Shown here one piece after another: positions 1 to 64,000 of a DNA stretch of 64,000 nucleotides. The translations under genes were made by a program, and so were the position numbers. The DNA lies in the sequence record NC_047884.1; one strand, written 5' to 3'. Numbering within the stretch: the stretch's first letter is position 1; every line of letters begins with the position of its first letter. The notes below the pieces were generated by a model, which was not told the DNA's origin, made no database searches, and saw nothing but the letters and a program-made list of their open reading frames with translations. This DNA comes from Escherichia phage saus132.

Positions 1-70
1 AGTCACTCAGAATTGAACTGAGTTCCACTGCTTGCAAGGCAGTAAGTTTAACCAAATAACCTATGACCCC
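1..70 (-). tRNA. tRNA-Ala (anticodon UGC), partial; 3' acceptor end lies beyond window start
   Basis: Minus strand: acceptor GGGGTCA, U8, D stem GGTT/AACT, anticodon stem ACTGC/GCAGT with loop CTTGCAA, T arm CTCAG-TTCAATT-CTGAG; G3:U70 pair consistent with Ala identity. Confidence 0.6.
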
Positions 71-75
71 GAATT

Positions 76-154
76 TGGTGGAGAATAACGGAATCGAACC
101 GTTCTGATGTCCTCGGTGCAAGCGAGGTGTCCACTCCATGCAGACCCATTCCCC
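76..154 (-). tRNA. tRNA-like gene, anticodon UGC (Ala-type G3:U70), atypical G8 and 7-nt variable loop
   Basis: Minus strand: acceptor GGGGAAT/ATTCTCC, anticodon arm CCTCG-CTTGCAC-CGAGG, T arm AACGG-TTCGATT-CCGTT, encoded CCA. Confidence 0.45.
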
Positions 155-488
155 AAAATCTTTAAGTTTACTAAGGCTATTAGCTCGGTGTGCGTATTAC
201 CCTCAGACATTATCCAGTAGAGGATAACCGCTCTTCACAAACCCGATACACTATTCAGTTGCCGCTGAATCTAGTGGACTAATCTAGAACTTCTCCCGAG
301 TCGTAGGGATCGTGCTTTTTGGCAGCCAGTCCTAGGTCGAGCTAATACCTTAGTGAACTAAATTGATGGATATCAGACTAATTTTGCTACGGCGTTTATC
401 CTGAGGATCTCTTTTTCGGTAGCTCTGCTAGTGTAGACGTCATACACCTGATATCTAGGCAGCTATTTTCACATCAATTTATATAAAT

Positions 489-517
489 ATTATAACAAGA
501 AATTAAGCATTAAGCAA
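489..517 (-). promoter_or_regulatory. sigma70-type early promoter with conserved downstream UTR; drives ORF-free region and tRNA-Ala genes
   Basis: Minus strand -35 TTGCTT, 17-bp spacer, -10 TATAAT. Confidence 0.55.
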
Positions 518-869
518 GTACATTTTTAGCGATTTCTTGTAGTTCCTTAACGTCGCTAACGAAAAGGTAATCAGAGCTTCCAGAGTGCATACTCTGCATA
601 ACCACACCACCATCCGGTGCATCTTCTTTCAAAGTAATACCTAACCAGAACTTGGCAAAACTAGGTGTTACCTCACCTTGACTTGCCTTGAACACATCGC
701 CTTCTGTGATCTCTTGACCAGTGGAGAGTCCCATGTATGGTACGTTCAGATCAATATCTTTGTAGAACTCAGCTAGATCTTGCTCGAAATCCCAACCTTT
801 AGAGATAGCGAACTCCATTGTTACATGACCGAAATAGCCTTGAACCTTGCTTGATAATTGCATTTGCAA
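510..869 (-). CDS. hypothetical protein (119 aa)
   Basis: Clean ORF on the strand of flanking tRNA genes; no recognisable motif. Confidence 0.5.
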   Translation of the reverse strand: MQMQLSSKVQGYFGHVTMEFAISKGWDFEQDLAEFYKDIDLNVPYMGLSTGQEITEGDVFKASQGEVTPSFAKFWLGITLKEDAPDGGVVMQSMHSGSSDYLFVSDVKELQEIAKNVLA

Positions 870-888
870 TTCCTTATTTTGAGTTAAT

Positions 889-962
889 TGGTACTCGGTG
901 ATAGAATCGAACTATCGCAACCGCCGTGTAAAGACGGGGTTCTCCCATTAAACTAACCGAGC
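889..962 (-). tRNA. tRNA-Val (UAC)
   Basis: Acceptor GCTCGGT/ACCGAGT, anticodon arm CCGTC-TTTACAC-GGCGG, T arm GATAG-TTCGATT-CTATC, CCA encoded. Confidence 0.6.
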
Positions 963-1095
963 AAAAGACGTCCTATAATATAGGCTTCAACTACAAATTC
1001 ACAGAAACCTGCTAAAAACATACCTATTGTAAAATCGGCAGAGAATACATAGGAATCTTTTATTTTCTGCTTCATTAAGTAAAACCAGATAGTCA

Positions 1096-1413
1096 TTAAA
1101 ATCTCTCCATTCTAAAGCCAATGAAGTAAGGTGCATTACATGGAACATGCTTAAGATCTTTAAGAGTAATTTTACGTCCTAAGCGTCGTTCCATACAAGT
1201 GAAACATAGAACAATATCTTTGGGCTGCTCTTTTCTTATCTGATCCCAGACCCAATCTTCAACCATACACATTTCATGGTATTGTTCACAGTCTCGACAA
1301 TAGTGACACTGATGTTCTGGTACTTTTTGATTTTTAATACACAGTTCAGTAAAGCGTTTTCCGGCTCTGCCAGACATTTCTGATATTGTTTCTAGAACTT
1401 TGTTAATATTCAT
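1096..1413 (-). CDS. Cys/His-rich small protein (105 aa), probable zinc binding
   Basis: ORF with HxCHYCxxC and CFTC clusters. Confidence 0.5.
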   Translation of the reverse strand: MNINKVLETISEMSGRAGKRFTELCIKNQKVPEHQCHYCRDCEQYHEMCMVEDWVWDQIRKEQPKDIVLCFTCMERRLGRKITLKDLKHVPCNAPYFIGFRMERF

Positions 1414-1430
1414 AACAAATTCCTTTAAAT

Positions 1431-1509
1431 TGGTAGACCGCCTGGGACTCGAACCCAGAACCTTCCGGTTAAAAGCCGGGTGCTGCTAAACCAATTGAGC
1501 TAGCGATCT
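1431..1509 (-). tRNA. tRNA-Lys (UUU)
   Basis: Acceptor AGATCGC/GCGGTCT, anticodon loop CTTTTAA, T arm CTGGG-TTCGAGT-CCCAG, CCA encoded. Confidence 0.7.
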
Positions 1510-1511
1510 AT

Positions 1512-1676
1512 TTAGTACATATATACTTCTTTAATAGAGTAGACTTTTAAGTAAGGATGATTAATACCAAATTCCGCCATCACTTCGTTTTCATCTTTAC
1601 CGTAATGGGCTAGTGGATACTTCTTACGATCTTTGCTAGAACGTAGATCACTTACTTTTAAGCGAAATAATTTCAT
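1512..1676 (-). CDS. small hypothetical protein (54 aa)
   Basis: ATG with weak SD between two tRNA genes; hand-translated MKLFRLKVSDLRSSKDRKKYPLAHYGKDENEVMAEFGINHPYLKVYSIKEVYMY; below track cutoff. Confidence 0.3.
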   Translation of the reverse strand: MKLFRLKVSDLRSSKDRKKYPLAHYGKDENEVMAEFGINHPYLKVYSIKEVYMY

Positions 1677-1697
1677 TTCGAAATCCTTCTATTAAAT

Positions 1698-1775
1698 TGG
1701 AAGCGGGTGTAGGAATCGAACCTACCTCTTTCTAGCTTATGAGACTAGCGATCTCTACCAGAGATCTAACCCGCA
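1698..1775 (-). tRNA. tRNA with CAU anticodon (Met or Ile2)
   Basis: D stem GATC/GATC, anticodon arm CTAGT-CTCATAA-GCTAG, T arm GTAGG-TTCGATT-CCTAC, CCA encoded; 1-72 pair imperfect. Confidence 0.55.
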
Positions 1776-1781
1776 ATTGTT

Positions 1782-1859
1782 TGGTCTCCGTGGGAGGATT
1801 TGAACCCCCGACCCTACCGCCCCAAACGGAACGCTCTGGCCAAACTGAGCTACACGGAG
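1782..1859 (-). tRNA. tRNA-Pro (UGG)
   Basis: Acceptor CTCCGTG/CACGGAG, anticodon loop TTTGGGG (G37), T arm GGGGG-TTCAAAT-CCTCC, CCA encoded; one U-U mismatch in anticodon stem. Confidence 0.55.
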
Positions 1860-2336
1860 AATATTATCTTTTTAACCATAGTAAGGTTATACCTAACATG
1901 GTAAATCCAGTACCCAGCCCAATACTTTTTTCTATGAAATTGAAGGTATCAGTATTGACTGCGGTAATTAGTATAGGTATAGACCATAGTACCATGAATA
2001 CTTGAGCTATCTTATATTTCACTTTGCTTTCCTTCTTAACATTTTATAAGATATATTATACAGAGAATTAAGCAAAGTAGCAAATGAATTTTTAATAAAT
2101 TTACTTATTGCGTAGGCCACCTGGAGGGTTCAAGCCCCACGGCTGACAAAGAAGTTTGCGAGACTTCTCTTAAACGCCAGAATAGACCCGCCGATCTATC
2201 GGAACCTACTCAATAAGTAAACTTTCATTTACTTACACCTACCTGGTCGGGAGGATTTTCAGCGACTAGAACCGGCCGGAAACTCATCGCCTTGTTTATC
2301 TAGGAGTCCGTTCTCTAGGAAGCAGAAACCTAAATT

Positions 2337-2410
2337 TGGTGCGGTCGGAGGGAATCGAACCCTCAACTTCTGGTTGGCAACCAAAAATTATACCTTTTAA
2401 CTACGAACGC
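2337..2410 (-). tRNA. tRNA-Gly (GCC)
   Basis: Anticodon arm TTTGG-TTGCCAA-CCAGA, T arm GAGGG-TTCGATT-CCCTC, CCA encoded. Confidence 0.65.
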
Positions 2411-2608
2411 ATAATAAGTCAATCTAGGCAGGACTTGAACCTGCTATCACTTGTGCGGATTTACGAGAACCATTCTTTCACTCGAATCGAACGAGCTTCT
2501 ACCCTCGGCAAGCTGGTGTCCCCTCTCCACCACGCTAGAATGTTTGATAAAGAGTCCGGTGTAGCAATCCGTAAGGGTGCACCTACTGTAGCCTTTACTC
2601 TTTAAATT

Positions 2609-2685
2609 TGGTACACCCACTAGGACTTGAACCTAGAACCCTCCGCTTAAGAGGCGGTAGCTCTAACCATTGAGCTATGGATGTA
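2609..2685 (-). tRNA. tRNA with anticodon CUU (Lys-decoding); identity uncertain
   Basis: Acceptor ACATCCA/TGGGTGT, D stem GCTC/GAGC, anticodon arm ACCGC-CTCTTAA-GCGGA (27-43 mismatch), T arm CTAGG-TTCAAGT-CCTAG, CCA encoded. Confidence 0.5.
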
Positions 2686-2690
2686 TTATT

Positions 2691-2767
2691 TGGCGCGACC
2701 GATGGGATTCGAACCCACATTCTCTCCCGTGACAGGGGAGTACCATTACCAAGCCAGCCCCGATCGC
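2691..2767 (-). tRNA. tRNA-Asp (GUC)
   Basis: Acceptor GCGATCG/CGGTCGC, anticodon arm CTCCC-CTGTCAC-GGGAG, T arm GTGGG-TTCGAAT-CCCAT, CCA encoded. Confidence 0.75.
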
Positions 2768-2776
2768 ATAATTTGT

Positions 2777-2962
2777 TTACTCAGCTTTGAGTTTTTCGAT
2801 AGCTTCCTCAACCTCTTTTAGAGCTTCACGACGTGCATTCTGTTGCTGCATATCTTGAATTAATGTCAGTTTTTGGTTTTCAATTTCTTGATCCCAAACC
2901 TTAATATTATTAATCAGACTATCACGATCAGCTTCTAGTCGAGCAATTGCACGAGTTGTCAT
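2777..2962 (-). CDS. small coiled-coil protein (61 aa)
   Basis: ORF immediately upstream of a tRNA block, same strand. Confidence 0.4.
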   Translation of the reverse strand: MTTRAIARLEADRDSLINNIKVWDQEIENQKLTLIQDMQQQNARREALKEVEEAIEKLKAE

Positions 2963-3065
2963 ATCTATTTCCTCAGTTGTTAATGAAAAATGGTATCTGT
3001 GACTGAATTCGATATCAGCAATGATAGCTGGTTGGCTACCGGTTTACTTAACTCTACACAGAATT

Positions 3066-3143
3066 TGGCGGTTCCTGCTGGATTCGAACCAGCAACCCTC
3101 AACTTAACAAGATGCCGCTCTAACCAATTAGAGCTAAGGAACC
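3066..3143 (-). tRNA. tRNA-Asn (GUU)
   Basis: Acceptor GGTTCCT/AGGAACC, D stem GCTC/GAGC, anticodon loop TTGTTAA, T arm GCTGG-TTCGAAT-CCAGC; anticodon stem has mismatches. Confidence 0.55.
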
Positions 3144-3638
3144 ATATAAGTCAGAACTAGAGTTAATACGTTCTAGATATTTACTAAGATCCCTAGAATT
3201 TATACTAAACCACTCATGTTCTTTTAAGTCTTTGAAATATTGGTGAATTTGTTTTTCACCTTTTCGTTTGTCAAACCAAAACGACCAATGCTCTAGTTTA
3301 TAGTCCCTATAAGGACTATAAGTTTGATACTGAGCTAATCTCTCTTTTGGATTTTGACTCATACCTATTTTATACTGGTTTTTCCATGCAGGATTACTGA
3401 TACAGTATACAAAACCTTCAGAAATAGGAAGCTTATTTTCCTGTTTAAACTTTATAAAGGAAAGTGCGGCAAGTTTCCTCGAATACAGAGTATTTGTATT
3501 CTTTTTGGTATTACCACTGGTTCCTGAAAGATTTATATACTCTTCCATAAATCTTTGGATTAGTTCTGTGGTTATGTAGAAAGGCTCATTAGTAACAATG
3601 CCTTTCTCTACCAAGCTGTCAAAAACTTTTGTATGCAC
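3120..3638 (-). CDS. T5orf172-domain (GIY-YIG-like) protein, 172 aa
   Basis: Motif GFVYCISNP...YKIGMSQNPKERLAQY matches the T5orf172 consensus as recalled; 3' end overlaps tRNA-Asn by about 24 nt. Confidence 0.55.
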   Translation of the reverse strand: MHTKVFDSLVEKGIVTNEPFYITTELIQRFMEEYINLSGTSGNTKKNTNTLYSRKLAALSFIKFKQENKLPISEGFVYCISNPAWKNQYKIGMSQNPKERLAQYQTYSPYRDYKLEHWSFWFDKRKGEKQIHQYFKDLKEHEWFSINSRDLSKYLERINSSSDLYGSLALIG

Positions 3639-3659
3639 TACTTCTTTCCTTTAGTAATT

Positions 3660-3734
3660 TGGAGCATCCTGTTGGAATTGAACCAACCTAGACGATTTTG
3701 CAGACCGTCACCTAAGCCACTCGGACAAGGATGC
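3660..3734 (-). tRNA. tRNA-Cys (GCA)
   Basis: Acceptor GCATCCT/AGGATGC, anticodon arm ACGGT-CTGCAAA-ATCGT, T arm GTTGG-TTCAATT-CCAAC, CCA encoded. Confidence 0.65.
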
Positions 3735-3737
3735 AAA

Positions 3738-4010
3738 TTAATCTACTTCACACATATCATCATAGCCACAAGTTGGGCATTCCCAATGACATTCGTCATG
3801 CTCACCGCATTGAGCACATTCATAAATCTTTGGCTTTTCAACTTCTTCTAGATTAATAAATTCTAGATCATCGAAGTTACCAATGGATCTGGCATAGTAA
3901 CCATCGCCTGCGTCATAACCTGATTTACCACACTCACACATCTTAAACTCACGCAGATGTGTGAAGATATGTTCAGAGCCACAACACTTAAATTTAACTA
4001 ACTTTTTCAT
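3738..4010 (-). CDS. Cys-rich zinc-ribbon protein (90 aa)
   Basis: Several CxxC pairs (CCGSEH, CECG, CAQCG, CPTCG); early promoter immediately upstream. Confidence 0.5.
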   Translation of the reverse strand: MKKLVKFKCCGSEHIFTHLREFKMCECGKSGYDAGDGYYARSIGNFDDLEFINLEEVEKPKIYECAQCGEHDECHWECPTCGYDDMCEVD

Positions 4011-4038
4011 TTGCTTCTCCAGTTCAATTTATGTAATA

Positions 4039-4067
4039 ATTATACAGAACTTTAAGCGGTTAAGCAA
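4039..4067 (-). promoter_or_regulatory. early promoter cassette
   Basis: Minus strand -35 TTGCTT, 17 bp, -10 TATAAT. Confidence 0.55.
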
Positions 4068-4347
4068 CTACATTTTTCAGAAATATGATGCCTTTCTTTT
4101 TCTTCTTATACTTCCACGTTAACGGGTTCTGTCGATTATGAACGCTTGAGATCTTTGTCTCGTCAAAGTTCTTCAATACCATGTAATCACAGGCCAACTG
4201 TTCTAGTGGAATGTGATCTCCGTCAAAAGCGTAAACGTAAGGCTGTTGACTGGCACGATAATGATAGACTTTGTTAATTCTGCGTTTCAGTGACTTATCC
4301 GCACAGTAAATAAAGAAGTTTTCAGGATGCATCAGCATCTCCTTCAA
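4060..4347 (-). CDS. hypothetical protein (95 aa)
   Basis: ORF; no recognisable motif. Confidence 0.45.
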   Translation of the reverse strand: MKEMLMHPENFFIYCADKSLKRRINKVYHYRASQQPYVYAFDGDHIPLEQLACDYMVLKNFDETKISSVHNRQNPLTWKYKKKKKGIIFLKNVVA

Positions 4348-4349
4348 AT

Positions 4350-4424
4350 TGGTGCACCCTGTTCGAATTGAACGAACCTCTCAAGCTCTTCAGGCAAGCG
4401 CTAATCCATCTCAGCTAAAGGTGC
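4350..4424 (-). tRNA. tRNA-Phe (GAA)
   Basis: Acceptor GCACCTT/AGGGTGC, D stem GCTG/TAGC, anticodon loop CTGAAGA, T arm GTTCG-TTCAATT-CGAAC; two U-U mismatches in anticodon stem. Confidence 0.55.
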
Positions 4425-4430
4425 AAATAT

Positions 4431-4508
4431 TGGCAAACCTACTAGGACTCGAACCTAGACCGTACGGTTTTGGAGACCGACATGCTGTCCAGTAACACTC
4501 TAGGAATG
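4431..4508 (-). tRNA. tRNA-Trp (CCA); acceptor stem poorly paired
   Basis: Anticodon arm TCGGT-CTCCAAA-ACCGT, T arm CTAGG-TTCGAGT-CCTAG, CCA encoded; 5' boundary approximate. Confidence 0.45.
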
Positions 4509-4515
4509 CAGAAAT

Positions 4516-4592
4516 TGGCGTCCTGTGCGGGGATCGAACCCGCAAATCCTACCTTGAAAGGGTAGTGACTTTACCAGTTTGTCTAACAGGAC
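4516..4592 (-). tRNA. tRNA-Glu (UUC)
   Basis: Acceptor GTCCTGT/ACAGGAC, anticodon arm CTACC-CTTTCAA-GGTAG, T arm GCGGG-TTCGATC-CCCGC, CCA encoded. Confidence 0.8.
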
Positions 4593-4599
4593 TTAAATT

Positions 4600-4690
4600 T
4601 GGTGTTGGATGATGGAGTCGAACCACCCGAGACCCTTCCGAGTCGGCAGATTTACAGTCTACTTCGCTACCTCTACGATACTAATCCAAC
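4600..4690 (-). tRNA. tRNA-Tyr (GUA), long variable arm
   Basis: Acceptor GTTGGAT/ATCCAAC, anticodon arm GTAGA-CTGTAAA-TCTGC, long variable arm, T arm GGTGG-TTCGACT-CCATC, 91 nt with CCA. Confidence 0.75.
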
Positions 4691-4814
4691 ATATTTGAAT
4701 GAAAAGTAAGTCGGTTAAACTCAAGGTGGAATATTTCAGGATTTCCTGACTTTACCCCTAAAAGCAACTCGCTTAATTACTTCTCATTCAGATATGTTTC
4801 CAAATTAGATAAAT

Positions 4815-4843
4815 ATTATATCAAGTTTTAAGGCACTGAGCAA
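4815..4843 (-). promoter_or_regulatory. promoter for tRNA block Tyr-Glu-Trp-Phe; -35 overlaps a 12-bp-stem hairpin (4833-4871)
   Basis: Minus strand -35 TTGCTC, 17 bp, -10 TATAAT; inverted repeat GCACTGAGCAAG/CTTGCTCAGTGC. Confidence 0.5.
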
Positions 4844-4879
4844 GTCAAATTTTAAAGAACTTGCTCAGTGCTGTATCAG

Positions 4880-5173
4880 TTAATCAAATGAAGGAGTGAC
4901 TTTCAAAGTGAATGGAAGTTCGAATACCTCTTCACCTTCATCAGTAACAGTGACTACTCGACCCTCTAGCTTATTCATGCTGATTTCAACATCAGCCGTA
5001 GCATCAGGAGCCATACCAGCCTCAATACATTGAGCTTTGATCTCTGGAAGAAGTTCTACATTGTAGAAATAAAGCCACTCGATCTCACCTTCCCAACCAC
5101 CCCAGGATTTACATACTGAGCTTTCAATACCAGTTGCTGCAAAACGTTTTAACATTCTGATTCCTCTCATCAA
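4880..5173 (-). CDS. hypothetical protein (97 aa)
   Basis: ORF downstream of early promoter cassette. Confidence 0.5.
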   Translation of the reverse strand: MMRGIRMLKRFAATGIESSVCKSWGGWEGEIEWLYFYNVELLPEIKAQCIEAGMAPDATADVEISMNKLEGRVVTVTDEGEEVFELPFTLKVTPSFD

Positions 5174-5184
5174 CTTATATAACT

Positions 5185-5214
5185 ATTATAGCAGAAATCT
5201 TAAGCAAAAAGCAA
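5185..5214 (-). promoter_or_regulatory. early promoter cassette
   Basis: Minus strand -35 TTGCTT, 18 bp, -10 TATAAT. Confidence 0.5.
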
Positions 5215-5244
5215 GTACATTTTTAAAATTTCTGCTTGGAGGAG

Positions 5245-5517
5245 TTAAACTCCTGATTCTTCAGCCAGATCAAGCCCAACCAATGTGATTGCCATAATAG
5301 CCGCGCCATGTTCTTTCTCTCCTAGCTCTTTGGCTTGAGTGAGAATATTGAGGAATTGCTTTTGAAAATCTGCAACTTCTTCTGTCATGCCTGCTTCAGC
5401 AATAATTCCTTTCAGCATAAAGCGTTGTGCCGTAATTTCAGGATTAGCCATTTGTTTTCTCCAGTTATTTAGAATGTAAGCCAAACTTAGGATCATAGCG
5501 ATCGTAAGTAGTACCAT
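5245..5517 (-). CDS. hypothetical protein (90 aa)
   Basis: ORF; hydrophobic N-terminal segment. Confidence 0.45.
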   Translation of the reverse strand: MVLLTIAMILSLAYILNNWRKQMANPEITAQRFMLKGIIAEAGMTEEVADFQKQFLNILTQAKELGEKEHGAAIMAITLVGLDLAEESGV

Positions 5518-5602
5518 TAGTTGAAGCCTTGATGCTATGAAAACGACAATACATAAATTTACGCAGTGCTTTCTTAATAGCTTTCATTTTATTTCCTTAA
5601 TT

Positions 5603-5679
5603 TGGTAGGGGTGGTGGGATTCGAACCCACAAAACCTGAATTTTAAGTCCAGTACCTATGCCAATTCGATTACACCCCC
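5603..5679 (-). tRNA. tRNA with anticodon UAA (Leu-decoding) but short variable loop (type I)
   Basis: Acceptor GGGGGTG/CACCCCT, A73, anticodon arm CTGGA-CTTAAAA-TTCAG, T arm GTGGG-TTCGAAT-CCCAC, CCA encoded. Confidence 0.55.
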
Positions 5680-5687
5680 ATGTAATC

Positions 5688-6041
5688 TTAGCGAATCTCT
5701 AAACCCTGGAAATATCGAGGGAATGGAGAGCCAACTTCAAAATTGATGCCCCAGTTAAGTTCAACGAGTTCAGATTTATTAAGATCTAGGCCATTACCTT
5801 CAAAGATATAGCCGTAAACCGCAGGGAACATAGCTGCTAGATCTTCCATATCGGAATGAGCATTGTGTTCTTCACGTAACTGCTCAAACTCTTCAAAGAA
5901 CTTTTCTAGGAAGAACTCAGGTACGATGAACGTTACCACATCAGTAGAATCATCAGTACGATACACCGTAGCTTGGAACAAGCCAACACCTAAAAGGTTT
6001 ATTGCCGGAGTAGTAAAAATATCCATCTTAACCTCGCTCAA
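5688..6041 (-). CDS. hypothetical protein (117 aa)
   Basis: ORF; no recognisable motif. Confidence 0.45.
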   Translation of the reverse strand: MSEVKMDIFTTPAINLLGVGLFQATVYRTDDSTDVVTFIVPEFFLEKFFEEFEQLREEHNAHSDMEDLAAMFPAVYGYIFEGNGLDLNKSELVELNWGINFEVGSPFPRYFQGLEIR

Positions 6042-6213
6042 TGTCTAGAGAAATACCACATTCAGGATTAATACCAGAACCATTACAATATGTACAAACG
6101 TATGTATTATACCGTGTATCACCGGGTTCAGCATCGTTCCACTCACCTACTCCGAAGCATTTTGGGCAGGCACACTCTTCTAGCTCTTGCTTGAGTTCTT
6201 GAAATTTGGACAT
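6028..6213 (-). CDS. small zinc-finger protein (61 aa)
   Basis: CPKCFGVGEW and CTYCNGSG resemble DnaJ-type CxxCxGxG zinc finger repeats. Confidence 0.45.
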   Translation of the reverse strand: MSKFQELKQELEECACPKCFGVGEWNDAEPGDTRYNTYVCTYCNGSGINPECGISLDIERG

Positions 6214-6221
6214 ATAGTCTC

Positions 6222-6410
6222 CTAGTTAATTACTTTTGAGGCTTCTAAAGCATTGACGTAGTAAACGTCTTCTACTTTATACATATAGTCTACTACTTTG
6301 TCCATAGCATGTAGTTCAGATGTAGCCTTTACTAGTCTGTACCCTTGTTTAAACTCGTCCGAATGTTCTCTATCTTGTGCAAATTTAACAGAAACTATGA
6401 ATAATTCCAT
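6222..6410 (-). CDS. hypothetical protein (62 aa)
   Basis: ORF; no recognisable motif. Confidence 0.4.
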   Translation of the reverse strand: MELFIVSVKFAQDREHSDEFKQGYRLVKATSELHAMDKVVDYMYKVEDVYYVNALEASKVIN

Positions 6411-6429
6411 TAGTTGTCCTTATTTAATT

Positions 6430-6507
6430 TGGTGGCTCCCGGAGGATTCGAACCTACCTACCTTTCGCTTATGAGGCGACGGCTCATACCAAATGAGCTT
6501 GAGAACC
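6430..6507 (-). tRNA. tRNA with CAU anticodon (Met or Ile2), second copy
   Basis: Acceptor GGTTCTC/GGGAGCC, D stem GCTC/GAGC, anticodon arm GTCGC-CTCATAA-GCGAA, T loop TTCGAAT, CCA encoded. Confidence 0.6.
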
Positions 6508-6512
6508 AAATT

Positions 6513-6606
6513 TGGAGGAAGATGCCAGATTCGAACTGGCACACCGTGTCTCCACAGCTACTGGCTGTTTAGCAAACAGCTCCCTTACCTTTAGGGTTAA
6601 TCTTCC
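6513..6606 (-). tRNA. tRNA-Ser (GCU), long variable arm
   Basis: Acceptor GGAAGAT/ATCTTCC, anticodon arm GCTGT-TTGCTAA-ACAGC, long variable arm, T arm GCCAG-TTCGAAT-CTGGC, 94 nt with CCA. Confidence 0.8.
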
Positions 6607-6622
6607 AAATTTATGAATATAT

Positions 6623-6650
6623 TATATTAGAAATTTAGCTTCATGGCAAG
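6623..6650 (-). promoter_or_regulatory. promoter driving tRNA-Ser and tRNA(CAU)
   Basis: Minus strand -10 TATAAT plus conserved UTR-like sequence; -35 TTGCCA at suboptimal spacing. Confidence 0.45.
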
Positions 6651-7028
6651 AAAATTTTTCAAGTTTTCTGTATTCATTTCATCTAAATCCATGAGGGAAG
6701 TAAACCCATTTAGTTTTTTAGCAAAATTCTCACCAGCAGAATCATTATCGCCTACGGCTACTACTTTAAAAGGTTGTAATTTTAGCTGCTTTAGCAATGC
6801 TTTGCTAGGGGAAGATCCTAGCATTGCTAGTGCGGGATATCCCGCGTTGTGTAGTGCCACAGCTTTAAATACAGATTCTGCAACTAATACTAGGTCTTCA
6901 TTACCTGTAAGAGTTTCTAAACCCCATAGACATTGAGTAGAAGAATGCGTAAAATATTTAGCTTCAGAAGGACATTTTCCATGACCTTTAGCTGCACTAG
7001 GGTTATATGTTTGATATCCACGTAACAT
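6627..7028 (-). CDS. Toprim-domain protein (133 aa from first ATG); frame stays open upstream to an in-frame TAA at 7113-7115 that follows a 10-codon ATG-initiated leader
   Basis: Toprim-like Glu (LVLVAESVF) and DxD (VVAVGDNDSAGE) motifs; promoter and strong SD lie upstream of the ATG at 7143, not of the ATG at 7028. Confidence 0.5.
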   Translation of the reverse strand: MLRGYQTYNPSAAKGHGKCPSEAKYFTHSSTQCLWGLETLTGNEDLVLVAESVFKAVALHNAGYPALAMLGSSPSKALLKQLKLQPFKVVAVGDNDSAGENFAKKLNGFTSLMDLDEMNTENLKNFLAMKLNF

Positions 7029-7176
7029 GCCAGAGAAATCATACAGTGGAACTGTTAACCATCCATGTGGAGAGAGCCAACAGTGATACTTATCACTATC
7101 AAAGCCCCTAGATTAAAGATGTTGTTTTAACTCGTCAACAGTCATATATGACTCCTATCTATAATTTATAGAATAT

Positions 7177-7205
7177 ATTATATAGAAAATTTCGGCATTA
7201 AGCAA
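7177..7205 (-). promoter_or_regulatory. early promoter cassette upstream of Toprim-gene leader
   Basis: Minus strand -35 TTGCTT, 17 bp, -10 TATAAT. Confidence 0.6.
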
Positions 7206-7213
7206 GTGAAATT

Positions 7214-7510
7214 TTACTGAACACTGCACTGATACACTTGTTTGATACGTGTCACTGACTTCTTAGTTGGATTGATAGAAGAACCTTGCCACCAACGTGA
7301 TTCTGAGCTGAGAACAGCACCAGGAACAGCTTGTTCTTTTGGCAGAACAATATCAAAACATTGCTCACCCATATTATCTTTAATGTGTGACCAAATATCC
7401 AAAGTAAATCGTTCTAGCTTATTACAAACTTGAACTTGACAAAGTTCCTGTTGTGGAGCAGCAAATACAGAAGTAGATACTAGAGTCAATGCAAGTACAA
7501 TGCGTTTCAT
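7214..7510 (-). CDS. small secreted protein (98 aa) with cleavable signal peptide
   Basis: MKRIVLALTLVSTSVFAAPQQ signal-like N-terminus; start moved to ATG after SD GAGAGAGG (track start is a TTG inside the UTR). Confidence 0.5.
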   Translation of the reverse strand: MKRIVLALTLVSTSVFAAPQQELCQVQVCNKLERFTLDIWSHIKDNMGEQCFDIVLPKEQAVPGAVLSSESRWWQGSSINPTKKSVTRIKQVYQCSVQ

Positions 7511-7540
7511 ATTTGATTCCTCTCTCAAATTTATAAATAT

Positions 7541-7569
7541 ATTATACAGAAATTTTCTATATTAAGCAA
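7541..7569 (-). promoter_or_regulatory. early promoter cassette
   Basis: Minus strand -35 TTGCTT, 17 bp, -10 TATAAT, then ATATATTTATAAATTTGAGAGAGG UTR with SD. Confidence 0.65.
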
Positions 7570-7616
7570 GTGAAAATTTCTGTATAATAGCCCTCTAAGC
7601 GAGGGCTATAACTACT

Positions 7617-8309
7617 TTATTTGTTAACGCGTACAAAGTATCCTTTATAGGCTCCCATAATAGAGTTACCTAAGAATACTAGCCACATTGCTAGGATTGC
7701 ATAAGATGCACCTGTAGATTGAGCAGTTACAAGCCAAATGTATACAGTACCAATGTTAATAGCAATCCAGATCAGCCATTGTTCAGCATATTGTTTGACC
7801 ATAAGCCACATAGCAATCACACTACCAACCGCAGTAAATGCGTCAAGCATTGGGAATGGATCAGCGGTAGTAGCAAGGAAGCTGCCGTAACCTAAAGTAG
7901 CTACTGCTAGAATCCCTAGAGTCAGCAGAGCTTGGGCTTTAGTCAGAACCTTAGTTGGAACATCTGGCAGATTACTTGGCTTATTTTTATGCCATAAGTA
8001 CATTCCATAAAACTGCATAGGAACGTAGTATAGCAGGTTTAGTGCAGCGTTACCATAAAGATCTGCGTTTAAAGCTGTAATACCATATGTAAGAACACCC
8101 ACTAAGCCCCAAATATAGTTGGAAACACGTCCTTTTGCAACCAGAATAACACAAACCACATTGGTTATTGCAGTAGCCCAATCTAGAGCTGTACCATTAT
8201 AGTTTGCTAAACTAATGAAGACAACCGCTATGAACAGCCACAGATATTCCAGAGGTTTCCAGTTTTTAAAGTCATTTACGAGATAGTTAGTCATATTAAA
8301 ACTCTCCAA
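7617..8309 (-). CDS. pnuC: PnuC-like nicotinamide riboside transporter (230 aa)
   Basis: Size and multi-helix hydrophobic profile typical of PnuC; directly downstream of and overlapping the NadR-like gene. Confidence 0.65.
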   Translation of the reverse strand: MESFNMTNYLVNDFKNWKPLEYLWLFIAVVFISLANYNGTALDWATAITNVVCVILVAKGRVSNYIWGLVGVLTYGITALNADLYGNAALNLLYYVPMQFYGMYLWHKNKPSNLPDVPTKVLTKAQALLTLGILAVATLGYGSFLATTADPFPMLDAFTAVGSVIAMWLMVKQYAEQWLIWIAINIGTVYIWLVTAQSTGASYAILAMWLVFLGNSIMGAYKGYFVRVNK

Positions 8310-9351
8310 CGTTAAAGTGATGAATCAGCCAGTCTACTGCGTTTACTGCTTCGTCCATACGAACTTTGTAGTCCGGGGAGTCGATGTAAACAGTACGCCC
8401 TTCAGGGAACTGATTTGGAAATTCTTTCTTCATCTGCTCGAACAGTTCAGAAGTAATTGAACGATCGGAGTTAATACGTAAACCATCATCTACCCACTTG
8501 ACAGTAGGCGCTAGAACAATTACTAAATCGTAATGTTCTTCTTTTGCAATTGCTGTAACCACAGGGTTCTTACTATGTTCATAAAGTCTGTGGTAGAACT
8601 CAGTAATAAAAGCATTTGTATCCACAAACATGATCTTATTTGCAGTACGTTCTGCTTCAAACTCTAGCTCTTTGTGTCTGAACGCAATTTTACTATAGTC
8701 TTCGCTGGTAAGCAGATTTTCGTTACCAACTAGATCAACTTCACAATACGTTCGGCCATATTCTTCTACCCACGAAGTGTTGTATAGCTTCGCAAGGTAT
8801 TTTGTTAAAGTAGTCTTTCCTGAGCTTTCAGTCCCAATGATTACAACCTTACGCACGTAATCTTTACGAACTACGCTAGGAAGAAACTCCCAATACTTCA
8901 TAAGATCATTACGAATCATTGTAGCTGAGATTGGAACACGAGTCCGATCAGAATCTACAATATAATGACCAAACTTCGGCAGATATTTCTTATATTCTGC
9001 ATCATAGTCTAGTTCGCTAGAGAAAATGGTGATCTCAGGCAAATGTCCGTAATTTTCATTAAGGATTCTAGCATATTCCGGCCAACCATTCGGATATTCA
9101 GGAATATCATCTTCAATAGTGTACTCTACCGAAATGTGCTCAATATCCGCGTAAGTTTGTTCTAACCAACGAAGTCGATTCTTTAACTGTAATACTTCCT
9201 GATCACGTGTGTTCTGCTTATCCAACCAACGATTATCATGACTAACTACAACAATAACTCGTTCACACATAGTTGCTGCTGTGTTTATTAGGTTAATATG
9301 ACCACGCGTTAATGGTGCGAACTTACCAATTACTAGACCAGTCTTAATCAT
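8296..9351 (-). CDS. nadR: NadR-like bifunctional NMN adenylyltransferase / ribosylnicotinamide kinase
   Basis: N-terminal GKFAPLTRGH nucleotidyltransferase motif; C-terminal P-loop GTESSGKTTL; start taken at ATG after SD, not the track start inside the promoter. Confidence 0.75.
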   Translation of the reverse strand: MIKTGLVIGKFAPLTRGHINLINTAATMCERVIVVVSHDNRWLDKQNTRDQEVLQLKNRLRWLEQTYADIEHISVEYTIEDDIPEYPNGWPEYARILNENYGHLPEITIFSSELDYDAEYKKYLPKFGHYIVDSDRTRVPISATMIRNDLMKYWEFLPSVVRKDYVRKVVIIGTESSGKTTLTKYLAKLYNTSWVEEYGRTYCEVDLVGNENLLTSEDYSKIAFRHKELEFEAERTANKIMFVDTNAFITEFYHRLYEHSKNPVVTAIAKEEHYDLVIVLAPTVKWVDDGLRINSDRSITSELFEQMKKEFPNQFPEGRTVYIDSPDYKVRMDEAVNAVDWLIHHFNVGEF

Positions 9352-9381
9352 ATTTGATTCCTCTCTCAAATTTATAAATAT

Positions 9382-9410
9382 ATTATACAGAGAATTTAGC
9401 ATTCAAGCAA
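9382..9410 (-). promoter_or_regulatory. early promoter cassette for nadR-pnuC operon
   Basis: 29-nt block identical to the cassette at 7541; -35 TTGCTT, 17 bp, -10 TATAAT. Confidence 0.65.
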
Positions 9411-9562
9411 TCGAATTTTTTAACTTTTTAGTGGAAAAAATCTCAAGGCATTTAGTGGTAGCACGTTGTTGCTACAATAATAGTATATGATTCTAAAGAA
9501 TTAAAGAATTAAATACTAAAGACCTTAGTTGAATAACTTATGGGCTTTTCTTTTGCCTTAAA

Positions 9563-9601
9563 TACAGAAAAGCCCGCGCTCTCGGAGGAAACGCGGGCTT
9601 A
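9563..9601 (-). terminator. rho-independent terminator after SPFH gene
   Basis: GC-rich hairpin AAGCCCGCG...CGCGGGCTT then U-run on minus strand. Confidence 0.7.
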
Positions 9602-9623
9602 TTTCGAAGATTACGTGTAACTA

Positions 9624-10568
9624 TTACTTATTACGCATATCCATAATCATCTGGCCATCATAACCAGTACCTACAACAGTCTGAGGAACGCCACCCTGAT
9701 ATTTTTCAGCGCGTTTCATATCAACTTCCAGCTGTTTCCAGCGAATCATCTCTGGAGTGATGGTACGCTGCAGAGCGGTGTTAGCTTCAGCTTCTTTCTT
9801 AGCCGCATACAGTTTAGCATCTGCGTCACGTTCGTTAGCTACTGCCATATTTTCACGAGCAGAACGATCAGCCTCAGCTTGCTTAACTTTCTGCTGTGCT
9901 TCTTGTTCAACACGAGCTAGTTCAGCTTTTGCAGCGTTAACTTGTTCTTCACGAACTTTGGTGTTTTGTACCTGTTCCATGATTACCGGTGGCAGAGTAA
10001 TATCCTGAAGGAATACTTGCTTAACGGTGTAGCCATAAGGACGCGCATACTCTTCTACTTCTTGCTGAATAGCGGTTTGCAGTTGAGCCTGAATCTTAGC
10101 GTCGAACAGATCTTGTGCTTTTGGTACAGACTTACCAAACTCACGAATCGTAGACAGCATCTTCTCTTCAACGTACTTGTTCAGAGCTTGATCCTGAGTA
10201 CCTGCGTTAACACGGTTCATAGGAGCTTTAGCACCATCAAACTGCAACATAACGGTAATGTCAACTGTAGACTTAAACTTATCCTGGCTAGGAACCTGAA
10301 GTTTATCCAGTTTCATAGAAATATCTTTCGTACTAAAAGTATCAAAAGAGGCGAATGGGTTGACAATATGGAACCCCGGCAATACAGGATTAGGACTAAC
10401 TTTACCCAGGAAAGTCTGAGTTTTAACCGTACCGTCCTGAACAACTGTATAGGAATTGAGAGCCAGAATAAGAGCGCCAAGACCAACTACAGCACCAACA
10501 CCCCAACGTTTAATAGTACGAATTACTTTTTGATCGGAAGTCAGTTCTTTAGTGTTTTTAGTAAACAT
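9624..10568 (-). CDS. SPFH/band-7 (HflK/C, prohibitin-like) membrane protein
   Basis: N-terminal TM helix, central SPFH-like region, C-terminal Ala/Glu/Gln-rich coiled coil; rho-independent terminator downstream. Confidence 0.6.
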   Translation of the reverse strand: MFTKNTKELTSDQKVIRTIKRWGVGAVVGLGALILALNSYTVVQDGTVKTQTFLGKVSPNPVLPGFHIVNPFASFDTFSTKDISMKLDKLQVPSQDKFKSTVDITVMLQFDGAKAPMNRVNAGTQDQALNKYVEEKMLSTIREFGKSVPKAQDLFDAKIQAQLQTAIQQEVEEYARPYGYTVKQVFLQDITLPPVIMEQVQNTKVREEQVNAAKAELARVEQEAQQKVKQAEADRSARENMAVANERDADAKLYAAKKEAEANTALQRTITPEMIRWKQLEVDMKRAEKYQGGVPQTVVGTGYDGQMIMDMRNK

Positions 10569-10579
10569 ATATTTCCTTA

Positions 10580-10780
10580 TTATTTAGAAGAGTTAGCTAC
10601 TACAGTTACTTTAGTTGCAGAAATAAACAGGCTAGCATCCACAGCAAATTCAGGAGCTTTGATATCTCCGTTATGAAATATGACTATACCGGAGACTACT
10701 TCAAATGCTAGCGCTGTAACATCGGTGGTATTTACTTGTGAATGTTCACCTACTACTTTTACTATATATCGTGTTTTCAC
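10580..10780 (-). CDS. hypothetical protein (66 aa)
   Basis: Short ORF between SPFH gene and tRNA-Arg. Confidence 0.35.
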   Translation of the reverse strand: MKTRYIVKVVGEHSQVNTTDVTALAFEVVSGIVIFHNGDIKAPEFAVDASLFISATKVTVVANSSK

Positions 10781-10806
10781 TTTATTTTCCTAGCAGTTAA
10801 TAAAAT

Positions 10807-10881
10807 TGGCCGAGGTGACAGGATTCGAACCTGCATAAAGGAATTTAGAAGACTCCTGCCTATCCCTTAGACTACACCCCG
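10807..10881 (-). tRNA. tRNA-Arg (UCU)
   Basis: Acceptor CGGGGTG/CACCTCG, anticodon arm GGAGT-CTTCTAA-ATTCC, T arm GCAGG-TTCGAAT-CCTGT, CCA encoded. Confidence 0.7.
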
Positions 10882-11740
10882 TTTAGGTATTTTTAAGAAC
10901 TCTTATAAAAGCTCTTAAAGATACCCGACGGTAGGTAGGGTCAGCCCCCTCAGATTAAGCTCTGCAGCCCTTCCGTCAGACAATATCTTCCAGTTTAAGT
11001 CAGGGTGACTTTGTGGTTATGTTCTCCGTATGTGAAGAACTCGGTTAGGCTTAGGTCATGACTCCCAGCCTACTGCTGCCGCTCAACAGGAATTATCGCG
11101 AATTACCTGTACTATTGGGCACCATTAGTGACATCTCTCATGTCAGCGTTTCCCACTCTCATATTCACGCGGTCTGTTAGAATCGCACCTCCGATTTTCG
11201 ATGCGAAGCTGGATGCCTAGTCTCAGGTTAAACGGGGCACACACTAGGCAGTGATCCCGAGTTCCGAGTTTGGTTGAGGCCGTCAGGTTTCCTCGTGGTT
11301 TAGCTGTTTCGATTCTAACCTAATACTGATCAGGTGGCGTACCTCCTGAACTGTCATAGTATGTACTCCAGCAGCGAATGCTTATCCGGTATAAGCCCGA
11401 GTTATCTGATTCTTTCCGACCGCAGGATTCGAACCTGCATCTTCCACCAGTTACGGTTTGATATTACCGTTTATACTAGGACGGCAGTGTTATCACATAA
11501 GTCAGTTCGACACCCCACTAACATAAACTAGAGAAGAGTTTACGAGATTTCGGGACAGCTCCCGAGTTTTCCGCAGATTTTCAGTTCCCTATCAATAGCA
11601 ATAAGCGTTAGCTCGTAGCCTCTCTCAGAGTACTTACTAGTCTCCAACTCACCGACTCTATTCAGTGGAATAGCTATCCTAGTAGGAATCACTAAACTCA
11701 CTCAGCGTAATCGGCTCGCTGTTCTCTAATTTATGAATCT

Positions 11741-11769
11741 ATTATACAGAATTTTGAGGCGTTTAGCAA
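11741..11769 (-). promoter_or_regulatory. early promoter facing an 860-nt ORF-free region and tRNA-Arg
   Basis: Minus strand -35 TTGCTA, 17 bp, -10 TATAAT. Confidence 0.6.
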
Positions 11770-11777
11770 ATCAATTT

Positions 11778-12221
11778 TTAATTAAATTCGCCAGCAACCT
11801 GAGCAGCAATGCCACCGTCGTAACGACCAGGAAACTCTTCCTTAATCGCTTTCATCAGCATACCTTTTGTAATCCCAGGGTTCAACTTAACTAATTCTGC
11901 AAAGTATTTGCGAATCTCAGAATCAGATAACTGAGGCGGCAGATACTGTTGTAGCCATTTGTTCAGTATATACTCATACTGAGCAGACTGCAAGCTATAA
12001 TTATCAAGGTCTTGACCGTGAAGTTTAGCTTTCGTCTGATTAATGCTTTTCAGTTGAGCTTTTAGATAAGATACAAACTGTTCAGAAGTAATGAAGTCTT
12101 TATCAACACGCTGAAGATCTCCGATTATGGTCTGGTAGCTTTTAGCTACTTCTTTATCAGAACCATCAACCTTAGATTCCTGCAAAGCCCTACGCAAAAC
12201 ATCTAGAATATTCTCTTCCAT
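11778..12221 (-). CDS. hypothetical protein (147 aa)
   Basis: ORF; no recognisable motif. Confidence 0.5.
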   Translation of the reverse strand: MEENILDVLRRALQESKVDGSDKEVAKSYQTIIGDLQRVDKDFITSEQFVSYLKAQLKSINQTKAKLHGQDLDNYSLQSAQYEYILNKWLQQYLPPQLSDSEIRKYFAELVKLNPGITKGMLMKAIKEEFPGRYDGGIAAQVAGEFN

Positions 12222-12259
12222 TATTTAATTCCCAGTGCTTGGTTAAAAGATTGTTCTGT

Positions 12260-12391
12260 CATAACTGCCGAGACTTTAGCGAAATCAAACTTCTTAGGGT
12301 TTGTAGTAATTTCAGCAACGTTAGTAGTTTTAACTGTTTTCGTAGTACGGATACCACGAGTATTAACACCAATAATTACAACTGATTTCAT
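12260..12391 (-). CDS. small hypothetical protein (43 aa)
   Basis: ATG with SD GAGAGGAAG directly downstream of early promoter 12423-12451; hand-translated; below track cutoff. Confidence 0.3.
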
Positions 12392-12422
12392 ATTTCGCTT
12401 CCTCTCATTAATTTATGAAAGT

Positions 12423-12451
12423 ATTATACAGAAATTTAAGGCTTTAAGCAA
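12423..12451 (-). promoter_or_regulatory. early promoter cassette
   Basis: Minus strand -35 TTGCTT, 17 bp, -10 TATAAT. Confidence 0.6.
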
Positions 12452-12459
12452 TCGAATTT

Positions 12460-12927
12460 TTAAGTTTTCTTAACCACAGGCTTGTAGAATGTATGGCCTT
12501 GAATCTTCGTTGTTTTCTTAAACTTCTTTGTCCAGTACGGTTTATCTTTACCACTATGGAAGTATAACGCTCCATGTGTTGGATCTTGTGGTAAATCAAC
12601 GTAGTATATCACTCTAGCTAAATTCTTAGCAACTTGCCAAGCCTCATCGGTTTTATCAACTTTTGGTCTCCTGGCCACCCAAGAGAACTGGTTAGACTGA
12701 TATACTACTTTACAGTAAGAATCAGGAAAAGTACCAGAGTTAACACGGTTTTTAGTAACCTGTGCAACTGCGATCATTCCTTTAGTGCCCTCACCTCGTG
12801 CTTCGAAGTAGATATTTTTTGCAATGCAATCAATCTGCTTTGAGTCGTAGGTCGCATGACTATTGAAGCTATAGGTTAGGGCAGCTATTAAAAGCAAAGC
12901 TGCCTTCATTTTATTTACTCCGGCCAA
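12460..12927 (-). CDS. secreted cell-wall hydrolase, SleB/CwlJ-like
   Basis: Signal peptide MKAALLLIAALTYSFNSHA; NIYFEARGE motif characteristic of SleB-type hydrolase domain. Confidence 0.55.
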   Translation of the reverse strand: MAGVNKMKAALLLIAALTYSFNSHATYDSKQIDCIAKNIYFEARGEGTKGMIAVAQVTKNRVNSGTFPDSYCKVVYQSNQFSWVARRPKVDKTDEAWQVAKNLARVIYYVDLPQDPTHGALYFHSGKDKPYWTKKFKKTTKIQGHTFYKPVVKKT

Positions 12928-13232
12928 TCGTACTCAATACGATTAGGGCTTTCTTGATACCCTTCGTCTAAGAGATCATTACGCATGGTCTCTTTAGCTA
13001 CTGGGTTCGAGGTTACTAGTACCACTTTCTTGGGTCTCTGACCAAATTCTAGGAGTAAACGAAGAATTTGATAACCTTCCATACCATCTACAGCCAGATC
13101 GTTATCCATATAAACGAAATGACCTGTGGTATCGGTTTTATTCAGAAACTCAACAGCGGCTTCGGGGGTTCGAATGATAATGTCCATTCCATGAAGGTTA
13201 CGCACATCATCAATCAGAATATGAAAAATCAT
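12915..13232 (-). CDS. hypothetical protein (105 aa)
   Basis: ORF downstream of early promoter cassette. Confidence 0.5.
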   Translation of the reverse strand: MIFHILIDDVRNLHGMDIIIRTPEAAVEFLNKTDTTGHFVYMDNDLAVDGMEGYQILRLLLEFGQRPKKVVLVTSNPVAKETMRNDLLDEGYQESPNRIEYDWPE

Positions 13233-13262
13233 AATAGCCTCGTCTCATCAATTTAAAAATAT

Positions 13263-13291
13263 ATTATACAGAAAACTAAACTAATTAGCAA
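13263..13291 (-). promoter_or_regulatory. early promoter cassette
   Basis: Minus strand -35 TTGCTA, 17 bp, -10 TATAAT. Confidence 0.6.
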
Positions 13292-13675
13292 ATACATTTT
13301 TAAATTGAGAGACTAGTAAACCGATAAACAGCCTAGAGGCGCCACAGGCCATATCTTATGAGCCATGTACCTTTGATCTAGGGTTTGAATCATCAACGAA
13401 TACTTTGCATCTTTTAGCTTTAGAAGGTTAGAAGTTTGAGTGCTTTTAACTTTTCAGCTTTCATACTTGAGCGTTGATCTTTGAAGTTGTGTTGGTACTA
13501 CCAACGACCTTTTGTTTTTACGTGTCAGATTAAATGTCTGATGTAATAAACATAATCTCCAATAGATTATACTTTATAGTATGGTCAGCGGTCTTATTTA
13601 ACCTCGTATTTCAACCGCTGCTGCGAGGTAAGATGCTTGGGCTTTCGTCTACCGATTTACTAGTCTTTTAAATTA

Positions 13676-14314
13676 TTACTCTACTTCGATAAAAGTAGAG
13701 GCGTTGGACTCAGACAGAACAAAGTCAACGTTAGTTGCAAAGTCCTGGTATTCTTCGTCGTGTTGCTTGATCAGCTTTTCCAGCTCCAGCGGATCGATCA
13801 GGAACGGAGTGTTCTTGAGTTCCAGCAGGTTAAGCTGCATCTTAACTTCATCCTCGGAAGTCTTCTTGTCGCGGGTAGCCATGGTATCCTGCAAACGCTC
13901 ATACTTGGCATCAAACTGAGCCTTCTGAGTGTTAAACTTAACAGTAGCAGCATGGAACTGCTTACGCATGTTAGCCAGCAACTGAGCCTTGAGTTCCATA
14001 GAACGCTTAGCTTCGATTGCTTCCGCAACAGTCATAGAGCGAGAGCCGATCTCTACAACAGTTTCAGCATTGCTCTTGATCAGCGCAGCTTTCAGACGAT
14101 CACGCTGGGACATCATATCCAGCAGAGACTGGAAATCAGTCTTAATACGAGTAGACAGAGCATCTACTTCGATTGCAGCGCCAACTACAACTTGGTTCTT
14201 GTCCTTACCTTCACCAACAGCAATCAAAAGCTGTTGTTCAGTAGCTTTACGGATTTTAGCTTCCAGAGACTTGATAGTTGCCAGAGCACGAGTTTTAGAG
14301 ATACGAGTAGTCAT
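13676..14314 (-). CDS. hypothetical coiled-coil protein (212 aa)
   Basis: Long ORF, charged and heptad-like composition. Confidence 0.55.
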   Translation of the reverse strand: MTTRISKTRALATIKSLEAKIRKATEQQLLIAVGEGKDKNQVVVGAAIEVDALSTRIKTDFQSLLDMMSQRDRLKAALIKSNAETVVEIGSRSMTVAEAIEAKRSMELKAQLLANMRKQFHAATVKFNTQKAQFDAKYERLQDTMATRDKKTSEDEVKMQLNLLELKNTPFLIDPLELEKLIKQHDEEYQDFATNVDFVLSESNASTFIEVE

Positions 14315-14367
14315 TATTTGCTTCCTTATATGAAGTTTGAGATTTGAATTTGTTTTAAAATGGTCTA

Positions 14368-14550
14368 TTACAGACCGATTGCCAGCAGAGTGCGCAGAAC
14401 AGTATCAGAACTGTTATCAATATTCGGATTAGCGCGATTCAGCACGTTAAAGATTTTCTGGATGCCGGACTGACGCTCAGCCATACGACGCAGACCCAGG
14501 TTACGTTTTGCTACTTTACCATTTTTACGGACGTTTTTAGATACTGGCAT
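14368..14550 (-). CDS. small basic protein (60 aa)
   Basis: ORF downstream of promoter cassette; Lys/Arg-rich. Confidence 0.4.
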   Translation of the reverse strand: MPVSKNVRKNGKVAKRNLGLRRMAERQSGIQKIFNVLNRANPNIDNSSDTVLRTLLAIGL

Positions 14551-14590
14551 AATTATTTTCCTTTTGTTGTTCTCTCAAATTTATGAATAT

Positions 14591-14619
14591 ATTATACAGA
14601 ATTTTGGAGCTGAAAGCAA
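14591..14619 (-). promoter_or_regulatory. early promoter cassette
   Basis: Minus strand -35 TTGCTT, 17 bp, -10 TATAAT. Confidence 0.6.
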
Positions 14620-14620
14620 A

Positions 14621-15322
14621 TCAAATTTTGATTTTTTCGATCATGATGGCTACACAATAACTTTCAACTAAAGCATCGAATGCTGGATCATGCTTCACGG
14701 GATAGATTCCATAACGAATGGTGTCCATCTTTTCCATTTTAGCTTTTGCCCAGCTAGCACCTTCGGCTTCTAGATCTTTATAACTATAACCAGCTTGCAT
14801 CCACTGATTACGGAAAGATCGAACGTTACCTAAGTTCCAGAATTTCCACGGAACTATTTCTTCATGGGTTCCGGCATGGAACGTATTTGCAGAGTAGATA
14901 GTCATATCAAACTCTGGGCCATTGCCGTAATACAGAGCATTATCTCCTAGAGACAATTCCATAATGTTCTGAGCCATAGAGAAGGCAGCGTAATTAGAAC
15001 CTACATCATTAGTGCAGTGATGCTTACCATCACGGAAGGCAATCAGTTTCGGATTGCGATTAGTCAATGCTTCTACTATATGGCAAGCTGAAGTACTCAG
15101 TCTAGCTTGTTCCATCCAGAATGCAATAGTAGAGGCAGTTACCTTAGCACCCGCATTAAGCTGATCCTGAACGTCTAGAGTAACGAAAACCAGATCAGGA
15201 TCTTTATCAATTCCGTGCATCGCTACAAAAGCGAAAGAAGGCATTGCGATATGAGTAGTACCGCAATTTCCTGGAGTACCTAGAGATTCAATGTCCAGCA
15301 TACCAAAGGGCTTGAATTTCAT
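14621..15322 (-). CDS. putative DEDD-type 3'-5' exonuclease (233 aa)
   Basis: N-terminal LDIESLG (DxE) and C-terminal HDPAFDA (H-x4-D) motifs. Confidence 0.45.
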   Translation of the reverse strand: MKFKPFGMLDIESLGTPGNCGTTHIAMPSFAFVAMHGIDKDPDLVFVTLDVQDQLNAGAKVTASTIAFWMEQARLSTSACHIVEALTNRNPKLIAFRDGKHHCTNDVGSNYAAFSMAQNIMELSLGDNALYYGNGPEFDMTIYSANTFHAGTHEEIVPWKFWNLGNVRSFRNQWMQAGYSYKDLEAEGASWAKAKMEKMDTIRYGIYPVKHDPAFDALVESYCVAIMIEKIKI

Positions 15323-15352
15323 AATTATGTCCTTTATTGTTGTAGAAAACTA

Positions 15353-15565
15353 TTAAAGAGCTGTCTCTTTAATAGACTCCCACTGTTTGGGGTCTTTCAG
15401 AGGAATTTCCTCTTCTTCAAACAGGTCTGTTCCATTTTCGTTAACATCCCAGTTTTCTTCCATGATTTCTTCTAGAAGCTCATGTTTAGAAAGACGAGTG
15501 TAGTCTCTAGCAGACTTATGAGTGCTAGCACGGTTAAAATCATTCTTTGCAACGAAGTTACGCAT
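15353..15565 (-). CDS. hypothetical acidic protein (70 aa)
   Basis: ORF. Confidence 0.4.
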   Translation of the reverse strand: MRNFVAKNDFNRASTHKSARDYTRLSKHELLEEIMEENWDVNENGTDLFEEEEIPLKDPKQWESIKETAL

Positions 15566-15573
15566 AGTTTCTC

Positions 15574-15598
15574 CAAATAAGAGGGGCTTTCGCCCCCT
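15574..15598 (-). terminator. rho-independent terminator
   Basis: Hairpin GGGGC-TTTC-GCCCC with U-rich tail on minus strand. Confidence 0.55.
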
Positions 15599-15606
15599 GA
15601 TTTAAA

Positions 15607-15822
15607 TTACTTGCCCAGTAGTTTAAGGATATTTTCCTTAATAGTTTGAGCAGATTTTTCACTCTTATTGGTTTCAGCCAGTTTCAGAGCGAGTTCTTCC
15701 TGCTGTTTCTGAATATCAGCAGCAGTTTTCTGGTCAGCTTCAATACGAGCTTGAAGTTCATCAGTAATAGTGGTAAAGGAAGCAACGATTTCAGTAACGG
15801 AACGTGGTTTCTTAGAGAACAT
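15607..15822 (-). CDS. hypothetical coiled-coil protein (71 aa)
   Basis: ORF followed by terminator hairpin. Confidence 0.45.
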   Translation of the reverse strand: MFSKKPRSVTEIVASFTTITDELQARIEADQKTAADIQKQQEELALKLAETNKSEKSAQTIKENILKLLGK

Positions 15823-15854
15823 AAAAATATCCTTAATTAGTCAGAGAAAGAGTT

Positions 15855-15878
15855 AATATATGGGGCTTTCGCCCCATC
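15855..15878 (-). terminator. terminator-like hairpin
   Basis: Hairpin GGGGC-TTTC-GCCCC; weak U tract. Confidence 0.4.
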
Positions 15879-15883
15879 AATCA

Positions 15884-16399
15884 TTACTTCGCTTTACGCT
15901 TACGAGCAGGTTTAGCGGATTTACGATCAGAAGCACCAGTAAACTTAATACCGATACCATAGCACAGAGCGCGAACGTTGTCACGGCTGTACTCTACACC
16001 GAAGATATTCGGTTTAACGGAGCCAAACTGTCCACGCGATTCACGCATTACGTCAGCCATTGGCTTACGCTTCTGATTGACTGCTTTTTCGTAGTCTTTC
16101 AGAGCCATACCGTTGCGGGCGAACATTTCAGCACCGCCGTTAAAGCTCAGAGTTACCGGTACAGACTTATGACCTTCACCCTTGATGAACACAACCTGCT
16201 TAGCAGTTGCGCGAGTAGAGTTCTTGGCCTTCGGCTTCTGGCGAACCGGAGCCGGAGACTTCAGGGCAGTCTGAGCCTGAGCATCAGTAGGATGCTTACG
16301 CAGATGACGTTCCAGACGAGCCTTACGATTGGCTTCGGTCTGAGCGAAAGTTTTAACTGCCGGAGCTGCCTGAGTTTTTGCGTTTTTCTGCTTAGCCAT
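15884..16399 (-). CDS. highly basic protein (171 aa), possible nucleic-acid binding
   Basis: Lys/Arg/Ala-rich N- and C-termini; promoter cassette upstream. Confidence 0.5.
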   Translation of the reverse strand: MAKQKNAKTQAAPAVKTFAQTEANRKARLERHLRKHPTDAQAQTALKSPAPVRQKPKAKNSTRATAKQVVFIKGEGHKSVPVTLSFNGGAEMFARNGMALKDYEKAVNQKRKPMADVMRESRGQFGSVKPNIFGVEYSRDNVRALCYGIGIKFTGASDRKSAKPARKRKAK

Positions 16400-16437
16400 T
16401 ATTTGTTTTCCTTTTTGTTGATCAATTTATGAGATAT

Positions 16438-16466
16438 ATTATACGAAATTTTGAAGCGTTTAGCAA
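16438..16466 (-). promoter_or_regulatory. early promoter cassette
   Basis: Minus strand -35 TTGCTA, 17 bp, -10 TATAAT. Confidence 0.6.
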
Positions 16467-16482
16467 ATGAATTTTTTAAAAA

Positions 16483-16761
16483 TTATCTGCCAATCATCTT
16501 AGCTTGTTCCTCACTGGAAACGTACTGATAACCACCCTTGTTATACGCAGGAGCAGTACACAGTTTCTTGCGCTCAATTTCTTCTTGAGCTTTGCGTTCC
16601 CTTTCGGCTAATTCTTCGTCTAGGTAAACTAGACGTTGCTCCGGAGGTGGTGGAAGCCTAGTTTCTGGCTCACCAATATTTGCCTTTCTGATCTGACGCG
16701 GAGGTTGTGCGCGTTTTCTCAAAGGTTTAAATCCTAATGAATTTGAGTTGTAAATTCGCAT
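16483..16761 (-). CDS. hypothetical protein (92 aa)
   Basis: ORF downstream of promoter cassette. Confidence 0.45.
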   Translation of the reverse strand: MRIYNSNSLGFKPLRKRAQPPRQIRKANIGEPETRLPPPPEQRLVYLDEELAERERKAQEEIERKKLCTAPAYNKGGYQYVSSEEQAKMIGR

Positions 16762-16788
16762 AAAGCCCTCCTCACTTTCAATACGAAT

Positions 16789-16817
16789 ATTATACTAAAT
16801 TCGAGGGCTTTAAGCAA
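16789..16817 (-). promoter_or_regulatory. early promoter cassette
   Basis: Minus strand -35 TTGCTT, 17 bp, -10 TATAAT. Confidence 0.6.
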
Positions 16818-16837
16818 GTGAATTTTTAATTTATTTA

Positions 16838-17326
16838 TTACATCTCAGCAAGTTCTTGCTCAGTAATTACAGTATTGCATAGAGCATCAACTTCTTCGTT
16901 ACCACGAATACCTGAGTGACCTTTAACCTTAACAAAGGTTGGGTTAGTATCATGGAAATTAATATACTGTTGAGTTAGTTTAAACGCTTCTTGCCAGAGT
17001 TCTAGATTAAGAGGAGTTTCACCATCTCCTTTCTTCCATCCTTTCTTCTGCCAAGACCACATCCAGCTTTCCATACCATTTTTGCAGTAAGCAGAATCAG
17101 TGTATATAATTACTGGACGATTATCTTTCTTAGTAGACCAACGAAGAACTTCAACAATTGCAGTGAGTTCCATTTCATTGTTAGTAGTTTTAGGACTGAA
17201 GCCAGATTTAGAGCCAATACGATCATCATTATCATTATAGACAACGAATCCCCACGCACCTAAACCAGGATTGCCTTTACATGCACCATCTGTATATATG
17301 TGGAAAACCGACATTATTTGCTCCAA
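16838..17326 (-). CDS. rnhA: ribonuclease H
   Basis: YTDGAC, EMEL, YTDSAY and GHSGxxGNEEVDALC motifs of RNase HI. Confidence 0.85.
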   Translation of the reverse strand: MEQIMSVFHIYTDGACKGNPGLGAWGFVVYNDNDDRIGSKSGFSPKTTNNEMELTAIVEVLRWSTKKDNRPVIIYTDSAYCKNGMESWMWSWQKKGWKKGDGETPLNLELWQEAFKLTQQYINFHDTNPTFVKVKGHSGIRGNEEVDALCNTVITEQELAEM

Positions 17327-17583
17327 TCAATTTCAAGCCAAAAACCTTCACGCTGTTCATACTTAGCTTCCACAACATAACCTAGTTTGCTAAGTTTTTG
17401 CATAACGCTATTTCTAGCGTTTTCTGAGTATTCAGTCAATCCCTGGATGTGACAGTTAAATTCTTTATCTTTGATAGCTTTGTCAATCTCTACGGCAATA
17501 AGTGATTCTAAATCAAGTACTTCCTTTTTAATACTAGCAATAGTATTTTGTTTTGCTTCTAAAGCAGATAAAAGAATAGACAT
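17314..17583 (-). CDS. hypothetical protein (89 aa)
   Basis: ORF. Confidence 0.45.
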   Translation of the reverse strand: MSILLSALEAKQNTIASIKKEVLDLESLIAVEIDKAIKDKEFNCHIQGLTEYSENARNSVMQKLSKLGYVVEAKYEQREGFWLEIDWSK

Positions 17584-17585
17584 AT

Positions 17586-18164
17586 TTATTCTCCAATTAC
17601 TAAAACATCATGTTGAGAAGATACACCACACATATAATCTGCACAATGCGTAAAAGCCAGATCAATGATTTCAAATATATCATCTACATCTAAATCTGTG
17701 GCTCGACAATCCGCAATAGCTAAACCTGTACGAATACTGGAAAGTACATCTTCTCCTCCACAGCCTACACCGGCATATTCAACTTCTAGGATAGAAGCAT
17801 TAGATTGGAAAATAAAGATTCTTCCTTTGTAGAGCATAATAAATTGTCCCAGATTAGGTTCAGCATATTTTTCATTTTTCTTTTCGCCAAAATCTTTCTG
17901 GTTAAACATATCACGTAATTTAGGTACTATTTCCGTATATAAATATTTATCATCGGAAATATCTGCTAAACGTGGTGGTATAGTAAAGCTATGCTCTAGT
18001 AATTGTCCCATGTAGAAGGAACTAGTGTATCCGAAGTACAAATCATCGGAGATTTTGAATACTTTCGGATTTTTAACCAGCAGTTTCGTATAGCCATTAG
18101 AACCCATACGATCACCAGCTAAGTATACTTTATCTTTATATTTAAATGCTACTATGGCTGTCAT
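17586..18164 (-). CDS. Ntn-hydrolase, HslV/proteasome-beta-like protein (192 aa)
   Basis: N-terminal MTAIVAF (Thr2 nucleophile position), VYLAGD and AGVGCGG motifs resemble HslV. Confidence 0.4.
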   Translation of the reverse strand: MTAIVAFKYKDKVYLAGDRMGSNGYTKLLVKNPKVFKISDDLYFGYTSSFYMGQLLEHSFTIPPRLADISDDKYLYTEIVPKLRDMFNQKDFGEKKNEKYAEPNLGQFIMLYKGRIFIFQSNASILEVEYAGVGCGGEDVLSSIRTGLAIADCRATDLDVDDIFEIIDLAFTHCADYMCGVSSQHDVLVIGE

Positions 18165-18194
18165 TATTAAATCCTTCTGTCAAATTAGAAGTAT

Positions 18195-18223
18195 ATTATA
18201 TTTGAATTTCACTAAGTAAGCAA
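18195..18223 (-). promoter_or_regulatory. early promoter cassette
   Basis: Minus strand -35 TTGCTT, 17 bp, -10 TATAAT. Confidence 0.6.
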
Positions 18224-18262
18224 ATGAAATTTAAATATAATAGCCCCGAAGGGCTATTTGAA

Positions 18263-18616
18263 TTAGATTATAATCAAGATTATTAGGGCGTATGTCAGAT
18301 AATGCAGTAACTGATCAAATCCTAAAGCTATCCAAAACTTAGCATCGCTTATAGCATATTTACAGCGTTGTGCTTTCCAATAATCTATAATAAAGTGTAG
18401 AATTAATTCCATAATAGCTAAAGCTATAGACATTCCTGGTGATGTGAATAGGATTAGAATTGCAAATGTTAACCCAGCATGTACTAGCGAATGGGTTAAT
18501 AATGGAAGTTTCCACCCTATTTTATGCGTCTTTCTTAGCATATATGGTGTTTGGAGTGGATAATCGGCCATAAAATGTTTTAGAAAGAATATGACAAATA
18601 ATAGTATAATTAACAT
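18263..18616 (-). CDS. small integral membrane protein (117 aa)
   Basis: Several hydrophobic helices. Confidence 0.5.
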   Translation of the reverse strand: MLIILLFVIFFLKHFMADYPLQTPYMLRKTHKIGWKLPLLTHSLVHAGLTFAILILFTSPGMSIALAIMELILHFIIDYWKAQRCKYAISDAKFWIALGFDQLLHYLTYALIILIII

Positions 18617-18619
18617 ATG

Positions 18620-19474
18620 TTACACCGTAAATGGATATGCAATAGCAGGATGGTGTTCATAGCCATGAACAGTAAAATCATCCTTACTTACCCACGTTAA
18701 TACATCATCCAAAGTTCTAATATTTGGATTGATTTCTAAAGTAGGAGGTGCAAAAGGTTCACGATCGAATTGCTTGTGCTCCATCAGAACATTATACTGA
18801 TCTTCATAGATATGAAGATTGATAATCTTTTGACGAGCAATACCTGGCTTAAGACCTGTAATCTGTGCCATAATAGCTAGAAGTGCATAGCATTGTACCA
18901 TATTAAATACTTGGCCCAGCAAGAAATCATTAGACCTCTGGAAAGAGTTTAGGTATAGTGTATCACCTAAAATAGAGAATTGATGGGTATGCATACACGG
19001 ACGTAGGCATCCTTTACGAAATTCCCCAGGGTTCCAAAAAGTTAAAATTTCTCCACGATCGTCAATCCCTCTTTTCAAATTATGATAGACTTTGGCTAAC
19101 TGATCAAATACCATACCATCAGAATTAGTCCAATGACGTCCTTGAACACCATAGACTCGTCCCATATCATCCTCGCCTTTACGGAATGGATTACCTAGCC
19201 AGGCAATATTTTCATTTGCATTAGCATTCCATGTATTAACACCAATAGCGCGGAATTGTGCTGCTGAGTCGTACCCACGGAGATATCCGATCATTTCCAT
19301 TATTGCTTGTTTAGCAAATGCTTTACGAGTAGTTACTAGCGGCAGTTCTCCTGCTCCTACGTTAAAGGTAAAGTCTGCATCAATAATGGTTAGGCAACGA
19401 ACCCCTGTTCTAGGATTCGTTACCCATACACCCTCTTCAATAATACGTTTTCCAGTTTCAATATATTGGCGCAT
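18620..19474 (-). CDS. thyA: thymidylate synthase
   Basis: [12 protein letters not shown] and PCMHTHQF motifs resembling ThyA signatures; overlaps DHFR stop (ATGA). Confidence 0.75.
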
Positions 19475-20001
19475 TAATAAGTCACCAGTTCTTGTACAAA
19501 AGATAAACTTTTGTCTGCATTATGCCCTACTGCATAGTCCATCCTAGTTGCTGTTGAATTAGTCATAGTAATATGATGGTGAAGATGTACATCAGCAGAT
19601 AATGGTGTAACTGAATTAATAGTAGATACATACGCCATATCTAGATGATTATTGACGTACATTTCAAGAAGCAGAGTTGCTCCTCCTAATACTACAGTTA
19701 CTTCTTCCTTGAGGAAATCAGGCAGACTGTACCCAATATTACTTATGCGTGTGGCTGATCCTACAGAGTTCGGTAGTGGTCTATTTGCATAAATAAATAG
19801 GTCAGAATCCCCTAGTATTCTTTTTTGCAGAGTCTCAGGGAATGCTAACCAAGTTCCTGCTCCTACAATAATATTGTCAGGTGCTAGAGAATCCAAAGTA
19901 GCATAGAAGATATCTAGTTCTTCTTTGAAAGAACCCCAAGGGAGTTTACCATTGAGGCCGAACTCCCCATTCGGCCCAGTTGCATAGATTGCTGCTATCA
20001 T
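19474..20001 (-). CDS. dihydrofolate reductase
   Basis: N-terminal [22 protein letters not shown] typical of DHFR; operon context with thyA and nrdB. Confidence 0.7.
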
Positions 20002-21146
20002 TAGAACATACCCTCAAATTCGTTGCCAAGATCTTTCAGAGTATCCATAGATGTTTCTGTGACTTGACCTACACGATATGCTGCGCCAATCTGAATCTCT
20101 TGCGGAGCAGGTTGTAAAGATGTAGTATCCAACCAGTTCATGATCCACGGAATAGGGTTCTTAGTAATTACAGGTAAGTGGCTTGGCCATTCTACACCAA
20201 TGTGCATAAATGCGTTACGTCCTACAAAGTAAAGGTATTCTTCAAGCAGTTCTGCGTTCAAACCAATCAGACTACGGCCTTTAAAGATAAAGTGACCCCA
20301 TTCAATCTCAGTTTTCAGAGTTTTTAGGAGTTGTGTTGGTGCTTTAGCTAATGCTTCATCTACCAGATCTTTATCAAATTGCTGAAACATAATCTGGATG
20401 ATAGCTTTAGACATTTGAGTATGTAGAGCTTCATCTTTAGCGATTAATTGCAGGTTCTTAGCAATACCTTGCAGAATATCGTTCTCTGCTAGAGCAAAGG
20501 TACATGCAAAGGATGCGTAGAACTGCATTGCTTCCAGACCGTAGATTGCAAAGTAAGCATCTAACAGCTTAGCCTGAGTTTCACGTTTAACTTCAGGGAA
20601 CTCAGTTTCTGGATAAGTATTATCACCACGATGATCACGTACTGCAAGGAAATACTGACCTAACAGATACAATTCATCAAACAGTTCAACAGAATCTGCG
20701 ATACGTGCAAATGCTTCTTGGTTTTTAGTTACAGAATCAATAAATTCTGCTGGATCAGTCAGAACGTTACGAATAATATTACTATACGCACGGCTGTGCA
20801 GATCTTCGAAGTAGCTCCACTGCTTGAGCATACCCTCCAATTCAGGACGGCTTACAAGCGGCATAATAGCTGCTTCAGGAGCACGGCTAATGAAAGAATC
20901 TGTTTGGGTCTGCCATGCTAAGTTCAGGAGAGTAATTTCCTGAATATCACGCGGAAGGTTTGGCCATTGTTTCTTATCGGCTTCCAGACTGATTTCAGTT
21001 TCAGTCCAAAATTGAGAACGTTGCAGAAGTGCTAGACGCTCAAGTTCAGGATGTGCTACACGAACGTAATCTGCGATACCAAGAGAATCGCCCAGGAAAA
21101 GGTCAGCGTTAGTATGATCCCAATTCAGGTTTAGTAAAGTAGTCAT
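20001..21146 (-). CDS. nrdB: ribonucleotide reductase class I small (beta) subunit
   Basis: Size and ferritin-like helical composition; adjacent to nrdA. Confidence 0.8.
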   Translation of the reverse strand: MTTLLNLNWDHTNADLFLGDSLGIADYVRVAHPELERLALLQRSQFWTETEISLEADKKQWPNLPRDIQEITLLNLAWQTQTDSFISRAPEAAIMPLVSRPELEGMLKQWSYFEDLHSRAYSNIIRNVLTDPAEFIDSVTKNQEAFARIADSVELFDELYLLGQYFLAVRDHRGDNTYPETEFPEVKRETQAKLLDAYFAIYGLEAMQFYASFACTFALAENDILQGIAKNLQLIAKDEALHTQMSKAIIQIMFQQFDKDLVDEALAKAPTQLLKTLKTEIEWGHFIFKGRSLIGLNAELLEEYLYFVGRNAFMHIGVEWPSHLPVITKNPIPWIMNWLDTTSLQPAPQEIQIGAAYRVGQVTETSMDTLKDLGNEFEGMF

Positions 21147-21177
21147 TGATTTTCCTCTTTCTCACTATTTCAGGAAT

Positions 21178-21206
21178 ATTATAGCAAATCTGGTAGCGAT
21201 TAGCAA
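21178..21206 (-). promoter_or_regulatory. promoter for nrdB-DHFR-thyA operon
   Basis: Minus strand -35 TTGCTA, 17 bp, -10 TATAAT. Confidence 0.6.
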
Positions 21207-21212
21207 GTAAAA

Positions 21213-21695
21213 TTATAAACTATCAAGCTCCAATAGTTTAGCATCGCGCCATTCTATAGCATCCTCTAATTCTTTAAATGTTTTAGTATGTTTTACACCT
21301 TTCCTAGCTATTTGGACTTGATAAGATCCACTTGCTTTTTGGTGTATATTTTTAATACCTAACTTATTGTCCTTATGTGCTCCAACGTTCTTTCCATTAC
21401 TAAATCTGTTAGAGGCTAGTAAATTAATTGCTCTATTATCATGACGTATTCTATTATCATGATCTACTTCTTTTGGGATGTACCCATGCGTAATATAGAA
21501 TGCTAGGATATGTGCGTAGTATTTTGTACCTCTTACCTGCATTACTATGTATCCTGAGCATTTTTCCAAAGAGCCTGCCTCTTTGCCTGCAAACTTAGTA
21601 TTAAATGATTTATCTTCTCTAGGTTTGTGGGTAAAGATTCCGGTTTCTGGATTATAGTCAAATAACTCAGCTATTTCTTTGTATTTTTCTTCCAT
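21213..21695 (-). CDS. HNH homing endonuclease
   Basis: HNH core DHDNRIRHDNRAINLLASN; lies between nrdA and nrdB. Confidence 0.7.
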   Translation of the reverse strand: MEEKYKEIAELFDYNPETGIFTHKPREDKSFNTKFAGKEAGSLEKCSGYIVMQVRGTKYYAHILAFYITHGYIPKEVDHDNRIRHDNRAINLLASNRFSNGKNVGAHKDNKLGIKNIHQKASGSYQVQIARKGVKHTKTFKELEDAIEWRDAKLLELDSL

Positions 21696-21723
21696 AATCT
21701 AAAATTACAGCCATTATAGGCCT

Positions 21724-21747
21724 AATAAAGGGGCTTTCGCCCCTTAT
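21724..21747 (-). terminator. terminator after nrdA
   Basis: Hairpin AAGGGGC-TTTC-GCCCCTT then U-run on minus strand. Confidence 0.55.
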
Positions 21748-21750
21748 TTA

Positions 21751-24144
21751 TTATAATTGACAACCACCAGATGCGCATCCAGCAGCAGCTTCCTCTCCTG
21801 CACCTCCACCATTTTCAGTGTTGAAGTTTGCATAATAAAAGGTTTTCCAACCGTACTTAACAGCAGTCATAAAGTCACGAACTACTACTGGGCCGGGAAT
21901 GATTTCATTCTCGAACTTGGTGTAGTCATAGTACATATTCGTACTGATAGACTGGCTGAAGAATTTCTGCATGGTTGCTACCCATTTGATCCACTCGATA
22001 CGATCTACATCATAAGCCAGTTTATAGCTCATTAATGTATCCCAATCAGTTGCACCTGGAGCAATTGCAATTACTTTATTCACTGCACTACCCTTGATAG
22101 ATACGATCTTACGGGGCGGTTCGATAGAGTTAGTAACACCTAGCAGTACAGAGGAACTTTCACCTGGCATCTGAGCAGTCAGAACAGAGTTGCGCATACC
22201 ATATTTCAGAATATCTGCACGCAGAGATTCCCAATCCATTTCTAGACCTACAGTTACCAGTTCATCAACAGTTTTCTTGTACGTGTCGATTACCAGAGTT
22301 CCTTGCGAAGGCTTAGTACGATTAAACCAGTCACATGCACCTTGTTCTTTAGCCAGACGTACAGAGGCTTTATGTAGGAAGTAGGACAGCTTTTCAGCTT
22401 CACGGTGAATCCAGTTACGTGCTTCAACACCTTCGTAAGCCAAACCTTCTGCTGCCATTGCACCTGCTGCGTTCATCAGACCAATACCAACGTTACGACG
22501 TTTCTTAGCCGTGTATTCCATAGTTGGGAATGGATAATCCTGAATCTCGATGATTGTATCAACGAATTTCAGAAGGATGTAGCAAGTTTTCTCCCATTCA
22601 GCCAGAGATTCCATGCGGCCTAGTACAACACCACCTAAGTTACACAGAGATACTTCACCAATATCTTCTGGACGCATATCGTCTAACTGATCTTGGGTTT
22701 TATACAGTTCCGTAACGTGATGGAATGGACGGGTTGGCTGAGTAATTTCAACACAAAGGTTGGTCATACGAATCGGGTCAAGGAAGTTACCATGACGGTT
22801 AGATTCACCAATGTGATGAGCATACATACGCCCTGTTTCCATACGGATACGTAACCAAGTATCTAGGATTTCTTTTGCAGAGATTCTAGGAGCTGCTGGA
22901 ATTGTTTTTCCTTCGTGGTCGATCTTTGTAAGAGATGCCACACGTTTCTCCGCTGCCACGTAGATTTCTTCAAACTTAGCCTCATCTTCACCATAAAACG
23001 CTTCATGAACTTCTGGTGCGTAGAAGTAGGACATTAGCGTAATATCTTCGTTTTTCAGGTAACGTTTTAACAGAAGGTTGTTAAAGCTCAGAGAATAATC
23101 CATCTTATCGATTTTATTCTCGTCTGTAGCACGTTGCTGCTTAACCTGCATCAACTGAATGATTTCAGGATCGAAGTATGGATAAGACACAGTAGCAGAA
23201 CCGCCACGGGTTTGCTGAGTGTTAGCTTTTACTGAACGGTCAATGTGTCGATAATATGGCAGTTTTCCGGAATGCGGGAATGCCCCATTTCGCACCGGAT
23301 CAGCAATTGATCGGCTTTCAAGATGATACCCGATTCCCGCTCTGGCTGCGACCATTTTGAAGACGATATGCTCGGCTGTGTCGATTGAATCCAGCGTGTC
23401 AGTGGAATCCACGAGGCAACAACTAGCAAATCCACGGTCACTAGAGCGCAGGCCAACCAGTGGCGGCGTAGGAACGTTGATTTTGTGGAGCGACATTGCA
23501 TTGTAGAGGTCGATTGCATCTAGAATTGTCCAGTTAGGTTGAGATAACATCGCCATTGCCATACCCATGTAGGCAAACTGCGGGGTTTCATAAATTTCAC
23601 CAGTTGCAATATTACGACGAGAATACTTGTCGAAGAACTGTTTCAGTCCACCACTGGTGAATAAACGATCGCGATCATGATCAATAACTTGGTTCAGAGC
23701 GTCAAACTGATCATCGCTAATCCATGCACTCATGTCTTCCCAAGCGCCAACACGAACCATATGATCGTGGAAGAAACGCAGAGAAGGTGGTTCGAAGGAA
23801 TCATATAGGCGTTTACGCATCTGCGCAAGACGTAATTCCTTTGCTGGCACATCGTATGCTGGGTTATCTTTGATAAGACCTTCAGCGGCTTTAATTAACG
23901 CATCCATTAGGGTATCGGAATCTACAACACCTTTAGGTAGAGTTTTTTGAGCAGACATAGTGATGGCTGACCAGCTCACATCAACTGTTTTGCAGCCATA
24001 TACTGCCCAACCATTGAGTTTTTCAGGAGCAAAGTCTTCTACAGTACCGTCACGTTTAATTACTTTTGTAATTCTAAAGTCCATTGCGGTTTCCTTTTTA
24101 TAGTTCTCAGGATTTAGATAGTATTCTACTTTGTTTTGAGTCAT
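21751..24144 (-). CDS. nrdA: ribonucleotide reductase class I large (alpha) subunit
   Basis: 797 aa; NLCVEITQP active-site motif; C-terminal Cys pair. Confidence 0.85.
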   Translation of the reverse strand: MTQNKVEYYLNPENYKKETAMDFRITKVIKRDGTVEDFAPEKLNGWAVYGCKTVDVSWSAITMSAQKTLPKGVVDSDTLMDALIKAAEGLIKDNPAYDVPAKELRLAQMRKRLYDSFEPPSLRFFHDHMVRVGAWEDMSAWISDDQFDALNQVIDHDRDRLFTSGGLKQFFDKYSRRNIATGEIYETPQFAYMGMAMAMLSQPNWTILDAIDLYNAMSLHKINVPTPPLVGLRSSDRGFASCCLVDSTDTLDSIDTAEHIVFKMVAARAGIGYHLESRSIADPVRNGAFPHSGKLPYYRHIDRSVKANTQQTRGGSATVSYPYFDPEIIQLMQVKQQRATDENKIDKMDYSLSFNNLLLKRYLKNEDITLMSYFYAPEVHEAFYGEDEAKFEEIYVAAEKRVASLTKIDHEGKTIPAAPRISAKEILDTWLRIRMETGRMYAHHIGESNRHGNFLDPIRMTNLCVEITQPTRPFHHVTELYKTQDQLDDMRPEDIGEVSLCNLGGVVLGRMESLAEWEKTCYILLKFVDTIIEIQDYPFPTMEYTAKKRRNVGIGLMNAAGAMAAEGLAYEGVEARNWIHREAEKLSYFLHKASVRLAKEQGACDWFNRTKPSQGTLVIDTYKKTVDELVTVGLEMDWESLRADILKYGMRNSVLTAQMPGESSSVLLGVTNSIEPPRKIVSIKGSAVNKVIAIAPGATDWDTLMSYKLAYDVDRIEWIKWVATMQKFFSQSISTNMYYDYTKFENEIIPGPVVVRDFMTAVKYGWKTFYYANFNTENGGGAGEEAAAGCASGGCQL

Positions 24145-24207
24145 TATGCAAGTACAATTTTTCAGATAAAAAGAGCCCGGATATTTTCATACCCAGGCTC
24201 GTCTGTC

Positions 24208-24450
24208 TTACCATTTAAGTTTATCGGCTTGATCAAGTAACTGCTGTTGTATTTCTCGGTTAAAGAGAATATCTACAGAAGTACTTAGTTCATTATAGTT
24301 GAAAGGCCGATTTGGATTAGAGGCTACAATTTTCCACGCTAGGGTAGTCTTAGGACTTTCTTCTCCTTCCTTACGTGTAATCATATTAGCAGCACTCAAT
24401 GAAGTACGGTGGATCTTAGTTTTGCGGTGCAGATGTACGACGTTTCCCAT
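24208..24450 (-). CDS. hypothetical protein (80 aa)
   Basis: ORF between nrdA and phoH. Confidence 0.4.
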   Translation of the reverse strand: MGNVVHLHRKTKIHRTSLSAANMITRKEGEESPKTTLAWKIVASNPNRPFNYNELSTSVDILFNREIQQQLLDQADKLKW

Positions 24451-24451
24451 A

Positions 24452-25213
24452 TTACACCTTCCCCATATCCTTAAAGATATCGTAGAATGCTTTAGACTCT
24501 GGTGAGCGAACGTTGTCGATCAGTTCGATCATAGAGAAAGGAGAGTTTTCGTACTTCTCATAGACTTCCATAAGAAGTGCTAGACCTGAATCACCCTTGA
24601 TGTCTTTCTGAGCTATATCTCCACAGATAATTAGACGACAATCTTGTCCGACACGAGTCAAGAGACAGATCATTGCTTCAACGGAGATATTCTGAGCTTC
24701 ATCGACAATTACATAGGAGTTGTTGAAAGTTCGGCCACGGGCATGTTCGATAGCCAGGAATTTGATTTTCTGACGTTCGACATATCCTTTGTAGGCGTGA
24801 TCACCGATTGCCCATTTCATGCCATCGGCTATTGGTTCCAACCAAGGCTCTAGCTTTTCTGCTAGATCACCTGGGAGCATACCAAGAGATTTACCTAGAG
24901 GTTCGTTCGGACGCACGAGGATCACTTGCTCAATATCTGAGTGAATGTCTACGAGTTCCTGAGCTGCAAGAACGGACGGAATAAAGGTTTTACCAGTACC
25001 TGGTTCACCGATACCCACAGTCACTGTGTTGTTCTTGATCATATTGATATATGATTTTTGCTCACGGTTTTTACCAACTAGGGATTTAGCAACTGGATTG
25101 GCGTAATCACCAGAGAAATCTGCTTGAATTACGTTACTCTCATACTTGTTGCCACGCTTTCTTGAACCATTGCGGTTCTCTCTTTTTTGACGTGCTTTTC
25201 CCATAAATAACAC
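24452..25213 (-). CDS. phoH: PhoH-like ATPase
   Basis: Walker A GEPGTGKTF and Walker B VIVDEAQN. Confidence 0.85.
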   Translation of the reverse strand: MLFMGKARQKRENRNGSRKRGNKYESNVIQADFSGDYANPVAKSLVGKNREQKSYINMIKNNTVTVGIGEPGTGKTFIPSVLAAQELVDIHSDIEQVILVRPNEPLGKSLGMLPGDLAEKLEPWLEPIADGMKWAIGDHAYKGYVERQKIKFLAIEHARGRTFNNSYVIVDEAQNISVEAMICLLTRVGQDCRLIICGDIAQKDIKGDSGLALLMEVYEKYENSPFSMIELIDNVRSPESKAFYDIFKDMGKV

Positions 25214-25277
25214 TCCTATAGTGTACTTCGCTAACAGAGGATCAACAAAAAGATCTTGTTTATCAACTTACAAATAT

Positions 25278-25306
25278 ATTATACCAATATATGCGGGAGA
25301 AAGCAA
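25278..25306 (-). promoter_or_regulatory. promoter for phoH-nrdA block in divergent intergenic region
   Basis: Minus strand -35 TTGCTT, 17 bp, -10 TATAAT. Confidence 0.6.
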
Positions 25307-25498
25307 CTACAATTTTAAATAAGCCTATGATATTGCATTTAAATAAAAAATTTGCTTGCTTTTATTGGGAGATGTATGGTACTAGATAATCATTTTATAT
25401 CGCGTACACGGGCGCGTGATTATACTATTTTTAATAGAGGTTGGCAAATAAAATTTTTTGACTCAGATCATGTTACAGAACTTTATAGTAAAATATTG

Positions 25499-25527
25499 TT
25501 GACATCCGCCTTCGAATGAGTTATAAT
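25499..25527 (+). promoter_or_regulatory. promoter for nrdD
   Basis: -35 TTGACA, 17 bp, -10 TATAAT, SD GAAGGAGGG. Confidence 0.65.
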
Positions 25528-25556
25528 AGTAGTCTTAGTTAGAGAAGGAGGGTATA

Positions 25557-27431
25557 ATGAATCGCAATGAAGAACTAAAATATAAAGGAATGCAGTCCTT
25601 AATTCGAAACTGCAAAGAAATTATCGAAGGTTCAGCAGATGAAGAGCTGCTGTTTAATAATGCCAATAAGCCCTCAGAACGTTTCCCTACACAAAGGGAT
25701 ATGCTTGCAGGGGAATTGAGTAAATATCTGATTCTGGAAGAAATGCCAATCCAGATTCGAAATGCTCACATGATTGGTGATATTCACTTCCATGATGCTG
25801 ATTACGCTGCGTTAGGTATGACTAACTGTTGCCTGGTTGCTTTGGAAGATATGTTGAAGAATGGTATGAAGGTTGGTAATGCTGAAATCAGTACGCCAAA
25901 CTCCATTACTACTGCGGCTGCTATTACAGCTCAGATTATCACTCAGGTTAGCTCACACCAATATGGTGGTACTTCTGTAGACCGATTAGATGAAGTATTG
26001 GCTCCTTATGTTCGTAAGTCTTACGATAAGAATCATGCGTTTGCAAAACGTTGGACTAAGGATGAAGCCAAAGCATCTGTAATGGCTACGGAAATGACTG
26101 AGAAAGAAGTTTACGATGCCTGTCAAGGTCTAGAGTATGAAATCAATACGATGTTCAACTCTAATGGTCAGAGTCCATTTATTACCTTTGGTTTTGGTCT
26201 AGGAACTTCCTGGGAAGCACGTCTTGTACAGAAAGCAATCTTAGAAGTGCGTATGGATGGTTTGGGTATCAATAAACGTACAGCTATCTTCCCTAAACTG
26301 GTATTTGTTTTGCGTGATGGCGTAAATATGAAACCTGGTGATGTTAACTATGATATCAAGAAGTTAGCTATGAAATGTACTGCTGAACGTATGTATCCTG
26401 ACTACATCAGTTATGATAAGGTTGTAGAAGTTACGGGAGACTACAAAGTCTCTATGGGCTGTCGTTCATTCCTGGCTGCTGCGGAAGATGGTGAAACTTC
26501 TGGTCGTAACAACTTAGGCGTTGTTTCCGTAAACCTTCCTCGAATCGCTATCGAAGCGGAAGGAAATATTGATCTATTCTTCGATCTGCTTGAGCTGCGT
26601 GTGGATACCGCGTTAAAAGCATTGGAGTGGAGGGTTGATCGCTTAAAATACATCCAAGCTAAAGCTGCGCCCATCCTCTATATGTCAGGAGCCTTTGGAT
26701 TACGTCTGGGGCCAGATGAATATGTGTTTGATCATTTCTACAAGCGTGCTTCTGTATCTCTAGGATATATTGGTTGCCACGAAATGTTGCAGCTCATGTT
26801 TGGTAAAGATGTAGATACAATGTCTGAGTCTTGTATCAAGTTCGTTCAACGTGTGCTACAATACATGCGTGATCGTGCTGATCAGAAGAAGGAAGAGACT
26901 CAATTAGGGTATAGTCTGTATGCTACACCATCTGAATCTCTATGTGATCGCTTCTGTCGTCTAGATCGTGAGTATTTCCCAGAGCATGAAGATATTCTGG
27001 CTAAAGGATATTACACTAACTCTCATCACCTTGATGTGGAGCGTAAGGTTGCTCCGAACGTGAAGTTCGATTATGAGTCTAACTTTACCCCAATTGCTTC
27101 TGGTGGGTGCATTTCCTATGTGGAATTGCCTGATATGAAACGATTCCCAGATGCGCTGGAGTGGGTTATTAACTATGCTGCAAGTAAAGTTCATTACTTC
27201 GGTATTAATACTCCAGTAGACTCTTGTGGGGAATGTGGATTCTTGGGTGAAACTATAGCTTCTGAGGATGGTTTCAAATGCCCAATTTGTGGCAACCATG
27301 ATCCTGAGACTCTTGAGGTAACTCGTCGAGTTTGCGGATATCTTGGAAATCCAGGTGCTCGTCCATTTAACCCAGGTAAACAACATGAGGTTATGGGTCG
27401 AGTGAAACATCAGGACATTCGCGCTAAATAA
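25557..27431 (+). CDS. nrdD: anaerobic ribonucleoside-triphosphate reductase
   Basis: C-terminal glycyl-radical motif RVCGYLG and CPICGNHD zinc site; SD GGAGGG. Confidence 0.85.
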   Translation: MNRNEELKYKGMQSLIRNCKEIIEGSADEELLFNNANKPSERFPTQRDMLAGELSKYLILEEMPIQIRNAHMIGDIHFHDADYAALGMTNCCLVALEDMLKNGMKVGNAEISTPNSITTAAAITAQIITQVSSHQYGGTSVDRLDEVLAPYVRKSYDKNHAFAKRWTKDEAKASVMATEMTEKEVYDACQGLEYEINTMFNSNGQSPFITFGFGLGTSWEARLVQKAILEVRMDGLGINKRTAIFPKLVFVLRDGVNMKPGDVNYDIKKLAMKCTAERMYPDYISYDKVVEVTGDYKVSMGCRSFLAAAEDGETSGRNNLGVVSVNLPRIAIEAEGNIDLFFDLLELRVDTALKALEWRVDRLKYIQAKAAPILYMSGAFGLRLGPDEYVFDHFYKRASVSLGYIGCHEMLQLMFGKDVDTMSESCIKFVQRVLQYMRDRADQKKEETQLGYSLYATPSESLCDRFCRLDREYFPEHEDILAKGYYTNSHHLDVERKVAPNVKFDYESNFTPIASGGCISYVELPDMKRFPDALEWVINYAASKVHYFGINTPVDSCGECGFLGETIASEDGFKCPICGNHDPETLEVTRRVCGYLGNPGARPFNPGKQHEVMGRVKHQDIRAK

Positions 27432-27436
27432 TGAAT

Positions 27437-27470
27437 CAGCCAGGTTGCTAGTCGACCTGGCTTTTATTTT
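27437..27470 (+). terminator. rho-independent terminator after nrdD
   Basis: Hairpin AGCCAGGT...ACCTGGCT then TTTTATTTT. Confidence 0.7.
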
Positions 27471-27473
27471 ATT

Positions 27474-27502
27474 TGCTTTCGAGCTAAAACTTAGGTATAA
27501 TT
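27474..27502 (+). promoter_or_regulatory. promoter
   Basis: -35 TTGCTT, 17 bp, -10 TATAAT. Confidence 0.6.
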
Positions 27503-27518
27503 GTACAAGGAGGGCTAA

Positions 27519-28205
27519 ATGGTACGAAGGAAGTTAGATAAAGACACTATCAATAAAGATTTAGAGCCTAGAAGAATTAAGCTAATAAGTGAGTATTCTG
27601 GAATCCTTAATAAAGGCACATTCATATGTAGTGTAGGTCATACATGGGAAGCTACTGTTAATAATGTAAGGAATAGCAAATCTGGCTGTCCAATATGCGC
27701 AGGTACTTTTAAACTTACTAAAGATTCGGTAAATGAAGGGTTACGTAGTAGGGGTATTACTCTTATTGGAGAGTATAAAAATAATGCTACTAAAACTCTT
27801 TTTGAATGTGAGCATGGGCATAGGTGGGAAGCCACAGTAGGCAATGTAAAGAATAAAAATTCTGGGTGTCCTGTGTGCGATACTGATTGGAATACCCCTG
27901 GTTTTATATACATTATGTGTAGTAGTATGGGAACTAAAATAGGAATTAGTATCTCTCCTGAAAGACGGTGGAAAGAGATAGTTAAAAGCTCCAATATACT
28001 AGATTTATATATTTTTGGTGTCTATTCAATAGATTCTGGTACCAAATCTAAAAGTAGGTCTATCGAGAAACAGACTCATGAATATTTTTCAGAATATAGA
28101 TTAAAGTATACAGGATTTGCTGGATGTACTGAATTCTTTGATATATCTCCCATAGCCGTAGAAAAGCACTTAATTAATAATGGGTGTATAAAGGTAGAAA
28201 AATAA
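27519..28205 (+). CDS. zinc-ribbon repeat protein with C-terminal T5orf172 (GIY-YIG-like) domain
   Basis: Two repeats CxxGHxWEATVxNVxNxxSGCPxC, then GFIYIMCSSMGTKIGIS. Confidence 0.5.
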   Translation: MVRRKLDKDTINKDLEPRRIKLISEYSGILNKGTFICSVGHTWEATVNNVRNSKSGCPICAGTFKLTKDSVNEGLRSRGITLIGEYKNNATKTLFECEHGHRWEATVGNVKNKNSGCPVCDTDWNTPGFIYIMCSSMGTKIGISISPERRWKEIVKSSNILDLYIFGVYSIDSGTKSKSRSIEKQTHEYFSEYRLKYTGFAGCTEFFDISPIAVEKHLINNGCIKVEK

Positions 28206-28214
28206 ATAAAGTAC

Positions 28215-28245
28215 TTGCTTATATTACTTTTATTTGATATTATAT
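28215..28245 (+). promoter_or_regulatory. promoter
   Basis: -35 TTGCTT, about 17 bp, AT-rich -10, conserved UTR-like sequence. Confidence 0.5.
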
Positions 28246-28270
28246 TATTATAAATTAGAGAGGAGGGTGT

Positions 28271-28630
28271 ATGAAATTAAAACCATTTATTGTTGTATCT
28301 AAACTAGGGCATTATCACGTAGGAGTAGATACAATTCAGGAAGCTATTTTTGCTGCTACAGGTGATTACTCATTACTAGAAGGTATTGGGTATCCTACAT
28401 TACTAGGAGACTTCGTAGAGCAAGAACTAGATATTACTGTCTATAATCCTATATATGAAGAACCTGAAGACTTAAAAGAGACTCTAGAATTTGTATACTG
28501 GAACCACTTACAAGTATTTAATGTTACCTCTAATGGCACAGAGGATTTCTCTTCTGCTATTAAGTATTATATTAAACAAGTTTACTATGATTATTTCTAT
28601 GAGGATATTGGAGCGGAGCTAAAAGTATGA
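28271..28630 (+). CDS. hypothetical protein (119 aa)
   Basis: ORF with SD GAGGAGGG. Confidence 0.5.
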   Translation: MKLKPFIVVSKLGHYHVGVDTIQEAIFAATGDYSLLEGIGYPTLLGDFVEQELDITVYNPIYEEPEDLKETLEFVYWNHLQVFNVTSNGTEDFSSAIKYYIKQVYYDYFYEDIGAELKV

Positions 28631-28830
28631 AAAACGTAAAACATCTTAAGTATCGCTTAATTTACAACGGACGTATGGAAATAGAAGATCTAGCTCAGCT
28701 AGCGATCAATTCAGATGAAGTTACAGTTCGTGCTTTGTCCATCGAGAAGCTGCGTGCTTCTTACGAAAATCGTATTATGGAATTAGAGGAGAAACTTTAT
28801 GGCATTCTCGAGTCAGAAGCTACCAGGTGA
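28627..28830 (+). CDS. hypothetical protein (67 aa)
   Basis: ORF overlapping upstream stop. Confidence 0.4.
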   Translation: MKNVKHLKYRLIYNGRMEIEDLAQLAINSDEVTVRALSIEKLRASYENRIMELEEKLYGILESEATR

Positions 28831-29044
28831 AAATGTTAGTCTTATTGATCTGAATAAGCTCAATCAAGAGTTTCAGGGAGTTTTAATGAAGCACTGGGAA
28901 ACTGGTTATAAGGATGGTGTTGAATCCTGTGCTACTATGCTAGAAGTTCTTGCTGATAACCTAGTGGAGAAAGGCAATAAAGAATTAGCTGAGCTGTTAG
29001 ACAGTATTGGGCAAAACTTTAGAGAACAGGTGAAAAATGCGTAG
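28799..29044 (+). CDS. hypothetical protein (81 aa)
   Basis: ORF. Confidence 0.4.
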   Translation: MAFSSQKLPGENVSLIDLNKLNQEFQGVLMKHWETGYKDGVESCATMLEVLADNLVEKGNKELAELLDSIGQNFREQVKNA

Positions 29045-29888
29045 ACTAATCGTTGTTAGTGGTGCAGGTTTGAGTGTAGATAGTGGTGTTCGTGCTTTCC
29101 GTACTGATACTGCTAGTGGGAAATCCTTGTGGGATGAGTACGATCTAGAGGAAGTATGTAGCTTGCCTAACTTTGAAGCTGGCTTCCGTCGCTTCTGTGG
29201 TGAAGATGATCCTAACTACTTCAGTGCTCGTTTCCCTGGCATTGATGAAGATGGTAACGATCTGTATCTCAAGACTCATGAGTTCTACAACATGCGTCGT
29301 CAGGAATTACAGACTGTTGAGCCTAACATTGCCCATCTGCGAATTGCAGAATGGTTCCAGCGTTATGGTGCGGATAGCGTGAAGAACTTCACTACTAACG
29401 TTGATGACCTTCTGGAGCGCGCTGGTATCCCTCGTGATGAAATCATCCATGCTCACGGATACTTGAAAGAGGTGATCTATCGTCGGGGTCGCAATCAAAT
29501 CATCGAAGATGTTGGATACACTGCAATTGTTCCTGAAGATTACGAATGGGTAAAACCAAACGTGGTGTTCTTTGGTGAAACAGCTCCGTGGTACATGGGT
29601 CAGATCAACCTGTTTGATACGCTTACTAGCAATGATATGGTTATTGTGGTGGGTTGTAGCAACCAAGTTATCAACTTCAACTGGGAATTATTCCCTGCTG
29701 TATGTCGTGGAACTAAGATGATGGTTGTTAACCCTCAAGTTCGTTATGATGAACAGCTTGAGTATGAGAAACGTGGTGTTACTGTATGGCGGGCTGGAGC
29801 TGCCGAAGTTTTTGGTAACAAGAATTTCATTGGTCAAGTAGAAGCCTTTATGGAAGGAACTATTTATGCACCGCAAGAGCATGTGTGA
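29037..29888 (+). CDS. SIR2-like NAD-binding protein (283 aa)
   Basis: VVSGAGLSVDSGVRAFR NAD-binding motif and IHAHGY catalytic His region; no clear CxxC...CxxC zinc ribbon. Confidence 0.6.
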   Translation: MRRLIVVSGAGLSVDSGVRAFRTDTASGKSLWDEYDLEEVCSLPNFEAGFRRFCGEDDPNYFSARFPGIDEDGNDLYLKTHEFYNMRRQELQTVEPNIAHLRIAEWFQRYGADSVKNFTTNVDDLLERAGIPRDEIIHAHGYLKEVIYRRGRNQIIEDVGYTAIVPEDYEWVKPNVVFFGETAPWYMGQINLFDTLTSNDMVIVVGCSNQVINFNWELFPAVCRGTKMMVVNPQVRYDEQLEYEKRGVTVWRAGAAEVFGNKNFIGQVEAFMEGTIYAPQEHV

Positions 29889-30048
29889 TCTTTTAGTATG
29901 GCCGGACGGTAGTTGGTGCTACCGTTTCGAATTTGCTACCGATGACTTCTCATGGAAGAGTGATGATTTCTGCGTTATCTATGAGGATACAGCAGAATGG
30001 AAAGAGTTCCTTATTAAGGAGGGAGAATATGGTGAAGAAGATTTTTAA
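29866..30048 (+). CDS. hypothetical protein (60 aa)
   Basis: ORF. Confidence 0.35.
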   Translation: MHRKSMCDLLVWPDGSWCYRFEFATDDFSWKSDDFCVIYEDTAEWKEFLIKEGEYGEEDF

Positions 30049-30214
30049 GGGTATCTGGAAGGGTCTAGTATGGTTTGTCAACCTAATTGGTATGATTACC
30101 ATTTATTCTCTGTTCCTATCTGTTATGTGGGGTAAAGGTGAGCTGAAGGTTCCGGTTCCTTTTACTGATGAAGTTAAAGTCTGGACGTGGGATGCTACTG
30201 GTGGAAATAAGTAA
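30029..30214 (+). CDS. small membrane protein (61 aa)
   Basis: ATG after SD AAGGAGGGAG; hydrophobic core. Confidence 0.4.
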   Translation: MVKKIFKGIWKGLVWFVNLIGMITIYSLFLSVMWGKGELKVPVPFTDEVKVWTWDATGGNK

Positions 30215-30707
30215 TACTCCTGTGATTTTCCTGGATATTGATGGGGTACTCAATTCGAGCATCTCTCACCATCATGCTCTAGACAGTGAAAAGCTGTTCT
30301 TTGGCAGTGATTGGGTTTATAAGCCATTACTCCAGGTTTTTCAGAACTTTCTTAAACCCTCCCCAATAATGATTGTTGGGGTCTCTTCATGGTTTTCTGT
30401 ACGAAATGAAATGGAGAACGTTCAGATTATGACCGGACTCGGTTTGATCGATCGTTTCCTTGGTACAACAGATTTTACTGGAGGTGGTTTATATCGGGGT
30501 AATTCTGTTTTACGTTTCGTCGAAAAACATAAGCTCAAGCATTGGTGTGTCTTAGACGATGCTGGTGCTATGATGTATCAATTTCCTACTGTTATTGTAA
30601 ATGGCAGGACTGGAGTAAACCTTCAAGATTTAAATGCTATAAGCTATATGCTGGAATTTAGTCCAGATCTTGAAATGTGTAAGGCTCTTCAGAAACTTAA
30701 GGTATAA
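30168..30707 (+). CDS. HAD-superfamily phosphatase-like protein
   Basis: N-terminal VIFLDIDGVLN (DxDG) motif; start may be ATG at 30192. Confidence 0.5.
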   Translation: MKLKSGRGMLLVEISNTPVIFLDIDGVLNSSISHHHALDSEKLFFGSDWVYKPLLQVFQNFLKPSPIMIVGVSSWFSVRNEMENVQIMTGLGLIDRFLGTTDFTGGGLYRGNSVLRFVEKHKLKHWCVLDDAGAMMYQFPTVIVNGRTGVNLQDLNAISYMLEFSPDLEMCKALQKLKV

Positions 30708-30709
30708 GC

Positions 30710-31138
30710 ATGTTCAATAATATTTTCATGAAAGAGGTAAATCCTATGCTCCTCAACTTCTGGCGTTCTCTCCCTAATGGTATGTATAATGAAACCATCA
30801 ATCTGCTTAAGATTTGGTGTGAGAATAATGATATCTTCTTATCCTTTAAAGGCCCACTAGAGGAAGCTCCATGTATTGGAGTTAGTGTGGATTTAGGTGA
30901 GGGAGTAGAAGAGATTGTAGACTGGAAAGAACTCGATGAAATGGGTCTGGTTTTTGCCTTAAATCATAAGCTGTTTATGCCTGCAAATCACCGTCTTATT
31001 GTAAATTATCGCACTGGTGAAGCTCCTGCTTTCCAGGTAAATGAACGTGAGGGCTGGTCATATTCGCCCGAGGAAGTAAATGAGGGGATTCAGAAACTTC
31101 GTCGTTTCGGGTATATGATCCCAGGTTTAACTGCTTAA
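30710..31138 (+). CDS. hypothetical protein (142 aa), paralog of next gene
   Basis: Shares FALNxxxF...ETGExP and LxRxGxxxPGL motifs with 31148-31543. Confidence 0.5.
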   Translation: MFNNIFMKEVNPMLLNFWRSLPNGMYNETINLLKIWCENNDIFLSFKGPLEEAPCIGVSVDLGEGVEEIVDWKELDEMGLVFALNHKLFMPANHRLIVNYRTGEAPAFQVNEREGWSYSPEEVNEGIQKLRRFGYMIPGLTA

Positions 31139-31147
31139 GGAGGCAGA

Positions 31148-31543
31148 ATGGAACAAGTATTTTGGCGTCAGATAGATCCTAGTTTGGTAGAGCGTGCTGA
31201 GGGGCTCCTTGCACGTTGGTTGGGGGTTGACAAGGTTAGTGTAACATTTCCGTTTACTTCTGTAACAGACCCTAGTGTAGGTGTCTTTGTGGACGAAGAT
31301 GAAGATGATGGTTGGGAAGCTGACTGGAATGAATTGTCCAGTATGGGCTTGATTGTTGCCCTCAACTTCTCTATATTCCATCCACGTGGCTTAGCCATTA
31401 CACGTGACCCCGAAACTGGTGAATCCCCTTATCTTTTGCAAGTAGAAGATGATATTTGGGAGTACACCGAAGATATTCTCGAAGAAGCTAAAGGTCAATT
31501 AAATCGCATTGGGATCTATGTTCCAGGCCTAAATGATGATTGA
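31148..31543 (+). CDS. hypothetical protein (131 aa), paralog of previous gene
   Basis: Tandem paralog; SD AAGGAGG. Confidence 0.5.
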   Translation: MEQVFWRQIDPSLVERAEGLLARWLGVDKVSVTFPFTSVTDPSVGVFVDEDEDDGWEADWNELSSMGLIVALNFSIFHPRGLAITRDPETGESPYLLQVEDDIWEYTEDILEEAKGQLNRIGIYVPGLNDD

Positions 31544-31634
31544 TTTTCATTAGTCCAATCCTGATTACCGAGTCATTTTGGCTCGGTTTTCTCTGTGCTC
31601 AAAGACACTGATAGCACCTTCGGAAAAATTTTAC

Positions 31635-31663
31635 TTGCAGGATGCTCAAAATCTTGATATAAT
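31635..31663 (+). promoter_or_regulatory. promoter with conserved UTR-like sequence but no ORF for about 500 nt
   Basis: -35 TTGCAG, 17 bp, -10 TATAAT. Confidence 0.55.
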
Positions 31664-32159
31664 ATTTATATTGAATTGAGAGACATTAGTAAAAATTGAT
31701 TTTGCTAATTTTTCTTGTTTACAATCCGCAATACGGAACAGTTAGGCTGCCCCATTAAGGGTTGTTTTAACTATTACTAGTGTTTATACTGCATTAGTTA
31801 ATTATCAATTAAGTGATCTGCGTACCCTGAATTCGGAAAGGTAAATCCAAACCGTGCATATTTAGCTCGTTATATAGGCAGAGCTTTATATGGGGGTGCG
31901 AACGAAAAGAGCAGCGAATGGTGACACGTCCAGTAGCCACCTACCAATAGGATAGTGAGGGCAATCAGAATCGGCTTAGCGGCCAATGACCTAGGTTCTG
32001 ATCTGGATAAGAGTTAAGAGAGCGCAGCACTGAGGTATGATAACTTATTCATACTGCTTGATGATGATTAATGTTTGTGTAAATGGTAGTAATAGTTGTT
32101 CTATTCTTTTGAATAGTCCTAAAGAAAGATATCCGAATAACCAACATAGGAGTATTGTT

Positions 32160-34949
32160 GTGTTCTCAATCCTACAAGGTCACGCAGGATTTTCCAGAGA
32201 TAAAGCCACTGGCATCTGGAAAGAGATCAAAGTGGAAGACTACACCTTTGCAAAGCGATTCTCTAAAGAGCATCCAGAAGGTAAACCAGCTTCCATGCCC
32301 TTCAAATTTGATGTACTTGAAGAACTTGACCCGCAAAACCTTGCTGAAATGTTACCTATCATGCGTCGTCTTACCAAAGACCCGCATATTGTAGCTATTC
32401 GTGGTAAATGTTTAGCTCCAAAAGATAATGTGCGTCGTACCAGAGGAAACTTTAATGTATCCAATCCTAGTCATATTATTGCTATGGACGTGGATGGTAT
32501 TGTAGATACTGGTGGCTATGACAAGTTTAATCTTGTCGGCATGGCACGTCATATTATTAAGATGTTGAATAGTATTAGTGAGGATATGTTTCCTCTTGAT
32601 GCAGGGTTTATTGCTCATGCATCGTCTTCGGCTGGCTTAAAACCAGGTATCCGAATGCACTTAATGCTAGAATCTAATGTCAAGGTAACGCAGGGGCAAT
32701 TAAAATTCCTATTTACATCCATCAATGACAGTAGTAAGCAAAAGTATGGCTTTGATATTGCTGACTTAGCTTATTATTCTTCTGTTCAGCTTCACTATTT
32801 CGCAGATCCCTTATTTGATGATGGTATAGTCGATCCGTTTAAAGCGGAGAATAAACCACGTCTTGTGTATGTTAAGGGTTCGAAAGTGAATCTACCCAAT
32901 AACCTAGTTGACTTTGAAACAACTAGAGGTGAGTTTAAAGAAGAATTCTACTCCTTACTTGACCAAATTAAAGGCAAGAAGGCTGCATCTGATAAAGTGG
33001 AAGAAACCATCAGCGAACTAGAAGAAGCTGAGGATGGGGTGTACCTGCGTATTATCCCAAAACTTTATCACAGAGCGTTAGAAGATGGTGTTGACTTTAC
33101 GTGGTTAGAACGTGAGATTAAACCAGCTTTATCTGAGTATATTGCGACTAAAGATAATAGTCGTAATATTCAAGATTACTTTAATAACGGTCGTAAGCAG
33201 GCTCTCAAAGCCTTTGTAAATAACTCCAAACGTGAGATTCCACCAAACTTAAAAGGTGTACCATTAAAACGTCTAGACACAGATTCTCCACCAGAAGTTC
33301 CATACCTGAAAATTAACATTGTACCACCAAAAGGACATTTAACATTTGTTAAGGCAAGTCTTGGTACGGGTAAAACTACAGCAGTAACTAAGTGGCTAGA
33401 TGCAGGTGTTCTTCCAGGGAACTTTATTGCAATCACAAATACTAGGGCACTTGTATCTTCTAACGCGAAGAAATTCGGTGCTGGCCAGTATGATAAGTCA
33501 GTTGATATGCTGAACTTCAAACGTGGTGCTATTGATCGTATGTCTTCAACTATTCACTCTATCCATAAGTTCAAGAGCTTTGTGGGTCAGATTGATACGA
33601 TCTTTATTGATGAATGTGATGCAGTAATGAACGATCTGTTATTCGCTCCGGTTGTTAAAAACCGTCGTGAATGTATTCAGGTTCTTCGTGATATTCTTAT
33701 TACTGCAAAAACGGTGATCTTATCTGATGGGGATATCAGTGCAGAAACGATTGAAGCCTATGGTTCTTTGATTGATTTTGATAAACCGGTTGCGTTCTAT
33801 AATCATCACCGTAAAATGCTGGCAAAAGCTCATGCTTATGAATTCCCTGACGAATCCAGTATTTGGGTTGCACTTCAAACATCTCTAGAGATGGGTGAGA
33901 AGTCAATCCTAGTATCTGACTGTGGACCAGATGAACTGAATGAAAAGGGAATGGCATTACGTCGTAATACGGGTGCGTTAGTTAAAGAAATTCACTCAAA
34001 CTCTACGTCTGATGTAGATATCCGTCGTATTCTGGATTATACAACTAATGAGCTAATTGATCAACAGATTGATTGTTTGTTATGTAGTCCATCTGTAACG
34101 AGTGGTGTTGACTTTAACTATTTTGATAACGTATTCGTAATCACTAGAACCTCAAACCAAGCGCCAAACATGCGTTTTCAAGCAATCAGGCGCGACCGTG
34201 GTGCTCAGAACATTTATTATTTTATTGATAAATCTACGAGTGGATTTTCTGCGGGTTCCGAGCAATATAATATTGACGAAGGTTGGATTGAGTTAGCCCA
34301 ACAACTGTACGCACGTCGCCGTGAGCTGGAATCTAGAAACTATACCAGTACTTTGCGTTATTATCTTCTCGATCAAGGTGCAACTATCGATATTTTCAGC
34401 GAAAGCTGGGGAACTATCGAAGGTGCAGGCAAAGAGTATATAGAAGAGCGAATCAAAGCTATTTTGCACTCAACTCCTGAATATTGCGCACCACGTCATG
34501 CAGACGCCTATGAAGCCAAGTTACTTCTGGTTCGCTATTATCATCTGGATTCTATTAAAGATGTAATAGTGGAACACGTTGAACAGTATATTAAGGATAA
34601 ACCAAACGATAGAGCTGCATTCTTCCATAAGATGCACGACATGTTCTGGGAAGATATTAAAAAGTGTTCAAACGTAACAATCAAACCGTTTATCGAAGCT
34701 CTTAAGAATAAGAAGAAGGATTTCTTCCTTAAGACAGGTCAGAGCGCTAACCCAAAATATGCTCGTATGTATCTTGGCATGATGGGTATCGGTAAAGATC
34801 TGGATACGGAAAAGATTGTGGACTGGTACAGAACTTACTGTAAGATCGAATGTATGCCGATTCCAGTTAAGTTTATGACAGATGAAGAACGTCAGATGCA
34901 TGAGGAAGCTCTTGCTGAATTGGGGGCTAGAAATGACAGCGAAGAATAA
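32160..34949 (+). CDS. putative replication helicase / origin-binding protein (about 930 aa)
   Basis: Walker A FVKASLGTGKTT and Walker B IFIDECDA; start set at GTG 32160 after SD AGGAG (track start ATG 32037 has no SD). Confidence 0.55.
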   Translation: MFSILQGHAGFSRDKATGIWKEIKVEDYTFAKRFSKEHPEGKPASMPFKFDVLEELDPQNLAEMLPIMRRLTKDPHIVAIRGKCLAPKDNVRRTRGNFNVSNPSHIIAMDVDGIVDTGGYDKFNLVGMARHIIKMLNSISEDMFPLDAGFIAHASSSAGLKPGIRMHLMLESNVKVTQGQLKFLFTSINDSSKQKYGFDIADLAYYSSVQLHYFADPLFDDGIVDPFKAENKPRLVYVKGSKVNLPNNLVDFETTRGEFKEEFYSLLDQIKGKKAASDKVEETISELEEAEDGVYLRIIPKLYHRALEDGVDFTWLEREIKPALSEYIATKDNSRNIQDYFNNGRKQALKAFVNNSKREIPPNLKGVPLKRLDTDSPPEVPYLKINIVPPKGHLTFVKASLGTGKTTAVTKWLDAGVLPGNFIAITNTRALVSSNAKKFGAGQYDKSVDMLNFKRGAIDRMSSTIHSIHKFKSFVGQIDTIFIDECDAVMNDLLFAPVVKNRRECIQVLRDILITAKTVILSDGDISAETIEAYGSLIDFDKPVAFYNHHRKMLAKAHAYEFPDESSIWVALQTSLEMGEKSILVSDCGPDELNEKGMALRRNTGALVKEIHSNSTSDVDIRRILDYTTNELIDQQIDCLLCSPSVTSGVDFNYFDNVFVITRTSNQAPNMRFQAIRRDRGAQNIYYFIDKSTSGFSAGSEQYNIDEGWIELAQQLYARRRELESRNYTSTLRYYLLDQGATIDIFSESWGTIEGAGKEYIEERIKAILHSTPEYCAPRHADAYEAKLLLVRYYHLDSIKDVIVEHVEQYIKDKPNDRAAFFHKMHDMFWEDIKKCSNVTIKPFIEALKNKKKDFFLKTGQSANPKYARMYLGMMGIGKDLDTEKIVDWYRTYCKIECMPIPVKFMTDEERQMHEEALAELGARNDSEE

Positions 34950-35166
34950 AAAGTGGGAAACAAGGAAGTTTCCCGTAAAAGAACGTAAAACTTCTGTTTA
35001 CGATACTGCGGAGAAACTATGTAGGGTTGTACCACCTCGTCTCGCGGGCATCCCTAACGTCTCCATATGGTTACTTAAACAACGGAAGACTCGTGTGTCT
35101 CTTCGCATTGGCTTTGAGTTAGATAAAGTCTATGCTGAACTTGCTTCTTTGCTCAAAGAATCGTAA
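34932..35166 (+). CDS. hypothetical basic protein (78 aa)
   Basis: ORF overlapping helicase stop. Confidence 0.35.
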
Positions 35167-35174
35167 AAATTTAT

Positions 35175-35203
35175 TTGCTTTCAGAAAAATTTTTCTGTAT
35201 AAT
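35175..35203 (+). promoter_or_regulatory. promoter
   Basis: -35 TTGCTT, 17 bp, -10 TATAAT, conserved UTR and SD. Confidence 0.65.
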
Positions 35204-35234
35204 AGATTCATAAATTTGAGAGAGGAGTTTAAAT

Positions 35235-35939
35235 ATGGCTGGTTCTCGTAGAAAGAAACTTATCCATGAAATCCCTGATGAAACCTTTAAAAAGGTTATT
35301 GAACATCTAGAGAATGGTGGTACTAAGAAAGCAGCATGTGAAATGCTCGGCGTTTCTTCTAACCCAACTATGGAACGAATGATCGAGGAATGGAGAGATC
35401 GTCAGGTTCAAGTTGCGGAAATGAAAAAGAAGAAGCGCGGAACACTGATTGAAGGTGTTGAGCTTGCAAACGTAATTGAACAGTATCTTTCTGGTGATTC
35501 TTTTGAAGAAATCGCTGATCGTAATTATCGTTCTGTAGCGATGATTAAATCTGTTCTAGAACGTTACGGTGCTCTGCTTCGTTTAAATGATACTGTTGAT
35601 CCATTGAATCCTCCATTGATTCCTGATGATGCAATGGCAGAGGAATTTGAAGTTGGTGAACTTGTTTGGGTTCCTGGCTATCAGTGTATTGGTGAAATCA
35701 AGAAAGCAATGACTAACCCAGTTGGTTGCTATCGTGTTTGGTTGTTATCAGAAGGTAAACAACAGAACGTTCACTATATGCACTACGAATTAGCTTCTGT
35801 TAAACATCTGGAAAAGCTGGGAGTTGATGTTAAAGCTCTTGGCTTTAAATGGAGCCGTGAAGAAGTTATCACGTTGGTTAATGAAGCTGTTAAAGCTGCA
35901 CTGAAACTCGATAAAGAGAAAGGAAAACGCCGTGAGTAA
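35235..35939 (+). CDS. putative HTH DNA-binding protein (234 aa)
   Basis: N-terminal HTH-like GGTKKAACEMLGVSSNPTMERMIE; promoter cassette upstream. Confidence 0.5.
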   Translation: MAGSRRKKLIHEIPDETFKKVIEHLENGGTKKAACEMLGVSSNPTMERMIEEWRDRQVQVAEMKKKKRGTLIEGVELANVIEQYLSGDSFEEIADRNYRSVAMIKSVLERYGALLRLNDTVDPLNPPLIPDDAMAEEFEVGELVWVPGYQCIGEIKKAMTNPVGCYRVWLLSEGKQQNVHYMHYELASVKHLEKLGVDVKALGFKWSREEVITLVNEAVKAALKLDKEKGKRRE

Positions 35940-36186
35940 ACTAACTGATCTGTTAAAAGCTGGAGACGTAAAATATCTCCAGCGAGATAGCTGGGAAAAT
36001 AATACTTATTCTACCACTATCATCAAAGTAGATGTTGATAATAACAACATTATAGAATTTACTTGGTGGTGGTCTAAAGATGGGCGCACTAAACCCACGC
36101 TAGACGATGCATCGTGGAAAACCACTGAGCTAACTCTAGACGAAGCCCTAGCTGACGATTGGGAGATCGTTGAACTAGATGTGTAG
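35932..36186 (+). CDS. hypothetical protein (84 aa)
   Basis: ORF. Confidence 0.45.
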   Translation: MSKLTDLLKAGDVKYLQRDSWENNTYSTTIIKVDVDNNNIIEFTWWWSKDGRTKPTLDDASWKTTELTLDEALADDWEIVELDV

Positions 36187-36206
36187 CAGTTACTGAAAAA
36201 TTTCAG

Positions 36207-36235
36207 TTGCTCAATCCTATAATTCTTGATATAAT
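36207..36235 (+). promoter_or_regulatory. promoter
   Basis: -35 TTGCTC, 17 bp, -10 TATAAT. Confidence 0.55.
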
Positions 36236-36293
36236 ATTCTCATAGTTTGAAAGAACTATTCTGTTTAATTCTTAATTAAGGAAATTCAAAAAT

Positions 36294-36704
36294 ATGACTA
36301 CTCCAACTCAGTGGACTGATGAACTGTTCGAAAAAATGTCTTCCGATTACGTTGCTCGTATGGAGCAATTCCCAGAAGATGAGCGTCCGGGCGTTAGCAT
36401 GGAAATTGTTAGCGAAATTGCTCAGGAAAATGGTGTAACTCCGAACGGTTTCCGTATGAAGCTGACCAAAGCAGGTCTGTATATCAAGAAAGCTGCTGGC
36501 TCTACTTCTAAATCAAGCGCATCTACTGGAGAAAAAGCTTCTGGTGGTTCTCGTACTTCCAAAGCTCAGGCTCACTCCGATCTTCGCTCTGCATTCTCTG
36601 ATGCTGGCTTAGCACCGGACTTCCTGGACGACGCAATCATCGACAAGCTGACTGGTAAAGCAGCTGCTCATCTGGCAGAAGCTATCAGAGCTATCACTAA
36701 GTAA
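36294..36704 (+). CDS. hypothetical protein (136 aa) with one HTH-like module; host-like codon usage
   Basis: Module EIAQENGVTPNGFRMKLTKAGLYIK; codons rich in CTG/CGT/GCT/GGT. Confidence 0.5.
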   Translation: MTTPTQWTDELFEKMSSDYVARMEQFPEDERPGVSMEIVSEIAQENGVTPNGFRMKLTKAGLYIKKAAGSTSKSSASTGEKASGGSRTSKAQAHSDLRSAFSDAGLAPDFLDDAIIDKLTGKAAAHLAEAIRAITK

Positions 36705-36740
36705 TTCTTAGATAAATCCACCAACACAAGGAATACAGTT

Positions 36741-37037
36741 ATGAATAAAGCTGAAATTATTGCTCAATGCGAAAAATTTGGTGAGTTTTATCTTCATTAC
36801 GAAAAACTTCGTCAGAAAGGAACCACGTATCTTCAGGGTACGATGGAATTTGATCCAGCTCAGGATAAATACCTGGCTGAGCGTATTAAACGTGAGCGCA
36901 TCCGTAAGCCGAAAGAGGATGAAATCCTCGTTTTCTCTCGTACTAACGATAGCTTCCGTTTCATTCCTGTTGCGAAAGTTCGCCGTGTGACGAGCCTCCA
37001 GTCAGAGTTAGATCGTGCTTCTCCAGTAGGCCGATAA
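36741..37037 (+). CDS. hypothetical protein (98 aa)
   Basis: ORF followed by terminator. Confidence 0.5.
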   Translation: MNKAEIIAQCEKFGEFYLHYEKLRQKGTTYLQGTMEFDPAQDKYLAERIKRERIRKPKEDEILVFSRTNDSFRFIPVAKVRRVTSLQSELDRASPVGR

Positions 37038-37045
37038 GAAACCAA

Positions 37046-37070
37046 TTAGCCCCTATATGGGGCTTTTTGT
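37046..37070 (+). terminator. rho-independent terminator
   Basis: Hairpin AGCCCC-TATAT-GGGGCT then TTTTTG. Confidence 0.65.
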
Positions 37071-37087
37071 GTATTTGGGATATGTAA

Positions 37088-37396
37088 ATGAGCGATCAGG
37101 TAAATCAAAACTATGAAGGACACGTTGACGACCAGTCCATCATGCTTTGGGAGAAGGAGGGGGAACAAGTAAGACTAACCGTATCTGAATTTCGTGGGAA
37201 TCTATACATGGGAATTCGTTACTGGCTCCAAGATATTACTGGAGAGTGGTTTCCAACGAAATCCGGCTTCTCTTTTCCTTATACCCTAGAAACTACATCA
37301 CAGCTATTCTACGCTTTTACGCAAATCCTCAGTGAATCCGAGGTCTTGCATGAAGTACAGAAACGAGCTGAAGAACTCAAAGCCAAGAATGCCTAG
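37088..37396 (+). CDS. hypothetical protein (102 aa)
   Basis: ORF. Confidence 0.45.
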   Translation: MSDQVNQNYEGHVDDQSIMLWEKEGEQVRLTVSEFRGNLYMGIRYWLQDITGEWFPTKSGFSFPYTLETTSQLFYAFTQILSESEVLHEVQKRAEELKAKNA

Positions 37397-37423
37397 TTCT
37401 TGGCTTTTTCTTTATAAATGTAC

Positions 37424-37452
37424 TTGCTTTCATCCCTATTTTCTTATATAAT
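37424..37452 (+). promoter_or_regulatory. promoter
   Basis: -35 TTGCTT, 17 bp, -10 TATAAT, conserved UTR. Confidence 0.6.
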
Positions 37453-37481
37453 AGTTATATAAATTAATGAGAGGGGTGAAT

Positions 37482-37754
37482 ATGAAAAAGATAAAAATAA
37501 GTCCACTTAAACCTTTACCGTACATAGGACAGTCTTTAGTTCTTTCCTGGGAAGAAAAGCTCAATGGAGAGAAGGTACGTATGGTTCGACAGGGGTATAA
37601 ACTTATATCTCTCGCTTACGAAGCAAACACATTAGTTGCTGATATTTACTCTCCAATAACTCAAAGAGTGGGAAGTACTACCTATCTTTGCTTATGTAAG
37701 AACTTTACATGGCAGGGGGATACTATTCAGCCTAAAGCATATGAGGTACAGTAA
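37482..37754 (+). CDS. hypothetical protein (90 aa)
   Basis: ATG after SD GAGAGGGG. Confidence 0.45.
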   Translation: MKKIKISPLKPLPYIGQSLVLSWEEKLNGEKVRMVRQGYKLISLAYEANTLVADIYSPITQRVGSTTYLCLCKNFTWQGDTIQPKAYEVQ

Positions 37755-37949
37755 ATGGCAATAACACTTCCAAAGATTCAAGCAAAACTTAATTTGCTCT
37801 CCATAGCAAGAATCAATTACCAGGATAGTATCGGCACTCCAAACCAGAAAGCGTACAAAGATGCGTGGTTGAAAGAAGCTGCTGATTTAGCTGGTATGGC
37901 TGCGCAGTATAGTAAAGAACTCAAAATGGAAATCGCAGATGATGAATAA
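37755..37949 (+). CDS. hypothetical protein (64 aa)
   Basis: ATG directly after upstream TAA, SD GAGGT 9 nt upstream. Confidence 0.4.
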   Translation: MAITLPKIQAKLNLLSIARINYQDSIGTPNQKAYKDAWLKEAADLAGMAAQYSKELKMEIADDE

Positions 37950-38913
37950 TGTAAAAGACTTTATTAAACGTTGTCAAGAAGCGTACTACCAGGGAATGAG
38001 TCTTATTTCCGATGAAGAATATGATCGTCTGATTAAAAGATTCCCACTAGAGGAAGAAATCGGACCGAAAGGTGATATCCCTCATTTGTATCGTATGTAT
38101 TCTTTGCAGAAAGTCTATTACGATCGTGGTGATAAAGCTCCATTCAACCCACTTGGTCAGGTTGAAACTGATAAGTTAGATGGTTGTGCGATTTCTCTAT
38201 TATATATTAATGGTGAATTTATTCAAGCGTTAACTCGTGGTAACGGTATTCTAGGGAATGATGTAACGCATAATGTTAAAATGCTGAACATCCCTAAAAC
38301 TATCTCCCAAAAAGTTCCAACTCAAATCACTGGTGAAGTTCTCATCACTAAAGAAGTAGAGAACAAACGTAACTATGCTTCCGGTGCTATTAACTTGAAA
38401 GATAGTGATGATTTCATGCAACGTATTGGTGAAGGTGGTTTAATCTTCGTTGCATATGGTATCCAGTGTTCAGCGGAAACAGTCGGTATTACAGAAGCCT
38501 ATTTAAAAGATATGCTTTGGCTAGAGAATGAGAACTTCTTGACAGTTGTTAATGTTCGTTCCTTCTTTAAGTGGATTCCGACGGATGGTAAAGTTGTTCG
38601 TATTAATGATAACAACAAATTCTTCCGTGAAGGTTGGACTAATAAATTTCCTCGCGGTGCATTTGCTATTAAAGAGGATGAAGAAGGCGAAATTACCACA
38701 CTTGTTAAAGTTGAATGGCAAGTAGGGGCTTCTGGTAAAGTAACTCCAGTTGGTTATTTCGAACCGGTGATTATTGATGATGCCACAATCGTTAAAGCAA
38801 CTCTTAATAACGTTGATTATATTAACGCTCTCGATTTAGAGATCGGTTGCCAGATTCGAGTGATTCGTGCTGGTGGTGTAATCCCTTGTATAGTAGAGCG
38901 AGTATACGACTAA
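37939..38913 (+). CDS. NAD-dependent DNA ligase, adenylation-domain part
   Basis: KxDG adenylation motif (VETDKLDGCAIS). Confidence 0.75.
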   Translation: MMNNVKDFIKRCQEAYYQGMSLISDEEYDRLIKRFPLEEEIGPKGDIPHLYRMYSLQKVYYDRGDKAPFNPLGQVETDKLDGCAISLLYINGEFIQALTRGNGILGNDVTHNVKMLNIPKTISQKVPTQITGEVLITKEVENKRNYASGAINLKDSDDFMQRIGEGGLIFVAYGIQCSAETVGITEAYLKDMLWLENENFLTVVNVRSFFKWIPTDGKVVRINDNNKFFREGWTNKFPRGAFAIKEDEEGEITTLVKVEWQVGASGKVTPVGYFEPVIIDDATIVKATLNNVDYINALDLEIGCQIRVIRAGGVIPCIVERVYD

Positions 38914-38963
38914 TTCGTAACCCTTTGCTACCCGTTTACCATGTCGGAATTATAAAGTGGTTA

Positions 38964-38992
38964 TTGACATTTTCGCCGCTTAGGTATATACT
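38964..38992 (+). promoter_or_regulatory. promoter in the gap between the two ligase ORFs
   Basis: -35 TTGACA, 17 bp, -10 TATACT. Confidence 0.55.
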
Positions 38993-39056
38993 ATTATCAT
39001 TCAGTTGAGGGATAGAAAGTTATGGCGAGGGTAAGCAAAGTTAGTTAAAATTGTAG

Positions 39057-39085
39057 TTGCTAAATGCTTAAATACTTGCTATAAT
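39057..39085 (+). promoter_or_regulatory. promoter immediately upstream of ligase C-terminal ORF
   Basis: -35 TTGCTA, 17 bp, -10 TATAAT, conserved UTR. Confidence 0.6.
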
Positions 39086-39115
39086 ATTTATATAAATTGA
39101 TAAGGAAGAAATTTG

Positions 39116-39895
39116 ATGAAAATCGAAATTCCAACACAATGTCCCTCTTGTGGTTCTAAGCTAGATCTTGTCAACGGGCAATTATTCTGTAGGAATAAGT
39201 CCAACTGTCCAGCACAATCAAGTAAGTTAATCGAGAACTTCTGCACAAAAATGAAGTTAAAGGGCTTTGGCCCGAAAACTATTGAGAAGCTGGAACTGAC
39301 TAAGATCTCAGAACTGTTTTACCTGACCGAAGAAGATTTGGTCGGAGCTGTGGGTAGCAAGGTTGCCGCTAAGTTGATTAGCGAGTTAAATACTAAGGTT
39401 CGCGGAGACATTGACTTTGGTTCGGTTCTCGGTTCTTTAGGAATTCCTCTTATTGGAGAGGTTGCAGCAAAGAAACTGTCCCAAAATTGCACTAGCTTCC
39501 ACGATGTGAAGGCTGACGGCAAGGCTGGAGAAAATTACAAAACCTGGCTAAATTCCCCACAAGGCAAGGATGTTATTGAATTACCATGGAAATTCTCAAC
39601 TGGTATTCGAGGTACTAAAGCTGATATCATCATTACGGATGATTTAGTTGCCCAGCCAAATGGAATCACGATCTGTATTACCGGATCTTTGCAAGATTTT
39701 GCAAATCGAACGGATGCAACAAACTATTTAGAAAGTCTAGGATATACGGTTAAGAAATCCGTTACCAAAGACGTCAAATACCTAATCTGTGAGGATGAAT
39801 CAAAACGTTCTTCCTCATCTTATAAGAAAGCCGAAACGAATGGGATAGAAATCCTGTCGATTAAAGAACTATTGGAGAAAAATAATAATGTCTAA
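39116..39895 (+). CDS. NAD-dependent DNA ligase, C-terminal part (zinc finger, HhH, BRCT-like)
   Basis: Cys4 site CPSCGSKL...CRNKSNCP; own promoter and SD upstream. Confidence 0.7.
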   Translation: MKIEIPTQCPSCGSKLDLVNGQLFCRNKSNCPAQSSKLIENFCTKMKLKGFGPKTIEKLELTKISELFYLTEEDLVGAVGSKVAAKLISELNTKVRGDIDFGSVLGSLGIPLIGEVAAKKLSQNCTSFHDVKADGKAGENYKTWLNSPQGKDVIELPWKFSTGIRGTKADIIITDDLVAQPNGITICITGSLQDFANRTDATNYLESLGYTVKKSVTKDVKYLICEDESKRSSSSYKKAETNGIEILSIKELLEKNNNV

Positions 39896-40655
39896 ACTGA
39901 ACTGGAACGTAGAAGGTGTAACCGAGTCTCTGAAAGCAAAAGCCACTGCTCTGGGTGTTGCTGTAATCTCTCAAGAACAAGTAGCTGCTATCGCTGCTGA
40001 ACTGGCTACCGAGACTGGTAAAGACGTTACCGCTCGCTCTGTTGGCTCTAAGCTGCGTAAAGAAGGTTTCGAAGTACAGAAAGCTAACGAAGTACAGAAA
40101 TCCCCGTGGACTCCTGAGCAGGAAGCTGAACTAGTTGATTTCCTGAACGCTCATGCTGGTCAGTATACTTACGCTGAAATCGCTGCTGCTGTAGCTGGTG
40201 GTCAGTTCGGTGCTAAGCAGGTACAGGGTAAGATCCTGAGTCTGGAAATGACTGCTTCTGTTAAGCCAACTGAAAAAGCTGCTGCTGTTCGTTCCTTCAC
40301 TCCTGACGAAGAAACTGATTTCGTTAATCAGGTTGTTGCTGGTGCTACTATTGAAGCTATCGCTGCTCACTTCGGTCGTAATATTAAGCAGATCCGTGGT
40401 AAAGCTCTGAGCCTGCTTCGTGAAGGTCGTATCGCTGCTATGCCGGTACAGGAAACATCAAGTGCTAAGACTCGTGAAGATCTGTTAGAAGGTCTGGATC
40501 TGGCTTCCATGACTGTTGCAGAAGTTGCTGAGAAAACTGGTAAGTCTGAGCGCGGTGTTAAATCTATGCTGTCTCGTCGTGGTCTGGTTGCTAAGGACTA
40601 TGATGGTGCTGCTAAGCGTGCTAAACTGGATGCAAAAGCTGCGGCTGCTGAATAA
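39888..40655 (+). CDS. protein with four tandem HTH-like modules (255 aa); host-like codon usage
   Basis: Repeated modules (ELATETGKDVTARSVGSKLRKEGFEVQK, EAIAAHFGRNIKQIRGKALSLLREG, EVAEKTGKSERGVKSMLSRRGLVAKD); terminator downstream. Confidence 0.5.
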   Translation: MSKLNWNVEGVTESLKAKATALGVAVISQEQVAAIAAELATETGKDVTARSVGSKLRKEGFEVQKANEVQKSPWTPEQEAELVDFLNAHAGQYTYAEIAAAVAGGQFGAKQVQGKILSLEMTASVKPTEKAAAVRSFTPDEETDFVNQVVAGATIEAIAAHFGRNIKQIRGKALSLLREGRIAAMPVQETSSAKTREDLLEGLDLASMTVAEVAEKTGKSERGVKSMLSRRGLVAKDYDGAAKRAKLDAKAAAAE

Positions 40656-40671
40656 TCTGGTAAATTAAACC

Positions 40672-40706
40672 TAAGGGGAGGGGGCTATGCTCCTTCCCCT
40701 TTTTGC
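40672..40706 (+). terminator. rho-independent terminator
   Basis: G/C-rich imperfect hairpin AAGGGGAGG...CCTTCCCC then TTTTTG. Confidence 0.55.
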
Positions 40707-40737
40707 ATTTAGAAGGCACGAAAGCGTGCAAAGGAGA

Positions 40738-42210
40738 ATGACCTTGTTTAACGTGCAAGCTGTAGTGTTGAAGATGCTTCTCGCTTCTGAACAGAAGCAA
40801 ATAGCATTGGAAACATTCTCAAAACTGCATAAAGATCATTTTAATGACGCTTTCTCCTCAATTTACCAAGCCGTCCAGAATTATTATAAGAAATATAACG
40901 CAATGCCGTCCATTGACGCACTGATGCTTGAGGCCAATAGGAACGCCCGCCTTTCTCAAGCTCTTGTCGTCTTAGCTAACACTCAAATTCCAGAAGTGAG
41001 CATGGAACAGGCACTTGAAGTCCTAGAAGCTGAATATACACAGGATCTATTCCTGAAACTTCTAGAAACAGACGTGCTTCAAGATTTAACAATGCTGGAT
41101 CAGGGAGAAATTCTCAATCGAGTTGCCTCCCTTCACTTAAAATTAGAAGAGAAAGTAACGAATACTGGAAAGGTATTCAACGCAGACACAATGCGTATTT
41201 TCCAGAGAGAAGAAGATACCAAACTGAACTTGATCGCTCTTGGTATTTGTAATGAGTTCGACGCTCAAATTGGTTTAGCTCGCACAGAAACGTTACTGCT
41301 TGGTGGTTGGCGTGGTACTGGTAAATCCATTATCTGTTCAAACATACAGGTTCAGCAATATTTGAATGGAGACATTGCTCCATATTTCTCAATTGAGATG
41401 AAAGAGCACGAAGTGTTTAGACGTAATCTGGCTATGTTAGCTGGAGTATCTGCATTAGCAATGCGTAATAACACTCTTGAAGGTGCTGCTCTGTTGAGAT
41501 TAGCCAGAACTAGGGCTAGAATGTTTAATGGTGGTGAAGAGCTTTTCGATAGTTTCGTTAAGCAATACACTATGGCTAAAATGAGTGACTTCTATGATAT
41601 GGAAAGTAAACTCCTTGAAGGCTATGAGCTTCACACTCCTATGATCATCGTTTACGATCCTGAACTGTCTATTACGACGGTTGACGTAGAATTAAATAAA
41701 CTAGTTGCTAAGTATGGTGATAAGGTTACTGTAGCTCTTCTAGACTATATTAACCAAACAAGACTTCCAGATTCAAAGACCATTGACATGTATGACTGGA
41801 AAGAACAGATGGTTGTTAGTTCGTCTTTCAAATCTATCTGCCAGAAACATAACGTGGCTGGTGTTGCTCCTTACCAGATTGACCAAGATGGTAGAACGCG
41901 TATGTCTAAAGGGATTCTTGATTCCGCAGATATGGCTGCTAATCTTAATGCTGCAAAAGCTGATAATGGTCAAGGTGCTATTATGTTTGACTTCGTTAAG
42001 ACTCGTTCCTCTGATAGTGTGAAGTTTATGCCTAAGATGAACTGGGAAACTCTGCGAATGGATAACACTACCAACCTAGCAATGGAAGATATTGCGCAAA
42101 TGGAAGCTGAGTTCGTTATTCCTATTGAAAAGGATAAACCAGCTCAACCTAAACGTGCTAAGAAAGACAAAGCTGAAAATTCAACAGGTGAACAGGCCAG
42201 CGATATATGA
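40738..42210 (+). CDS. putative replicative helicase (DnaB/RecA-fold ATPase)
   Basis: Walker A-like GGWRGTGKS; start at ATG after SD AAGGAGA (track start lies in the upstream terminator). Confidence 0.6.
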   Translation: MTLFNVQAVVLKMLLASEQKQIALETFSKLHKDHFNDAFSSIYQAVQNYYKKYNAMPSIDALMLEANRNARLSQALVVLANTQIPEVSMEQALEVLEAEYTQDLFLKLLETDVLQDLTMLDQGEILNRVASLHLKLEEKVTNTGKVFNADTMRIFQREEDTKLNLIALGICNEFDAQIGLARTETLLLGGWRGTGKSIICSNIQVQQYLNGDIAPYFSIEMKEHEVFRRNLAMLAGVSALAMRNNTLEGAALLRLARTRARMFNGGEELFDSFVKQYTMAKMSDFYDMESKLLEGYELHTPMIIVYDPELSITTVDVELNKLVAKYGDKVTVALLDYINQTRLPDSKTIDMYDWKEQMVVSSSFKSICQKHNVAGVAPYQIDQDGRTRMSKGILDSADMAANLNAAKADNGQGAIMFDFVKTRSSDSVKFMPKMNWETLRMDNTTNLAMEDIAQMEAEFVIPIEKDKPAQPKRAKKDKAENSTGEQASDI

Positions 42211-43097
42211 GTAGAATAACAGAACTACTTGATCTGAAAGGCATTGAATACAAAGACACAGGTGGGGACATCCTCATCTGTTGTCTCAATCCAGATCATG
42301 ATGATAAACACCCAAGCTTGCGTATTGATCCTGAATCAGGTATTATGCATTGCTTGAGCTGTGGCTTCGGTAGAGGAATACCGAGCATTTACCATTATTT
42401 TAATGAGACTCAGTACAGACAGTCCCCAAGATTGTCACAAGTACATAAAAAGATTTCAGAGATTAGGAATGGATCTACGAATCTTGCAATTCCTGAATCT
42501 GCTTACCTTTTCGAAGGTGATTTCCGAGGTATCAGTTCTAAGACCTTGAAGAAATATTTTGCTTTCCAACATCAAGCAGACTGGGAAGGCAGAATTGTAT
42601 TCCCAATAACAGATGCTGTTGGACGCAATATCCTATTCCTGGGACGTTCTATAAACAGTTCTGCCCCTCCTAAATACTTAGTAAAACCAAAACAAGTTTC
42701 ACCACCGATTTTCCCTGTACGATATAATACACCAGTTCTTGTTCTAGTTGAAGGTATCTTTGATATGTTAAATCTAGAAGACAATGGTGTAGATTATGCT
42801 TCTTGCTGCTTTGGTACACATCAGTTTACATCTGATAACATTGCGGATAAGTTTAGTCCTTACATTATTGCTGGAGTAAGAGTAGTTGTTATCTTGCTAG
42901 ATAATGATGCCTCTGGTAATAAAGCTGCCCAAGCACTAGCGAAGCTAATTCGTACAAAAACACGTTTAACACCTGTAGTTGGTAACTTCCTTCTTCCAGA
43001 AGGCAAAGACCCAGGTGACTTAAATAAAGAAGAGATCGATATGTTGGCTCAACGTATTGAAATTTTAGTTGCCGAATCGCTCAAAGATTTGGTATAA
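42207..43097 (+). CDS. DNA primase (zinc-binding plus Toprim)
   Basis: Zinc motif CCLNPDHDDKHPSL...HCLSCG; Toprim EGIFD and LLDNDASG. Confidence 0.8.
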   Translation: MSRITELLDLKGIEYKDTGGDILICCLNPDHDDKHPSLRIDPESGIMHCLSCGFGRGIPSIYHYFNETQYRQSPRLSQVHKKISEIRNGSTNLAIPESAYLFEGDFRGISSKTLKKYFAFQHQADWEGRIVFPITDAVGRNILFLGRSINSSAPPKYLVKPKQVSPPIFPVRYNTPVLVLVEGIFDMLNLEDNGVDYASCCFGTHQFTSDNIADKFSPYIIAGVRVVVILLDNDASGNKAAQALAKLIRTKTRLTPVVGNFLLPEGKDPGDLNKEEIDMLAQRIEILVAESLKDLV

Positions 43098-43159
43098 TAT
43101 ATTGGTAAGTTAGAGAAGAAACACTGAAGTTATACTTACTTACCAAAAGGAGACTAAAT

Positions 43160-45727
43160 TTGAAAATTGCAGTAGTTGATAAAGCTCTAAATAACACTCG
43201 TTATGATAAACACTTCCAGCTTTATGGTGAGGAAGTTGATGTATTCCATATGTGTAACGAGAAGTTATCTGGCCGTTTGCTGAAAAAGCATATTACAATC
43301 GGAACTCCAGATAACCCGTTCGATCCGAACGATTACGATTTTGTTGTACTAGTTGGTGCTGAACCTTTCCTGTATTTCGCAGGTAAGAAAGGTATCGGTG
43401 ATTATACTGGTAAACGTGTAGAGCATGGAGGCTATGCCAACTGGATTGCAAGTATTAGTCCAGCTCAGCTACACTTTAAACCTGAAATGAAACCAGTTTT
43501 CGATGCAACTGTTGAAAGTATTCATGACATTATTAATGGTCGTGAGAAGATTGCAAAAGCTGGTGATTATCGTCCTATTACTGATCCAGATGAAGCTGAA
43601 GAATACATCAAGATGGTGTATAATATGGTTATCGGACCTATCGCATTCGACTCCGAAACCTCAGCTCTGTATGCTCGTGATGGTTATCTTCTTGGTGTTT
43701 CTATGTCTCACCAAGAGTATCAGGGTGTCTATATTGACTCTGACAGCATTACCGAAGTAGCTGTACATTATCTCCAGAAAATTCTGGATAGCAAGAATCA
43801 TCAGATCGTTTTTCATAACTTGAAGTTCGATATGCACTTTTACTCCTATCATCTAGGACTTTCCTTCGAGAAAGCACATAAAGAGCGTAGACTTCATGAT
43901 ACCATGTTGCAACACTATGTTCTTGATGAACGTCGTGGTACTCACGGCTTGAAATCTCTGGCTATGAAGTATACTGACATGGGCGATTATGACTTTGAAC
44001 TGGATAAGTTCAAGGATGATTATTGCAAGGCACATAAGATCAAAAAAGAGGATTTCAGCTATGATCTGATTCCTTTTGATATTATGTGGCCATATGCTGC
44101 AAAAGATACCGATGCTACTCTGCGTCTGCATAACTTCTTCTTACCAAAAATTGAGAAGAACGAAAAGCTTTGCAGTCTATACTACGAAGTTCTGATGCCT
44201 GGTTGTGTATTCCTGCAACGTGTTGAAGATCGTGGTGTACCGATTTCCGTTGATCGCTTGAAAGAAGCTCAGTATCAGTTGACACATCGATTAAATATGG
44301 CTCGTGAGAAGCTGTATACTTATCCAGAAGTCGTTCAGCTGGAGAAGAATCAGAACGAAGCGTTTAACCCGAACTCTGTTAAGCAACTCCGTGTTCTTCT
44401 GTTTGATTATGTTGGTTTGACTCCAACTGGTAAACTGACGGATACAGGTGCAGATTCTACAAATGCAGAAGCTCTGAATGAACTGGCTACTCAGCACCCG
44501 ATTGCTAAAACTCTGCTAGAGATTCGTAAGCTGACTAAGCTGATCTCTACTTATGTTGAGAAGATTCTTCTGAGCATCGATGCAGATGGTTGCATTCGTA
44601 CCGGTTTCCACGAACACATGACTACTTCTGGTCGTCTGAGTTCTTCTGGTAAGCTAAACCTGCAACAGTTACCACGTGATGAATCTATTATCAAGGGTTG
44701 TGTAGTAGCTCCCCCTGGATATCGTGTAATCGCATGGGACTTAACAACTGCGGAAGTTTATTACGCTGCTGTACTGTCTGGTGACAGAAACATGCAACAA
44801 GTATTTATCAACATGAAGAATGAGCCGGATAAATACCCTGACTTCCACTCAAACATCGCACACATGGTATTTAAACTGACCTGTGAACCACGTGATGTTA
44901 AAAAGCTGTTCCCAGCTCTGCGTCAGGCTGCTAAGGCAATTACCTTCGGTATTCTGTATGGTTCTGGCCCAGCGAAAGTAGCTCATTCTGTTAACGAAGC
45001 TCTTCTGGAACAGGCTGCTAAGACAGGTGAACCGTTTGTTGAATGTACCGTTGCAGATGCTAAGGACTATATCGAAACTTACTTCGGTCAGTTCCCTCAG
45101 CTTAAGCGTTGGATTGATAAGTGCCACGATCAGATCAAGAACTTTGGATTCATCTATAGTCACTTTGGTCGTAAGCGTCGTCTGCACAACATCCATTCCG
45201 AAGATCGTGGTGTTCAGGGTGAAGAAATCCGTTCTGGATTTAACGCAATCATTCAGTCTGCATCTTCTGATAGCCTGTTGTTAGGTGCTATTGATGCTGA
45301 TGAAGAAATCCTGTCACTGGGTCTAGGAAAAGAGATGAAGATCGTCATGTTGGTTCACGACTCCGTGGTTGCCATTGTACGTGAAGATCTGATCGATCAG
45401 TATAACGAGATTCTGATTCGTAACATCCAGAAGGATCGTGGTATTAGTATCCCTGGCTGCCCAATCGGTATTGATTCTGATTCTGAGAAAGGTGGTTCTC
45501 GCGACTACTCTTGTGGTAAGATGAAGAAACAGCACCCATCAATCGCTTGTATTGATGATGATGAATATACTCGTTATGTTAAGGGTGTATTACTCGATGC
45601 AGATTTCGAGTATAAGAAGTTAGCTGCAATGGATAAAGAGCATCCAGACCACAGCAAGTACAAGGATGATAAGTTTATTGCTGTATGTAAAGATCTGGAT
45701 AATGTGAAAAGGATTTTAGGTGCTTGA
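43160..45727 (+). CDS. DNA polymerase, family A, with 3'-5' exonuclease domain (855 aa)
   Basis: Exo I FDSETSAL, motif B RQAAKAITFGILYG, motif C VHDS; length matches T5 polymerase as recalled; TTG start. Confidence 0.9.
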   Translation: MKIAVVDKALNNTRYDKHFQLYGEEVDVFHMCNEKLSGRLLKKHITIGTPDNPFDPNDYDFVVLVGAEPFLYFAGKKGIGDYTGKRVEHGGYANWIASISPAQLHFKPEMKPVFDATVESIHDIINGREKIAKAGDYRPITDPDEAEEYIKMVYNMVIGPIAFDSETSALYARDGYLLGVSMSHQEYQGVYIDSDSITEVAVHYLQKILDSKNHQIVFHNLKFDMHFYSYHLGLSFEKAHKERRLHDTMLQHYVLDERRGTHGLKSLAMKYTDMGDYDFELDKFKDDYCKAHKIKKEDFSYDLIPFDIMWPYAAKDTDATLRLHNFFLPKIEKNEKLCSLYYEVLMPGCVFLQRVEDRGVPISVDRLKEAQYQLTHRLNMAREKLYTYPEVVQLEKNQNEAFNPNSVKQLRVLLFDYVGLTPTGKLTDTGADSTNAEALNELATQHPIAKTLLEIRKLTKLISTYVEKILLSIDADGCIRTGFHEHMTTSGRLSSSGKLNLQQLPRDESIIKGCVVAPPGYRVIAWDLTTAEVYYAAVLSGDRNMQQVFINMKNEPDKYPDFHSNIAHMVFKLTCEPRDVKKLFPALRQAAKAITFGILYGSGPAKVAHSVNEALLEQAAKTGEPFVECTVADAKDYIETYFGQFPQLKRWIDKCHDQIKNFGFIYSHFGRKRRLHNIHSEDRGVQGEEIRSGFNAIIQSASSDSLLLGAIDADEEILSLGLGKEMKIVMLVHDSVVAIVREDLIDQYNEILIRNIQKDRGISIPGCPIGIDSDSEKGGSRDYSCGKMKKQHPSIACIDDDEYTRYVKGVLLDADFEYKKLAAMDKEHPDHSKYKDDKFIAVCKDLDNVKRILGA

Positions 45728-46217
45728 TTTCAAATTGCCCGTATATGCTTTACGGGCGTTTGTATCAATTGAGCAGGAAGGTGATTATTCCGTAATTACA
45801 ACAAGATATAATAAATATGTGCTAGATAACAGGAAGTTGCCTGGCACATTCTCTCAACGTAGATTAGACCTATTCGAGAAGCGGAAAGAATTACCTTATA
45901 AGCTCTATCCTATTCGTGGTAGAATATCAATGTTGTCCCAATTAGTTGGGTCAAAGCGTAGCCAGTTCATAGATTCTGATGGAAATCTTATTAATTGGAA
46001 GAAAACTACGTTCTATGATGTTATCACGTCTAAAGTTCTGCATTCTGCAAGAATTTATAATGGAAAGTATCAATGTTATGTGGCCAAAGTTCCATATCCA
46101 TTCGTACTATCCTATGTTCCAGCTTATATAAGCTATATTCTGGTAAATAATAGCCCTGTTATTTACCAAGTCCATCAAGAGGAGCCTGAAATTCCTAGAC
46201 TTAGAATAAAATTATGA
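45720..46217 (+). CDS. hypothetical protein (165 aa)
   Basis: ORF overlapping polymerase stop. Confidence 0.45.
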   Translation: MLDFKLPVYALRAFVSIEQEGDYSVITTRYNKYVLDNRKLPGTFSQRRLDLFEKRKELPYKLYPIRGRISMLSQLVGSKRSQFIDSDGNLINWKKTTFYDVITSKVLHSARIYNGKYQCYVAKVPYPFVLSYVPAYISYILVNNSPVIYQVHQEEPEIPRLRIKL

Positions 46218-47560
46218 AGGTTGTTATATCTAATAAAGCCTATTTCAAGCCCGATGATGAACTCTGGGATTACTGTAGTAAACAAACTACTTATCACATC
46301 GAGACAATGACTAGTAAATACCCTATTATGTATAAGAATAGTGGTGTTGTTGCTAAAGAGATTAAGTGGATTCCCGTTACGCGTCTGGATTTACTAGAGG
46401 CTAAGGGAGTAAAATACGAATTAGTTGATAAACGCACGTTATCTCCGGTAGAAATACCAGAACCTCAGTTCAAGCTACGTGAAGAAGATCAGCTTCCTAT
46501 ATATGAAGAGTGTGATGATACTTGTATTATCAATGGTAAGCCTGGATTTGGTAAAACTATCTTAGCTCTAGCTCTTGCGTATAAGTTTGGTCAGAAAACT
46601 CTGGTAATCTGCACTAACACATCCATTCGTGAAATGTGGGCTGCAGAAGTTCGTAAATGGTTTGGGTTCGAGCCTGGTATTATAGGTTCTGGAAAGTATA
46701 ATATTGATCCACCAATCGTGGTCAGTAATATACAAACAGTGAACAAACATGCGAATAATCTTTCTAAGGTATTCGGTACTGTTATAGTTGATGAAGTTCA
46801 CCACTGTGTAGCTACAACTTTCACTAATTTCCTAGAGATCTCATGTGCTCGCTACAAGATCGGTCTATCAGGTACATTAAAACGTAAAGATGGGCTACAA
46901 GTTATGTTCAAAGATTTCTTTGGATATAAGATCTTTAGTCCCCCTGTTAATAACACTGTTCCACCCACAATCCATAGGTACTCCGTACCTGTCGAGTTAT
47001 CAGGAAACCAGAACGTACCGTGGGCACTACGTGCTAATGATGTATATAATCATCCTGAATATCGGGAAACTATTATAAACCTAGCACATTTATATGTGTC
47101 TATGGGGCATAAGGTTCTCTTTGTAAGTGATAGGACGGAACTAATCCAAACAATATTAGAAGCTCTCGCACAACGTGGTGTTACAACCTATGAGATTATA
47201 GGTGCAACTCCTTTGGATGACCGATTGAGAATCCAGAAAGATGTAGCGGAGGGCGGACCCTGTGTGCTTGCAGCAGCTCAGAGTATCTTCTCAGAAGGTA
47301 TTTCTCTTAACGAGCTGTCTTGTTTAATAATGGGAAGTCTCATTAATAATGAATCTCTCATAGAACAGTTAGCAGGCCGCGTTCAACGTATTGTTGACGG
47401 AAAGTTAGATCCGATTGTTGTAGATTTAATTATGAAAGGAGGTACTGGTTTAAGACAGGCTTCTGGACGTATGGCCGTGTATCGCAATAATGCATGGAAA
47501 ACTATTACTATGACTCCGGAGAAAGCAGTTAGATTAGCCCAGGAAGTATTTAAGGCATAA
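46214..47560 (+). CDS. SF2 DNA helicase
   Basis: Walker A GKPGFGKT and DEVH box VIVDEVHH. Confidence 0.8.
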   Translation: MKVVISNKAYFKPDDELWDYCSKQTTYHIETMTSKYPIMYKNSGVVAKEIKWIPVTRLDLLEAKGVKYELVDKRTLSPVEIPEPQFKLREEDQLPIYEECDDTCIINGKPGFGKTILALALAYKFGQKTLVICTNTSIREMWAAEVRKWFGFEPGIIGSGKYNIDPPIVVSNIQTVNKHANNLSKVFGTVIVDEVHHCVATTFTNFLEISCARYKIGLSGTLKRKDGLQVMFKDFFGYKIFSPPVNNTVPPTIHRYSVPVELSGNQNVPWALRANDVYNHPEYRETIINLAHLYVSMGHKVLFVSDRTELIQTILEALAQRGVTTYEIIGATPLDDRLRIQKDVAEGGPCVLAAAQSIFSEGISLNELSCLIMGSLINNESLIEQLAGRVQRIVDGKLDPIVVDLIMKGGTGLRQASGRMAVYRNNAWKTITMTPEKAVRLAQEVFKA

Positions 47561-47561
47561 A

Positions 47562-48092
47562 ATGATAACACAAGATAAGCTCAAAGAACTTTTCGAGTAT
47601 AACCCAGATACAGGTGATTTTACTCGTAGAGTAGCTAAAGGTAGAGCTGCAAAAGGAAGTATTGCTGGATCTCGTAACTCTAATGGTTATGTCTATATAA
47701 AAATAGATAAAATATCTTATCCTGCACATAGGCTTGCCTTCCTATACGTGGAAGGCAGGCTTCCTGAAGAGATAGACCATATTAATCGTATAAGATGGGA
47801 TAATAGGTGGAATAACTTGCGAGAGACCACACATCAACAAAACTGCAGAAATAGAAACACTAGAAGTACTTCTGGATATTTAGGCGTACATTGGGATAAT
47901 AATTCTTCTAAATGGAAGGTAGAGATAACTAACTGTATAGGTGTTAAAATATACGGTGGGTTATTCCCTTATGAGGAATTAGAGTTAGCTATAGATAAAG
48001 CTAATGAACTTAGAGCACAGCATCTAGGCATGGATTCCAGACAAGAACTATTCAAAGGATATATTTGTCGACGTGAGGACTTAGATAAGTAA
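47562..48092 (+). CDS. HNH homing endonuclease
   Basis: HNH core DHINRIRWDNRWNNLRETTHQQN; N-terminus similar to the nrd HNH. Confidence 0.75.
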   Translation: MITQDKLKELFEYNPDTGDFTRRVAKGRAAKGSIAGSRNSNGYVYIKIDKISYPAHRLAFLYVEGRLPEEIDHINRIRWDNRWNNLRETTHQQNCRNRNTRSTSGYLGVHWDNNSSKWKVEITNCIGVKIYGGLFPYEELELAIDKANELRAQHLGMDSRQELFKGYICRREDLDK

Positions 48093-48100
48093 AATTGCAT

Positions 48101-48129
48101 TTGGCAACTGCTCATAATTATTGTATAAT
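48101..48129 (+). promoter_or_regulatory. orphan promoter cassette (no ORF follows; hairpin 48155-48178 downstream)
   Basis: -35 TTGGCA, 17 bp, -10 TATAAT, UTR ATACACATAAATTTGAGAGAG. Confidence 0.5.
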
Positions 48130-48201
48130 ATACACATAAATTTGAGAGAGAAAGTTTCGGATTGATAAGAAAGTCCGAAGCAGAAAAATAAAAATTGTAC
48201 T

Positions 48202-48230
48202 TGTCAAATCCTCCCGATTTAATGTATAAT
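48202..48230 (+). promoter_or_regulatory. promoter
   Basis: -35 TTGTCA, 17 bp, -10 TATAAT, conserved UTR then ATG. Confidence 0.6.
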
Positions 48231-48257
48231 ATATACATAAATTGATGAGAGACAAAA

Positions 48258-48620
48258 ATGAAATTCTTTGATTACGAGAGAATTTACCTCTTAGCTAGAG
48301 GAAACTCCGACCTGATTGTCAAGCTATTTAATAGAATGCTTGCAGAGCCTGATGCTCACCAGTTACTGGTCGGTTCTTCATTCATCTTGAATGAATCAAC
48401 TATTGTTGATAACCCTTACAAATTGTCTAATAGACAACTGGCAGAATATCTAGGAATTCTAAGTCTACGAAATTATGCCGAATATAAGTTTACAAACGAT
48501 CCGAGTTTGGACATGCAATATGTCCCCATATGGATACCACGTTCTGTAATCGACACTAACCCACTAATTGCAATCAATAAATCGAAGATAATCTTTAAAG
48601 AGGAAATAAAATATGGCTAA
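48258..48620 (+). CDS. hypothetical protein (120 aa)
   Basis: ORF after promoter cassette. Confidence 0.5.
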   Translation: MKFFDYERIYLLARGNSDLIVKLFNRMLAEPDAHQLLVGSSFILNESTIVDNPYKLSNRQLAEYLGILSLRNYAEYKFTNDPSLDMQYVPIWIPRSVIDTNPLIAINKSKIIFKEEIKYG

Positions 48621-49386
48621 GTCTTGGGGCGAAACTACTGGCGGTTCTAACGATAAAATCGACTTCCTGAAATTCAACAACGGTGTAACTCGTGTTCGTA
48701 TCGTTTCTGGTGTTCTTCCACGTTATGTCTACTGGCTGACTAACAAAGATGGTAATGCAGCTCCGTTTGAGTGCCTGCGTTTCAACCGTACTAAAGAGAG
48801 CTTCGTTCGCGGTAAAGCTGACCCGATTCACGAAATGGGCTTCTTCGAGAAAGAGCTGGACAAAGATGGTAATCGTGTTCCGCTGAAACCGAAGAAAAAC
48901 TACATCGCTTTCGTTATCGACCGTTCTGATAACAAACTGAAAGTTATGGAAGTTAAAGCTACGATCCTGAAAGGCATCCAGTCTATCATGAAGCAGCTGA
49001 AACTGTCCGACCCGTTCGATATCGATATTTCTATCGAGAAGAAAGGTAAAGGCTTCGATACTGAGTACGATGTACAGCAGATCGCAGCAATGCAGTTCCA
49101 GATGGCTCTGAAAGATCCTACTAGCGCAGAAGCTAAACTGCACGCCGCAGATGCCGATATCCTCGGTGAAGCTATGTGTGATGATACTGGTGAGTTCATC
49201 AAGTTTGAAAAAGTTCCTTCTCTGGAAGAAACCTACCCGGTTCCGTCCTACGAAGAGCAGAAAGAAGCTATTCTCGCCTTCATGGAAGGTCGTGAGAAGC
49301 AAGACGGCGGTGACGCTAAGTCTGGTGGTGATGCTGGTTCTCAGAAAGGCATCGACGCTGAAGCTGCTAGCGATCTGGACGACTAA
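48613..49386 (+). CDS. putative ssDNA-binding protein (257 aa)
   Basis: Acidic C-terminal tail (ASDLDD) typical of SSBs, host-like codon usage, position before recombination nuclease genes. Confidence 0.45.
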   Translation: MAKSWGETTGGSNDKIDFLKFNNGVTRVRIVSGVLPRYVYWLTNKDGNAAPFECLRFNRTKESFVRGKADPIHEMGFFEKELDKDGNRVPLKPKKNYIAFVIDRSDNKLKVMEVKATILKGIQSIMKQLKLSDPFDIDISIEKKGKGFDTEYDVQQIAAMQFQMALKDPTSAEAKLHAADADILGEAMCDDTGEFIKFEKVPSLEETYPVPSYEEQKEAILAFMEGREKQDGGDAKSGGDAGSQKGIDAEAASDLDD

Positions 49387-49391
49387 TAAAC

Positions 49392-49420
49392 CAAGGGGAG
49401 CTACGGCTCCCTTTCTTTTT
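49392..49420 (+). terminator. rho-independent terminator after SSB-like gene
   Basis: Hairpin AAGGGGAGC-TACG-GCTCCCTT then TCTTTTT. Confidence 0.7.
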
Positions 49421-49425
49421 AACTT

Positions 49426-50403
49426 ATGAGAATACTATTTAGTGCTGATCATCATATCAAATTAGGACAAGATAAAGTTCCAAAGGAATGGCAGAAGCGT
49501 CGCTTCCTGATGCTAGGAGAACGGTTAAATGACATATTCCATAATCATAACTGTGATCTGCATATTGCTGGTGGTGATATTCTTGATGTTGCCGACCCAT
49601 CGTCGGAAGAAATAGAACTTCTTGAACAGTTCATGTCAAGACTTGACCATTCAGGCAAGATCTTCACTGGGAACCATGAAATGTTAACTAAAACTATTTC
49701 ATGTCTGTATCATTATGCAGGAGTTATTAATAAAGTAACAAACGGAAATTGGGAAGTCATTACTAAACCATATCGTTCTCCTGAATTTGATATTATCCCT
49801 TATGATGAAATCCACAAACCAAAGTGGAAACCATCTGAGTCAAAACTATGTTTCACGCATGTTCGTGGTGAAATCCCTCCACATGTAAAACCAGAGATTG
49901 ATCTAACGAGGTATAACTGTTATGACACTGTAATTGCTGGCGATTTACATTCTTATACTAATAGTCAAACTGTTGGTTCTACTAGACTTCTTTATCCAGG
50001 ATCTCCATTAACTACATCGTTCCATAGAGAACGAACAAAAGGTACAAATGGTTGTTTTATCATTGATACCGACACATTAAAAGTAGAATGGATTGAACTT
50101 GGTGACTTACCACAACTGATTCGTAAAACAATCGGAGTTGGTGAGGAAATGGAGCCTAGTGACTATGACCGTGTAATTTATGAAGTCACTGGTGACGTCG
50201 TTCAGTTAAAGTCTATTAAAGATTCTGATCTCTTAGATAAAAAGATTAACCATCGAGTTACTAAAGATGCTAAGTTAAATCTTGTTGATCTTGATATGTT
50301 AGGCGAGCTTGAGCTTTACTTCCGTGAAGTTGAAAAGCTGTCTCAAGACGACATTGATAGAATCTTGGCTAGAGCTGCTAAATATGTCAAAGATTATAAT
50401 TAA
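49426..50403 (+). CDS. SbcD/Mre11-like nuclease
   Basis: Phosphoesterase motifs ADHH, GGDILD, GNHE. Confidence 0.85.
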   Translation: MRILFSADHHIKLGQDKVPKEWQKRRFLMLGERLNDIFHNHNCDLHIAGGDILDVADPSSEEIELLEQFMSRLDHSGKIFTGNHEMLTKTISCLYHYAGVINKVTNGNWEVITKPYRSPEFDIIPYDEIHKPKWKPSESKLCFTHVRGEIPPHVKPEIDLTRYNCYDTVIAGDLHSYTNSQTVGSTRLLYPGSPLTTSFHRERTKGTNGCFIIDTDTLKVEWIELGDLPQLIRKTIGVGEEMEPSDYDRVIYEVTGDVVQLKSIKDSDLLDKKINHRVTKDAKLNLVDLDMLGELELYFREVEKLSQDDIDRILARAAKYVKDYN

Positions 50404-52222
50404 GACACTAAAATTCAGCAACGTTATGTCTTACGGTAAGGATACCGTAATTCATTTCGATAAGAATCCAGTTACTCAGTTAATCGGAGGAAACGGTCTA
50501 GGGAAGTCCACTATTGCTACTGTTATTGAGGAATTGTTTTATAACAAGAACTCACGTGGTATCAAGAAGGACGCCCTATTCTCTTGGGGTTCTCCGAAGA
50601 AAGAGTATGATATGCATGCTTACTTCTCGAAAGATGAAGATGAGTATGAATTGCATAAAGTAGTTAAATCAACTGCTAAGGTTACACTGATTAAGAATGG
50701 AGAAGATATCAGTGGACACACAGCAACTCAAACGTACAAGATGATTGAAGAGATTATGGGTGGTGACTTCCAAACATTCACTAAACTAATCTATCAATCT
50801 GTTGGTTCCAATCTAGACTTCCTCAAAGCAACTGATGCAACACGTAAAGCTTTTCTTGTTAATCTGTTCAATCAGGAACAGTATAAAGAGATGTCAGAAA
50901 CTATTAAGGCTGATCGTAAAGAAGTGGCAAGTACGTTAAGTAACTTGCAAGGCCAGATGGCCGTAATTACGAAGATCCTCAATGGAAAAGGTAATCTCGG
51001 AAGTTTACAGGAGCCAGTTGAAGTTCCAGAATTTGATGAAGAACCGTTAGCACAAGAACTTACTGAATCGAAAATTAAGGCGGCATTAGCCAAGTCACAA
51101 GAGGCTAATATTACTAAACTCCGTAATTTGGACAAAGCTGTACAAGTTGCCGAACAATCTTTCGAGCCTTTCAAAAATTTCCCTGCGCCCACCGACCAAT
51201 CTGAAGAGATCTCAAGTGTTACGCGTGACTTAACGATTGTTGCCTCACGTGCGGGAGAAGTCAAGAAACGTTATCAGAAGTTTAAGCAAGAGGCTTCAAA
51301 TACTGAATGTCCTACTTGTGGTACGCATCTTGATACAACTGCTGCTCAAAAAGCAATGGATATGGCTAGAACAGAATATGATCCTCTGTTTAAAGAGAAA
51401 CAATCTCTTGAAGCTACATTGGAGCAGTTGAAGAAAGAACAAGTCGAGTACACTGCGTATACTAGAGCTAAGGATGCTTTGGATAAGGCAATAGAAGCTA
51501 GGGACGAGTTCAAAAATTCAATGAGTGATGCTTCTTTTGAAGAACTCAATGTGCAAATCCTACAGGTGCAAATCCGACAATTAGAACAGGAAATCGCTGA
51601 TGGCCGTTCTAAAGTTGCAATTGCCAAAGAGCATAATGTAAATGTCGAATTAGCCAATGCAAAATATAAAGCGAAACTAGAACAGATTGAAAAAGCTGAG
51701 GCAGAAATGTCTGAGATAACGTCCAAACTGGATGGAGTATCAGAAGCTGTTGCTGATCTTGATATTCTGATCGCTGCATTGAAAAATCTGGTAGGATATA
51801 AACTAGAGCATAGTGTGAAAGTATTTGAGGAATTGATTAATAAATATCTTTCTATTATGACTGGTGGTAAGTTCGCACTTGGATTTGAACTTGATGAAAC
51901 TAAATTACAAGTAGTAATCTTCAATGATGGAAACCGCACCAGTATGGAGAACTGCTCTACAGGTCAGCAAAGTAGAATTAACCTAGCAACTCTGTTAGCA
52001 ATTCGAATGCTGTTAACATCTATTAGTAAAGTTAATATTAATCTTCTGTTCCTTGACGAAGTTATTAGCTTTATTGATACGAAAGGACTTGATACTCTCG
52101 TTGAATTATTAAATGAGGAGGATAGTCTGAATTCTATCATTGTTTCTCATGGGCATACGCATCCATTAGCCCATAAGATTACTGTCAAAAAAGATGCAGA
52201 AGGATTTTCCTACTTAGAATAA
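50384..52222 (+). CDS. SbcC/Rad50-like ATPase
   Basis: N-terminal Walker A GGNGLGKST, central coiled coil, C-terminal Walker B LLFLDE; start at in-frame ATG 50384. Confidence 0.85.
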   Translation: MSKIIIKTLKFSNVMSYGKDTVIHFDKNPVTQLIGGNGLGKSTIATVIEELFYNKNSRGIKKDALFSWGSPKKEYDMHAYFSKDEDEYELHKVVKSTAKVTLIKNGEDISGHTATQTYKMIEEIMGGDFQTFTKLIYQSVGSNLDFLKATDATRKAFLVNLFNQEQYKEMSETIKADRKEVASTLSNLQGQMAVITKILNGKGNLGSLQEPVEVPEFDEEPLAQELTESKIKAALAKSQEANITKLRNLDKAVQVAEQSFEPFKNFPAPTDQSEEISSVTRDLTIVASRAGEVKKRYQKFKQEASNTECPTCGTHLDTTAAQKAMDMARTEYDPLFKEKQSLEATLEQLKKEQVEYTAYTRAKDALDKAIEARDEFKNSMSDASFEELNVQILQVQIRQLEQEIADGRSKVAIAKEHNVNVELANAKYKAKLEQIEKAEAEMSEITSKLDGVSEAVADLDILIAALKNLVGYKLEHSVKVFEELINKYLSIMTGGKFALGFELDETKLQVVIFNDGNRTSMENCSTGQQSRINLATLLAIRMLLTSISKVNINLLFLDEVISFIDTKGLDTLVELLNEEDSLNSIIVSHGHTHPLAHKITVKKDAEGFSYLE

Positions 52223-52225
52223 AAC

Positions 52226-52708
52226 ATGGCCGTAGATAGTAGAGAGAAAGGTAAACGTGGTGAATATCAGGTAAGAGATATACTGCGTGAACGTACAGGT
52301 CTTGAGTGGGAACGTGTTCCAGGTTCTGGTGCTTTTGGCCAGAGCCATGGACTGAAAGGTGACATCTACCTTCCACCACAAAGCGGACACATTAGTAAAT
52401 ACTGCTTCGAAGTTAAGTGGTATAAAGATGATAACATATCAAGTAATTTATTTAACGTTGGTGAATCCACTCTAGAGAAGTGGTGGCAGCAGTGTTCCCG
52501 TGAAGGTGAACAGATGAACTCCAAACCAGCTTTAATATTCAAGAAAGACAGAGGACAGTGGTTAATTGCTTTGGATAGCTCAGACCCGATGGTCGACAAC
52601 TTAATGAGTCGTACCCATATGGTGTTAAATAAGAAAGACATGGAAATCGTAATCGGGTTATTCGAACCGTGGTTACATCACGCATCTGTTGAGGACTTAA
52701 TTAAATAA
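52226..52708 (+). CDS. putative PD-(D/E)xK nuclease (160 aa)
   Basis: GDIYL...EVK arrangement resembles D...ExK core. Confidence 0.45.
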   Translation: MAVDSREKGKRGEYQVRDILRERTGLEWERVPGSGAFGQSHGLKGDIYLPPQSGHISKYCFEVKWYKDDNISSNLFNVGESTLEKWWQQCSREGEQMNSKPALIFKKDRGQWLIALDSSDPMVDNLMSRTHMVLNKKDMEIVIGLFEPWLHHASVEDLIK

Positions 52709-53583
52709 TGAGTAAATCCTGGGGAAAATTTATTGAAGAGGAAGAAGCTGAGCTGGCTTCTCGTCGCAACCTAATGATTGTTGATGGAACTAACTTAGGC
52801 TTCCGCTTCAAACATAATAATAGTAAGAAACCATTCGCTTCAAGTTATGTTTCTACAATTCAATCTTTAGCAAAATCCTATTCAGCTAGAACTACAATCG
52901 TTCTCGGCGATAAAGGAAAGTCTGTATTCCGTTTAGAACATCTTCCCGATTACAAAGGGAACCGTGACGAAAAGTATGCACAACGTACAGAAGAAGAGAA
53001 AGCACTAGATGAACAGTTCTTCGAGTATCTTCGTGATGCTTTCGAGTTGTGTGAAACCACATTCCCAACTTTCACTATTCGTGGTGTAGAAGCAGACGAT
53101 ATGGCAGCTTATATTGTTAAGCTCATTGGTCATTTATATGATCACGTTTGGCTGATCTCTACTGATGGTGACTGGGATACTCTATTAACTGATCGAGTTT
53201 CTCGCTTCTCCTTCACCACACGTCGTGAGTACCATCTTCGTGATATGTATGAACATCATAACGTTGATGATGTAGATCAGTTTATCTCTCTGAAAGCAAT
53301 TATGGGAGATCTTGGTGATAACATCCGTGGTGTTGAAGGCATCGGTGCAAAACGTGGTTATAATATTATCCGTGAATTTGGTAATGTTCTGGATATTATT
53401 GATCAACTCCCTCTGCCTGGGAAACAGAAATATATACAGAATCTAAATGCATCGGAGGAGTTGCTTTTCCGAAATTTGATTCTGGTTGATTTACCGACCT
53501 ATTGTATAGATGCTATTGCTGCTGTGGGTCAAGACGTACTAGATAAGTTTACGAAAGATATTTTGGAGATCGCAGGACAATGA
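52708..53583 (+). CDS. flap endonuclease / 5'-3' exonuclease (291 aa)
   Basis: N-terminal MSKSWGKFIEEEE...MIVDGTNLGFR and length match T5 flap endonuclease as recalled. Confidence 0.9.
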   Translation: MSKSWGKFIEEEEAELASRRNLMIVDGTNLGFRFKHNNSKKPFASSYVSTIQSLAKSYSARTTIVLGDKGKSVFRLEHLPDYKGNRDEKYAQRTEEEKALDEQFFEYLRDAFELCETTFPTFTIRGVEADDMAAYIVKLIGHLYDHVWLISTDGDWDTLLTDRVSRFSFTTRREYHLRDMYEHHNVDDVDQFISLKAIMGDLGDNIRGVEGIGAKRGYNIIREFGNVLDIIDQLPLPGKQKYIQNLNASEELLFRNLILVDLPTYCIDAIAAVGQDVLDKFTKDILEIAGQ

Positions 53584-54026
53584 TTAAAATTAAACTAACT
53601 CATCCAGATTGCATGCCAAAGATTGGTTCTAATGATGCCGCAGGTATGGATCTGCGTGCATTCTTTGGTACTAACCTTGCAGCAGATTTACGTGCTATTG
53701 CACCAGGCAAATCCCTTATGATTGACACCGGTGTCGCGGTGGAAATTCCGCGAGGTTGGTTTGGTCTGGTAGTTCCTCGCAGCTCTTTAGGTAAGCGTAA
53801 ACTGATGATCGCAAACACCGCAGGAGTGATCGACTCAGACTACCGTGGTACTATTAAGATGAACCTTTATAACTATGGTTCTGAAATGCAAACTCTGGAG
53901 AATTTCGAGAGACTTTGTCAGCTAGTAGTACTACCACACTACTCAACTCATCATTTTGAAATCGTTGACGAACTAGAGGAGACTGATCGTGGAGAAGGCG
54001 GCTTTGGAAGCTCAGGAAGTAAGTAA
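53580..54026 (+). CDS. dut: dUTPase
   Basis: dUTPase motifs AGMDL, PRSSL, GVIDSDYRG, RGEGGFGSSG. Confidence 0.9.
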   Translation: MIKIKLTHPDCMPKIGSNDAAGMDLRAFFGTNLAADLRAIAPGKSLMIDTGVAVEIPRGWFGLVVPRSSLGKRKLMIANTAGVIDSDYRGTIKMNLYNYGSEMQTLENFERLCQLVVLPHYSTHHFEIVDELEETDRGEGGFGSSGSK

Positions 54027-54255
54027 TTTTGTTGGTCCTACTATGGTAGGAGTAGGCGTAGATCAATCTAACTTTTACAAGATTGACGTTAAATACGTTG
54101 AACCTGAGAAAATAGTACTGAGAGTTGGTGCATCTGGTGTAGTAGAACAGTGGGATGAAGAAGGATTTATCGCACTTTGCACTGAATCTCAAGATCCTAT
54201 GCTTAAAGCCATGCTAGCAGTATATAACTTAGGTAGTATTGCAGGTAGTAGATAA
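53989..54255 (+). CDS. hypothetical protein (88 aa)
   Basis: ORF overlapping dut 3' end, before bidirectional terminator. Confidence 0.35.
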   Translation: MEKAALEAQEVSNFVGPTMVGVGVDQSNFYKIDVKYVEPEKIVLRVGASGVVEQWDEEGFIALCTESQDPMLKAMLAVYNLGSIAGSR

Positions 54256-54257
54256 TA

Positions 54258-54295
54258 AGAAACCCCAGTGGACAATCCACTGGGGTTTCTTTATA
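54258..54295. terminator. bidirectional terminator between convergent early (plus) and tail (minus) transcription units
   Basis: 12-bp perfect stem AAACCCCAGTGG/CCACTGGGGTTT with A/T tracts on both sides. Confidence 0.7.
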
Positions 54296-54314
54296 TTACG
54301 TATATATATATATA

Positions 54315-55640
54315 TTATGAGTTATCTGGCGTAATGAGCTCGCTCACAAGTTTTTTCAGTTCGTCTAGCTCTTGTTCTAAAGTAGCAACTTTTAGTTTCA
54401 ATTCGTCTGTTTCCTTCTGTTGCTTATCATTATCCTCAATTATTTCTTTAATTGCGTTGGTGAGTAACGCCGTCACACCTGCATAGTTAATTGAAAGATA
54501 ATCCGTGTCTGCTACTTTGTAGACAGCTTCTGGTAAAACAGTTACAACGTCTTGAGCAATTAAACCAGCTTCTTCCGTGTAAAAAGAATGTTCGTTTTCC
54601 TCTAAGCTATTACGTTTGAAGTAGGTGTATCCCTGTAAGACTTTAACTTTATCTTTTGCGGATACTATTTCTTTTAACTGAGCTTTAAGGCGTATATCAG
54701 ATGTGCTTTGCCATGCGACGGCCGTAGCTTGTCCCGCGCTATTGAAACCATAAGATGTATTTCCAACTAGAAGACGCTGGTAGGGGTTCCCATCCCCATA
54801 AATAACAACATCAGCGCCAGATGCAAAAGTATCACCCCATCTAACTGATTTCCAAATATTTACACCGCCGTCCCTAGACGGGATTTCCACTAACAGACCA
54901 GCCGCCCGATCTCGCCATTCACCATGACCGCCAGCTTGCACTTGACCCGCTATAAGCGCACTACCGGCCCCAGCACGAACACCGTATACATACATACCAC
55001 GAGAGTCATTAGGCGCTGAACTGGAGATAGCGCGTAGGGTGGAAAATCCATTCCCATTAAAAGTACAGAGATTAAGTGAATCGGTATAAACATCTAAAAC
55101 ACCATCACTACGCTGTGCAAATCCAGTGTCACTATCACCAATAGCAATAGATCGAGCACCTAAACCCTGTGCGTCACCCGGAGTACCAATTGACATACGA
55201 TCGGTTACTGCTAATGTTGCTGTACGGGATTTGCCAGAAACACCCAAAGCGTTAATAGATAAAAGCCCTGAATTATTGAACGTACAATATGATTCTATAT
55301 TATTTGATAGATTCTTAGTGTGAATTACGGTTTGGGTTTCACCAGTGGCACCATTAATCGCATTATAAAAACGCGATTGGGAACGTGCCGAGCCTGACGT
55401 AGAATATAATGTACTATGATAGATCCCACCATTAGTAGATTCAATATCATAACGAGTAAGAGCATTAACACCGCTAAAGGTAACAGTTTGACCTTCGCCT
55501 AATCGAAGATTAGTACGAGCACCGTTTACATCTGTTGCACCTGTACCGCCAGCACCAATAGGAAGAGCTGATGTAGCGTTATCGCTATTTCTAGCAACTC
55601 GCCAATCGCCATTATTAGCAATCCGGAGTTCATATGTGGC
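54315..55640 (-). pseudogene. ltf: L-shaped tail fibre distal segment with C-terminal S74 chaperone domain; in frame with upstream segment, no own ATG/SD
   Basis: 442 sense codons directly after the TAA in the same frame; Gly-rich fibre sequence; C-terminal TSDIRLK...coiled coil matches the autoproteolytic chaperone-domain signature. Confidence 0.65.
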
Positions 55641-57242
55641 TTATGGGTTAGTAAATGCGTTATAATCACCTAAAGTAGTTCCAGTTGTTTGTCTAACAGA
55701 ATCAACGCCGAGATTCCCTCGAGCTGAAACTTTATCTGTAAGGTCCGCGAGGTTCTGGTCCTTTTTCAAAGACGCTTGCATAACCTGTGCTGCAGATGCA
55801 GCCGCTGTCTCCGCTCTATCTGCTGCACTGGTGGCGTTAGTAGCTTTCTCACTTGCCGTTGTAGCGCTACCAGCGGCCTCTGTAGCCTTTTGCGTAGCTG
55901 TGGTAGCCTTTTGTGTAGCTAAAGCCGCAGCATCTTCTGCTGCTTCTCTCAGCGGTGTCATTGCGTTCAGTGATTCAGTTTTAGCAGTATTAATAGCGTT
56001 AACACCAGCGACCTTGGCTGTGTTAACACCACCAATCGCGCTAGATTTAGCACTTCCTATTGCCGTTAACGCTGCGTCTTTTGACTGGGTAATGCTGGTT
56101 GTTGCATCCGTTTTAGCGGTATTAATTTCTCCAACAGCACCGTCTTTAATAGTTTGCGTGTCGCTCTTTAACTGCTCAACGTCGGACTTAAGATTCTGTA
56201 CTGTGATCACAGCTTGCATAGCAGTACTCGCGCTACCTGATGCAGCTTGTTGAGCTAACTTAGCAGCGTCTTCACTAGCTTTTGAGTTAATTTCGCTAGT
56301 CTTTGCATTAGTTTCTGAATTTTTTGCTGCTAATGCTGATGTAGAGGCTTGTGTAGCGAATGTTTCTGCTTCATCTCTGAATCCTTTGGATTCAGAGGCA
56401 GAGGCAGCGGATAGGGCAGCATTAGTCTCACTATTTTTTGCTGCTGCTGCATATGCTGCTGCATTAGTCTCACTAGTTTTTGCCTTAGTCTCACTAGTTT
56501 TTGCATTAGTCTCACTAGTTTTTGCATTAGTCTCACTAGTTTTTGCCTTAGTCTCACTAGTTTTTGCATTAGTCTCACTAGTTTTTGCTGCTATTTGTGA
56601 TGTAGCAGCAGCATTTTTACTTGCTAATGCATTAGTTTCGCTAGTAGCAGCATTCATAGCCGAAGTAGCTGCCGCTAATTCGGAAGCTTTAGCGTTAGTC
56701 TCTGAAACTTCAGCGTTAGTCTCAGAAGTTTTTGCTGCTGTTTGTGAAGCTGCTGCCGCATTTTTACTTGCTAATGCATTAGTTTCAGAAGTCTTGGCAT
56801 TAGTCTCAGAAGTTTTTGCGTTAGTTTCAGAAGTTTTTGCTGCGTTTTTGCTTGCTAAAGCTGCTATTTCAGAAGCCTTAGCACTAGTTTCAGAAGTCTT
56901 GGCATTAGTTTCTGAAGTTTTAGCATTTGTAGCAGAAGTTGCTGCGGCTGTTTGAGAGGCGGCAGCTGCATTTTTACTAGTTAATGCATTAGTCTCGGAA
57001 GTCTTAGCGTTTGTCTCAGAAGTTTTTGCATTGATTTCTGATGTTTTTGCAGCATTCTCAGAATCTTTTGCTGCCGCAGCAGAAGCAGCAGAGGCCTCAA
57101 CAGCCGCTGTTAGTTGACCAGCAGTAATAGAACTAATAGAATTACCTAAAACTACTGTATATTTAGGATACTTACTAGCAGTAGTTGTAGTGTCATCTAT
57201 GTTCAGAGTCTGCTGTACAATAATTTTAGTTTTAAGTGCCAT
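55641..57242 (-). CDS. ltf: L-shaped tail fibre, N-terminal 533-codon segment ending at in-frame TAA (55641-55643)
   Basis: Fibrous Ala/Thr/Ser/Asn-rich heptad repeats; first gene after the pb4-like gene; frame continues past the TAA. Confidence 0.7.
   Translation of the reverse strand: MALKTKIIVQQTLNIDDTTTTASKYPKYTVVLGNSISSITAGQLTAAVEASAASAAAAKDSENAAKTSEINAKTSETNAKTSETNALTSKNAAAASQTAAATSATNAKTSETNAKTSETSAKASEIAALASKNAAKTSETNAKTSETNAKTSETNALASKNAAAASQTAAKTSETNAEVSETNAKASELAAATSAMNAATSETNALASKNAAATSQIAAKTSETNAKTSETKAKTSETNAKTSETNAKTSETKAKTSETNAAAYAAAAKNSETNAALSAASASESKGFRDEAETFATQASTSALAAKNSETNAKTSEINSKASEDAAKLAQQAASGSASTAMQAVITVQNLKSDVEQLKSDTQTIKDGAVGEINTAKTDATTSITQSKDAALTAIGSAKSSAIGGVNTAKVAGVNAINTAKTESLNAMTPLREAAEDAAALATQKATTATQKATEAAGSATTASEKATNATSAADRAETAAASAAQVMQASLKKDQNLADLTDKVSARGNLGVDSVRQTTGTTLGDYNAFTNP
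56419..57080. repeat. tandem 21-bp repeat array inside ltf (6 near-perfect copies 56461-56586, degenerate copies flanking), encoding heptad repeats of type TSETNAK
   Basis: Direct reading: GCATTAGTCTCACTAGTTTTT / GCCTTAGTCTCACTAGTTTTT repeated head-to-tail. Confidence 0.85.
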
Positions 57243-57664
57243 TATTTAGTTACTCCATCGCTGATGTATACTTTACCTTCCATAATACGGAAAGAATTGA
57301 CTTCAGAGCCAATCACATCACGAGTCATTAGGATATCATAATAACCAGCAAAACGTTGTCTTGGGTTATACTTATCACGTTCTTTAGATGCTTTTTCACC
57401 AATATTAGTAGTGTCTACAATGGAAAGACTAATTGCAGCAGCACCTTGAGCAGCATCAATAACATGAGTTTTAAAGTTAGCTAGAACCTCGGCGTTCTCA
57501 TCTAGACTAGATTTAATAGTTCCTCGGAGTGAATATCCGGTTAAGTTAATAGGAACTTCTGTTGGTGGATATACACTGTCGTCAACATCCATAAACTGCA
57601 TGATAAGACCATAAGGCACTTTCTCATCAACAATAATATCAATAACTCGGTTTTCTGTACTCAT
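57242..57664 (-). CDS. small tail protein (140 aa), possibly collar/fibre-attachment
   Basis: Position between pb4-like and ltf genes; 1-nt ATGA overlap with ltf. Confidence 0.4.
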
Positions 57665-57669
57665 TATAA

Positions 57670-59727
57670 TTACCTTATATGGATATACCCACTATTTAGG
57701 TCTATCTTCATCTTGTAGTATGCTTCAGGGTTTCCTGATAACGCAGCATTTCTATCGTATATTATATTAACACCTATTTGTGATAAGAAGGCATTTCCTG
57801 CCACAATCTTATCAGCAGTTACAGTTCCATTAACAATCATGTTGCCATGAAGAACCATTGCAGGGTTAATCCATCCACCCCCGTTCCATTGGCGGGTAAA
57901 TGCTGTTTGTGGAGCATTACTGTTAAATTGTGTTAAGACATCGTATTTAACTGGAGGTTTTCCAAAGTTATTTTGGAAGAATGCATTAGCCTGTCCATCA
58001 TCCCAACCACCTAATCCAGGAATACCCATGGAGTACATCCCAGGACCACGCTGTCCATCACGCCCTATAGTACCTTCAGTACCACTCCACTGAACCACAT
58101 CAGACCAGCTAGTACCTTCAAGAAGTTTGTTAGTAACTGGATCAAGTGTACCAGTAGTAGTATAGATATTTTGTGTCATATCTGTACGATTAGGTGGAGT
58201 TTTTGACCAACCAGGAGGTGGATAATCTTGTTCTAGCGGTTTGGTGGGTAGAGATGTTGCTAACTTATAAACAAATACTGTTTGTTTACCCTGTAATCCA
58301 GTACCAATATCTACGTCACCATTTGGTGTTCCAATTACTACACCACTAGAAATACGTAGGGTAGTACCATCATAACGTATCCATTGTGTAGCATTACCAA
58401 TATCTAATTTAGCTTTGGCAGAGGTATTATCCATGCCCATCCAAATACCAGAGTTATTATCTCCCCAAGATTTACCTTGAGTGTAAATTGCTGGATTATC
58501 TTTACCAGACAAGTTAGTCATAATAAAGTTTGCAGCATTAATATCTCTAGTGATTACTTTACCATCAACGTTAACAACACGGTTTATAGGGTCGAAAGAA
58601 ATAGGTGCTTTACCTTCTCTATCTAGCAGACCAATGTTAATAGCACCAGTAGCTGCATCAATTAGGAATGTTTGTCTCCATATTTCCCCATCTTTCATAC
58701 TACCCTTAATAAAGGCATAGTTAACATCAATACCCGTCTCATTGACAAAACTATTATCTAGAGGAGTATCTTCATTCAGAATAAATGTTACAGGAGCTGA
58801 TTCTGTTATATCTTGTTTGTTTGGTCCCCAGGCAATTGATGAAACCTTAAAGGTATGTTCAACTTTCCATGGGAATGATATAATCGTTGCAGCTCTAGCA
58901 GCACCCACGTTTATCTTTTGAGCTTTAGCCCATCCGGTTTTAGCGTATTCCTCGGAGTTTATATAAGTAACCAAGAACTCACGAACATTAGCACCAGCAC
59001 CGCGTTCCCAATCCCACTCAATTCTAACATCATATCGTTCTTTACCATCAGCAATTCGTGCAGCTTTAAAAACAATATCGATAGGTGCAGTAGGAGGAAC
59101 AAAATTATAAGCTACAGTTAGAATACTAGGGGACTCATAGTAACCAGAAGAATCAACTGTAACACCATCAGGCATAGTTACTTGACCAGATATTCTGATC
59201 TTATAATCTCCGATAGGAACTCCACCAAATTTAATAGTAGAACCTAAAGCCCCAATGTAATACTTAGTCCAAGGACTATCTTCCGTGGCTGTACTTTTTA
59301 ACTCAATAGTACAGTAACTTGCTTCACCAGTAGTTTCCACAACAACTATCGGTGCGCCCACCCCAACATCCACTGGTTCTGACTCAGACCTTGCTGTAAC
59401 AATTATTGGCTTCTCTTTTGTTTTAAAGTTAGTTTCATTAGAGAGGTTAATACCAATTTTTGCATTTAAAAGTTCTGAGTCAATAATTGAGTCATAAAAA
59501 GCTCCCTGAACCTGATAGGTAGTTGAGGGAGTTAAATTATTGATCATAACAAAGAAAGTGTCGATCCCAGTGAAATCTCTTCTATCCACTTCTTCGCCAA
59601 GTTTAAGCCAGAATGATCTACCGATAACATCGTAGTCGGTATAGATAGAATGCTGGATATACGCCATCGTATACCCAGTCATAATACTATTTAAGACCAT
59701 CTTGGCTGGTGCATTATTAGAAATCAT
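57670..59727 (-). CDS. tail baseplate protein, T5 pb4-like (685 aa)
   Basis: Size and gene order relative to T5 (pb4 about 688 aa). Confidence 0.55.
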
Positions 59728-62577
59728 TTAAATAGATGCCCAATCCACAGATTGCTCGCCATTATCACCTTCTGCTCTTATACGGAAGCGTAACTTCCTA
59801 TTAATACCTAGAGCATCCTCGTTATGAAGAGCATAGTCTGCCTTATTGTATATCAGTAGATAATCGTAGACATACTGATCTTCAATTCGTACACTTCTTA
59901 ATAAACGATCTAGGTTATCGTAGATTTCGAGAGTGTAGAAGATTCCATCAATGATATCTTCTTCTGGAATTCTATCCCAGGCCAACTTAACGTCTGGTCC
60001 TACAAACTCCGATGCATCTCCTGAAGCTGTATTAGTAACCCTGAAATTACTAACGACGCTTAAGTTTTTAGCAGAGTTAAGTTCTACCGATAGTGTTACA
60101 GGAGAACTTCGTCTACCATTAATATCTACAGCTCTAATCTCAAAGACTGCTAAACCAGCAGGTTCTCCAATAATTTCTTGGATCATTCGTAGATTTGGAT
60201 TAGTTTCTAGTTGCTGTACGATATAAGGATCAGCATGTCCAGAATGAACGATGGAGTAATAAACAACGTTATTAGTTAAGCTAGGAAGCCAAGATAGCTC
60301 ACCATTCTTACCAATAGATCCTACTTGTCCACCCGGTGTTGGTGTGTACATAAAGTCTCTAGGGGGCAGTACGTTATTACTAACATCAGGGATATCGTTA
60401 CCACTATTATCAACCTGCTCGGAGTTAATGAATACATCCTCACCATACTCTTGCAGTGTAATATTAATCTTACCTTCTCTAGAGTTTTCAACTTCATCAA
60501 CTAGGAAGTATTTCTTATCCCAACCATAACGACCATATGTAAAAGCAACCGGATCGTTAGGCTCAATACCTATGAAATGATATGGTAATGAGAATGTGAG
60601 AGTTCGTGAGTAACGAGATTTTTTCAGTTCTCTATCTGCAAAGCTACGTGCAGTATAATAGTTAGTGATGTTTGCAAAAGAAAGCTGAAGTTTTTTATCT
60701 AATCCTTTATCTTGTTCTTTAAATACAGAATTAAAGAATGTGATAGAGTTAGTTTTCCAACTTAATGCAGGATCTAATATAGAGGCTTGTACTGAGTTGA
60801 ATTTATTTCTGCCAGTAGTATCTGACAATTCCAGATCACCATAGGTATCTAAGAAGTCAATCTCCAGTGGAGTATTCGAGAACTTCTCAACAGTTATTCT
60901 ATACTGACCAGATAAGTTGTTGATAGCACCCCCATAAGACTCTATTAATCCCTGCACGTTTTTAAATACTGACTCAGAGGTATCGAGAATAGTGTTCATT
61001 TGAACTATTTGTCTATTCTCTCCTACAGCATCAGTCCATCCAACGTATCTCCAGTAGGGTTGCCAAGAAACCTGATAGGATTCATCAATTATATCCAGAA
61101 TAGCTGCTTCTTGAATAAGTTGCTGGAGAGGGAACTGATCAATAGTGATATTAGCACCATAGCGATCAGAGGTTAGGTAGTCCAGAGTTTGCCAGATACC
61201 ATTTAAGCTAGTCTTATCAGCAGTTACTCTACCATCTGAATGATAGATCTTAATCTTCTTACCTTGAACTTCAGCGCTAACTTCTGGAATTTCTGTTCTG
61301 TTTTCATTAATAGTAAAGCGAACAATAGCGTAAGCAGTATCTAACAGTTTATAACGAGAGTCCCAGTATTCTGGTCCATTCTCATTCATGTTCTGTAGGT
61401 AGAAACCTTTCTCTTTTGCAATGTTAACTAGAACATCCGCAGCAGATTGGTCTGCTTTACCATGATAAGTCCAGATACGTATATCGCCATTACCATCGTT
61501 ATACCTATATTCCTGTCCATGAACAGAGGGTTCAGAGCTTGATTGACCAGAAGCAATACGTTGCATGGTATCTCCAGCTACTTTCTTAGTACCAAAGCAA
61601 GTACGAGACTTACTATCGTTAGGATCAATACAGATCATTGGTACATCACCAAAGTAGAAATCTAGAAATCCATCAATCTCACCCTCACAGAAGGCGTATA
61701 CTATATATACGATATTAGGGTTATGCAGCTCAGTATCCGCAAATACGGGGATTCCAGGGATTTTCTGAGTTCCATACACTACTGGAAGGAACTTAGCCGC
61801 TAAGTTAAAATCGATGTCAACTTCCTTAGTCACAGTCTCATAGTATTTCTTTAGGCTATAGCTTCTAGAAAGACCAAATAACTTTTTCTTAGACTGTAAC
61901 TTGTAACGCTCTTCCTGAACCTGATATTTAGCAAGAATAGAAATACTCTTGTTAGCGTGGAAGAATCCATAGTCCTCTTGATATTCAGGTCGCTTAGCAC
62001 CATTAGATGGAACTAATTGGCCAGCAACAATCTCAAGTCCCCTATGGTCAGCATCGTCTGTGAAACGTCCGTTTACTCTATCAAAGTCGTAAAACTGGTT
62101 CGAACAGTTCCATGTGATAGTGGATGTGCTAATTCCAGAAGTACCAATGTTATCCTTAATACCACCACCAGTGATTTTACCACGGAAGTAAAGTAAAGGA
62201 CCATTAGTGTCTGGATCTACAGGAAGAATGTTACCTTCTTCATCAATAACCGCTTGATGGATTGAGATGGATCTATCTAGGAATGATACACCATTTTGGA
62301 CTAGTTTTAATACTTCATCCTCAGCAGTACCTGTGATAGTAAAAGAAAGACTACCAATGGAAAGATCTCTATTTTGTTTATGTGTTGTTATAGACTTAAC
62401 CTTACCGGATGTATAAAGAATCCCATTATATCTTACATCTCTAAAATAATCTGTAAGATATATGTAGGCAGAACTTGATCCAGTAGAGCTTGGCAATTCA
62501 AGAGTAATAAGGCATGCAGTTTTTATTTTATTATTAGTTCTTAAATACTCTCTTGCACTGTCAAGAATTTTCTTCAT
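59728..62577 (-). CDS. baseplate hub protein, T5 pb3-like (949 aa)
   Basis: Length identical to T5 pb3 as recalled; gene order. Confidence 0.6.
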   Translation of the reverse strand: MKKILDSAREYLRTNNKIKTACLITLELPSSTGSSSAYIYLTDYFRDVRYNGILYTSGKVKSITTHKQNRDLSIGSLSFTITGTAEDEVLKLVQNGVSFLDRSISIHQAVIDEEGNILPVDPDTNGPLLYFRGKITGGGIKDNIGTSGISTSTITWNCSNQFYDFDRVNGRFTDDADHRGLEIVAGQLVPSNGAKRPEYQEDYGFFHANKSISILAKYQVQEERYKLQSKKKLFGLSRSYSLKKYYETVTKEVDIDFNLAAKFLPVVYGTQKIPGIPVFADTELHNPNIVYIVYAFCEGEIDGFLDFYFGDVPMICIDPNDSKSRTCFGTKKVAGDTMQRIASGQSSSEPSVHGQEYRYNDGNGDIRIWTYHGKADQSAADVLVNIAKEKGFYLQNMNENGPEYWDSRYKLLDTAYAIVRFTINENRTEIPEVSAEVQGKKIKIYHSDGRVTADKTSLNGIWQTLDYLTSDRYGANITIDQFPLQQLIQEAAILDIIDESYQVSWQPYWRYVGWTDAVGENRQIVQMNTILDTSESVFKNVQGLIESYGGAINNLSGQYRITVEKFSNTPLEIDFLDTYGDLELSDTTGRNKFNSVQASILDPALSWKTNSITFFNSVFKEQDKGLDKKLQLSFANITNYYTARSFADRELKKSRYSRTLTFSLPYHFIGIEPNDPVAFTYGRYGWDKKYFLVDEVENSREGKINITLQEYGEDVFINSEQVDNSGNDIPDVSNNVLPPRDFMYTPTPGGQVGSIGKNGELSWLPSLTNNVVYYSIVHSGHADPYIVQQLETNPNLRMIQEIIGEPAGLAVFEIRAVDINGRRSSPVTLSVELNSAKNLSVVSNFRVTNTASGDASEFVGPDVKLAWDRIPEEDIIDGIFYTLEIYDNLDRLLRSVRIEDQYVYDYLLIYNKADYALHNEDALGINRKLRFRIRAEGDNGEQSVDWASI

Positions 62578-63188
62578 AGACTTTCCCTCAAGGAAAGTGA
62601 AATACCAGTATATGTACCATTGCTATTTAACGTAGAGCCGAAGCTATCTCCATTCATTAATTTAGTTCTAAATAGAATACCATTAAATACCGGTTTCTCA
62701 CTACCCGTAGTAGTAATGAATAGATCAGGATAAACACTTATATTCCAAGTATTTCCTGCTGTGTTGATAGAAGTGATTTTATACACTTTTGGATGATTGG
62801 ACAACTTAAATAAATCGCCTGGTTTAGGCAGTCCACGAAGTGTACCTTTAGTGTACATAATAACTGTTGAACCTTTTTGTCCAGCAGGAATATTTACAGC
62901 ACTAGTATCACCACGAACTCGGAAAGCCTCATATTGTGGTAATAACACATCAATATAGCTACCTGTTCTTTTATAATCTAGGATGAATGAGTCTAATTTA
63001 GCAAATTCATCTGGGAATAATTCTGGATAAGAGATATTAATACCCCAATATTGAGCAGACACCTTAACCTCCCTAACTTTACCATTGGGTAATTCATCAC
63101 GAATCATAGGGTCATTGTCTACTAAGTTAACGCTTTCAAAACCTAACCCTGATAGCTCTGGGTTCGTGTATGGGTCTGGTAGTCTCAT
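62574..63188 (-). CDS. distal tail protein, T5 pb9-like (204 aa)
   Basis: Length identical to T5 pb9 as recalled; follows tape measure gene. Confidence 0.55.
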   Translation of the reverse strand: MRLPDPYTNPELSGLGFESVNLVDNDPMIRDELPNGKVREVKVSAQYWGINISYPELFPDEFAKLDSFILDYKRTGSYIDVLLPQYEAFRVRGDTSAVNIPAGQKGSTVIMYTKGTLRGLPKPGDLFKLSNHPKVYKITSINTAGNTWNISVYPDLFITTTGSEKPVFNGILFRTKLMNGDSFGSTLNSNGTYTGISLSLRESL

Positions 63189-63214
63189 AGTTAATTTCTC
63201 CTCTTAATAACAAT

Positions 63215-63243
63215 ATTATAATAGGATTGGAAAATTTTATCAA
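63215..63243 (-). promoter_or_regulatory. promoter-like element upstream of pb9-like gene
   Basis: Minus strand -35 TTGATA, 17 bp, -10 TATAAT, SD GAGGAG. Confidence 0.4.
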
Positions 63244-63261
63244 GAAATTTTTATTTTTCCA

Positions 63262-63290
63262 TAAAGAAAAGGAGGACATAAAGTCCTCCT
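63262..63290 (-). terminator. hairpin with U tract directly after tape-measure stop codon
   Basis: Stem GGAGGAC/GTCCTCC followed by UUUUCUUU on minus strand. Confidence 0.45.
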
Positions 63291-63296
63291 CCAGTA

Positions 63297-64000
63297 TTAA
63301 GAATTACCAAGTGATTTCAGGGTGGTTCCATTCTCATTAAGAGCCTGTTCCACGGCATCCCTGAAAGCAGCACTGTTACTCGAAGCAAAGTCTCGGAAGC
63401 TAGCCGCATCCATCGTACTGATGTTCAGCACAATAGGTCTACCCGATGTACTCTTTGAAGATCCTTTGAGTTCATCAGTAGGAGTAGCCTTCATCGGAAC
63501 CATAGGAGTGATTACTTCGGTACCATGCTCACCCATCTGGTAACTAACTCCAGGGTACATATTACCACCTTCTGCACGAGGTACGAAAGAGTTCGCATTA
63601 CCAATCCCTTGATCTCCTCTAATATAAGAAAGTTCTCCTGCGTTAGCCGACATAGAAACGTCCACGTTCTTCTGGCGCTCTCCAAGAGACAAGTATTGAG
63701 CTGTATCAGTACCCGAGTCTCCAATAGAAGACATACCAGATGCAGAGGATGCTTGTGCAAGAGACAATGCACCTGCAACACCTGCGGCAATCATAAGAGG
63801 AATAGACCAGGGGTAGGGAACAGCTGTTGCTGCTTGCATCACCGCTACTGCCGTCTGAATAATGATTTGCTTCTTAGCTGCATCCTGCTGGATCTTAACC
63901 TTTTCCGCTTCCAGTTTCTTGAGCTTAGCTTTAGATGCTTCGGATTTACCGTCACGTTTTTGCTCTGCTGCAATAGCCTGATCAATAGCGGATACTTGAT
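63297..64000 (-). CDS. tail tape measure protein (pb2-like), C-terminal part; gene continues beyond window end
   Basis: Frame open to the window edge; Ala/Ser/Gly-rich C-terminus; position upstream of pb9-like gene. Confidence 0.55.
   Translation of the reverse strand, partial: QVSAIDQAIAAEQKRDGKSEASKAKLKKLEAEKVKIQQDAAKKQIIIQTAVAVMQAATAVPYPWSIPLMIAAGVAGALSLAQASSASGMSSIGDSGTDTAQYLSLGERQKNVDVSMSANAGELSYIRGDQGIGNANSFVPRAEGGNMYPGVSYQMGEHGTEVITPMVPMKATPTDELKGSSKSTSGRPIVLNISTMDAASFRDFASSNSAAFRDAVEQALNENGTTLKSLGNS

Follow-up and report, generated by a model that had tools for sequence, protein, structure and literature searches.

A repeated cassette in a T5-like phage is the long-known early promoter, and its conserved transcribed block is probably discriminator plus promoter-escape sequence

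The stretch of DNA analysed here (the window) comprises 64,000 nucleotides of Escherichia phage saus132 (NC_047884.1). It is 100% identical to MF431736.1 and corresponds to bases 32,001-96,000 of the T5-like phage chee130_1, which bears out the T5-like assignment made in an earlier note from the letters alone. A search for TTGCTW-N17-TATAAT with at most one mismatch returned 27 matches, against 1.69 ± 1.24 expected from dinucleotide shuffles, none of which attained 27. Two of these strict matches, 18770(+) and 50393(-), were dropped as chance matches inside genes. Loosening of the -35 element and the spacer added copies at 5185-5214(-), 31635(+), 43069(+), 48101(+) and 48201(+). Full cassettes number 27, 18 on the minus and 9 on the plus strand, spanning 463 to 48256, so that the earlier estimate of about 25 copies was right. 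Five chance occurrences of the core hexamers inside genes serve as an internal control, and all five lack the UP block as well as the transcribed block.

Coordinates below run from the UP block to +20, and start sites other than that of the classical promoter P_N25 are putative, having been placed by alignment. On the minus strand, the cassette at 463..529 (-35 TTGCTT, -10 TATAAT, atttat-ATAAATTGAT; start 482) lacks a Shine-Dalgarno sequence (SD) and precedes about 330 nt of unannotated transcript and then tRNA-Ala. There is likewise no SD at 4789..4855 (CTAATTTGGA; start 4808), which drives the tRNA-Tyr/Glu/Trp/Phe cluster and within which a block of homology to phage AZ21 begins (4792); at 6595..6661 (ATAAATTT; start 6614), with tRNA-Ser immediately downstream, from 6606, 8 nt past the start; or at 11715..11781 (ATAAATTAGA-gaacag; start 11734), which has no ORF and whose transcript contains a borderline tRNA (11414-11485) and tRNA-Arg. 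The transcribed block is weak at 2029..2095 (TATAAAATGT; start 2048) and at the nrdB cassette, 21152..21218 (GAAATAGTGA); it is 1 nt out of register at 7151..7217 (TATAAATTAT; start ~7170) and at 16412..16478 (CATAAATTGA, with a CAA-rich leader), and divergent at 16763..16829 (ATTGAAAGTG-aggagg), a variant found identically in the AZ21 ortholog. The cassette at 5159..5226 (ATAAGTTGAT-gagagg; start 5178) has an 18-nt spacer and was not caught by the strict pattern. Further copies lie at 4013..4079 (ATAAATTGAA; start 4032; ATG 4010), 12397..12463 (ATAAATTAAT-gagagg; start 12416), 13237..13303 (TTAAATTGAT-gagacg; start 13256), 18169..18235 (CTAATTTGAC-agaagg; start 18188, an AZ21 homology block ending at 18189) and, for phoH, 25252..25318 (GTAAGTTGAT, with a long leader). 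The cassette at 14565..14631 (ATAAATTTGA-gagaac; start 14584; leader 34 nt) retains GAGAG despite a true SD (AAGGA) farther downstream.

The two remaining minus-strand copies, 7515..7581 (start 7534) and 9356..9422 (start 9375, upstream of nadR), each match the consensus at 21 of 22 positions. They hold the pair reported earlier as identical over 29 nt (7520-7548 and 9361-9389); the identical run is in fact longer, 7507-7550 equalling 9348-9391 over 44 nt, from 3 nt ahead of the -10 hexamer through the ATG and one further nucleotide. These 44-nt copies form direct repeats on either side of nadR-pnuC, and in AZ21 a crossover falls within the 44-nt stretch (cassette 9356..9422).

On the plus strand, the earlier appeal to T5 early promoters found direct confirmation, since 35163..35229 is P_N25, identical to the published sequence but for one spacer base, with +1 at the A of ATAAATTTGAGAGAGGAG (35210) and an ATG at 35235. 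The others are 28203..28269 (-10 TATTAT, ATAAATTAGA-gaggag; start 28250); 31623..31689 (weak -35 TTGCAG, ATTGAATTGA-gagaca), followed by a non-coding leader of about 490 nt and then a gene starting at 32160; 36195..36261 (variant ATAGTTTGAA, leader 52 nt), whose variant is shared by the AZ21 and Klebsiella orthologs; 37412..37478 (ATAAATTAAT-gagagg), adjoined on its upstream side by a terminator hairpin (37379-37407); 39045..39111, for ligase subunit B (ATAAATTGAT-aaggaa); and 43057..43124, for DNA polymerase (-35 TTGCCG, 18-nt spacer, variant GTAAGTTAGA), where a small hairpin in the leader has the first transcribed bases as its 5' arm. Two early-type promoters stand in tandem: 48089..48155 (-35 TTGGCA, ATAAATTTGA-gagaga) has no downstream ORF and a short hairpin ahead of the second, 48189..48256 (TTGTCA, 18-nt spacer, ATAAATTGAT-gagaga), at which the ATG at 48258 starts a possible unannotated ORF and the region delimited in the earlier note ends.

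In the alignment, conservation is not confined to the -35 and -10 hexamers but extends to an upstream A/T block (AAAAATTT, 0.9-1.4 bits per position), part of the spacer (AAATTTCTG, 0.3-0.9 bits), the discriminator ATATTC, ATAAATTKRA at +1 to +10 and a purine run, positions 1-23 downstream of the -10 hexamer carrying 0.2-1.2 bits each. The description of the transcribed block as highly conserved was right as to conservation and overstated as to degree, the consensus being degenerate: per-copy agreement with the 22-nt consensus ATATTC-ATAAATTTGA-GAGAGG ranges from 9/22 to 21/22, and only four copies lie within three mismatches of the 24-mer proposed earlier, half of which is discriminator and never transcribed. 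The pattern is common to the Klebsiella, Providencia, Vibrio and Aeromonas relatives. Across 89 promoters from five genera, base preferences are pronounced (A at -6, 90%; pyrimidine at -1, 92%; T at +2, 80%; purine at +4, 94%; T at +7, 84%; purine at +9, 93%), and since preferences for A versus T reach p values of 1e-5 to 1e-19, the pattern is more than AT-richness. Positions +1 to +8 are 82% A/T, +9 to +18 are 82% purine, and 67% of copies have a pyrimidine-G step at +7/+8 or +8/+9.

Each cassette is, with high probability, an early-class sigma-70 promoter served by unmodified host RNA polymerase, and the "conserved transcribed block", judged by the cassette anatomy, is its discriminator plus an initial transcribed sequence (ITS) that would set promoter escape. 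Such a promoter comprises a UP-like A/T block (~-47 to -36), the -35 hexamer TTGCTW, a spacer of 17 or sometimes 18 nt ending in AAATTTCTG, and the -10 consensus TATAAT with an A next to it on the 3' side. After these come the discriminator ATATTC, poor in G/C and with a pyrimidine at -1, the A at which transcription starts, and the ITS ATAAATTKRA, which continues as far as about +18 in a run rich in purines and poor in C. The block would act on DNA and nascent transcript during initiation: the pyrimidine at -1 and A at +1 would fix the start site, +1 to +8 would be easily melted and scrunched ahead of the purine-rich +9 to +18, and these features would jointly set how fast polymerase escapes from a promoter that binds it very tightly. 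If there is an ORF downstream, the purine run turns G-rich at +15 to +18 and serves as SD; leaders before the start codon mostly measure 20-27 nt and so lie entirely inside the ribosome-binding site. At N25, ApU priming on the published sequence identifies the A of ATAAATT as +1, and +3 to +20 sets promoter escape, replacement lowering full-length RNA about 10-fold and raising abortive products (PMC12464699, PMC5961368). That the other 26 copies work like N25 we infer, and likewise the physical rationale. The block is not obviously a "fast-escape" optimum, because N25 is described as escape-limited (PMC12464699) and 67% of copies carry the pyrimidine-G step, a motif that has been associated with slow escape and initial pausing.

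The earlier note suggested, besides a promoter, a shared post-transcriptional signal; the A/U-rich start of the early mRNAs could then act as an S1-type translation enhancer, RNase entry or regulator-binding site. A/U-rich tracts 5' of an SD can enhance translation, coding leaders are short enough to place AUAAAUUU just 5' of the SD within the ribosome footprint, and leaders lack structure, with a mean folding energy of -3.3 kcal/mol. As the main role this is nevertheless improbable. The exact string ATAAATT was counted 32 times where 25 were expected; 16 occurrences lie 6-7 nt past a -10 hexamer, 14 of them beginning exactly 6 nt past it, and the remaining 16, away from any -10 hexamer, are at chance level. 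None of about 49 true internal genes is preceded by the block; they have plain AAGGA/GGAG sites. The +1 to +13 pattern is equally strong in 55 short-leader coding promoters and in 34 that have either a long leader or no ORF nearby, a class that includes promoters running into a tRNA 8 nt past the start, where the block would be removed as 5' leader. Leaders and internal ribosome-binding sites show no difference in folding energy (p = 0.30), and an Rfam search found tRNAs and no other RNA family. With its fixed distance to the -10 hexamer, its absence before internal genes, its retention before tRNAs or without an ORF and its absence from the examined promoters of the pre-early and late classes, the block behaves as a promoter part and not as a free RNA signal. 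The SD that was said to end it holds for the G-rich positions +15 to +18 of coding copies (G 45-49%, n=55, versus 18-21%, n=34, in the non-coding or long-leader class) and not for the rest; this is the sole translation signal in the block, though coding copies may also gain in translation or in mRNA stability from the A/U-rich 5' end. Copies could also be alike through copying or exchange of cassettes by recombination (concerted evolution), rather than through selection on each position. The 44-nt repeats flanking nadR-pnuC, with an exact repeat-to-repeat junction in phages AZ21 and NG_S8, agree with this, as does the concentration of homology-block ends against AZ21 in cassettes (11/27; p=2.5e-8 under a uniform null, 0.002 under an intergenic-only null). 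Beyond the 44-nt pair, however, copies share only a degenerate consensus (9-21 of 22), variant cassettes are not systematically closer to copies in the same genome than to orthologs, and the consensus persists in phages with a polymerase only 51-58% identical, at a distance where neutral sites are saturated. Orthologs in different genera moreover retain promoter-specific variants, and orthologous promoters show +1 to +10 under purifying selection: identity there is 98% against 83% in the spacer versus AZ21 (p=4e-8) and 90% against 51% versus the Klebsiella phage (p=2e-5). Identity of the -10 hexamer and of the -35 TTG is built into this comparison, so neither can be set against the ITS. Concerted evolution is accordingly a very unlikely account of the shared block.

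Beyond promoter escape, the region from -6 to about +13 could mark the early class and be read by a candidate phage factor, either gpT5.026-bearing RNA polymerase or an early DNA-binding protein, that would lower the activity of early promoters at the switch from early to late; the block would then be operator-like or sensitive to polymerase state. In the handful of pre-early and late promoters examined the transcribed block is absent, though some have better -35 hexamers, and the class contrast thus rests on small numbers. Contrast cases in the window are 27473..27501(+), with TTGCTT-N17-TATAAT, no ATAAATT and an SD, AGGAGGG, immediately past the discriminator; the nrdD promoter at 25499..25527(+), a perfect-consensus TTGACA-N17-TATAAT without early-type discriminator or transcribed block; and, in the late region, 63215..63243(-), TTGATA-N17-TATAAT attgtt ATTAAGAGGAG, again without ATAAATT. 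An isolated early-type promoter within the late region does have the block, which is conserved in five host genera and, among orthologs, under tighter constraint than spacer and UP block. According to Klimuk et al. (PMC7472727), it is chiefly in the discriminator that early promoters differ from late ones, gpT5.026 makes the interaction of polymerase with the discriminator weaker, early transcripts rise without it, and the mechanism of the switch is unknown; the effect of gpT5.026 in vitro is nevertheless only moderate and the switch occurs even in its absence. The block also lacks constrained dyad symmetry, the C/T at -1 being unpaired with +4 (purine in 94%). We regard such a mark as possible but doubtful; early-class restriction, family-wide conservation and promoter-specific variants exceed generic escape needs and leave room for a regulatory reading. 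Least probable is a checkpoint in which TAAATT at +2 to +7 acts as a -10-like element that holds sigma-70 and pauses polymerase near +17, as at lambda PR'. T at +2, A at +3 and T at +7 match the three key -10 positions and are among the best conserved in the block, and TAnnnT occupies +2 to +7 in 61% of 89 promoters. That excess is modest against the 47% expected from separate base frequencies, the pattern is missing from variants such as ATTGAATTGA, the ORF at 6028-6213, annotated as "antitermination protein Q", encodes only 61 aa without a Pfam match, and the N25 papers examined (including PMC12464699) report no pause near +17.

T5-like phages have long been known to carry this repeated cassette as the promoter of their early genes. 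Its conserved block is real and functional, yet no new signal, since it consists of the promoter's discriminator, its first transcribed bases and an ordinary ribosome-binding site. The AKFV33 promoter logo, the N25 transcribed-sequence studies and the ATATT discriminator are already published; what the present work contributes is the separation of transcribed block and SD, the tRNA-fused promoters, the five-genera comparison and the ortholog substitution rates.

Homologies among T5 early promoters were reportedly first described by Gentz and Bujard in 1985, and Kammerer et al. in 1986 and the Hsu laboratory are said to have recognised the N25 initial transcribed sequence, or "downstream sequence region", as a promoter-escape determinant. 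Compared with T5 early promoters (P_N25 and relatives) and the AKFV33 logo, elements and order here are the same and nothing essential differs: the 32 AKFV33 promoters have TTGCTw, a 17-18 nt spacer and TATAATA, with AAAAATT in the -43 region and a "+1 region (TAAATT)" in the logo (Niu et al. 2012, PMC3326045), and the ATATT discriminator occurs in all known early promoters (Klimuk et al. 2020, PMC7472727). The native N25 ITS ATAAATTTGAGAGAGGAG is exactly the conserved block at +1 to +20; the escape experiments, on one copy and mostly in vitro, leave early-class restriction and cross-genera conservation unexplained. The sigma-70-dependent promoter-proximal pause element of lambda PR', which works with the Q antiterminator, resembles the cassettes in a -10-like TAnnnT within the first transcribed bases and differs in that the window has no supported Q-like protein and several variants lack TAnnnT; pausing here would be by analogy. 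Promoter-early stem-loop cassettes (PeSLs) of T4-type phages (PMC2839356, PMC4122927) belong to a different phage family; an adjacent upstream stem-loop accompanies only ~6-8 of 27 cassettes here, so the composite that defines PeSLs is not regular. PeSLs are repeated strong sigma-70 promoters in an early region rich in accessory genes that act as recombination joints for modules, and they find their parallel here in the nadR-pnuC junction of AZ21 and in the way that homology-block ends cluster within cassettes.

The window is that of a T5-like phage, a 5 kb sample being 100% identical to MF431736.1 (Bacteriophage T5-like chee130_1, genus Epseptimavirus); record coordinates are converted to window coordinates by subtracting 32,000. 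It holds most of the early region, including the tRNA cluster and genes of nucleotide metabolism and replication, and its right end is taken up by late tail genes (about 10 kb). The pattern TTGCTW-N17-TATAAT, allowing one mismatch, matches 27 times, against 1.69 ± 1.24 in dinucleotide shuffles, none of which reached 27. Matches occupy the minus strand from 489 to 25,447 and the plus strand from 27,473 on, a split that follows the divergent early transcription units. Additional copies with a weak -35 element or an 18-nt spacer, at 5185-5214 (-), 31635 (+), 43069 (+), 48101 (+) and 48201 (+), were recovered by a weight-matrix scan and a scan with only TTG-N16-18-TATAAT. Full cassettes, comprising the promoter with its upstream block and first transcribed bases, number 27 in total between 463 and 48,256, in agreement with the earlier note, which had put them at about 25 over nearly the same range.

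The cassettes combine a TTGCTW -35 element, a 17-18 nt spacer and a TATAAT(A) -10 element with an A/T-rich -43 block (AAAAATT) and a "+1 region" TAAATT, the last two being evident in the information profile and the pooled counts. All 27 are located within 32-80 kb of the record, 5' of genes for tRNAs, nucleotide metabolism and replication. P_N25, the classical T5 promoter from which the "T5 promoter" of common expression vectors is derived, is also a standard system for studying promoter escape. The copy at 35163-35229 (+) is this promoter, differing from the published T5N25 top strand in one spacer base, and the T5 identity proposed for the family is thereby confirmed. A generic TTGACA-based promoter scan of 1-40 kb gave no enrichment over shuffles (51 vs 54; 38 vs 53) and is thus blind to the early family, which the family-specific pattern alone detects. 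Five chance occurrences of the core hexamers inside genes have neither flank and provide a useful internal control.

Conservation extends beyond the hexamers, as had been anticipated: the information profile takes in a AAAAATTT block on the upstream side, the spacer's 3' part (AAATTTCTG) and some 23 positions past the -10 element. To call the transcribed block highly conserved is nevertheless too strong, since the 24-mer originally noted occurs just four times within three mismatches and the fit of individual cassettes to ATATTC-ATAAATTTGA-GAGAGG ranges from 9/22 to 21/22. Published ApU priming of N25 transcription places +1 at the A of ATAAATTTGAGAGAGGAG. Applied to the other copies, this register divides the block into an untranscribed 6-nt discriminator (ATATTC), the first ten transcribed bases (ATAAATTKRA) and a purine run; initiation by host RNA polymerase at the A of ATAAATT, known for N25, would by alignment hold for these copies as well.

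Base preferences were counted in a pooled set of 89 promoters from five phages, selected solely by core hexamers and the A/T-rich upstream block; the comparison material consisted of annotated phage records, with Vibrio phage 70E37.6 left out. Upstream of the start, A-6 (90%), T-5 (66%), T-3 (69%) and Y-1 (92%) prevail, followed by A+1 (72%), T+2 (80%), A+3 (70%), R+4 (94%), A+5 (72%), T+6 (58%), T+7 (84%), K+8 (79%) and R+9 (93%). Positions +9 to +18 are 82% purine, and C accounts for just 6.9% of +1 to +20. The pattern is base-specific and more than A/T-richness, with A-versus-T binomial tests on the pooled counts giving p values from 1e-5 to 1e-19. A dyad-symmetric operator was considered and rejected: some copies have a palindromic ATTTATAAAT around +1, but the symmetry is not kept, as -1 is C/T and 94% of copies have a purine at +4.

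The same architecture and register recur in four relatives, namely Klebsiella phage AmPh_EK80, Providencia phage PR1, Vibrio phage Chloris and Aeromonas phage AhSzw-1, whose DNA polymerases are 77%, 67%, 57% and 58% identical to that of the window, respectively. The downstream genes alone served to pair orthologous promoters, giving 17 pairs for the E. coli phage AZ21 and 5 for the Klebsiella phage; by construction, no difference can arise in this comparison at the -10 hexamer or at the TTG of the -35 element. Identity to AZ21 reaches 98% at +1 to +10, against 83% in the spacer, 91% in the UP block and a mean of 92% in the downstream genes (+1 to +10 versus spacer, p = 4e-8). The corresponding values for the Klebsiella phage are 90%, 51%, 50% and 71% (p = 2e-5). 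Promoter-specific variants (ATAGTTTGAA, GTAAGTTAGA, ATTGAATTGA and ATTGAAAGTG) are retained between orthologs, and wholesale homogenisation of the cassettes therefore does not explain the block. Taken with the sector identities, this retention shows that the transcribed block is under purifying selection.

The post-transcriptional signal that the earlier note had suggested for this block is not supported by closer analysis. Exact ATAAATT occurs 32 times in the window, against 25.3 ± 5.3 in shuffles; 16 copies lie 6-7 nt past a -10-like hexamer, exactly 6 nt in 14 of them, and the remaining 16 are at chance level. The motif thus keeps a fixed register to the -10 element and start site, as an escape element does, and is not free-standing, being no commoner than chance elsewhere. 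The +1 to +13 pattern is alike in promoters with short coding leaders (n = 55) and in those with long leaders or no ORF (n = 34), with T+2 at 84% vs 74%, R+4 at 94% vs 94%, T+7 at 84% vs 85% and R+9 at 95% vs 91%; the Shine-Dalgarno (SD) position, +15 to +18, is G-rich in coding promoters only (45-49% vs 18-21%). The transcript at 6614 begins with AUAAAUUU and continues directly into tRNA-Ser, and one early promoter copy of the Aeromonas phage is likewise fused to a tRNA. Upstream of the approximately 49 true internal genes of the window no ATAAATT was found; plain AAGGA/GGAG sites are present instead, GAGAG being mostly limited to promoter-proximal leaders. A 5'UTR translation enhancer or RNA regulatory element is accordingly disfavoured, as no internal gene has the block, whereas the 34 non-coding or long-leader promoters and the tRNA-fused ones keep it. 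A conserved RNA structure or known RNA family is rejected: leader folding energy does not differ from that of internal ribosome-binding sites (p = 0.30), and Rfam at gathering threshold returned tRNAs and no other RNA family. Register, class comparison, internal genes and the folding and Rfam tests together indicate that the block travels with the promoter and not with translation starts. Since the leaders of coding copies are mostly 20-27 nt long, the cassette is a promoter plus a minimal ribosome-binding site.

A role in promoter escape is the preferred reading. The cassettes are presumably host sigma-70 promoters whose recognition elements are near-maximal and which would hence be limited at the escape step. 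Replacement of +3 to +20 in N25 leaves about a tenth of the full-length RNA, and abortive products multiply; the native transcribed sequence gives faster escape, with strong help from supercoiling (PMC12464699; PMC5961368); a comparable shift between productive and abortive synthesis upon change of the initial transcribed sequence is putative for the other copies. Y-1/A+1 would fix the start site, the A/T-only stretch from -10 to +8 would lower the cost of melting and scrunching, and the purine-rich stretch from +9 would stabilise the transcript at escape, serving also as the SD if an ORF comes next. We infer this physical rationale from an anatomy that is itself observed. The block is, in any case, not a simple fast-escape optimum, because 67% of copies have a Y-G step at +7/+8 or +8/+9, a motif that high-throughput work has tied to initial pausing and slow escape. 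A sigma-70-dependent proximal pause via TAnnnT at +2 to +7 is weakly suggested by the presence of that motif in 61% of copies against 47% expected, but such a pause finds no Q-like partner here: the ORF annotated "antitermination protein Q" (6028-6213, -) is 61 aa long and has no Pfam match, and Q-type antitermination is rejected on the same grounds. This annotation, which also appears in Providencia phage PR1, looks unsupported.

Another reading concerns promoter class. Credible pre-early (terminal repeat) and late promoters, few in number, have -35 elements of the TTGACA/TTGATA type and lack ATATTC-ATAAATT. The exception is one perfect early-type cassette standing alone in the late region (record ~112,000; locus L015, ~30960-31040), which reads TTGCTT ... 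TATAAT atattt ATAAATTAAA cagagg and lies 5' of a small gene beside the receptor-binding protein; the T5 gene at this position, llp, is expressed early. It is conceivable, if rather unlikely, that the block (-6 to ~+13) serves throughout Demerecviridae as an early-class cis element through which a phage factor throttles early promoters at the early-to-late switch. The factor could be RNA polymerase bound by the phage protein gpT5.026, or an early DNA-binding protein; it would act on the conserved Y-G step (+7 to +9) as a built-in checkpoint of initial transcription. This regulatory reading is kept open by the Y-G step, class specificity and family-wide conservation. Being early-only, present in T5 relatives of five host genera and constrained in orthologs, the initial 10-13 nt of the transcript offer a concrete candidate for the T5 early-to-late switch. 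Separately, residues 204-230 of the protein encoded at 39888-40655 (+), where T5 has gene D5, directly past ligase subunit B, match the Sigma70_r4_2 helix-turn-helix just below threshold (25.1 bits vs a cut-off of 25.7); T5 D5 is a DNA-binding protein required for late transcription.

Several leaders and transcripts have features of their own. Two tandem early-type promoters, 101 nt apart, occupy 48089-48256; the first is followed by no ORF and then by a small hairpin (TTTCGGA...TCCGAA), and at the equivalent place the Klebsiella phage (locus L002, ~24417-24640) shows this hairpin again, along with three promoters in tandem. The arrangement may reflect a short non-coding transcript or promoter stacking. 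At the DNA polymerase promoter (43105-43165), the variant start GTAAGT pairs with ACTTAC some 25-30 nt downstream into a 5'-terminal hairpin just 5' of the SD; it recurs in the Klebsiella and Providencia phages (-5 to -8 kcal/mol) and may be a leader stabiliser or a translational operator. A CAA-rich tract (caacaacaaaaggaaa) lies between the transcribed block and the SD at 14550-14584 and 16399-16431 (-), as it does in the leaders of gene D3 in the Providencia, Vibrio and Aeromonas phages, and may form an unstructured translation-enhancing spacer. About 850 unannotated nt at 10882-11734 (-), transcribed from the promoter at 11769, contain no convincing ORF; a borderline extra tRNA is found there at 11414-11485, upstream of tRNA-Arg (Rfam, 29.3 bits, threshold 29). 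A further ~490 nt downstream of promoter 31635 (31670-32159, +) are unannotated, and the gene that follows is annotated as DNA primase C here and as replication-origin-binding protein in relatives; the variant ATTGAATTGA-gagaca of this promoter is identical in AZ21 and present in the Klebsiella phage. The late-region promoter at 63185-63243 (-) is followed by ATTAAGAGGAGAAATTAACTATG, which is all but identical to "RBSII", a ribosome-binding site used in pQE-type expression vectors, suggesting that RBSII derives from this T5 gene.

The cassettes also appear to act in genome rearrangement. The earlier note correctly described the copies at 7520-7548 and 9361-9389 as identical, although the identical run is 44 nt (7507-7550 = 9348-9391) and not 29 nt. 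These two cassettes form direct repeats around a nadR-pnuC module (7617-9351). When the junction predicted for repeat-to-repeat recombination was built and compared with phage genomes, AZ21 aligned to it contiguously over 100% of the junction sequence at 97.7% identity, and phage NG_S8 likewise over 99% at 92.2%. At base level AZ21 is identical to the left flank as far as the repeat, and to the right flank beyond it. As both phages carry the exact junction (locus L012, 1770-1900; locus L014), the crossover lies inside the promoter/5'UTR cassette. Homology to AZ21 in the early region is arranged in blocks with abrupt identity steps (99.7%, 94.7%, ~84%). Of the 27 block ends, 11 lie within cassettes, which make up 4.9% of the sequence (p = 2.5e-8 under a uniform null; p = 0.002 for intergenic space only). 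Such crossovers bear on gene reshuffling in T5-like phages, which are often proposed for biocontrol.

The T5 early promoter family was reportedly first described by Gentz and Bujard in 1985. The cassette finding is a rediscovery of this well-known family, a positive control for the scan rather than a discovery. The logo itself had been published by Niu et al. 2012 (PMC3326045) from 32 promoters in the T5-like phage AKFV33, with a -43 AAAAATT block and a "+1 region (TAAATT)", and the window cassettes agree with it in both; work on what the N25 transcribed sequence does goes back to 1986 (PMC12464699; PMC5961368). The class contrast found here, in small numbers, likewise agrees with Klimuk et al. 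2020 (PMC7472727), in whose work early and late T5 promoters differ chiefly in the discriminator and ATATT is present in all known early ones. Two points go beyond the literature found and are cheap to pursue: the restriction and constraint of +1 to +10-13 relative to the spacer and UP block, and the role of cassettes as sites of homologous crossover around accessory modules such as nadR-pnuC. In the T4-type promoter-early stem-loop (PeSL; PMC2839356; PMC4122927) an adjacent stem-loop is defining, whereas an adjacent upstream hairpin accompanies about 6-8 of the 27 cassettes here, and a PeSL-like promoter-terminator composite is therefore rejected as their defining feature; what the two systems share is promoter-mediated modular shuffling, with modules gained and lost between cassettes.

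What the first reader, a model, noticed from the sequence alone, without database searches (positions are those of the whole stretch)
5603..5679. Type I (short variable loop) tRNA with anticodon UAA
Seen in sequence: clean acceptor, anticodon (CTGGA-CTTAAAA-TTCAG) and T arms, A73 and CCA, 77 nt. Established knowledge: anticodon UAA decodes Leu UUA/UUG, and bacterial and phage Leu tRNAs normally have a long variable arm. Inference: an unusual Leu isoacceptor or a tRNA with altered identity. It is not an ochre suppressor (that would need anticodon UUA).
Basis: partly seen in the sequence, partly recalled or inferred. Interest (0 to 1): 0.4.

Follow-up and report, generated by a model that had tools for sequence, protein, structure and literature searches.

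The report
Short-armed phage leucine tRNA (anticodon UAA)
This is a real tRNA gene of a T5-like phage that reads the leucine codons UUA/UUG but lacks the long extra arm that leucine tRNAs normally carry; it keeps every feature the host's leucine-charging enzyme needs, so it is most likely an ordinary working leucine tRNA in an uncommon, mostly phage-borne format.

Summary
Window 5603-5679 (minus strand) encodes a 77-nt tRNA with anticodon UAA, a 5-nt variable loop, A73 and an encoded CCA (ARAGORN; Rfam tRNA 57.4 bits).

The window is a T5-like Epseptimavirus. The gene is nearly invariant in more than 300 T5-like phage records, most of which annotate it tRNA-Leu. The T5 type strain lacks it and has the homing-endonuclease gene hegA in that slot.

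The tRNA carries the whole E. coli LeuRS recognition set: A73, A15-U48, G18G19 and A20a. It also has the leucine-type D arm, which I found in 62% of Leu tRNAs and 0.4% of non-Leu tRNAs from the same loci. According to a 2023 review, LeuRS needs neither the long arm nor the anticodon.

UUA/UUG codons in the window align with Leu in T5 orthologues, so there is no sign of recoding. UUA makes up 23% of Leu codons in the window.

The format is not unique. Collection scans found at least 108 clean examples in viral contigs and 57 in bacterial tRNA arrays, with compensatory changes in all 20 stem pairs. About 13% of phage Leu(UAR) tRNAs in an arm-agnostic sample were of this kind.

Verdict: a working but atypical Leu isoacceptor. 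It is neither a suppressor nor an identity switch, and its interest is moderate.

The parts
5603..5679 (-). Complete tRNA gene, 77 nt, anticodon UAA, class I (short variable loop) format, CCA encoded
   Evidence: ARAGORN; Rfam RF00005 at 57.4 bits; sequence
5673..5679 (-). Acceptor stem, 5' strand (tRNA positions 1-7, GGGGGUG). It pairs with 5607-5613, and the first pair is G1.U72.
   Evidence: Sequence. G.U at this pair occurs in 37 of 96 related short-armed Leu tRNAs.
5654..5670 (-). D arm of leucine type: 3-bp stem (A10-U25, U11.G24, C12-G23), unpaired G13 and A22, loop A14 A15 U16 U17 G18 G19 C20 A20a U21
   Evidence: Alignments with E. coli leuZ and leuW and with phage Leu tRNAs. The signature occurs in 224 of 359 Leu tRNAs and 9 of 2045 non-Leu tRNAs.
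5636..5652 (-). Anticodon arm CUGGA-CUUAAAA-UUCAG. The anticodon U34 A35 A36 lies at 5643-5645. A36 A37 A38 is the motif used by the host i6A37 enzyme MiaA (established knowledge).
   Evidence: ARAGORN anticodon position 35; sequence
5631..5635 (-). Variable loop G44 U45 U46 U47 U48, 5 nt, in place of the 13-17-nt arm of ordinary Leu tRNAs. U48 is the partner of A15.
   Evidence: Alignment with leuZ (87 nt), leuW (85 nt) and T5 Leu1 (85 nt). The consensus R-U-U-Y-U is conserved in 95 viral examples.
5614..5630 (-). T arm GUGGG-UUCGAAU-CCCAC, containing U54, U55, C56 and A58
   Evidence: Sequence; Rfam alignment
5603..5613 (-). Acceptor stem 3' strand (5607-5613), discriminator A73 (5606) and encoded CCA (5603-5605)
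   Evidence: Sequence. A73 occurs in 108 of 108 viral and 55 of 57 bacterial short-armed examples, although the search pattern did not constrain it.
5467..6423 (-). Segment that carries this tRNA and three small ORFs. It has no counterpart in the T5 type strain, where T5.074 and the HNH endonuclease gene hegA occupy the slot.
   Evidence: blastn synteny; annotations of MF431736 and NC_005859
6621..6649 (-). Sigma-70-like promoter (TTGCCA-17-TATAAT) upstream of tRNA-Ser(GCU), tRNA(CAU), three ORFs and this tRNA. It is the probable start of the transcript that contains the tRNA (inferred).
   Evidence: Consensus scan, 11 of 12 matches. It falls where T5 annotates promoter P15b. The number of promoter-like sites in the region is not above chance.

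Best explanation
This is a functional phage-encoded leucine tRNA, tRNA-Leu(UAA), built in a class I format with a 5-nt variable loop instead of the long arm.

Proposed mechanism, all steps inferred:
1. It is transcribed with neighbouring tRNAs and small ORFs of the early tRNA region, then cut out by host RNase P and 3' processing enzymes. The CCA end is already encoded.
2. Host enzymes probably modify it as they modify host tRNA-Leu(UAA), since it has U34 and the A36-A37-A38 motif.
3. Host leucyl-tRNA synthetase charges it. In E. coli this enzyme reads A73 and the elbow (A15-U48, G18G19, A20a, and the D-loop/T-loop contacts), not the anticodon and not the long arm.
4. It then decodes UUA and UUG. 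UUA is used more heavily by the AT-rich phage than by the host.

The missing arm is best explained by relaxed constraint. Among the three long-armed tRNA families, only Leu can lose the arm without losing its synthetase.
For: Shown by tools:
- It is a real tRNA.
- The gene is 100% identical in MF431736 and at least 95% identical at full length in more than 320 T5-like records, most of which annotate it tRNA-Leu.
- All positions the review PMC9976931 lists as E. coli leucine determinants are present: A73, A15-U48, G18G19, A20a, U54-A58 and G19-C56 partners (for the list; for the sequence).
- The same review states that the long arm and the anticodon are dispensable for E. coli LeuRS.
- The D-arm signature is specific to leucine: 62% of Leu against 0.4% of non-Leu tRNAs in the same loci, and 49% in Leu anticodons that my search pattern did not select.
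- Among the phage's own tRNAs, Leu(UAG) gives the best alignment score. That tRNA itself has a reduced 9-nt variable region.
- In 96 short-armed Leu tRNAs, all 20 cloverleaf pairs covary. The covariation score is 0.97, against 0.26 when shuffled and at most 0.18 when slid.
- Window UUA and UUG codons align with Leu in T5 orthologues in 28 of 34 and 33 of 35 cases, at 82% overall identity.
- UUA is 23% of Leu codons in the window and CUA 16%. The E. coli values of roughly 13% and 4% come from established knowledge. The phage's two Leu tRNAs (UAA and UAG) therefore cover the codons it over-uses.
- In the same loci, Ser tRNAs keep the long arm in 149 of 150 cases and Tyr tRNAs mostly do (71 of 83 are 83 nt or longer). 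That matches the known need of SerRS and bacterial TyrRS for the arm (PMC9976931 and PMC7609411).
Against: - No expression, modification or aminoacylation data exist for this tRNA in anything I could search.
- The T5 type strain grows without it, so it is dispensable, at least in laboratory hosts.
- Overall sequence identity does not single out Leu as the nearest isotype: T5 tRNA-Tyr scores 78%.
- The codon-supply argument is correlative. One study cited here found no general link between phage tRNAs and phage codon frequency (PMC10264068).
- Leucylation of arm-less tRNA-Leu is documented for engineered E. coli molecules, not for this natural sequence.
Confidence: 0.85

Rival explanations
1. 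Altered identity. The tRNA is charged by a synthetase other than LeuRS, so UUA/UUG codons are partly read as another amino acid during infection.
For: Class I architecture is the format of non-Leu tRNAs. A35 and A36 are shared with tRNA-Phe(GAA), and A73 is shared with many isotypes (sequence).
Against: - The full LeuRS determinant set and a leucine-specific D arm are present.
- There is no G3:U70 (it is G3-C70), no G34 for PheRS, no U35 for LysRS or TyrRS, no CAU and no C35 (sequence; identity rules from PMC9976931).
- The phage tRNA-Phe is among the least similar tRNAs.
- UUA/UUG positions align with Leu in T5, which lacks the gene, at the background identity level and symmetrically.
Confidence: 0.03
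2. A gene without a decoding role: a decaying pseudo-tRNA, a recombination or processing signal in the tRNA region, or a decoy that soaks up a host factor.
For: - The gene is absent from the T5 type strain, so it is dispensable.
- tRNA genes in this region do recombine. Phage APCEc03 carries a chimeric, non-pairing hybrid of the two short Leu genes.
- The T5 annotation lists several tRNA-like stable RNAs of unknown function.
Against: - The sequence is 100% conserved across most of more than 300 records, while the flanks diverge to about 80%.
- The cloverleaf is perfect and the CCA is encoded.
- The wider family shows compensatory changes in all 20 pairs, with A73 and the anticodon loop invariant. 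That is the signature of selection on a working tRNA.
Confidence: 0.05
3. A working Leu tRNA whose arm loss is adaptive, not neutral. Removing the long arm lets the phage copy escape a host tRNA-targeting defence or toxin that recognises class II architecture, while the host tRNA-Leu is destroyed.
For: - Phage tRNAs are known to evade anticodon nucleases through sequence changes (PMC10264068; PMC11555353; PMC11464382, listed).
- Short-armed Leu tRNAs are concentrated in phages and mobile tRNA arrays.
- They mostly form their own sequence groups: 84 of 94 have another short-armed tRNA as nearest neighbour once the arm is removed.
- The variable-loop consensus R-U-U-Y-U is conserved.
Against: - No Leu-specific or arm-dependent bacterial nuclease turned up in the papers I read. 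HepS cuts Thr, Ile and Ser tRNAs, and the bacterial Schlafen paper reports no Leu or arm dependence in the passages found.
- Ser and Tyr tRNAs in the same arrays keep their arms. That fits relaxed constraint on Leu alone at least as well.
- About 87% of the sampled phage Leu(UAR) tRNAs keep the arm.
Confidence: 0.12

Closest known systems
Canonical bacterial and phage class II tRNA-Leu: E. coli leuZ tRNA-Leu(UAA) 87 nt, leuW tRNA-Leu(UAG) 85 nt, T5 tRNA-Leu1(UAG) 85 nt
   Same: It shares the anticodon with leuZ. It also shares A73, U8, A14, A15, G18G19, A20a, A22, U48, a 3-bp D stem with unpaired positions 13 and 22, and the T-loop contacts (alignment A3). The anticodon loop ends in A36-A37-A38, as in leuZ.
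   Different: The variable region is 5 nt, not 13-17 nt with a stem. It has C32 where leuZ has U32, and a G1.U72 opening pair. No E. coli chromosomal tRNA is similar by blastn.
Short-variable-loop tRNA-Leu genes of phage tRNA clusters and bacterial tRNA arrays (noted in passing for a Mycobacterium tRNA gene cluster, PMC6582537)
   Same: The format is the same: 74-78 nt, a Leu anticodon, A73, a leucine-type D arm, and location among many other tRNA genes, often with HNH endonuclease genes nearby. The window tRNA's nearest relatives are metagenomic short-armed Leu(UAA) tRNAs, at 13-15 differences in 69 positions.
   Different: The published remark concerns Leu(UAG) in mycobacteria and gives no analysis of identity or function. 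In my sample the UAA version is the rarer one (4 of 62 UAA against 8 of 39 UAG).
Animal mitochondrial tRNA-Leu(UUR)
   Same: It is a natural class I format Leu tRNA with anticodon UAA. Its identity is set mainly by A73 and A14, without a long arm (PMC9976931).
   Different: It is organellar, is charged by a mitochondrial LeuRS, and has degenerate D/T loops and a floppy anticodon stem. The phage tRNA has a fully canonical bacterial elbow. Common descent is not implied.
Engineered minimal E. coli tRNA-Leu lacking the variable arm (work summarised in PMC9976931)
   Same: These molecules show that E. coli LeuRS still charges and edits tRNA-Leu without the long arm, provided A73 and the D/T-loop tertiary contacts are intact. 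This is the mechanism proposed here.
   Different: They are laboratory constructs, some of which also lack the anticodon arm. The phage tRNA is a natural, conserved gene with a complete anticodon arm.

Membership tests
tRNA (Rfam RF00005) | Score above the curated gathering threshold of the covariance model over the full model length | tested here: met
   57.4 bits against a gathering score of 29, model positions 1-71 of 71. ARAGORN also calls it.
tRNA (Rfam RF00005) | Cloverleaf maintained by compensatory changes in relatives | tested here: met
   In 96 sequences, 99.4% of cells are paired and all 20 pairs have changes on both sides. The score is 0.97, against 0.26 shuffled and at most 0.18 slid. 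The set was pre-filtered for mostly paired stems, so the percentage paired is inflated. The covariation measures are not.
Bacterial tRNA-Leu (substrate of E. coli-type LeuRS) | Discriminator A73 | tested here: met
   A at tRNA position 73, window 5606. It is invariant in 108 of 108 viral relatives although the search pattern did not constrain it.
Bacterial tRNA-Leu (substrate of E. coli-type LeuRS) | Elbow determinants: A15-U48 pair, G18G19 at the leucine-type position, A20a, U54-A58, G19-C56 | tested here: met
   All the bases are present at the same positions as in E. coli leuZ and leuW. The list of determinants comes from PMC9976931. Only the bases are shown; the tertiary pairs themselves are inferred.
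Bacterial tRNA-Leu (substrate of E. coli-type LeuRS) | Long variable arm (class II architecture) | tested here: not met
   The variable loop is 5 nt. This feature characterises the family but, according to PMC9976931, is not an identity determinant for E. coli LeuRS. Its absence makes the tRNA an atypical member without excluding it.
Bacterial tRNA-Leu (substrate of E. coli-type LeuRS) | Anticodon that reads Leu codons | tested here: met
   The anticodon UAA reads UUA/UUG. These codons align with Leu in T5 orthologues.
Bacterial tRNA-Leu (substrate of E. coli-type LeuRS) | Actual leucylation by LeuRS | not testable with these tools
   This needs an aminoacylation assay or charged-tRNA sequencing.
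Ochre suppressor tRNA | Anticodon UUA (or a modified equivalent) that reads UAA | tested here: not met
   The anticodon is 5'-UAA-3'.
tRNA-Ala-type identity switch | G3:U70 pair | tested here: not met
   Pair 3-70 is G-C.

The most novel reading that the evidence does not exclude
Loss of the long arm from leucine tRNAs may be a recurrent, selected trait of phage-borne and array-borne tRNA sets, not a neutral shrinkage. It could make the mobile copy invisible to a host defence nuclease or toxin, or to a phage-encoded shut-off factor, that recognises class II tRNA-Leu by its arm. If so, an undiscovered arm-dependent tRNA-Leu-targeting system would exist in enterobacteria and elsewhere.
Probability: 0.12. 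Interest if true: 0.7.

Novelty: new member of a known kind. Interest (0 to 1): 0.38.

Why it matters
[quoted passage not shown] This gene and the relatives found here are a clear exception in bacterial systems, in three settings:
- more than 300 T5-like phage genomes;
- at least 108 clean examples in metagenomic viral contigs;
- at least 57 examples in bacterial tRNA arrays.

The exception fits what is known of bacterial LeuRS, and it amounts to a natural experiment. Within the same tRNA arrays, Leu tRNAs lose the arm while Ser and Tyr tRNAs keep it, which mirrors the known requirements of each synthetase.

There are also practical consequences. Such tRNAs are compact, natural LeuRS substrates of possible use in tRNA engineering. 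Annotation pipelines should not treat them as suspect. They also offer a test of whether any tRNA-targeting defence recognises class II architecture.

For this particular window, though, the gene is already annotated as tRNA-Leu in public records, and its function is most likely routine codon supply.

Tried and rejected
- **Single-sequence folding.** It gave a non-cloverleaf minimum-energy structure with an unremarkable z-score. I set it aside as uninformative for tRNAs.
- **blastn against 5,426 E. coli genomes.** The only hits were T-arm matches to plasmid 'tRNA-OTHER' genes, so no host progenitor could be identified.
- **Global pairwise identity to the other phage and host tRNAs.** It does not discriminate isotypes: T5 tRNA-Tyr reaches 78% and Leu(UAG) 77%. 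I relied on position-specific determinants instead.
The T5 type strain has no homologue.
- **Defence-evasion lead.** I checked the bacterial Schlafen paper, the anticodon-loop evasion paper, the retron Eco7 paper and the HepS paper. None reports a Leu-specific or arm-dependent nuclease, so the idea stays speculative.
- **Literature searches for a description of phage class I tRNA-Leu.** They yielded one passing remark, on mycobacterial tRNA clusters. One search was wasted because the prefix 'leu' matched 'leukemia'. One paper, PMC11840918, is not held.
- **A first arm-agnostic collection pattern.** I rewrote it on the opposite strand.
- **Denominator of T5-like genomes.** A neighbouring-tRNA query gave 218 records. 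It was not comparable because of megablast thresholds, so I report no presence frequency.

Full report
**1. What is there**

ARAGORN finds 18 tRNA genes on the minus strand of the first 11 kb of the window. One lies at 5603-5679: 77 nt, tRNA-Leu, anticodon taa at position 35. The Rfam tRNA model matches 5606-5679 over its full length at 57.4 bits, against a gathering score of 29.

Read on the minus strand, the gene is GGGGGUG UA AUC GAAUUGGCAUA GGU A CUGGA CUUAAAA UUCAG GUUUU GUGGG UUCGAAU CCCAC CACCCCU A CCA. Its parts are:
- a 7-bp acceptor stem opening with G1.U72;
- a 3-bp D stem with G13 and A22 unpaired;
- a 5-bp anticodon stem with loop C32-U33-U34-A35-A36-A37-A38;
- a variable loop of only five bases;
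- a standard T arm;
- A73 and an encoded CCA.

The single-sequence energy fold does not reproduce the cloverleaf, but that is usual for tRNAs and carries little weight here.

**2. Where the window comes from, and who else has the gene**

The 477 bases around the gene are 100% identical to the T5-like phage chee130_1 (MF431736, genus Epseptimavirus) and to several others. In all, 365 phage records match.

The 77-nt gene alone is at least 99% identical in 291 records and 95-99% identical in 33 more. These are phages of Salmonella, Escherichia, Shigella, Citrobacter and Klebsiella, and most records annotate the gene tRNA-Leu.

The full tRNA region of chee130_1 holds about 30 tRNA genes. Among them is a second Leu tRNA with anticodon UAG, 81 nt long, lying outside the window.

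The T5 type strain NC_005859 does not have the UAA gene. Neither ARAGORN nor a 3-mismatch search finds it. A synteny comparison shows that window 5467-6423, which holds the tRNA and three small ORFs, is replaced in T5 by T5.074 and the HNH homing-endonuclease gene hegA. The flanks align at about 80%.

**3. Which amino acid**

The review PMC9976931 summarises E. coli leucine identity as follows:
- A73 is crucial.
- The A15-U48 pair, G18G19 and A20a in the D loop, and the G18:U55, G19-C56 and U54:A58 contacts are required.
- tRNA-Leu variants lacking the long arm remain active.

The window tRNA has every one of these bases, at the same positions as E. coli leuZ (UAA, 87 nt) and leuW (UAG, 85 nt), which I fetched from MG1655 and aligned.

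I then scored the signature U8, R13-A14-A15-N-N-G18-G19-N-A-N-A.
- It occurs in 224 of 359 tRNAs with Leu anticodons and in 9 of 2,045 others.
- Among Leu anticodons that my search pattern could not have selected (CAA, CAG, GAG, AAG), it occurs in 39 of 79.

The rules for other synthetases are not met. Pair 3-70 is G-C, and position 34 is U, not the G that PheRS needs. Position 35 is A, whereas LysRS and TyrRS need U and ArgRS needs C (identity rules from PMC9976931).

Codon evidence agrees. In 18 ORF pairs shared with T5 (82% amino-acid identity), window UUA codons face Leu in 28 of 34 cases and UUG in 33 of 35. The reverse comparison gives similar numbers, so there is no trace of recoding.

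**4. What it is for**

The window has 39.9% G+C. In 39 long ORFs (14,036 codons), the shares of Leu codons are UUA 23%, CUU 21%, CUA 16% and CUG 24%. From established knowledge, E. coli uses CUG for about half of its Leu codons, UUA for about 13% and CUA for about 4%, and has a single leuZ gene.

The phage's two Leu tRNAs, UAA and UAG, thus cover the Leu codons that the phage uses more than its host does. This is the classical codon-supply argument. It is correlative, and one study found no general link between phage tRNAs and phage codon frequency (PMC10264068).

A sigma-70-like site on the minus strand at 6649-6621 (11 of 12 matches) coincides with the promoter P15b annotated in T5. It would drive a transcript reading Ser(GCU), tRNA(CAU), three ORFs and then this tRNA. 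Processing, modification and charging are all inferred.

**5. The format is a family, not a one-off**

*Named phages.* Short Leu(UAG) tRNAs of 77 nt occur in Vibrio phage JSF12, Aeromonas phage LAh_8 and Obesumbacterium phage Ob_P. Within T5-like phages, the Leu(UAG) gene comes in 85-nt (T5), 81-nt (chee130_1) and 77-nt (Ob_P) forms.

*Viral contigs.* I scanned IMG/VR with a pattern that fixes class I spacing, a UAA or UAG anticodon and the leucine D loop. The scan hit its 120-locus limit. Of 125 matches, 108 are clean cloverleaves, all 108 have A73, and 95 are distinct sequences.

On an alignment of these with the window tRNA, 99.4% of cells pair and all 20 stem pairs show compensatory changes. 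The covariation score is 0.97, against 0.26 in shuffles and at most 0.18 when partners are slid. The variable loop has a conserved R-U-U-Y-U consensus.

*Bacterial genomes.* The same pattern in 185,579 bacterial and archaeal genomes also hit the limit. There, 57 of 121 matches are clean cloverleaves and 55 of those have A73. They come mainly from Chryseobacterium and other Flavobacteriia, and from Terriglobales.

These bacterial examples sit in dense tRNA arrays, with a median of 8 tRNA genes per 8 kb and up to 31. In such arrays the other Leu isoacceptors are usually short too.

*How common the format is.* An arm-agnostic version of the pattern returned 120 viral loci, of which 16 carried the short form (13%). 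By anticodon, 4 of 62 UAA tRNAs and 8 of 39 UAG tRNAs were short. The discriminator was A in 101 of 101.

*Relationships.* With the variable region removed, short-armed tRNAs are mostly each other's nearest neighbours (84 of 94). The window tRNA's closest relatives are metagenomic short-armed Leu(UAA) tRNAs. This suggests a small number of lineages circulating among phages and arrays.

**6. Why the arm can go**

In the same loci, Ser tRNAs are long in 149 of 150 cases and Tyr tRNAs are 83 nt or longer in 71 of 83. SerRS and bacterial TyrRS use the long arm, and E. coli-type LeuRS does not (PMC9976931, PMC7609411).

Relaxed constraint on Leu alone therefore explains the pattern without any further assumption.

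An adaptive reading remains possible: escape from a defence that recognises class II architecture. Nothing in the papers I read supports it, however. HepS cuts Thr, Ile and Ser tRNAs, and the bacterial Schlafen study reports no dependence on Leu or on the arm in the passages found.

**7. Prior knowledge and novelty**

The gene is already annotated as tRNA-Leu in hundreds of GenBank records.

The only published remark on the format that I found in the searchable library concerns a mycobacterial tRNA gene cluster, whose tRNA-Leu(TAG) 'has a short variable loop' unlike the chromosomal copy (PMC6582537). The 2023 identity review still states that Leu tRNAs have the long arm everywhere except animal mitochondria.

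I therefore file this as a new member of a sparsely documented known kind. The breadth of the family shown here is the more interesting result, but it rests on capped scans, and no experiment yet shows charging.

**8. Verdict**

My confidence that it is a working tRNA-Leu charged by host LeuRS is 0.85. Interest is moderate, at 0.38.

Noticed in passing
L249 1201-1277 (Escherichia phage APCEc03, KR422353.1 1293-1369): This is a mosaic of the short Leu(UAA) gene and an Ob_P-type short Leu(UAG) gene. The acceptor strands no longer pair and ARAGORN does not call it. Ser(UGA) and His genes follow directly. It looks like a deletion of several kb of the tRNA region by recombination between the two paralogous Leu genes.
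   Followed up: partly
L006 4625-4709 (T5), L001 18131-18211 (chee130_1), L005 5992-6068 (Ob_P): The Leu(UAG) gene of T5-like phages exists in 85-nt, 81-nt (9-nt variable region UCUUCGGGU) and 77-nt forms, so intermediates in arm length occur among close relatives. The 77-nt Ob_P gene has a different acceptor stem, so it is a replacement and not a simple in-place deletion.
   Followed up: partly
L005 4257-4328 (Obesumbacterium phage Ob_P): ARAGORN calls a 72-nt 'tRNA-SeC' with anticodon UCA in the tRNA region. It is too short for a true selenocysteine tRNA and could be an opal-suppressor-like or Trp-derived tRNA.
   Followed up: no
window 11414-11485 (- strand): There is a borderline Rfam tRNA match (29.3 bits against a gathering score of 29) that ARAGORN does not call. 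It lies upstream of tRNA-Arg(UCU) at 10807-10881. In T5 the corresponding area is annotated as 'RNAX, stable RNA with unknown functions', and ARAGORN calls an odd tRNA-Ser(ACU) there (L006 14432-14505).
   Followed up: no
L129, L127, L189, L203 and other bacterial loci: These are dense tRNA arrays, with up to 31 tRNA genes in 8 kb, in Elusimicrobia, Acidobacteriota, Planctomycetota, Flavobacteriia and other groups. Every Leu isoacceptor present (GAG, CAA, CAG, UAG, UAA) is 74-78 nt. In Chryseobacterium the short Leu(UAG) recurs across many species. I could not tell whether these genomes also keep long-armed copies.
   Followed up: partly
Alignment A4 (96 short-armed Leu tRNAs), column 38 = tRNA position 37: Most short-armed Leu(UAG) tRNAs have the anticodon loop CUUAGAA, with A37 where E. 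coli leuW has G37. That would remove the m1G37 site typical of CUN-reading Leu tRNAs. A paper on phage Sf14 lists the same three loop differences from the host (PMC12482277).
   Followed up: no
window 5673-5679 with 5607-5613; alignment A4 columns 1 and 73: The acceptor stem opens with a G1.U72 wobble in the window tRNA and in 37 of 96 short-armed Leu tRNAs. The reason is unknown.
   Followed up: no
L006 (NC_005859) tRNA feature notes: The T5 reference annotation records, tRNA by tRNA, whether changing the anticodon turns it into an amber suppressor. The 85-nt Leu1(UAG) does convert, which fits anticodon-independent charging by LeuRS. The notes write the replacement anticodon as 5'-CAU-3', apparently a slip for CUA.
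   Followed up: no

What the first reader, a model, noticed from the sequence alone, without database searches (positions are those of the whole stretch)
6627..7143. Second in-frame TAA: 10-codon leader with promoter and SD, stop, then Toprim-domain frame continues
Seen in sequence: a promoter cassette (7177-7205) and strong SD (AGGAG) precede ATG 7141-7143; after 10 codons (MTVDELKQHL) comes TAA at 7113-7115; the same frame then stays open 28 more codons with no ATG/GTG/TTG and runs into the 133-aa Toprim-domain ORF, whose first ATG (7028) has no SD. Inference: ancestral gene started at 7143 and is disrupted (pseudogene), or expression relies on readthrough or reinitiation. With the ltf case this makes two UAA-interrupted genes in 64 kb. 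None of the tRNAs parsed here has a UUA anticodon, so a phage-encoded ochre suppressor is not supported by this window.
Basis: partly seen in the sequence, partly recalled or inferred. Interest (0 to 1): 0.6.

Follow-up and report, generated by a model that had tools for sequence, protein, structure and literature searches.

The report
Nonsense-mutated accessory primase-like phage gene
A single T-to-A change turned a leucine codon into a stop in a small, dispensable primase-like gene of one clone of T5-like phages, so this is an ordinary recent pseudogene and not stop-codon recoding.

Summary
On the minus strand a promoter, an AGGAG Shine-Dalgarno and an ATG (7145-7143, not 7141-7143) open a 10-codon frame. 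It ends at TAA 7115-7113, and the same frame then runs open to the stop at 6629-6627.

The window is the T5-like phage poul149/saus132 (chee130_1 group). The full 172-codon frame is the ortholog of T5p074, "DNA primase-like protein", a minimal DnaG-type RNA-polymerase/Toprim domain. All 27 intact orthologs I tabulated start at the same ATG and have Leu at codon 11 (TTA 25, CTA 2). Relatives that are 99.7% identical differ from the window by T-to-A at 7114.

The TAA allele occurs only in the chee130_1 group: five records in the phage collection, six contigs in the gene index. The authors describe six isolates that differ by 2-5 nt.

Codons 1-39 are under strong purifying selection in the family and form part of the fold. 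No tRNA has a UUA anticodon, and TAA is the main terminator. Only this gene and ltf carry internal stops among 83 CDS compared. The ltf TAA is a within-clone SNP already published. The T5 ortholog lies in a deletable region.

Verdict: a recent loss-of-function nonsense mutation. Low interest.

The parts
7177..7205 (-). Early sigma-70-type promoter: -35 TTGCTT at 7205-7200, 17-nt spacer, -10 TATAAT at 7182-7177. It is homologous to T5 promoter P15a.
   Evidence: Sequence. The T5 record AY734508 annotates promoter P15a immediately upstream of T5p074. Both hexamers are conserved in the alignment with T5 and S126. The site falls below the threshold of the simple scan.
7152..7156 (-). Shine-Dalgarno AGGAG, 6 nt before the ATG.
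   Evidence: Sequence. A GGAG/GAGG-type motif sits at the same place in 29 related loci.
7143..7145 (-). Ancestral and still functional start codon ATG of the primase-like gene.
   Evidence: Orthologs are annotated from this ATG, and ATG is present in all loci tabulated.
7116..7145 (-). Ten remaining translated codons, MTVDELKQHL.
   Evidence: They are identical to residues 1-10 of the intact 8sent65 and S126 proteins.
7113..7115 (-). Premature stop TAA, replacing the ancestral Leu codon TTA. The mutated base is window 7114 (T to A on the coding strand).
   Evidence: Alignment with 8sent65 and S126. Codon census among orthologs: TTA 25, CTA 2, TAA only in the window. The position is hydrophobic (L/M/I) even in homologs of 41-45% identity.
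6627..7112 (-). The remaining 161 sense codons plus the natural stop (6629-6627) of the ancestral 172-aa CDS, now downstream of the nonsense codon.
   Evidence: 98.8% identity to the 8sent65 CDS over residues 1-172, with one internal stop.
7026..7028 (-). First in-frame ATG after the stop (ancestral Met40). GenBank uses it as the start of the 133-aa 'hypothetical protein'. It has no SD and lies 84 nt after the stop.
   Evidence: In the structure model residue 40 falls between two strands of the N-terminal sheet.
6708..6893 (-). Toprim domain (residues 85-146 of the restored protein).
   Evidence: Pfam Toprim_2 at 2.6e-07 for residues 88-146, Toprim at 2.4e-05 for residues 86-146.
6726..6726 (-). 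The only other difference from the 99.7%-identical intact ortholog: AAG to AAT, Lys140 to Asn.
   Evidence: In the alignments all other homologs have Lys or Arg after the conserved GE or Gx.
6621..6649 (-). Separate promoter (TTGCCA, 17 nt, TATAAT; 11 of 12 matches) inside the 3' end of the gene, ahead of tRNA-Ser and tRNA-Met. It is homologous to T5 P15c.
   Evidence: Because of this promoter, the downstream tRNAs need not depend on translation of the mutated gene (inference).

Best explanation
The locus is the ortholog of phage T5 gene T5p074. This is a small accessory 'DNA primase-like' protein made of a DnaG-type RNA-polymerase domain: an N-terminal alpha/beta subdomain plus Toprim, with no zinc-binding domain. 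It sits in the early, deletable tRNA region of T5-like phages. In the common ancestor of the chee130_1 group, one T-to-A transversion at window 7114 changed Leu11 (TTA) to ochre (TAA). The inferred consequences are as follows. The promoter, SD and ATG still work. Ribosomes start at 7145, make the decapeptide MTVDELKQHL and terminate at UAA-U. The remaining 161 codons are essentially untranslated. Any reinitiation at AUG 7028 would give a protein lacking helix 1 and two strands of the N-terminal subdomain. The gene is therefore a very recent loss-of-function pseudogene. It is tolerated because the gene is not needed for growth on laboratory E. coli, and the downstream tRNAs have their own promoter. 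Shown here: the mutation, its direction, its restriction to the chee130_1 group, homology across the stop, and the absence of any recoding machinery. Inferred: the translation outcome and the lack of function.
For: The window is identical to chee130_1-group records. Its allele set is that of poul149/saus132.

Relatives at 99.7% identity (8sent65, bombadil, oselot and others) have TTA and an annotated 172-aa CDS from the same ATG. S126 and T5 show the same. Among 27 intact orthologs codon 11 is TTA in 25 and CTA in 2.

A 62-nt query finds the TAA allele in only 5 of 30 records, all 121,986 bp and from one study. The exact 133-aa product occurs on exactly 6 contigs of the gene index; the one place shown is MF431736.1 and the other five are listed as similar places. 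The authors state that the six isolates differ at 2-5 positions and that each was Illumina-sequenced and assembled with SPAdes (PMC5816814).

Homology to phrog_849 covers residues 3-167. dN/dS for codons 1-39 is 0.024-0.089, similar to 0.06-0.07 for codons 40-172. An AlphaFold model of the 94%-identical ortholog (pLDDT 89) places helix 3-12 and strands 23-25 and 29-35 before Met40. Its best PDB matches are DnaG and T7 gp4 primase catalytic domains.

No tRNA has anticodon UUA in the window or in record positions 22000-32100. TAA ends 64 of 83 CDS in the relative and 37 of 52 long open frames in the window. Only this gene and ltf have internal stops among 83 CDS compared.

Viable T5Mos lacks positions 30661-38625 (PMC11464382). 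That deletion contains the T5 ortholog at about 37282-37797 (L015). Two other T5-like genomes carry independent disruptions of this gene: L025 has GAA to TAA at codon 83, and L029 has a frameshift.
Against: Raw reads could not be inspected, so the base call rests on concordant assemblies from one laboratory. No expression data exist, so low-level reinitiation or readthrough cannot be excluded by sequence alone. Apart from one missense change the downstream ORF is undecayed. That fits a very recent event, but it would also be expected if the downstream part were still used. The function of the intact protein is unknown, so 'loss of function without cost' is inferred from T5 deletion mutants, not from this phage.
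Confidence: 0.9

Rival explanations
1. The TAA is a sequencing or assembly error, and the real phage has TTA and an intact gene.
For: All carriers come from one laboratory, one platform and one pipeline. The difference is a single base. Reads could not be checked.
Against: Each isolate was separately sequenced with Illumina 2x150 and assembled de novo with SPAdes, and the records carry the same base. The same assemblies resolve genuine single-base differences among the isolates elsewhere. The surrounding sequence (CATCTTTAATCTAGG) has only a three-T run, and the change is a substitution rather than an indel. By my recollection, Illumina consensus substitution errors in such context are rare.
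Confidence: 0.03
2. The UAA is decoded (programmed readthrough or ochre suppression by a phage or host tRNA), so full-length protein is still made.
For: The frame downstream is intact and nearly unchanged. A second gene, ltf, also carries an in-frame TAA in this window.
Against: The stop is absent from every ortholog outside the chee130_1 group. No tRNA with anticodon UUA was found among the 28 tRNAs called. TAA is the main normal terminator, so suppressing it would be costly. The stop is followed by U, which by my recollection is the most efficient E. coli termination signal. The isolation hosts were MG1655 and C600; by my recollection these carry no ochre suppressor, and C600 supE44 reads only UAG. 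The ltf TAA is a polymorphic SNP inside the clone with no host-range effect reported. Two TAA hits out of two is expected with P of about 0.2.
Confidence: 0.02
3. Ribosomes that terminate at the 10-codon ORF reinitiate at AUG 7028 and produce a functional 133-aa Toprim protein. The gene would then be remodelled rather than dead.
For: The Toprim domain itself (residues 85-146) lies wholly downstream of Met40. The ORF is intact and GenBank annotates it.
Against: There is no SD before 7028, and 84 nt separate the stop from the AUG. The truncation removes helix 3-12 and strands 23-25 and 29-35 of a confidently modelled compact domain. That domain matches the primase catalytic core as a whole. The removed residues are as strongly conserved as the rest, with dN/dS of 0.02-0.09 and the invariant motif HLxSRGF..Y.CW. 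No ortholog starts at Met40.
Confidence: 0.04
4. The 10-codon ORF is a genuine regulatory leader peptide (uORF) that controls the downstream Toprim gene.
For: It has a promoter, a strong SD and a short ORF immediately upstream of a longer ORF in the same frame.
Against: In all relatives the 'leader' is simply residues 1-10 of the protein, with no stop. A leader that exists in one near-clonal group and arose by one substitution is not a conserved regulatory element.
Confidence: 0.01

Closest known systems
Phage T5 gene T5p074, 'DNA primase-like protein' (AAU09415.1; PHROG 849), and its orthologs in Tequintavirus and Epseptimavirus
   Same: The restored protein is about 84% identical over all 172 residues. 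The start codon is the same and the promoter arrangement is the same, with a P15a-like site upstream and a P15c-like site at the 3' end. The neighbourhood in the early tRNA region is the same, with tRNA-Ser directly downstream. The Toprim domain is present.
   Different: In the window codon 11 is TAA instead of TTA, so the ORF is interrupted. There is one extra missense change, K140N.
DnaG-type primase RNA-polymerase domain (E. coli DnaG catalytic core 1DDE/1EQN; T7 gp4 primase fragment 1NUI)
   Same: The fold of the modelled ortholog matches these structures, with Foldseek E of 5e-06 to 2e-05, probability 1.0 and TMq of 0.55-0.73. The Toprim Glu and DxD motifs are present (AESVF and GDNDSAG).
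   Different: It is only 172 aa long and has no zinc-binding or helicase-binding domain. Identity to solved primases is 14-23%, and a sequence-only PDB search finds nothing significant. The phage has a separate replicative primase next to its helicase and polymerase. Primase activity has not been tested.
Nonsense and deletion mutations in dispensable genes of T5-like phages, such as the ltf stop codons in saus132/poul149/chee158 and the tRNA-region deletions of T5Mos and T5-123
   Same: It is a single-base premature stop in a gene not needed on K-12-type hosts. The authors report analogous SNP stops in the same phage set. The T5 tRNA region including this gene's ortholog is deletable.
   Different: This stop is fixed in the records seen rather than polymorphic among them. 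It does not appear among the SNPs listed in the authors' Table 3, and their record annotates only the 133-aa remnant as a hypothetical protein.
Stop-codon recoding in phages (suppressor-tRNA-mediated reassignment of a stop codon, as described for some gut phages)
   Same: Only the superficial feature of an in-frame stop inside a homologous coding frame in a tRNA-rich phage.
   Different: There is no suppressor tRNA, TAA is the main terminator, the stop is not conserved in any relative, and only two genes are affected, each by an independent SNP.

Membership tests
T5p074-type primase-like protein (PHROG 849) gene locus | Sequence homology over the whole protein length | tested here: met
   phrog_849 at E 3e-56 over residues 3-167. 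tblastn gives 83-99% identity over residues 1-172 in about 270 T5-like records.
T5p074-type primase-like protein (PHROG 849) gene locus | Toprim domain with conserved Glu and DxD | tested here: met
   Pfam Toprim_2 and Toprim score above their cut-offs. E90, D133 and D135 are invariant in alignment A2.
T5p074-type primase-like protein (PHROG 849) gene locus | Same genomic position and promoter arrangement as in T5 | tested here: met
   The gene lies in the early tRNA region with tRNA-Ser directly downstream, and the P15a-like and P15c-like promoters are conserved.
T5p074-type primase-like protein (PHROG 849) gene locus | Uninterrupted reading frame of about 172 codons | tested here: not met
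   TAA at codon 11. The locus is therefore a pseudogene copy of the family, not a functional member.
Bona fide DnaG-type DNA primase | RNA-polymerase domain fold (N-terminal subdomain plus Toprim) | tested here: met
   Model with pLDDT 89. The top Foldseek hits are DnaG and T7 gp4 catalytic domains.
Bona fide DnaG-type DNA primase | N-terminal zinc-binding domain for template recognition | tested here: not met
   The protein starts directly with the RNA-polymerase domain. Pfam finds only Toprim families. At 172 aa it is much shorter than the 310-320-residue catalytic cores alone.
Bona fide DnaG-type DNA primase | Primer synthesis activity | not testable with these tools
   This needs biochemistry. 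The phage has another primase gene beside its helicase.
Programmed stop-codon readthrough or reassignment | The in-frame stop is conserved among orthologs | tested here: not met
   TAA occurs only in the chee130_1 group. There are 27 intact orthologs with a Leu codon.
Programmed stop-codon readthrough or reassignment | A cognate suppressor tRNA is encoded | tested here: not met
   None of the 18 plus 10 tRNAs called has anticodon UUA.
Programmed stop-codon readthrough or reassignment | The reassigned codon is avoided as a terminator and is frequent inside genes | tested here: not met
   TAA ends 64 of 83 CDS and 37 of 52 long frames. Only 2 of 83 genes have internal stops.
Recent nonsense-mutation pseudogene | A sense codon one substitution away in close relatives, with a lineage-restricted stop | tested here: met
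   TTA to TAA at 7114. Records at 99.7% identity have TTA.
Recent nonsense-mutation pseudogene | The gene is dispensable under the conditions of propagation | tested here: met
   Literature: viable T5Mos lacks 30661-38625, which includes the ortholog at about 37.3-37.8 kb. Independent disruptions occur in L025 and L029. Dispensability was not tested in this phage itself.
Recent nonsense-mutation pseudogene | Relaxed selection or decay downstream of the stop | tested here: inconclusive
   There is only one further change, and it is non-synonymous (K140N). That is too few events to judge.

The most novel reading that the evidence does not exclude
Loss or truncation of the primase-like protein is adaptive rather than neutral. 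The chee130_1 group grows on E. coli and Shigella but not on Salmonella, while its nearest relatives are Salmonella phages. The L11* mutation might therefore have been selected during this host shift, for example because the intact Toprim protein triggers an E. coli defence. Alternatively, a reinitiated 133-aa fragment might have a new role.
Probability: 0.04. Interest if true: 0.35.

Novelty: already known. Interest (0 to 1): 0.07.

Why it matters
It matters mainly as a clean negative. The two in-frame TAA codons in this window are independent point mutations in genes that are dispensable in the laboratory. They are not evidence of ochre suppression or stop-codon recoding in T5-like phages.

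There is a practical consequence for annotation. The GenBank 'hypothetical protein' of 133 aa in the chee130_1-group records is the tail of a nonsense-interrupted T5p074 ortholog and should be flagged as a pseudogene.

It also adds a natural knockout to the evidence that this accessory primase-like gene is not required for lytic growth on E. coli K-12.

Tried and rejected
- An exact 32-mer covering both alleles (TWA) was scanned in IMG/VR and in the JGI metagenome contigs. There were no matches for either allele, so neither collection gave independent environmental evidence.
- A sequence-only search of the PDB gave only chance xylanase hits at E of 0.04 or worse. The relationship to primases needed the structure model.
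- The accession MF431737 (saus132) is not in the phage collection. One search counts six contigs with the exact 133-aa product but names only MF431736.1, so saus132 carrying the allele is inferred from the count matching the six published isolates.
- A first window-wide scan using all open frames of 70 aa or more from the relative produced many false 'internal stops' in non-coding frames. It was replaced by a scan restricted to annotated CDS.
- The search for homologous proteins returned only six clusters. This was a shallow alignment, but sufficient for a confident model.
- I considered the leader-peptide (uORF), suppressor-tRNA, host-suppressor, sequencing-error and reinitiation explanations. 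The reasons for rejecting each are given under the rival explanations.

Full report
**1. What is in the sequence**

All features lie on the minus strand.
- The -35 hexamer TTGCTT is at 7205-7200, followed by a 17-nt spacer and the -10 hexamer TATAAT at 7182-7177.
- AGGAG is at 7156-7152, and the ATG is at 7145-7143.
- Ten codons MTVDELKQHL follow, then TAA at 7115-7113.
- The same frame stays open to the stop at 6629-6627, 173 codons in all.
- The ORF listing begins the 133-aa ORF at ATG 7028. It defines an ORF as starting at the first ATG/GTG/TTG after a stop, so no in-frame start lies between the TAA and 7028.
- No Shine-Dalgarno precedes 7028.

**2. Identity of the window**

The region is 100% identical to five GenBank records of 'Bacteriophage T5-like' chee130_1, poul149, chee158, cott162 and saus176N. 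All are 121,986 bp and belong to Epseptimavirus saus132. Window position equals record position minus 32,000.

The window is identical to poul149 over 52,000-60,000. It carries C at 18,473 and A at 55,643, which is the saus132/poul149 allele set in the authors' SNP table.

**3. What the gene is**

With Leu restored at codon 11, the 172-aa protein has these matches.
- PHROG 849 'DNA primase' over residues 3-167, E 3e-56.
- Pfam Toprim_2 and Toprim over residues 86-146.
- About 84% identity over its whole length to T5 gene T5p074, 'DNA primase-like protein'. The T5 record also annotates promoter P15a just upstream and P15c at the 3' end. Both promoter hexamers are conserved in the window. The P15c-like site is found at 6649-6621 with 11 of 12 matches.

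An AlphaFold2 model of a 94%-identical ortholog is confident (pLDDT 89, pTM 0.86). It shows helix 3-12 and strands 23-25, 29-35, 41-47 and 64-68, followed by the Toprim alpha/beta unit. Foldseek against the PDB returns DnaG and T7 gp4 primase catalytic domains as best matches, with E of 5e-06 to 2e-05 and TMq up to 0.73.

The protein is therefore a minimal DnaG-type RNA-polymerase domain without a zinc-binding domain. The phage also has a conventional primase next to its helicase and polymerase, so this gene is an accessory paralogue of unknown role.

**4. The stop is a lineage-specific point mutation**

- Phage 8sent65 is 99.7% identical and annotates a 519-nt CDS from the same ATG. Its codon 11 is TTA. 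S126 (88.8% identical) and T5 show the same.
- In 27 intact orthologs, codon 11 is TTA in 25 and CTA in 2.
- In homologs of only 41-45% identity the position is L, M or I, inside an invariant HLxSRGF motif.
- A 62-nt query across the site finds the TAA version in 5 of 30 records, namely the five chee130_1-group records. The other 25 carry mismatches and an annotated CDS across the site.
- The exact 133-aa remnant occurs on exactly six contigs of the 153-billion-gene index. Only MF431736.1 is named; the other five are listed as similar places.
- The source paper states that the six isolates have the same genome length and differ from chee130_1 at 2-5 positions. Each was sequenced on Illumina NextSeq and assembled with SPAdes (PMC5816814).

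The mutation is thus TTA to TAA, a T-to-A change at window 7114. It is fixed in the records seen. The count of six contigs matching the six published isolates suggests it is fixed in all six, and it is therefore absent from the authors' list of within-group SNPs. A consensus error repeated in separate assemblies is unlikely but could not be excluded without reads.

**5. The part upstream of Met40 is real coding sequence**

Against S126, dN/dS is 0.024 for codons 1-39 and 0.060 for codons 40-172. Against more distant orthologs the values are 0.06-0.09 in both parts.

A product starting at Met40 would lack helix 1 and two strands of the N-terminal subdomain. Compared with 8sent65, the window gene has only two differences: L11* and K140N. 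The inactivation is therefore very recent.

**6. No sign of recoding**

- ARAGORN finds 18 tRNAs in the window and 10 more in record positions 22,000-32,100. None has anticodon UUA.
- TAA terminates 64 of 83 annotated CDS in 8sent65 and 37 of 52 long open frames in the window.
- When all 83 CDS of 8sent65 in the corresponding region are compared with the window, only two have internal stops: this gene and ltf.
- The ltf stop (TAA 55643-55641, codon 534 of 976) is the only difference from chee130_1 across 54,000-57,700 (A versus G at 55,643). In chee130_1 the CDS is intact.
- The authors list the ltf stop as a premature stop in saus132 and poul149, alongside a different one in chee158, and report no effect on host range.
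- In this 39.7%-GC genome, 45% of all one-step nonsense substitutions give TAA. Two TAA hits out of two therefore has a probability of about 0.2.
- The stop is followed by U. By my recollection UAAU is the most efficient termination signal in E. coli.
- The propagation hosts were MG1655 and C600. By my recollection these lack ochre suppressors.

**7. Dispensability**

[quoted passage not shown] The T5 ortholog lies at about 37,282-37,797 of the 121,750-bp T5 contig (L015), inside that deletion.

Two other T5-like genomes in IMG/VR have independent disruptions of the same gene. L025 has GAA to TAA at codon 83, and L029 has a frameshift near codon 140.

**8. Mechanism**

Transcription from the P15a-like early promoter and initiation at AUG 7145 presumably continue. 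Translation ends after ten codons. The rest of the message is untranslated, or at most reinitiated weakly at AUG 7028, which is 84 nt downstream and has no SD. The downstream tRNA-Ser and tRNA-Met have their own promoter.

These steps are inferred. The mutation, its direction, its distribution and the absence of suppressor machinery are shown.

**9. Verdict**

This is an ordinary, recent nonsense pseudogene of a known accessory gene in a near-clonal group of phage isolates. The readthrough or reinitiation reading and the idea of a UAA pattern are not supported. Interest is low. The main use is correcting the annotation and providing a natural knockout of T5p074-type genes.

Noticed in passing
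window 55641-55643 (minus strand), ltf ORF 54315-57242: This is the other in-frame TAA, the 'ltf case'. It is CAA to TAA at codon 534 of a 976-codon L-shaped tail fibre gene. It is the only difference from chee130_1 across 54000-57700, and chee130_1 has the intact 975-aa CDS. It corresponds to the premature stop at record position 87643 that the authors list for saus132 and poul149 (they number it Q443*).
   Followed up: yes
L025:601-1119 and L029:601-1120 (IMG/VR T5-like contigs of 118,118 and 109,654 bp): These are independent disruptions of the same primase-like gene in other T5-like genomes. L025 has GAA to TAA at codon 83, and L029 has a 1-nt insertion causing a frameshift near codon 140. 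Salmonella phage S.Kent 1-2-1 also matched in two pieces. The gene seems to be lost repeatedly.
   Followed up: partly
window 6621-6649 (minus strand): A near-consensus promoter (TTGCCA, 17 nt, TATAAT) lies inside the last codons of the primase-like gene, directly ahead of tRNA-Ser (6513-6606) and tRNA-Met (6430-6507). It is homologous to the annotated T5 promoter P15c.
   Followed up: partly
restored protein residues 90-94 (window about 6864-6878, minus strand): By eye, the Toprim glutamate motif reads E-S-V-F-K and is invariant in six homologs. DnaG and T7 primases, by my recollection, have E-G-x-x-D with a metal-binding Asp at the last position. Together with the missing zinc-binding domain, this hints that the intact protein may not be a conventional primase. 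I did not test this by structural superposition.
   Followed up: no
L038:8050-8125 and L038:9403-9495 (MF431738.1 30049-30124 and 31402-31494): GenBank annotates a tRNA-Gly and a tRNA-Ser here that ARAGORN did not call. The annotated tRNA-Ser overlaps a CDS. Neither is annotated as a suppressor.
   Followed up: no
phage collection hits H110-H121 and H127-H129: Distant homologs of this protein in Erwinia and Klebsiella jumbo phages and in mycobacteriophages match in two pieces, or lie under two adjacent annotated CDS ('DNA primase | DNA primase'). PHROGs also has separate families for the N-terminal (phrog_14043) and C-terminal (phrog_17952) parts. Split or frameshifted versions of this domain may be common.
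   Followed up: no
L035:22783-25868 (8sent65), corresponding to roughly window 21700-24800: There is a gap of about 3 kb without annotated CDS next to the ribonucleotide reductase gene in the relative's record. It may be an unannotated or interrupted nrd subunit. I did not examine it in the window.
   Followed up: no
whole phage (paper PMC5816814): The chee130_1 group lyses E. coli and Shigella but not Salmonella, although its closest sequenced relatives are Salmonella phages. Its reported burst size is about 44 PFU per cell, against about 1000 for chee24. No link to the nonsense mutations is shown.
   Followed up: no
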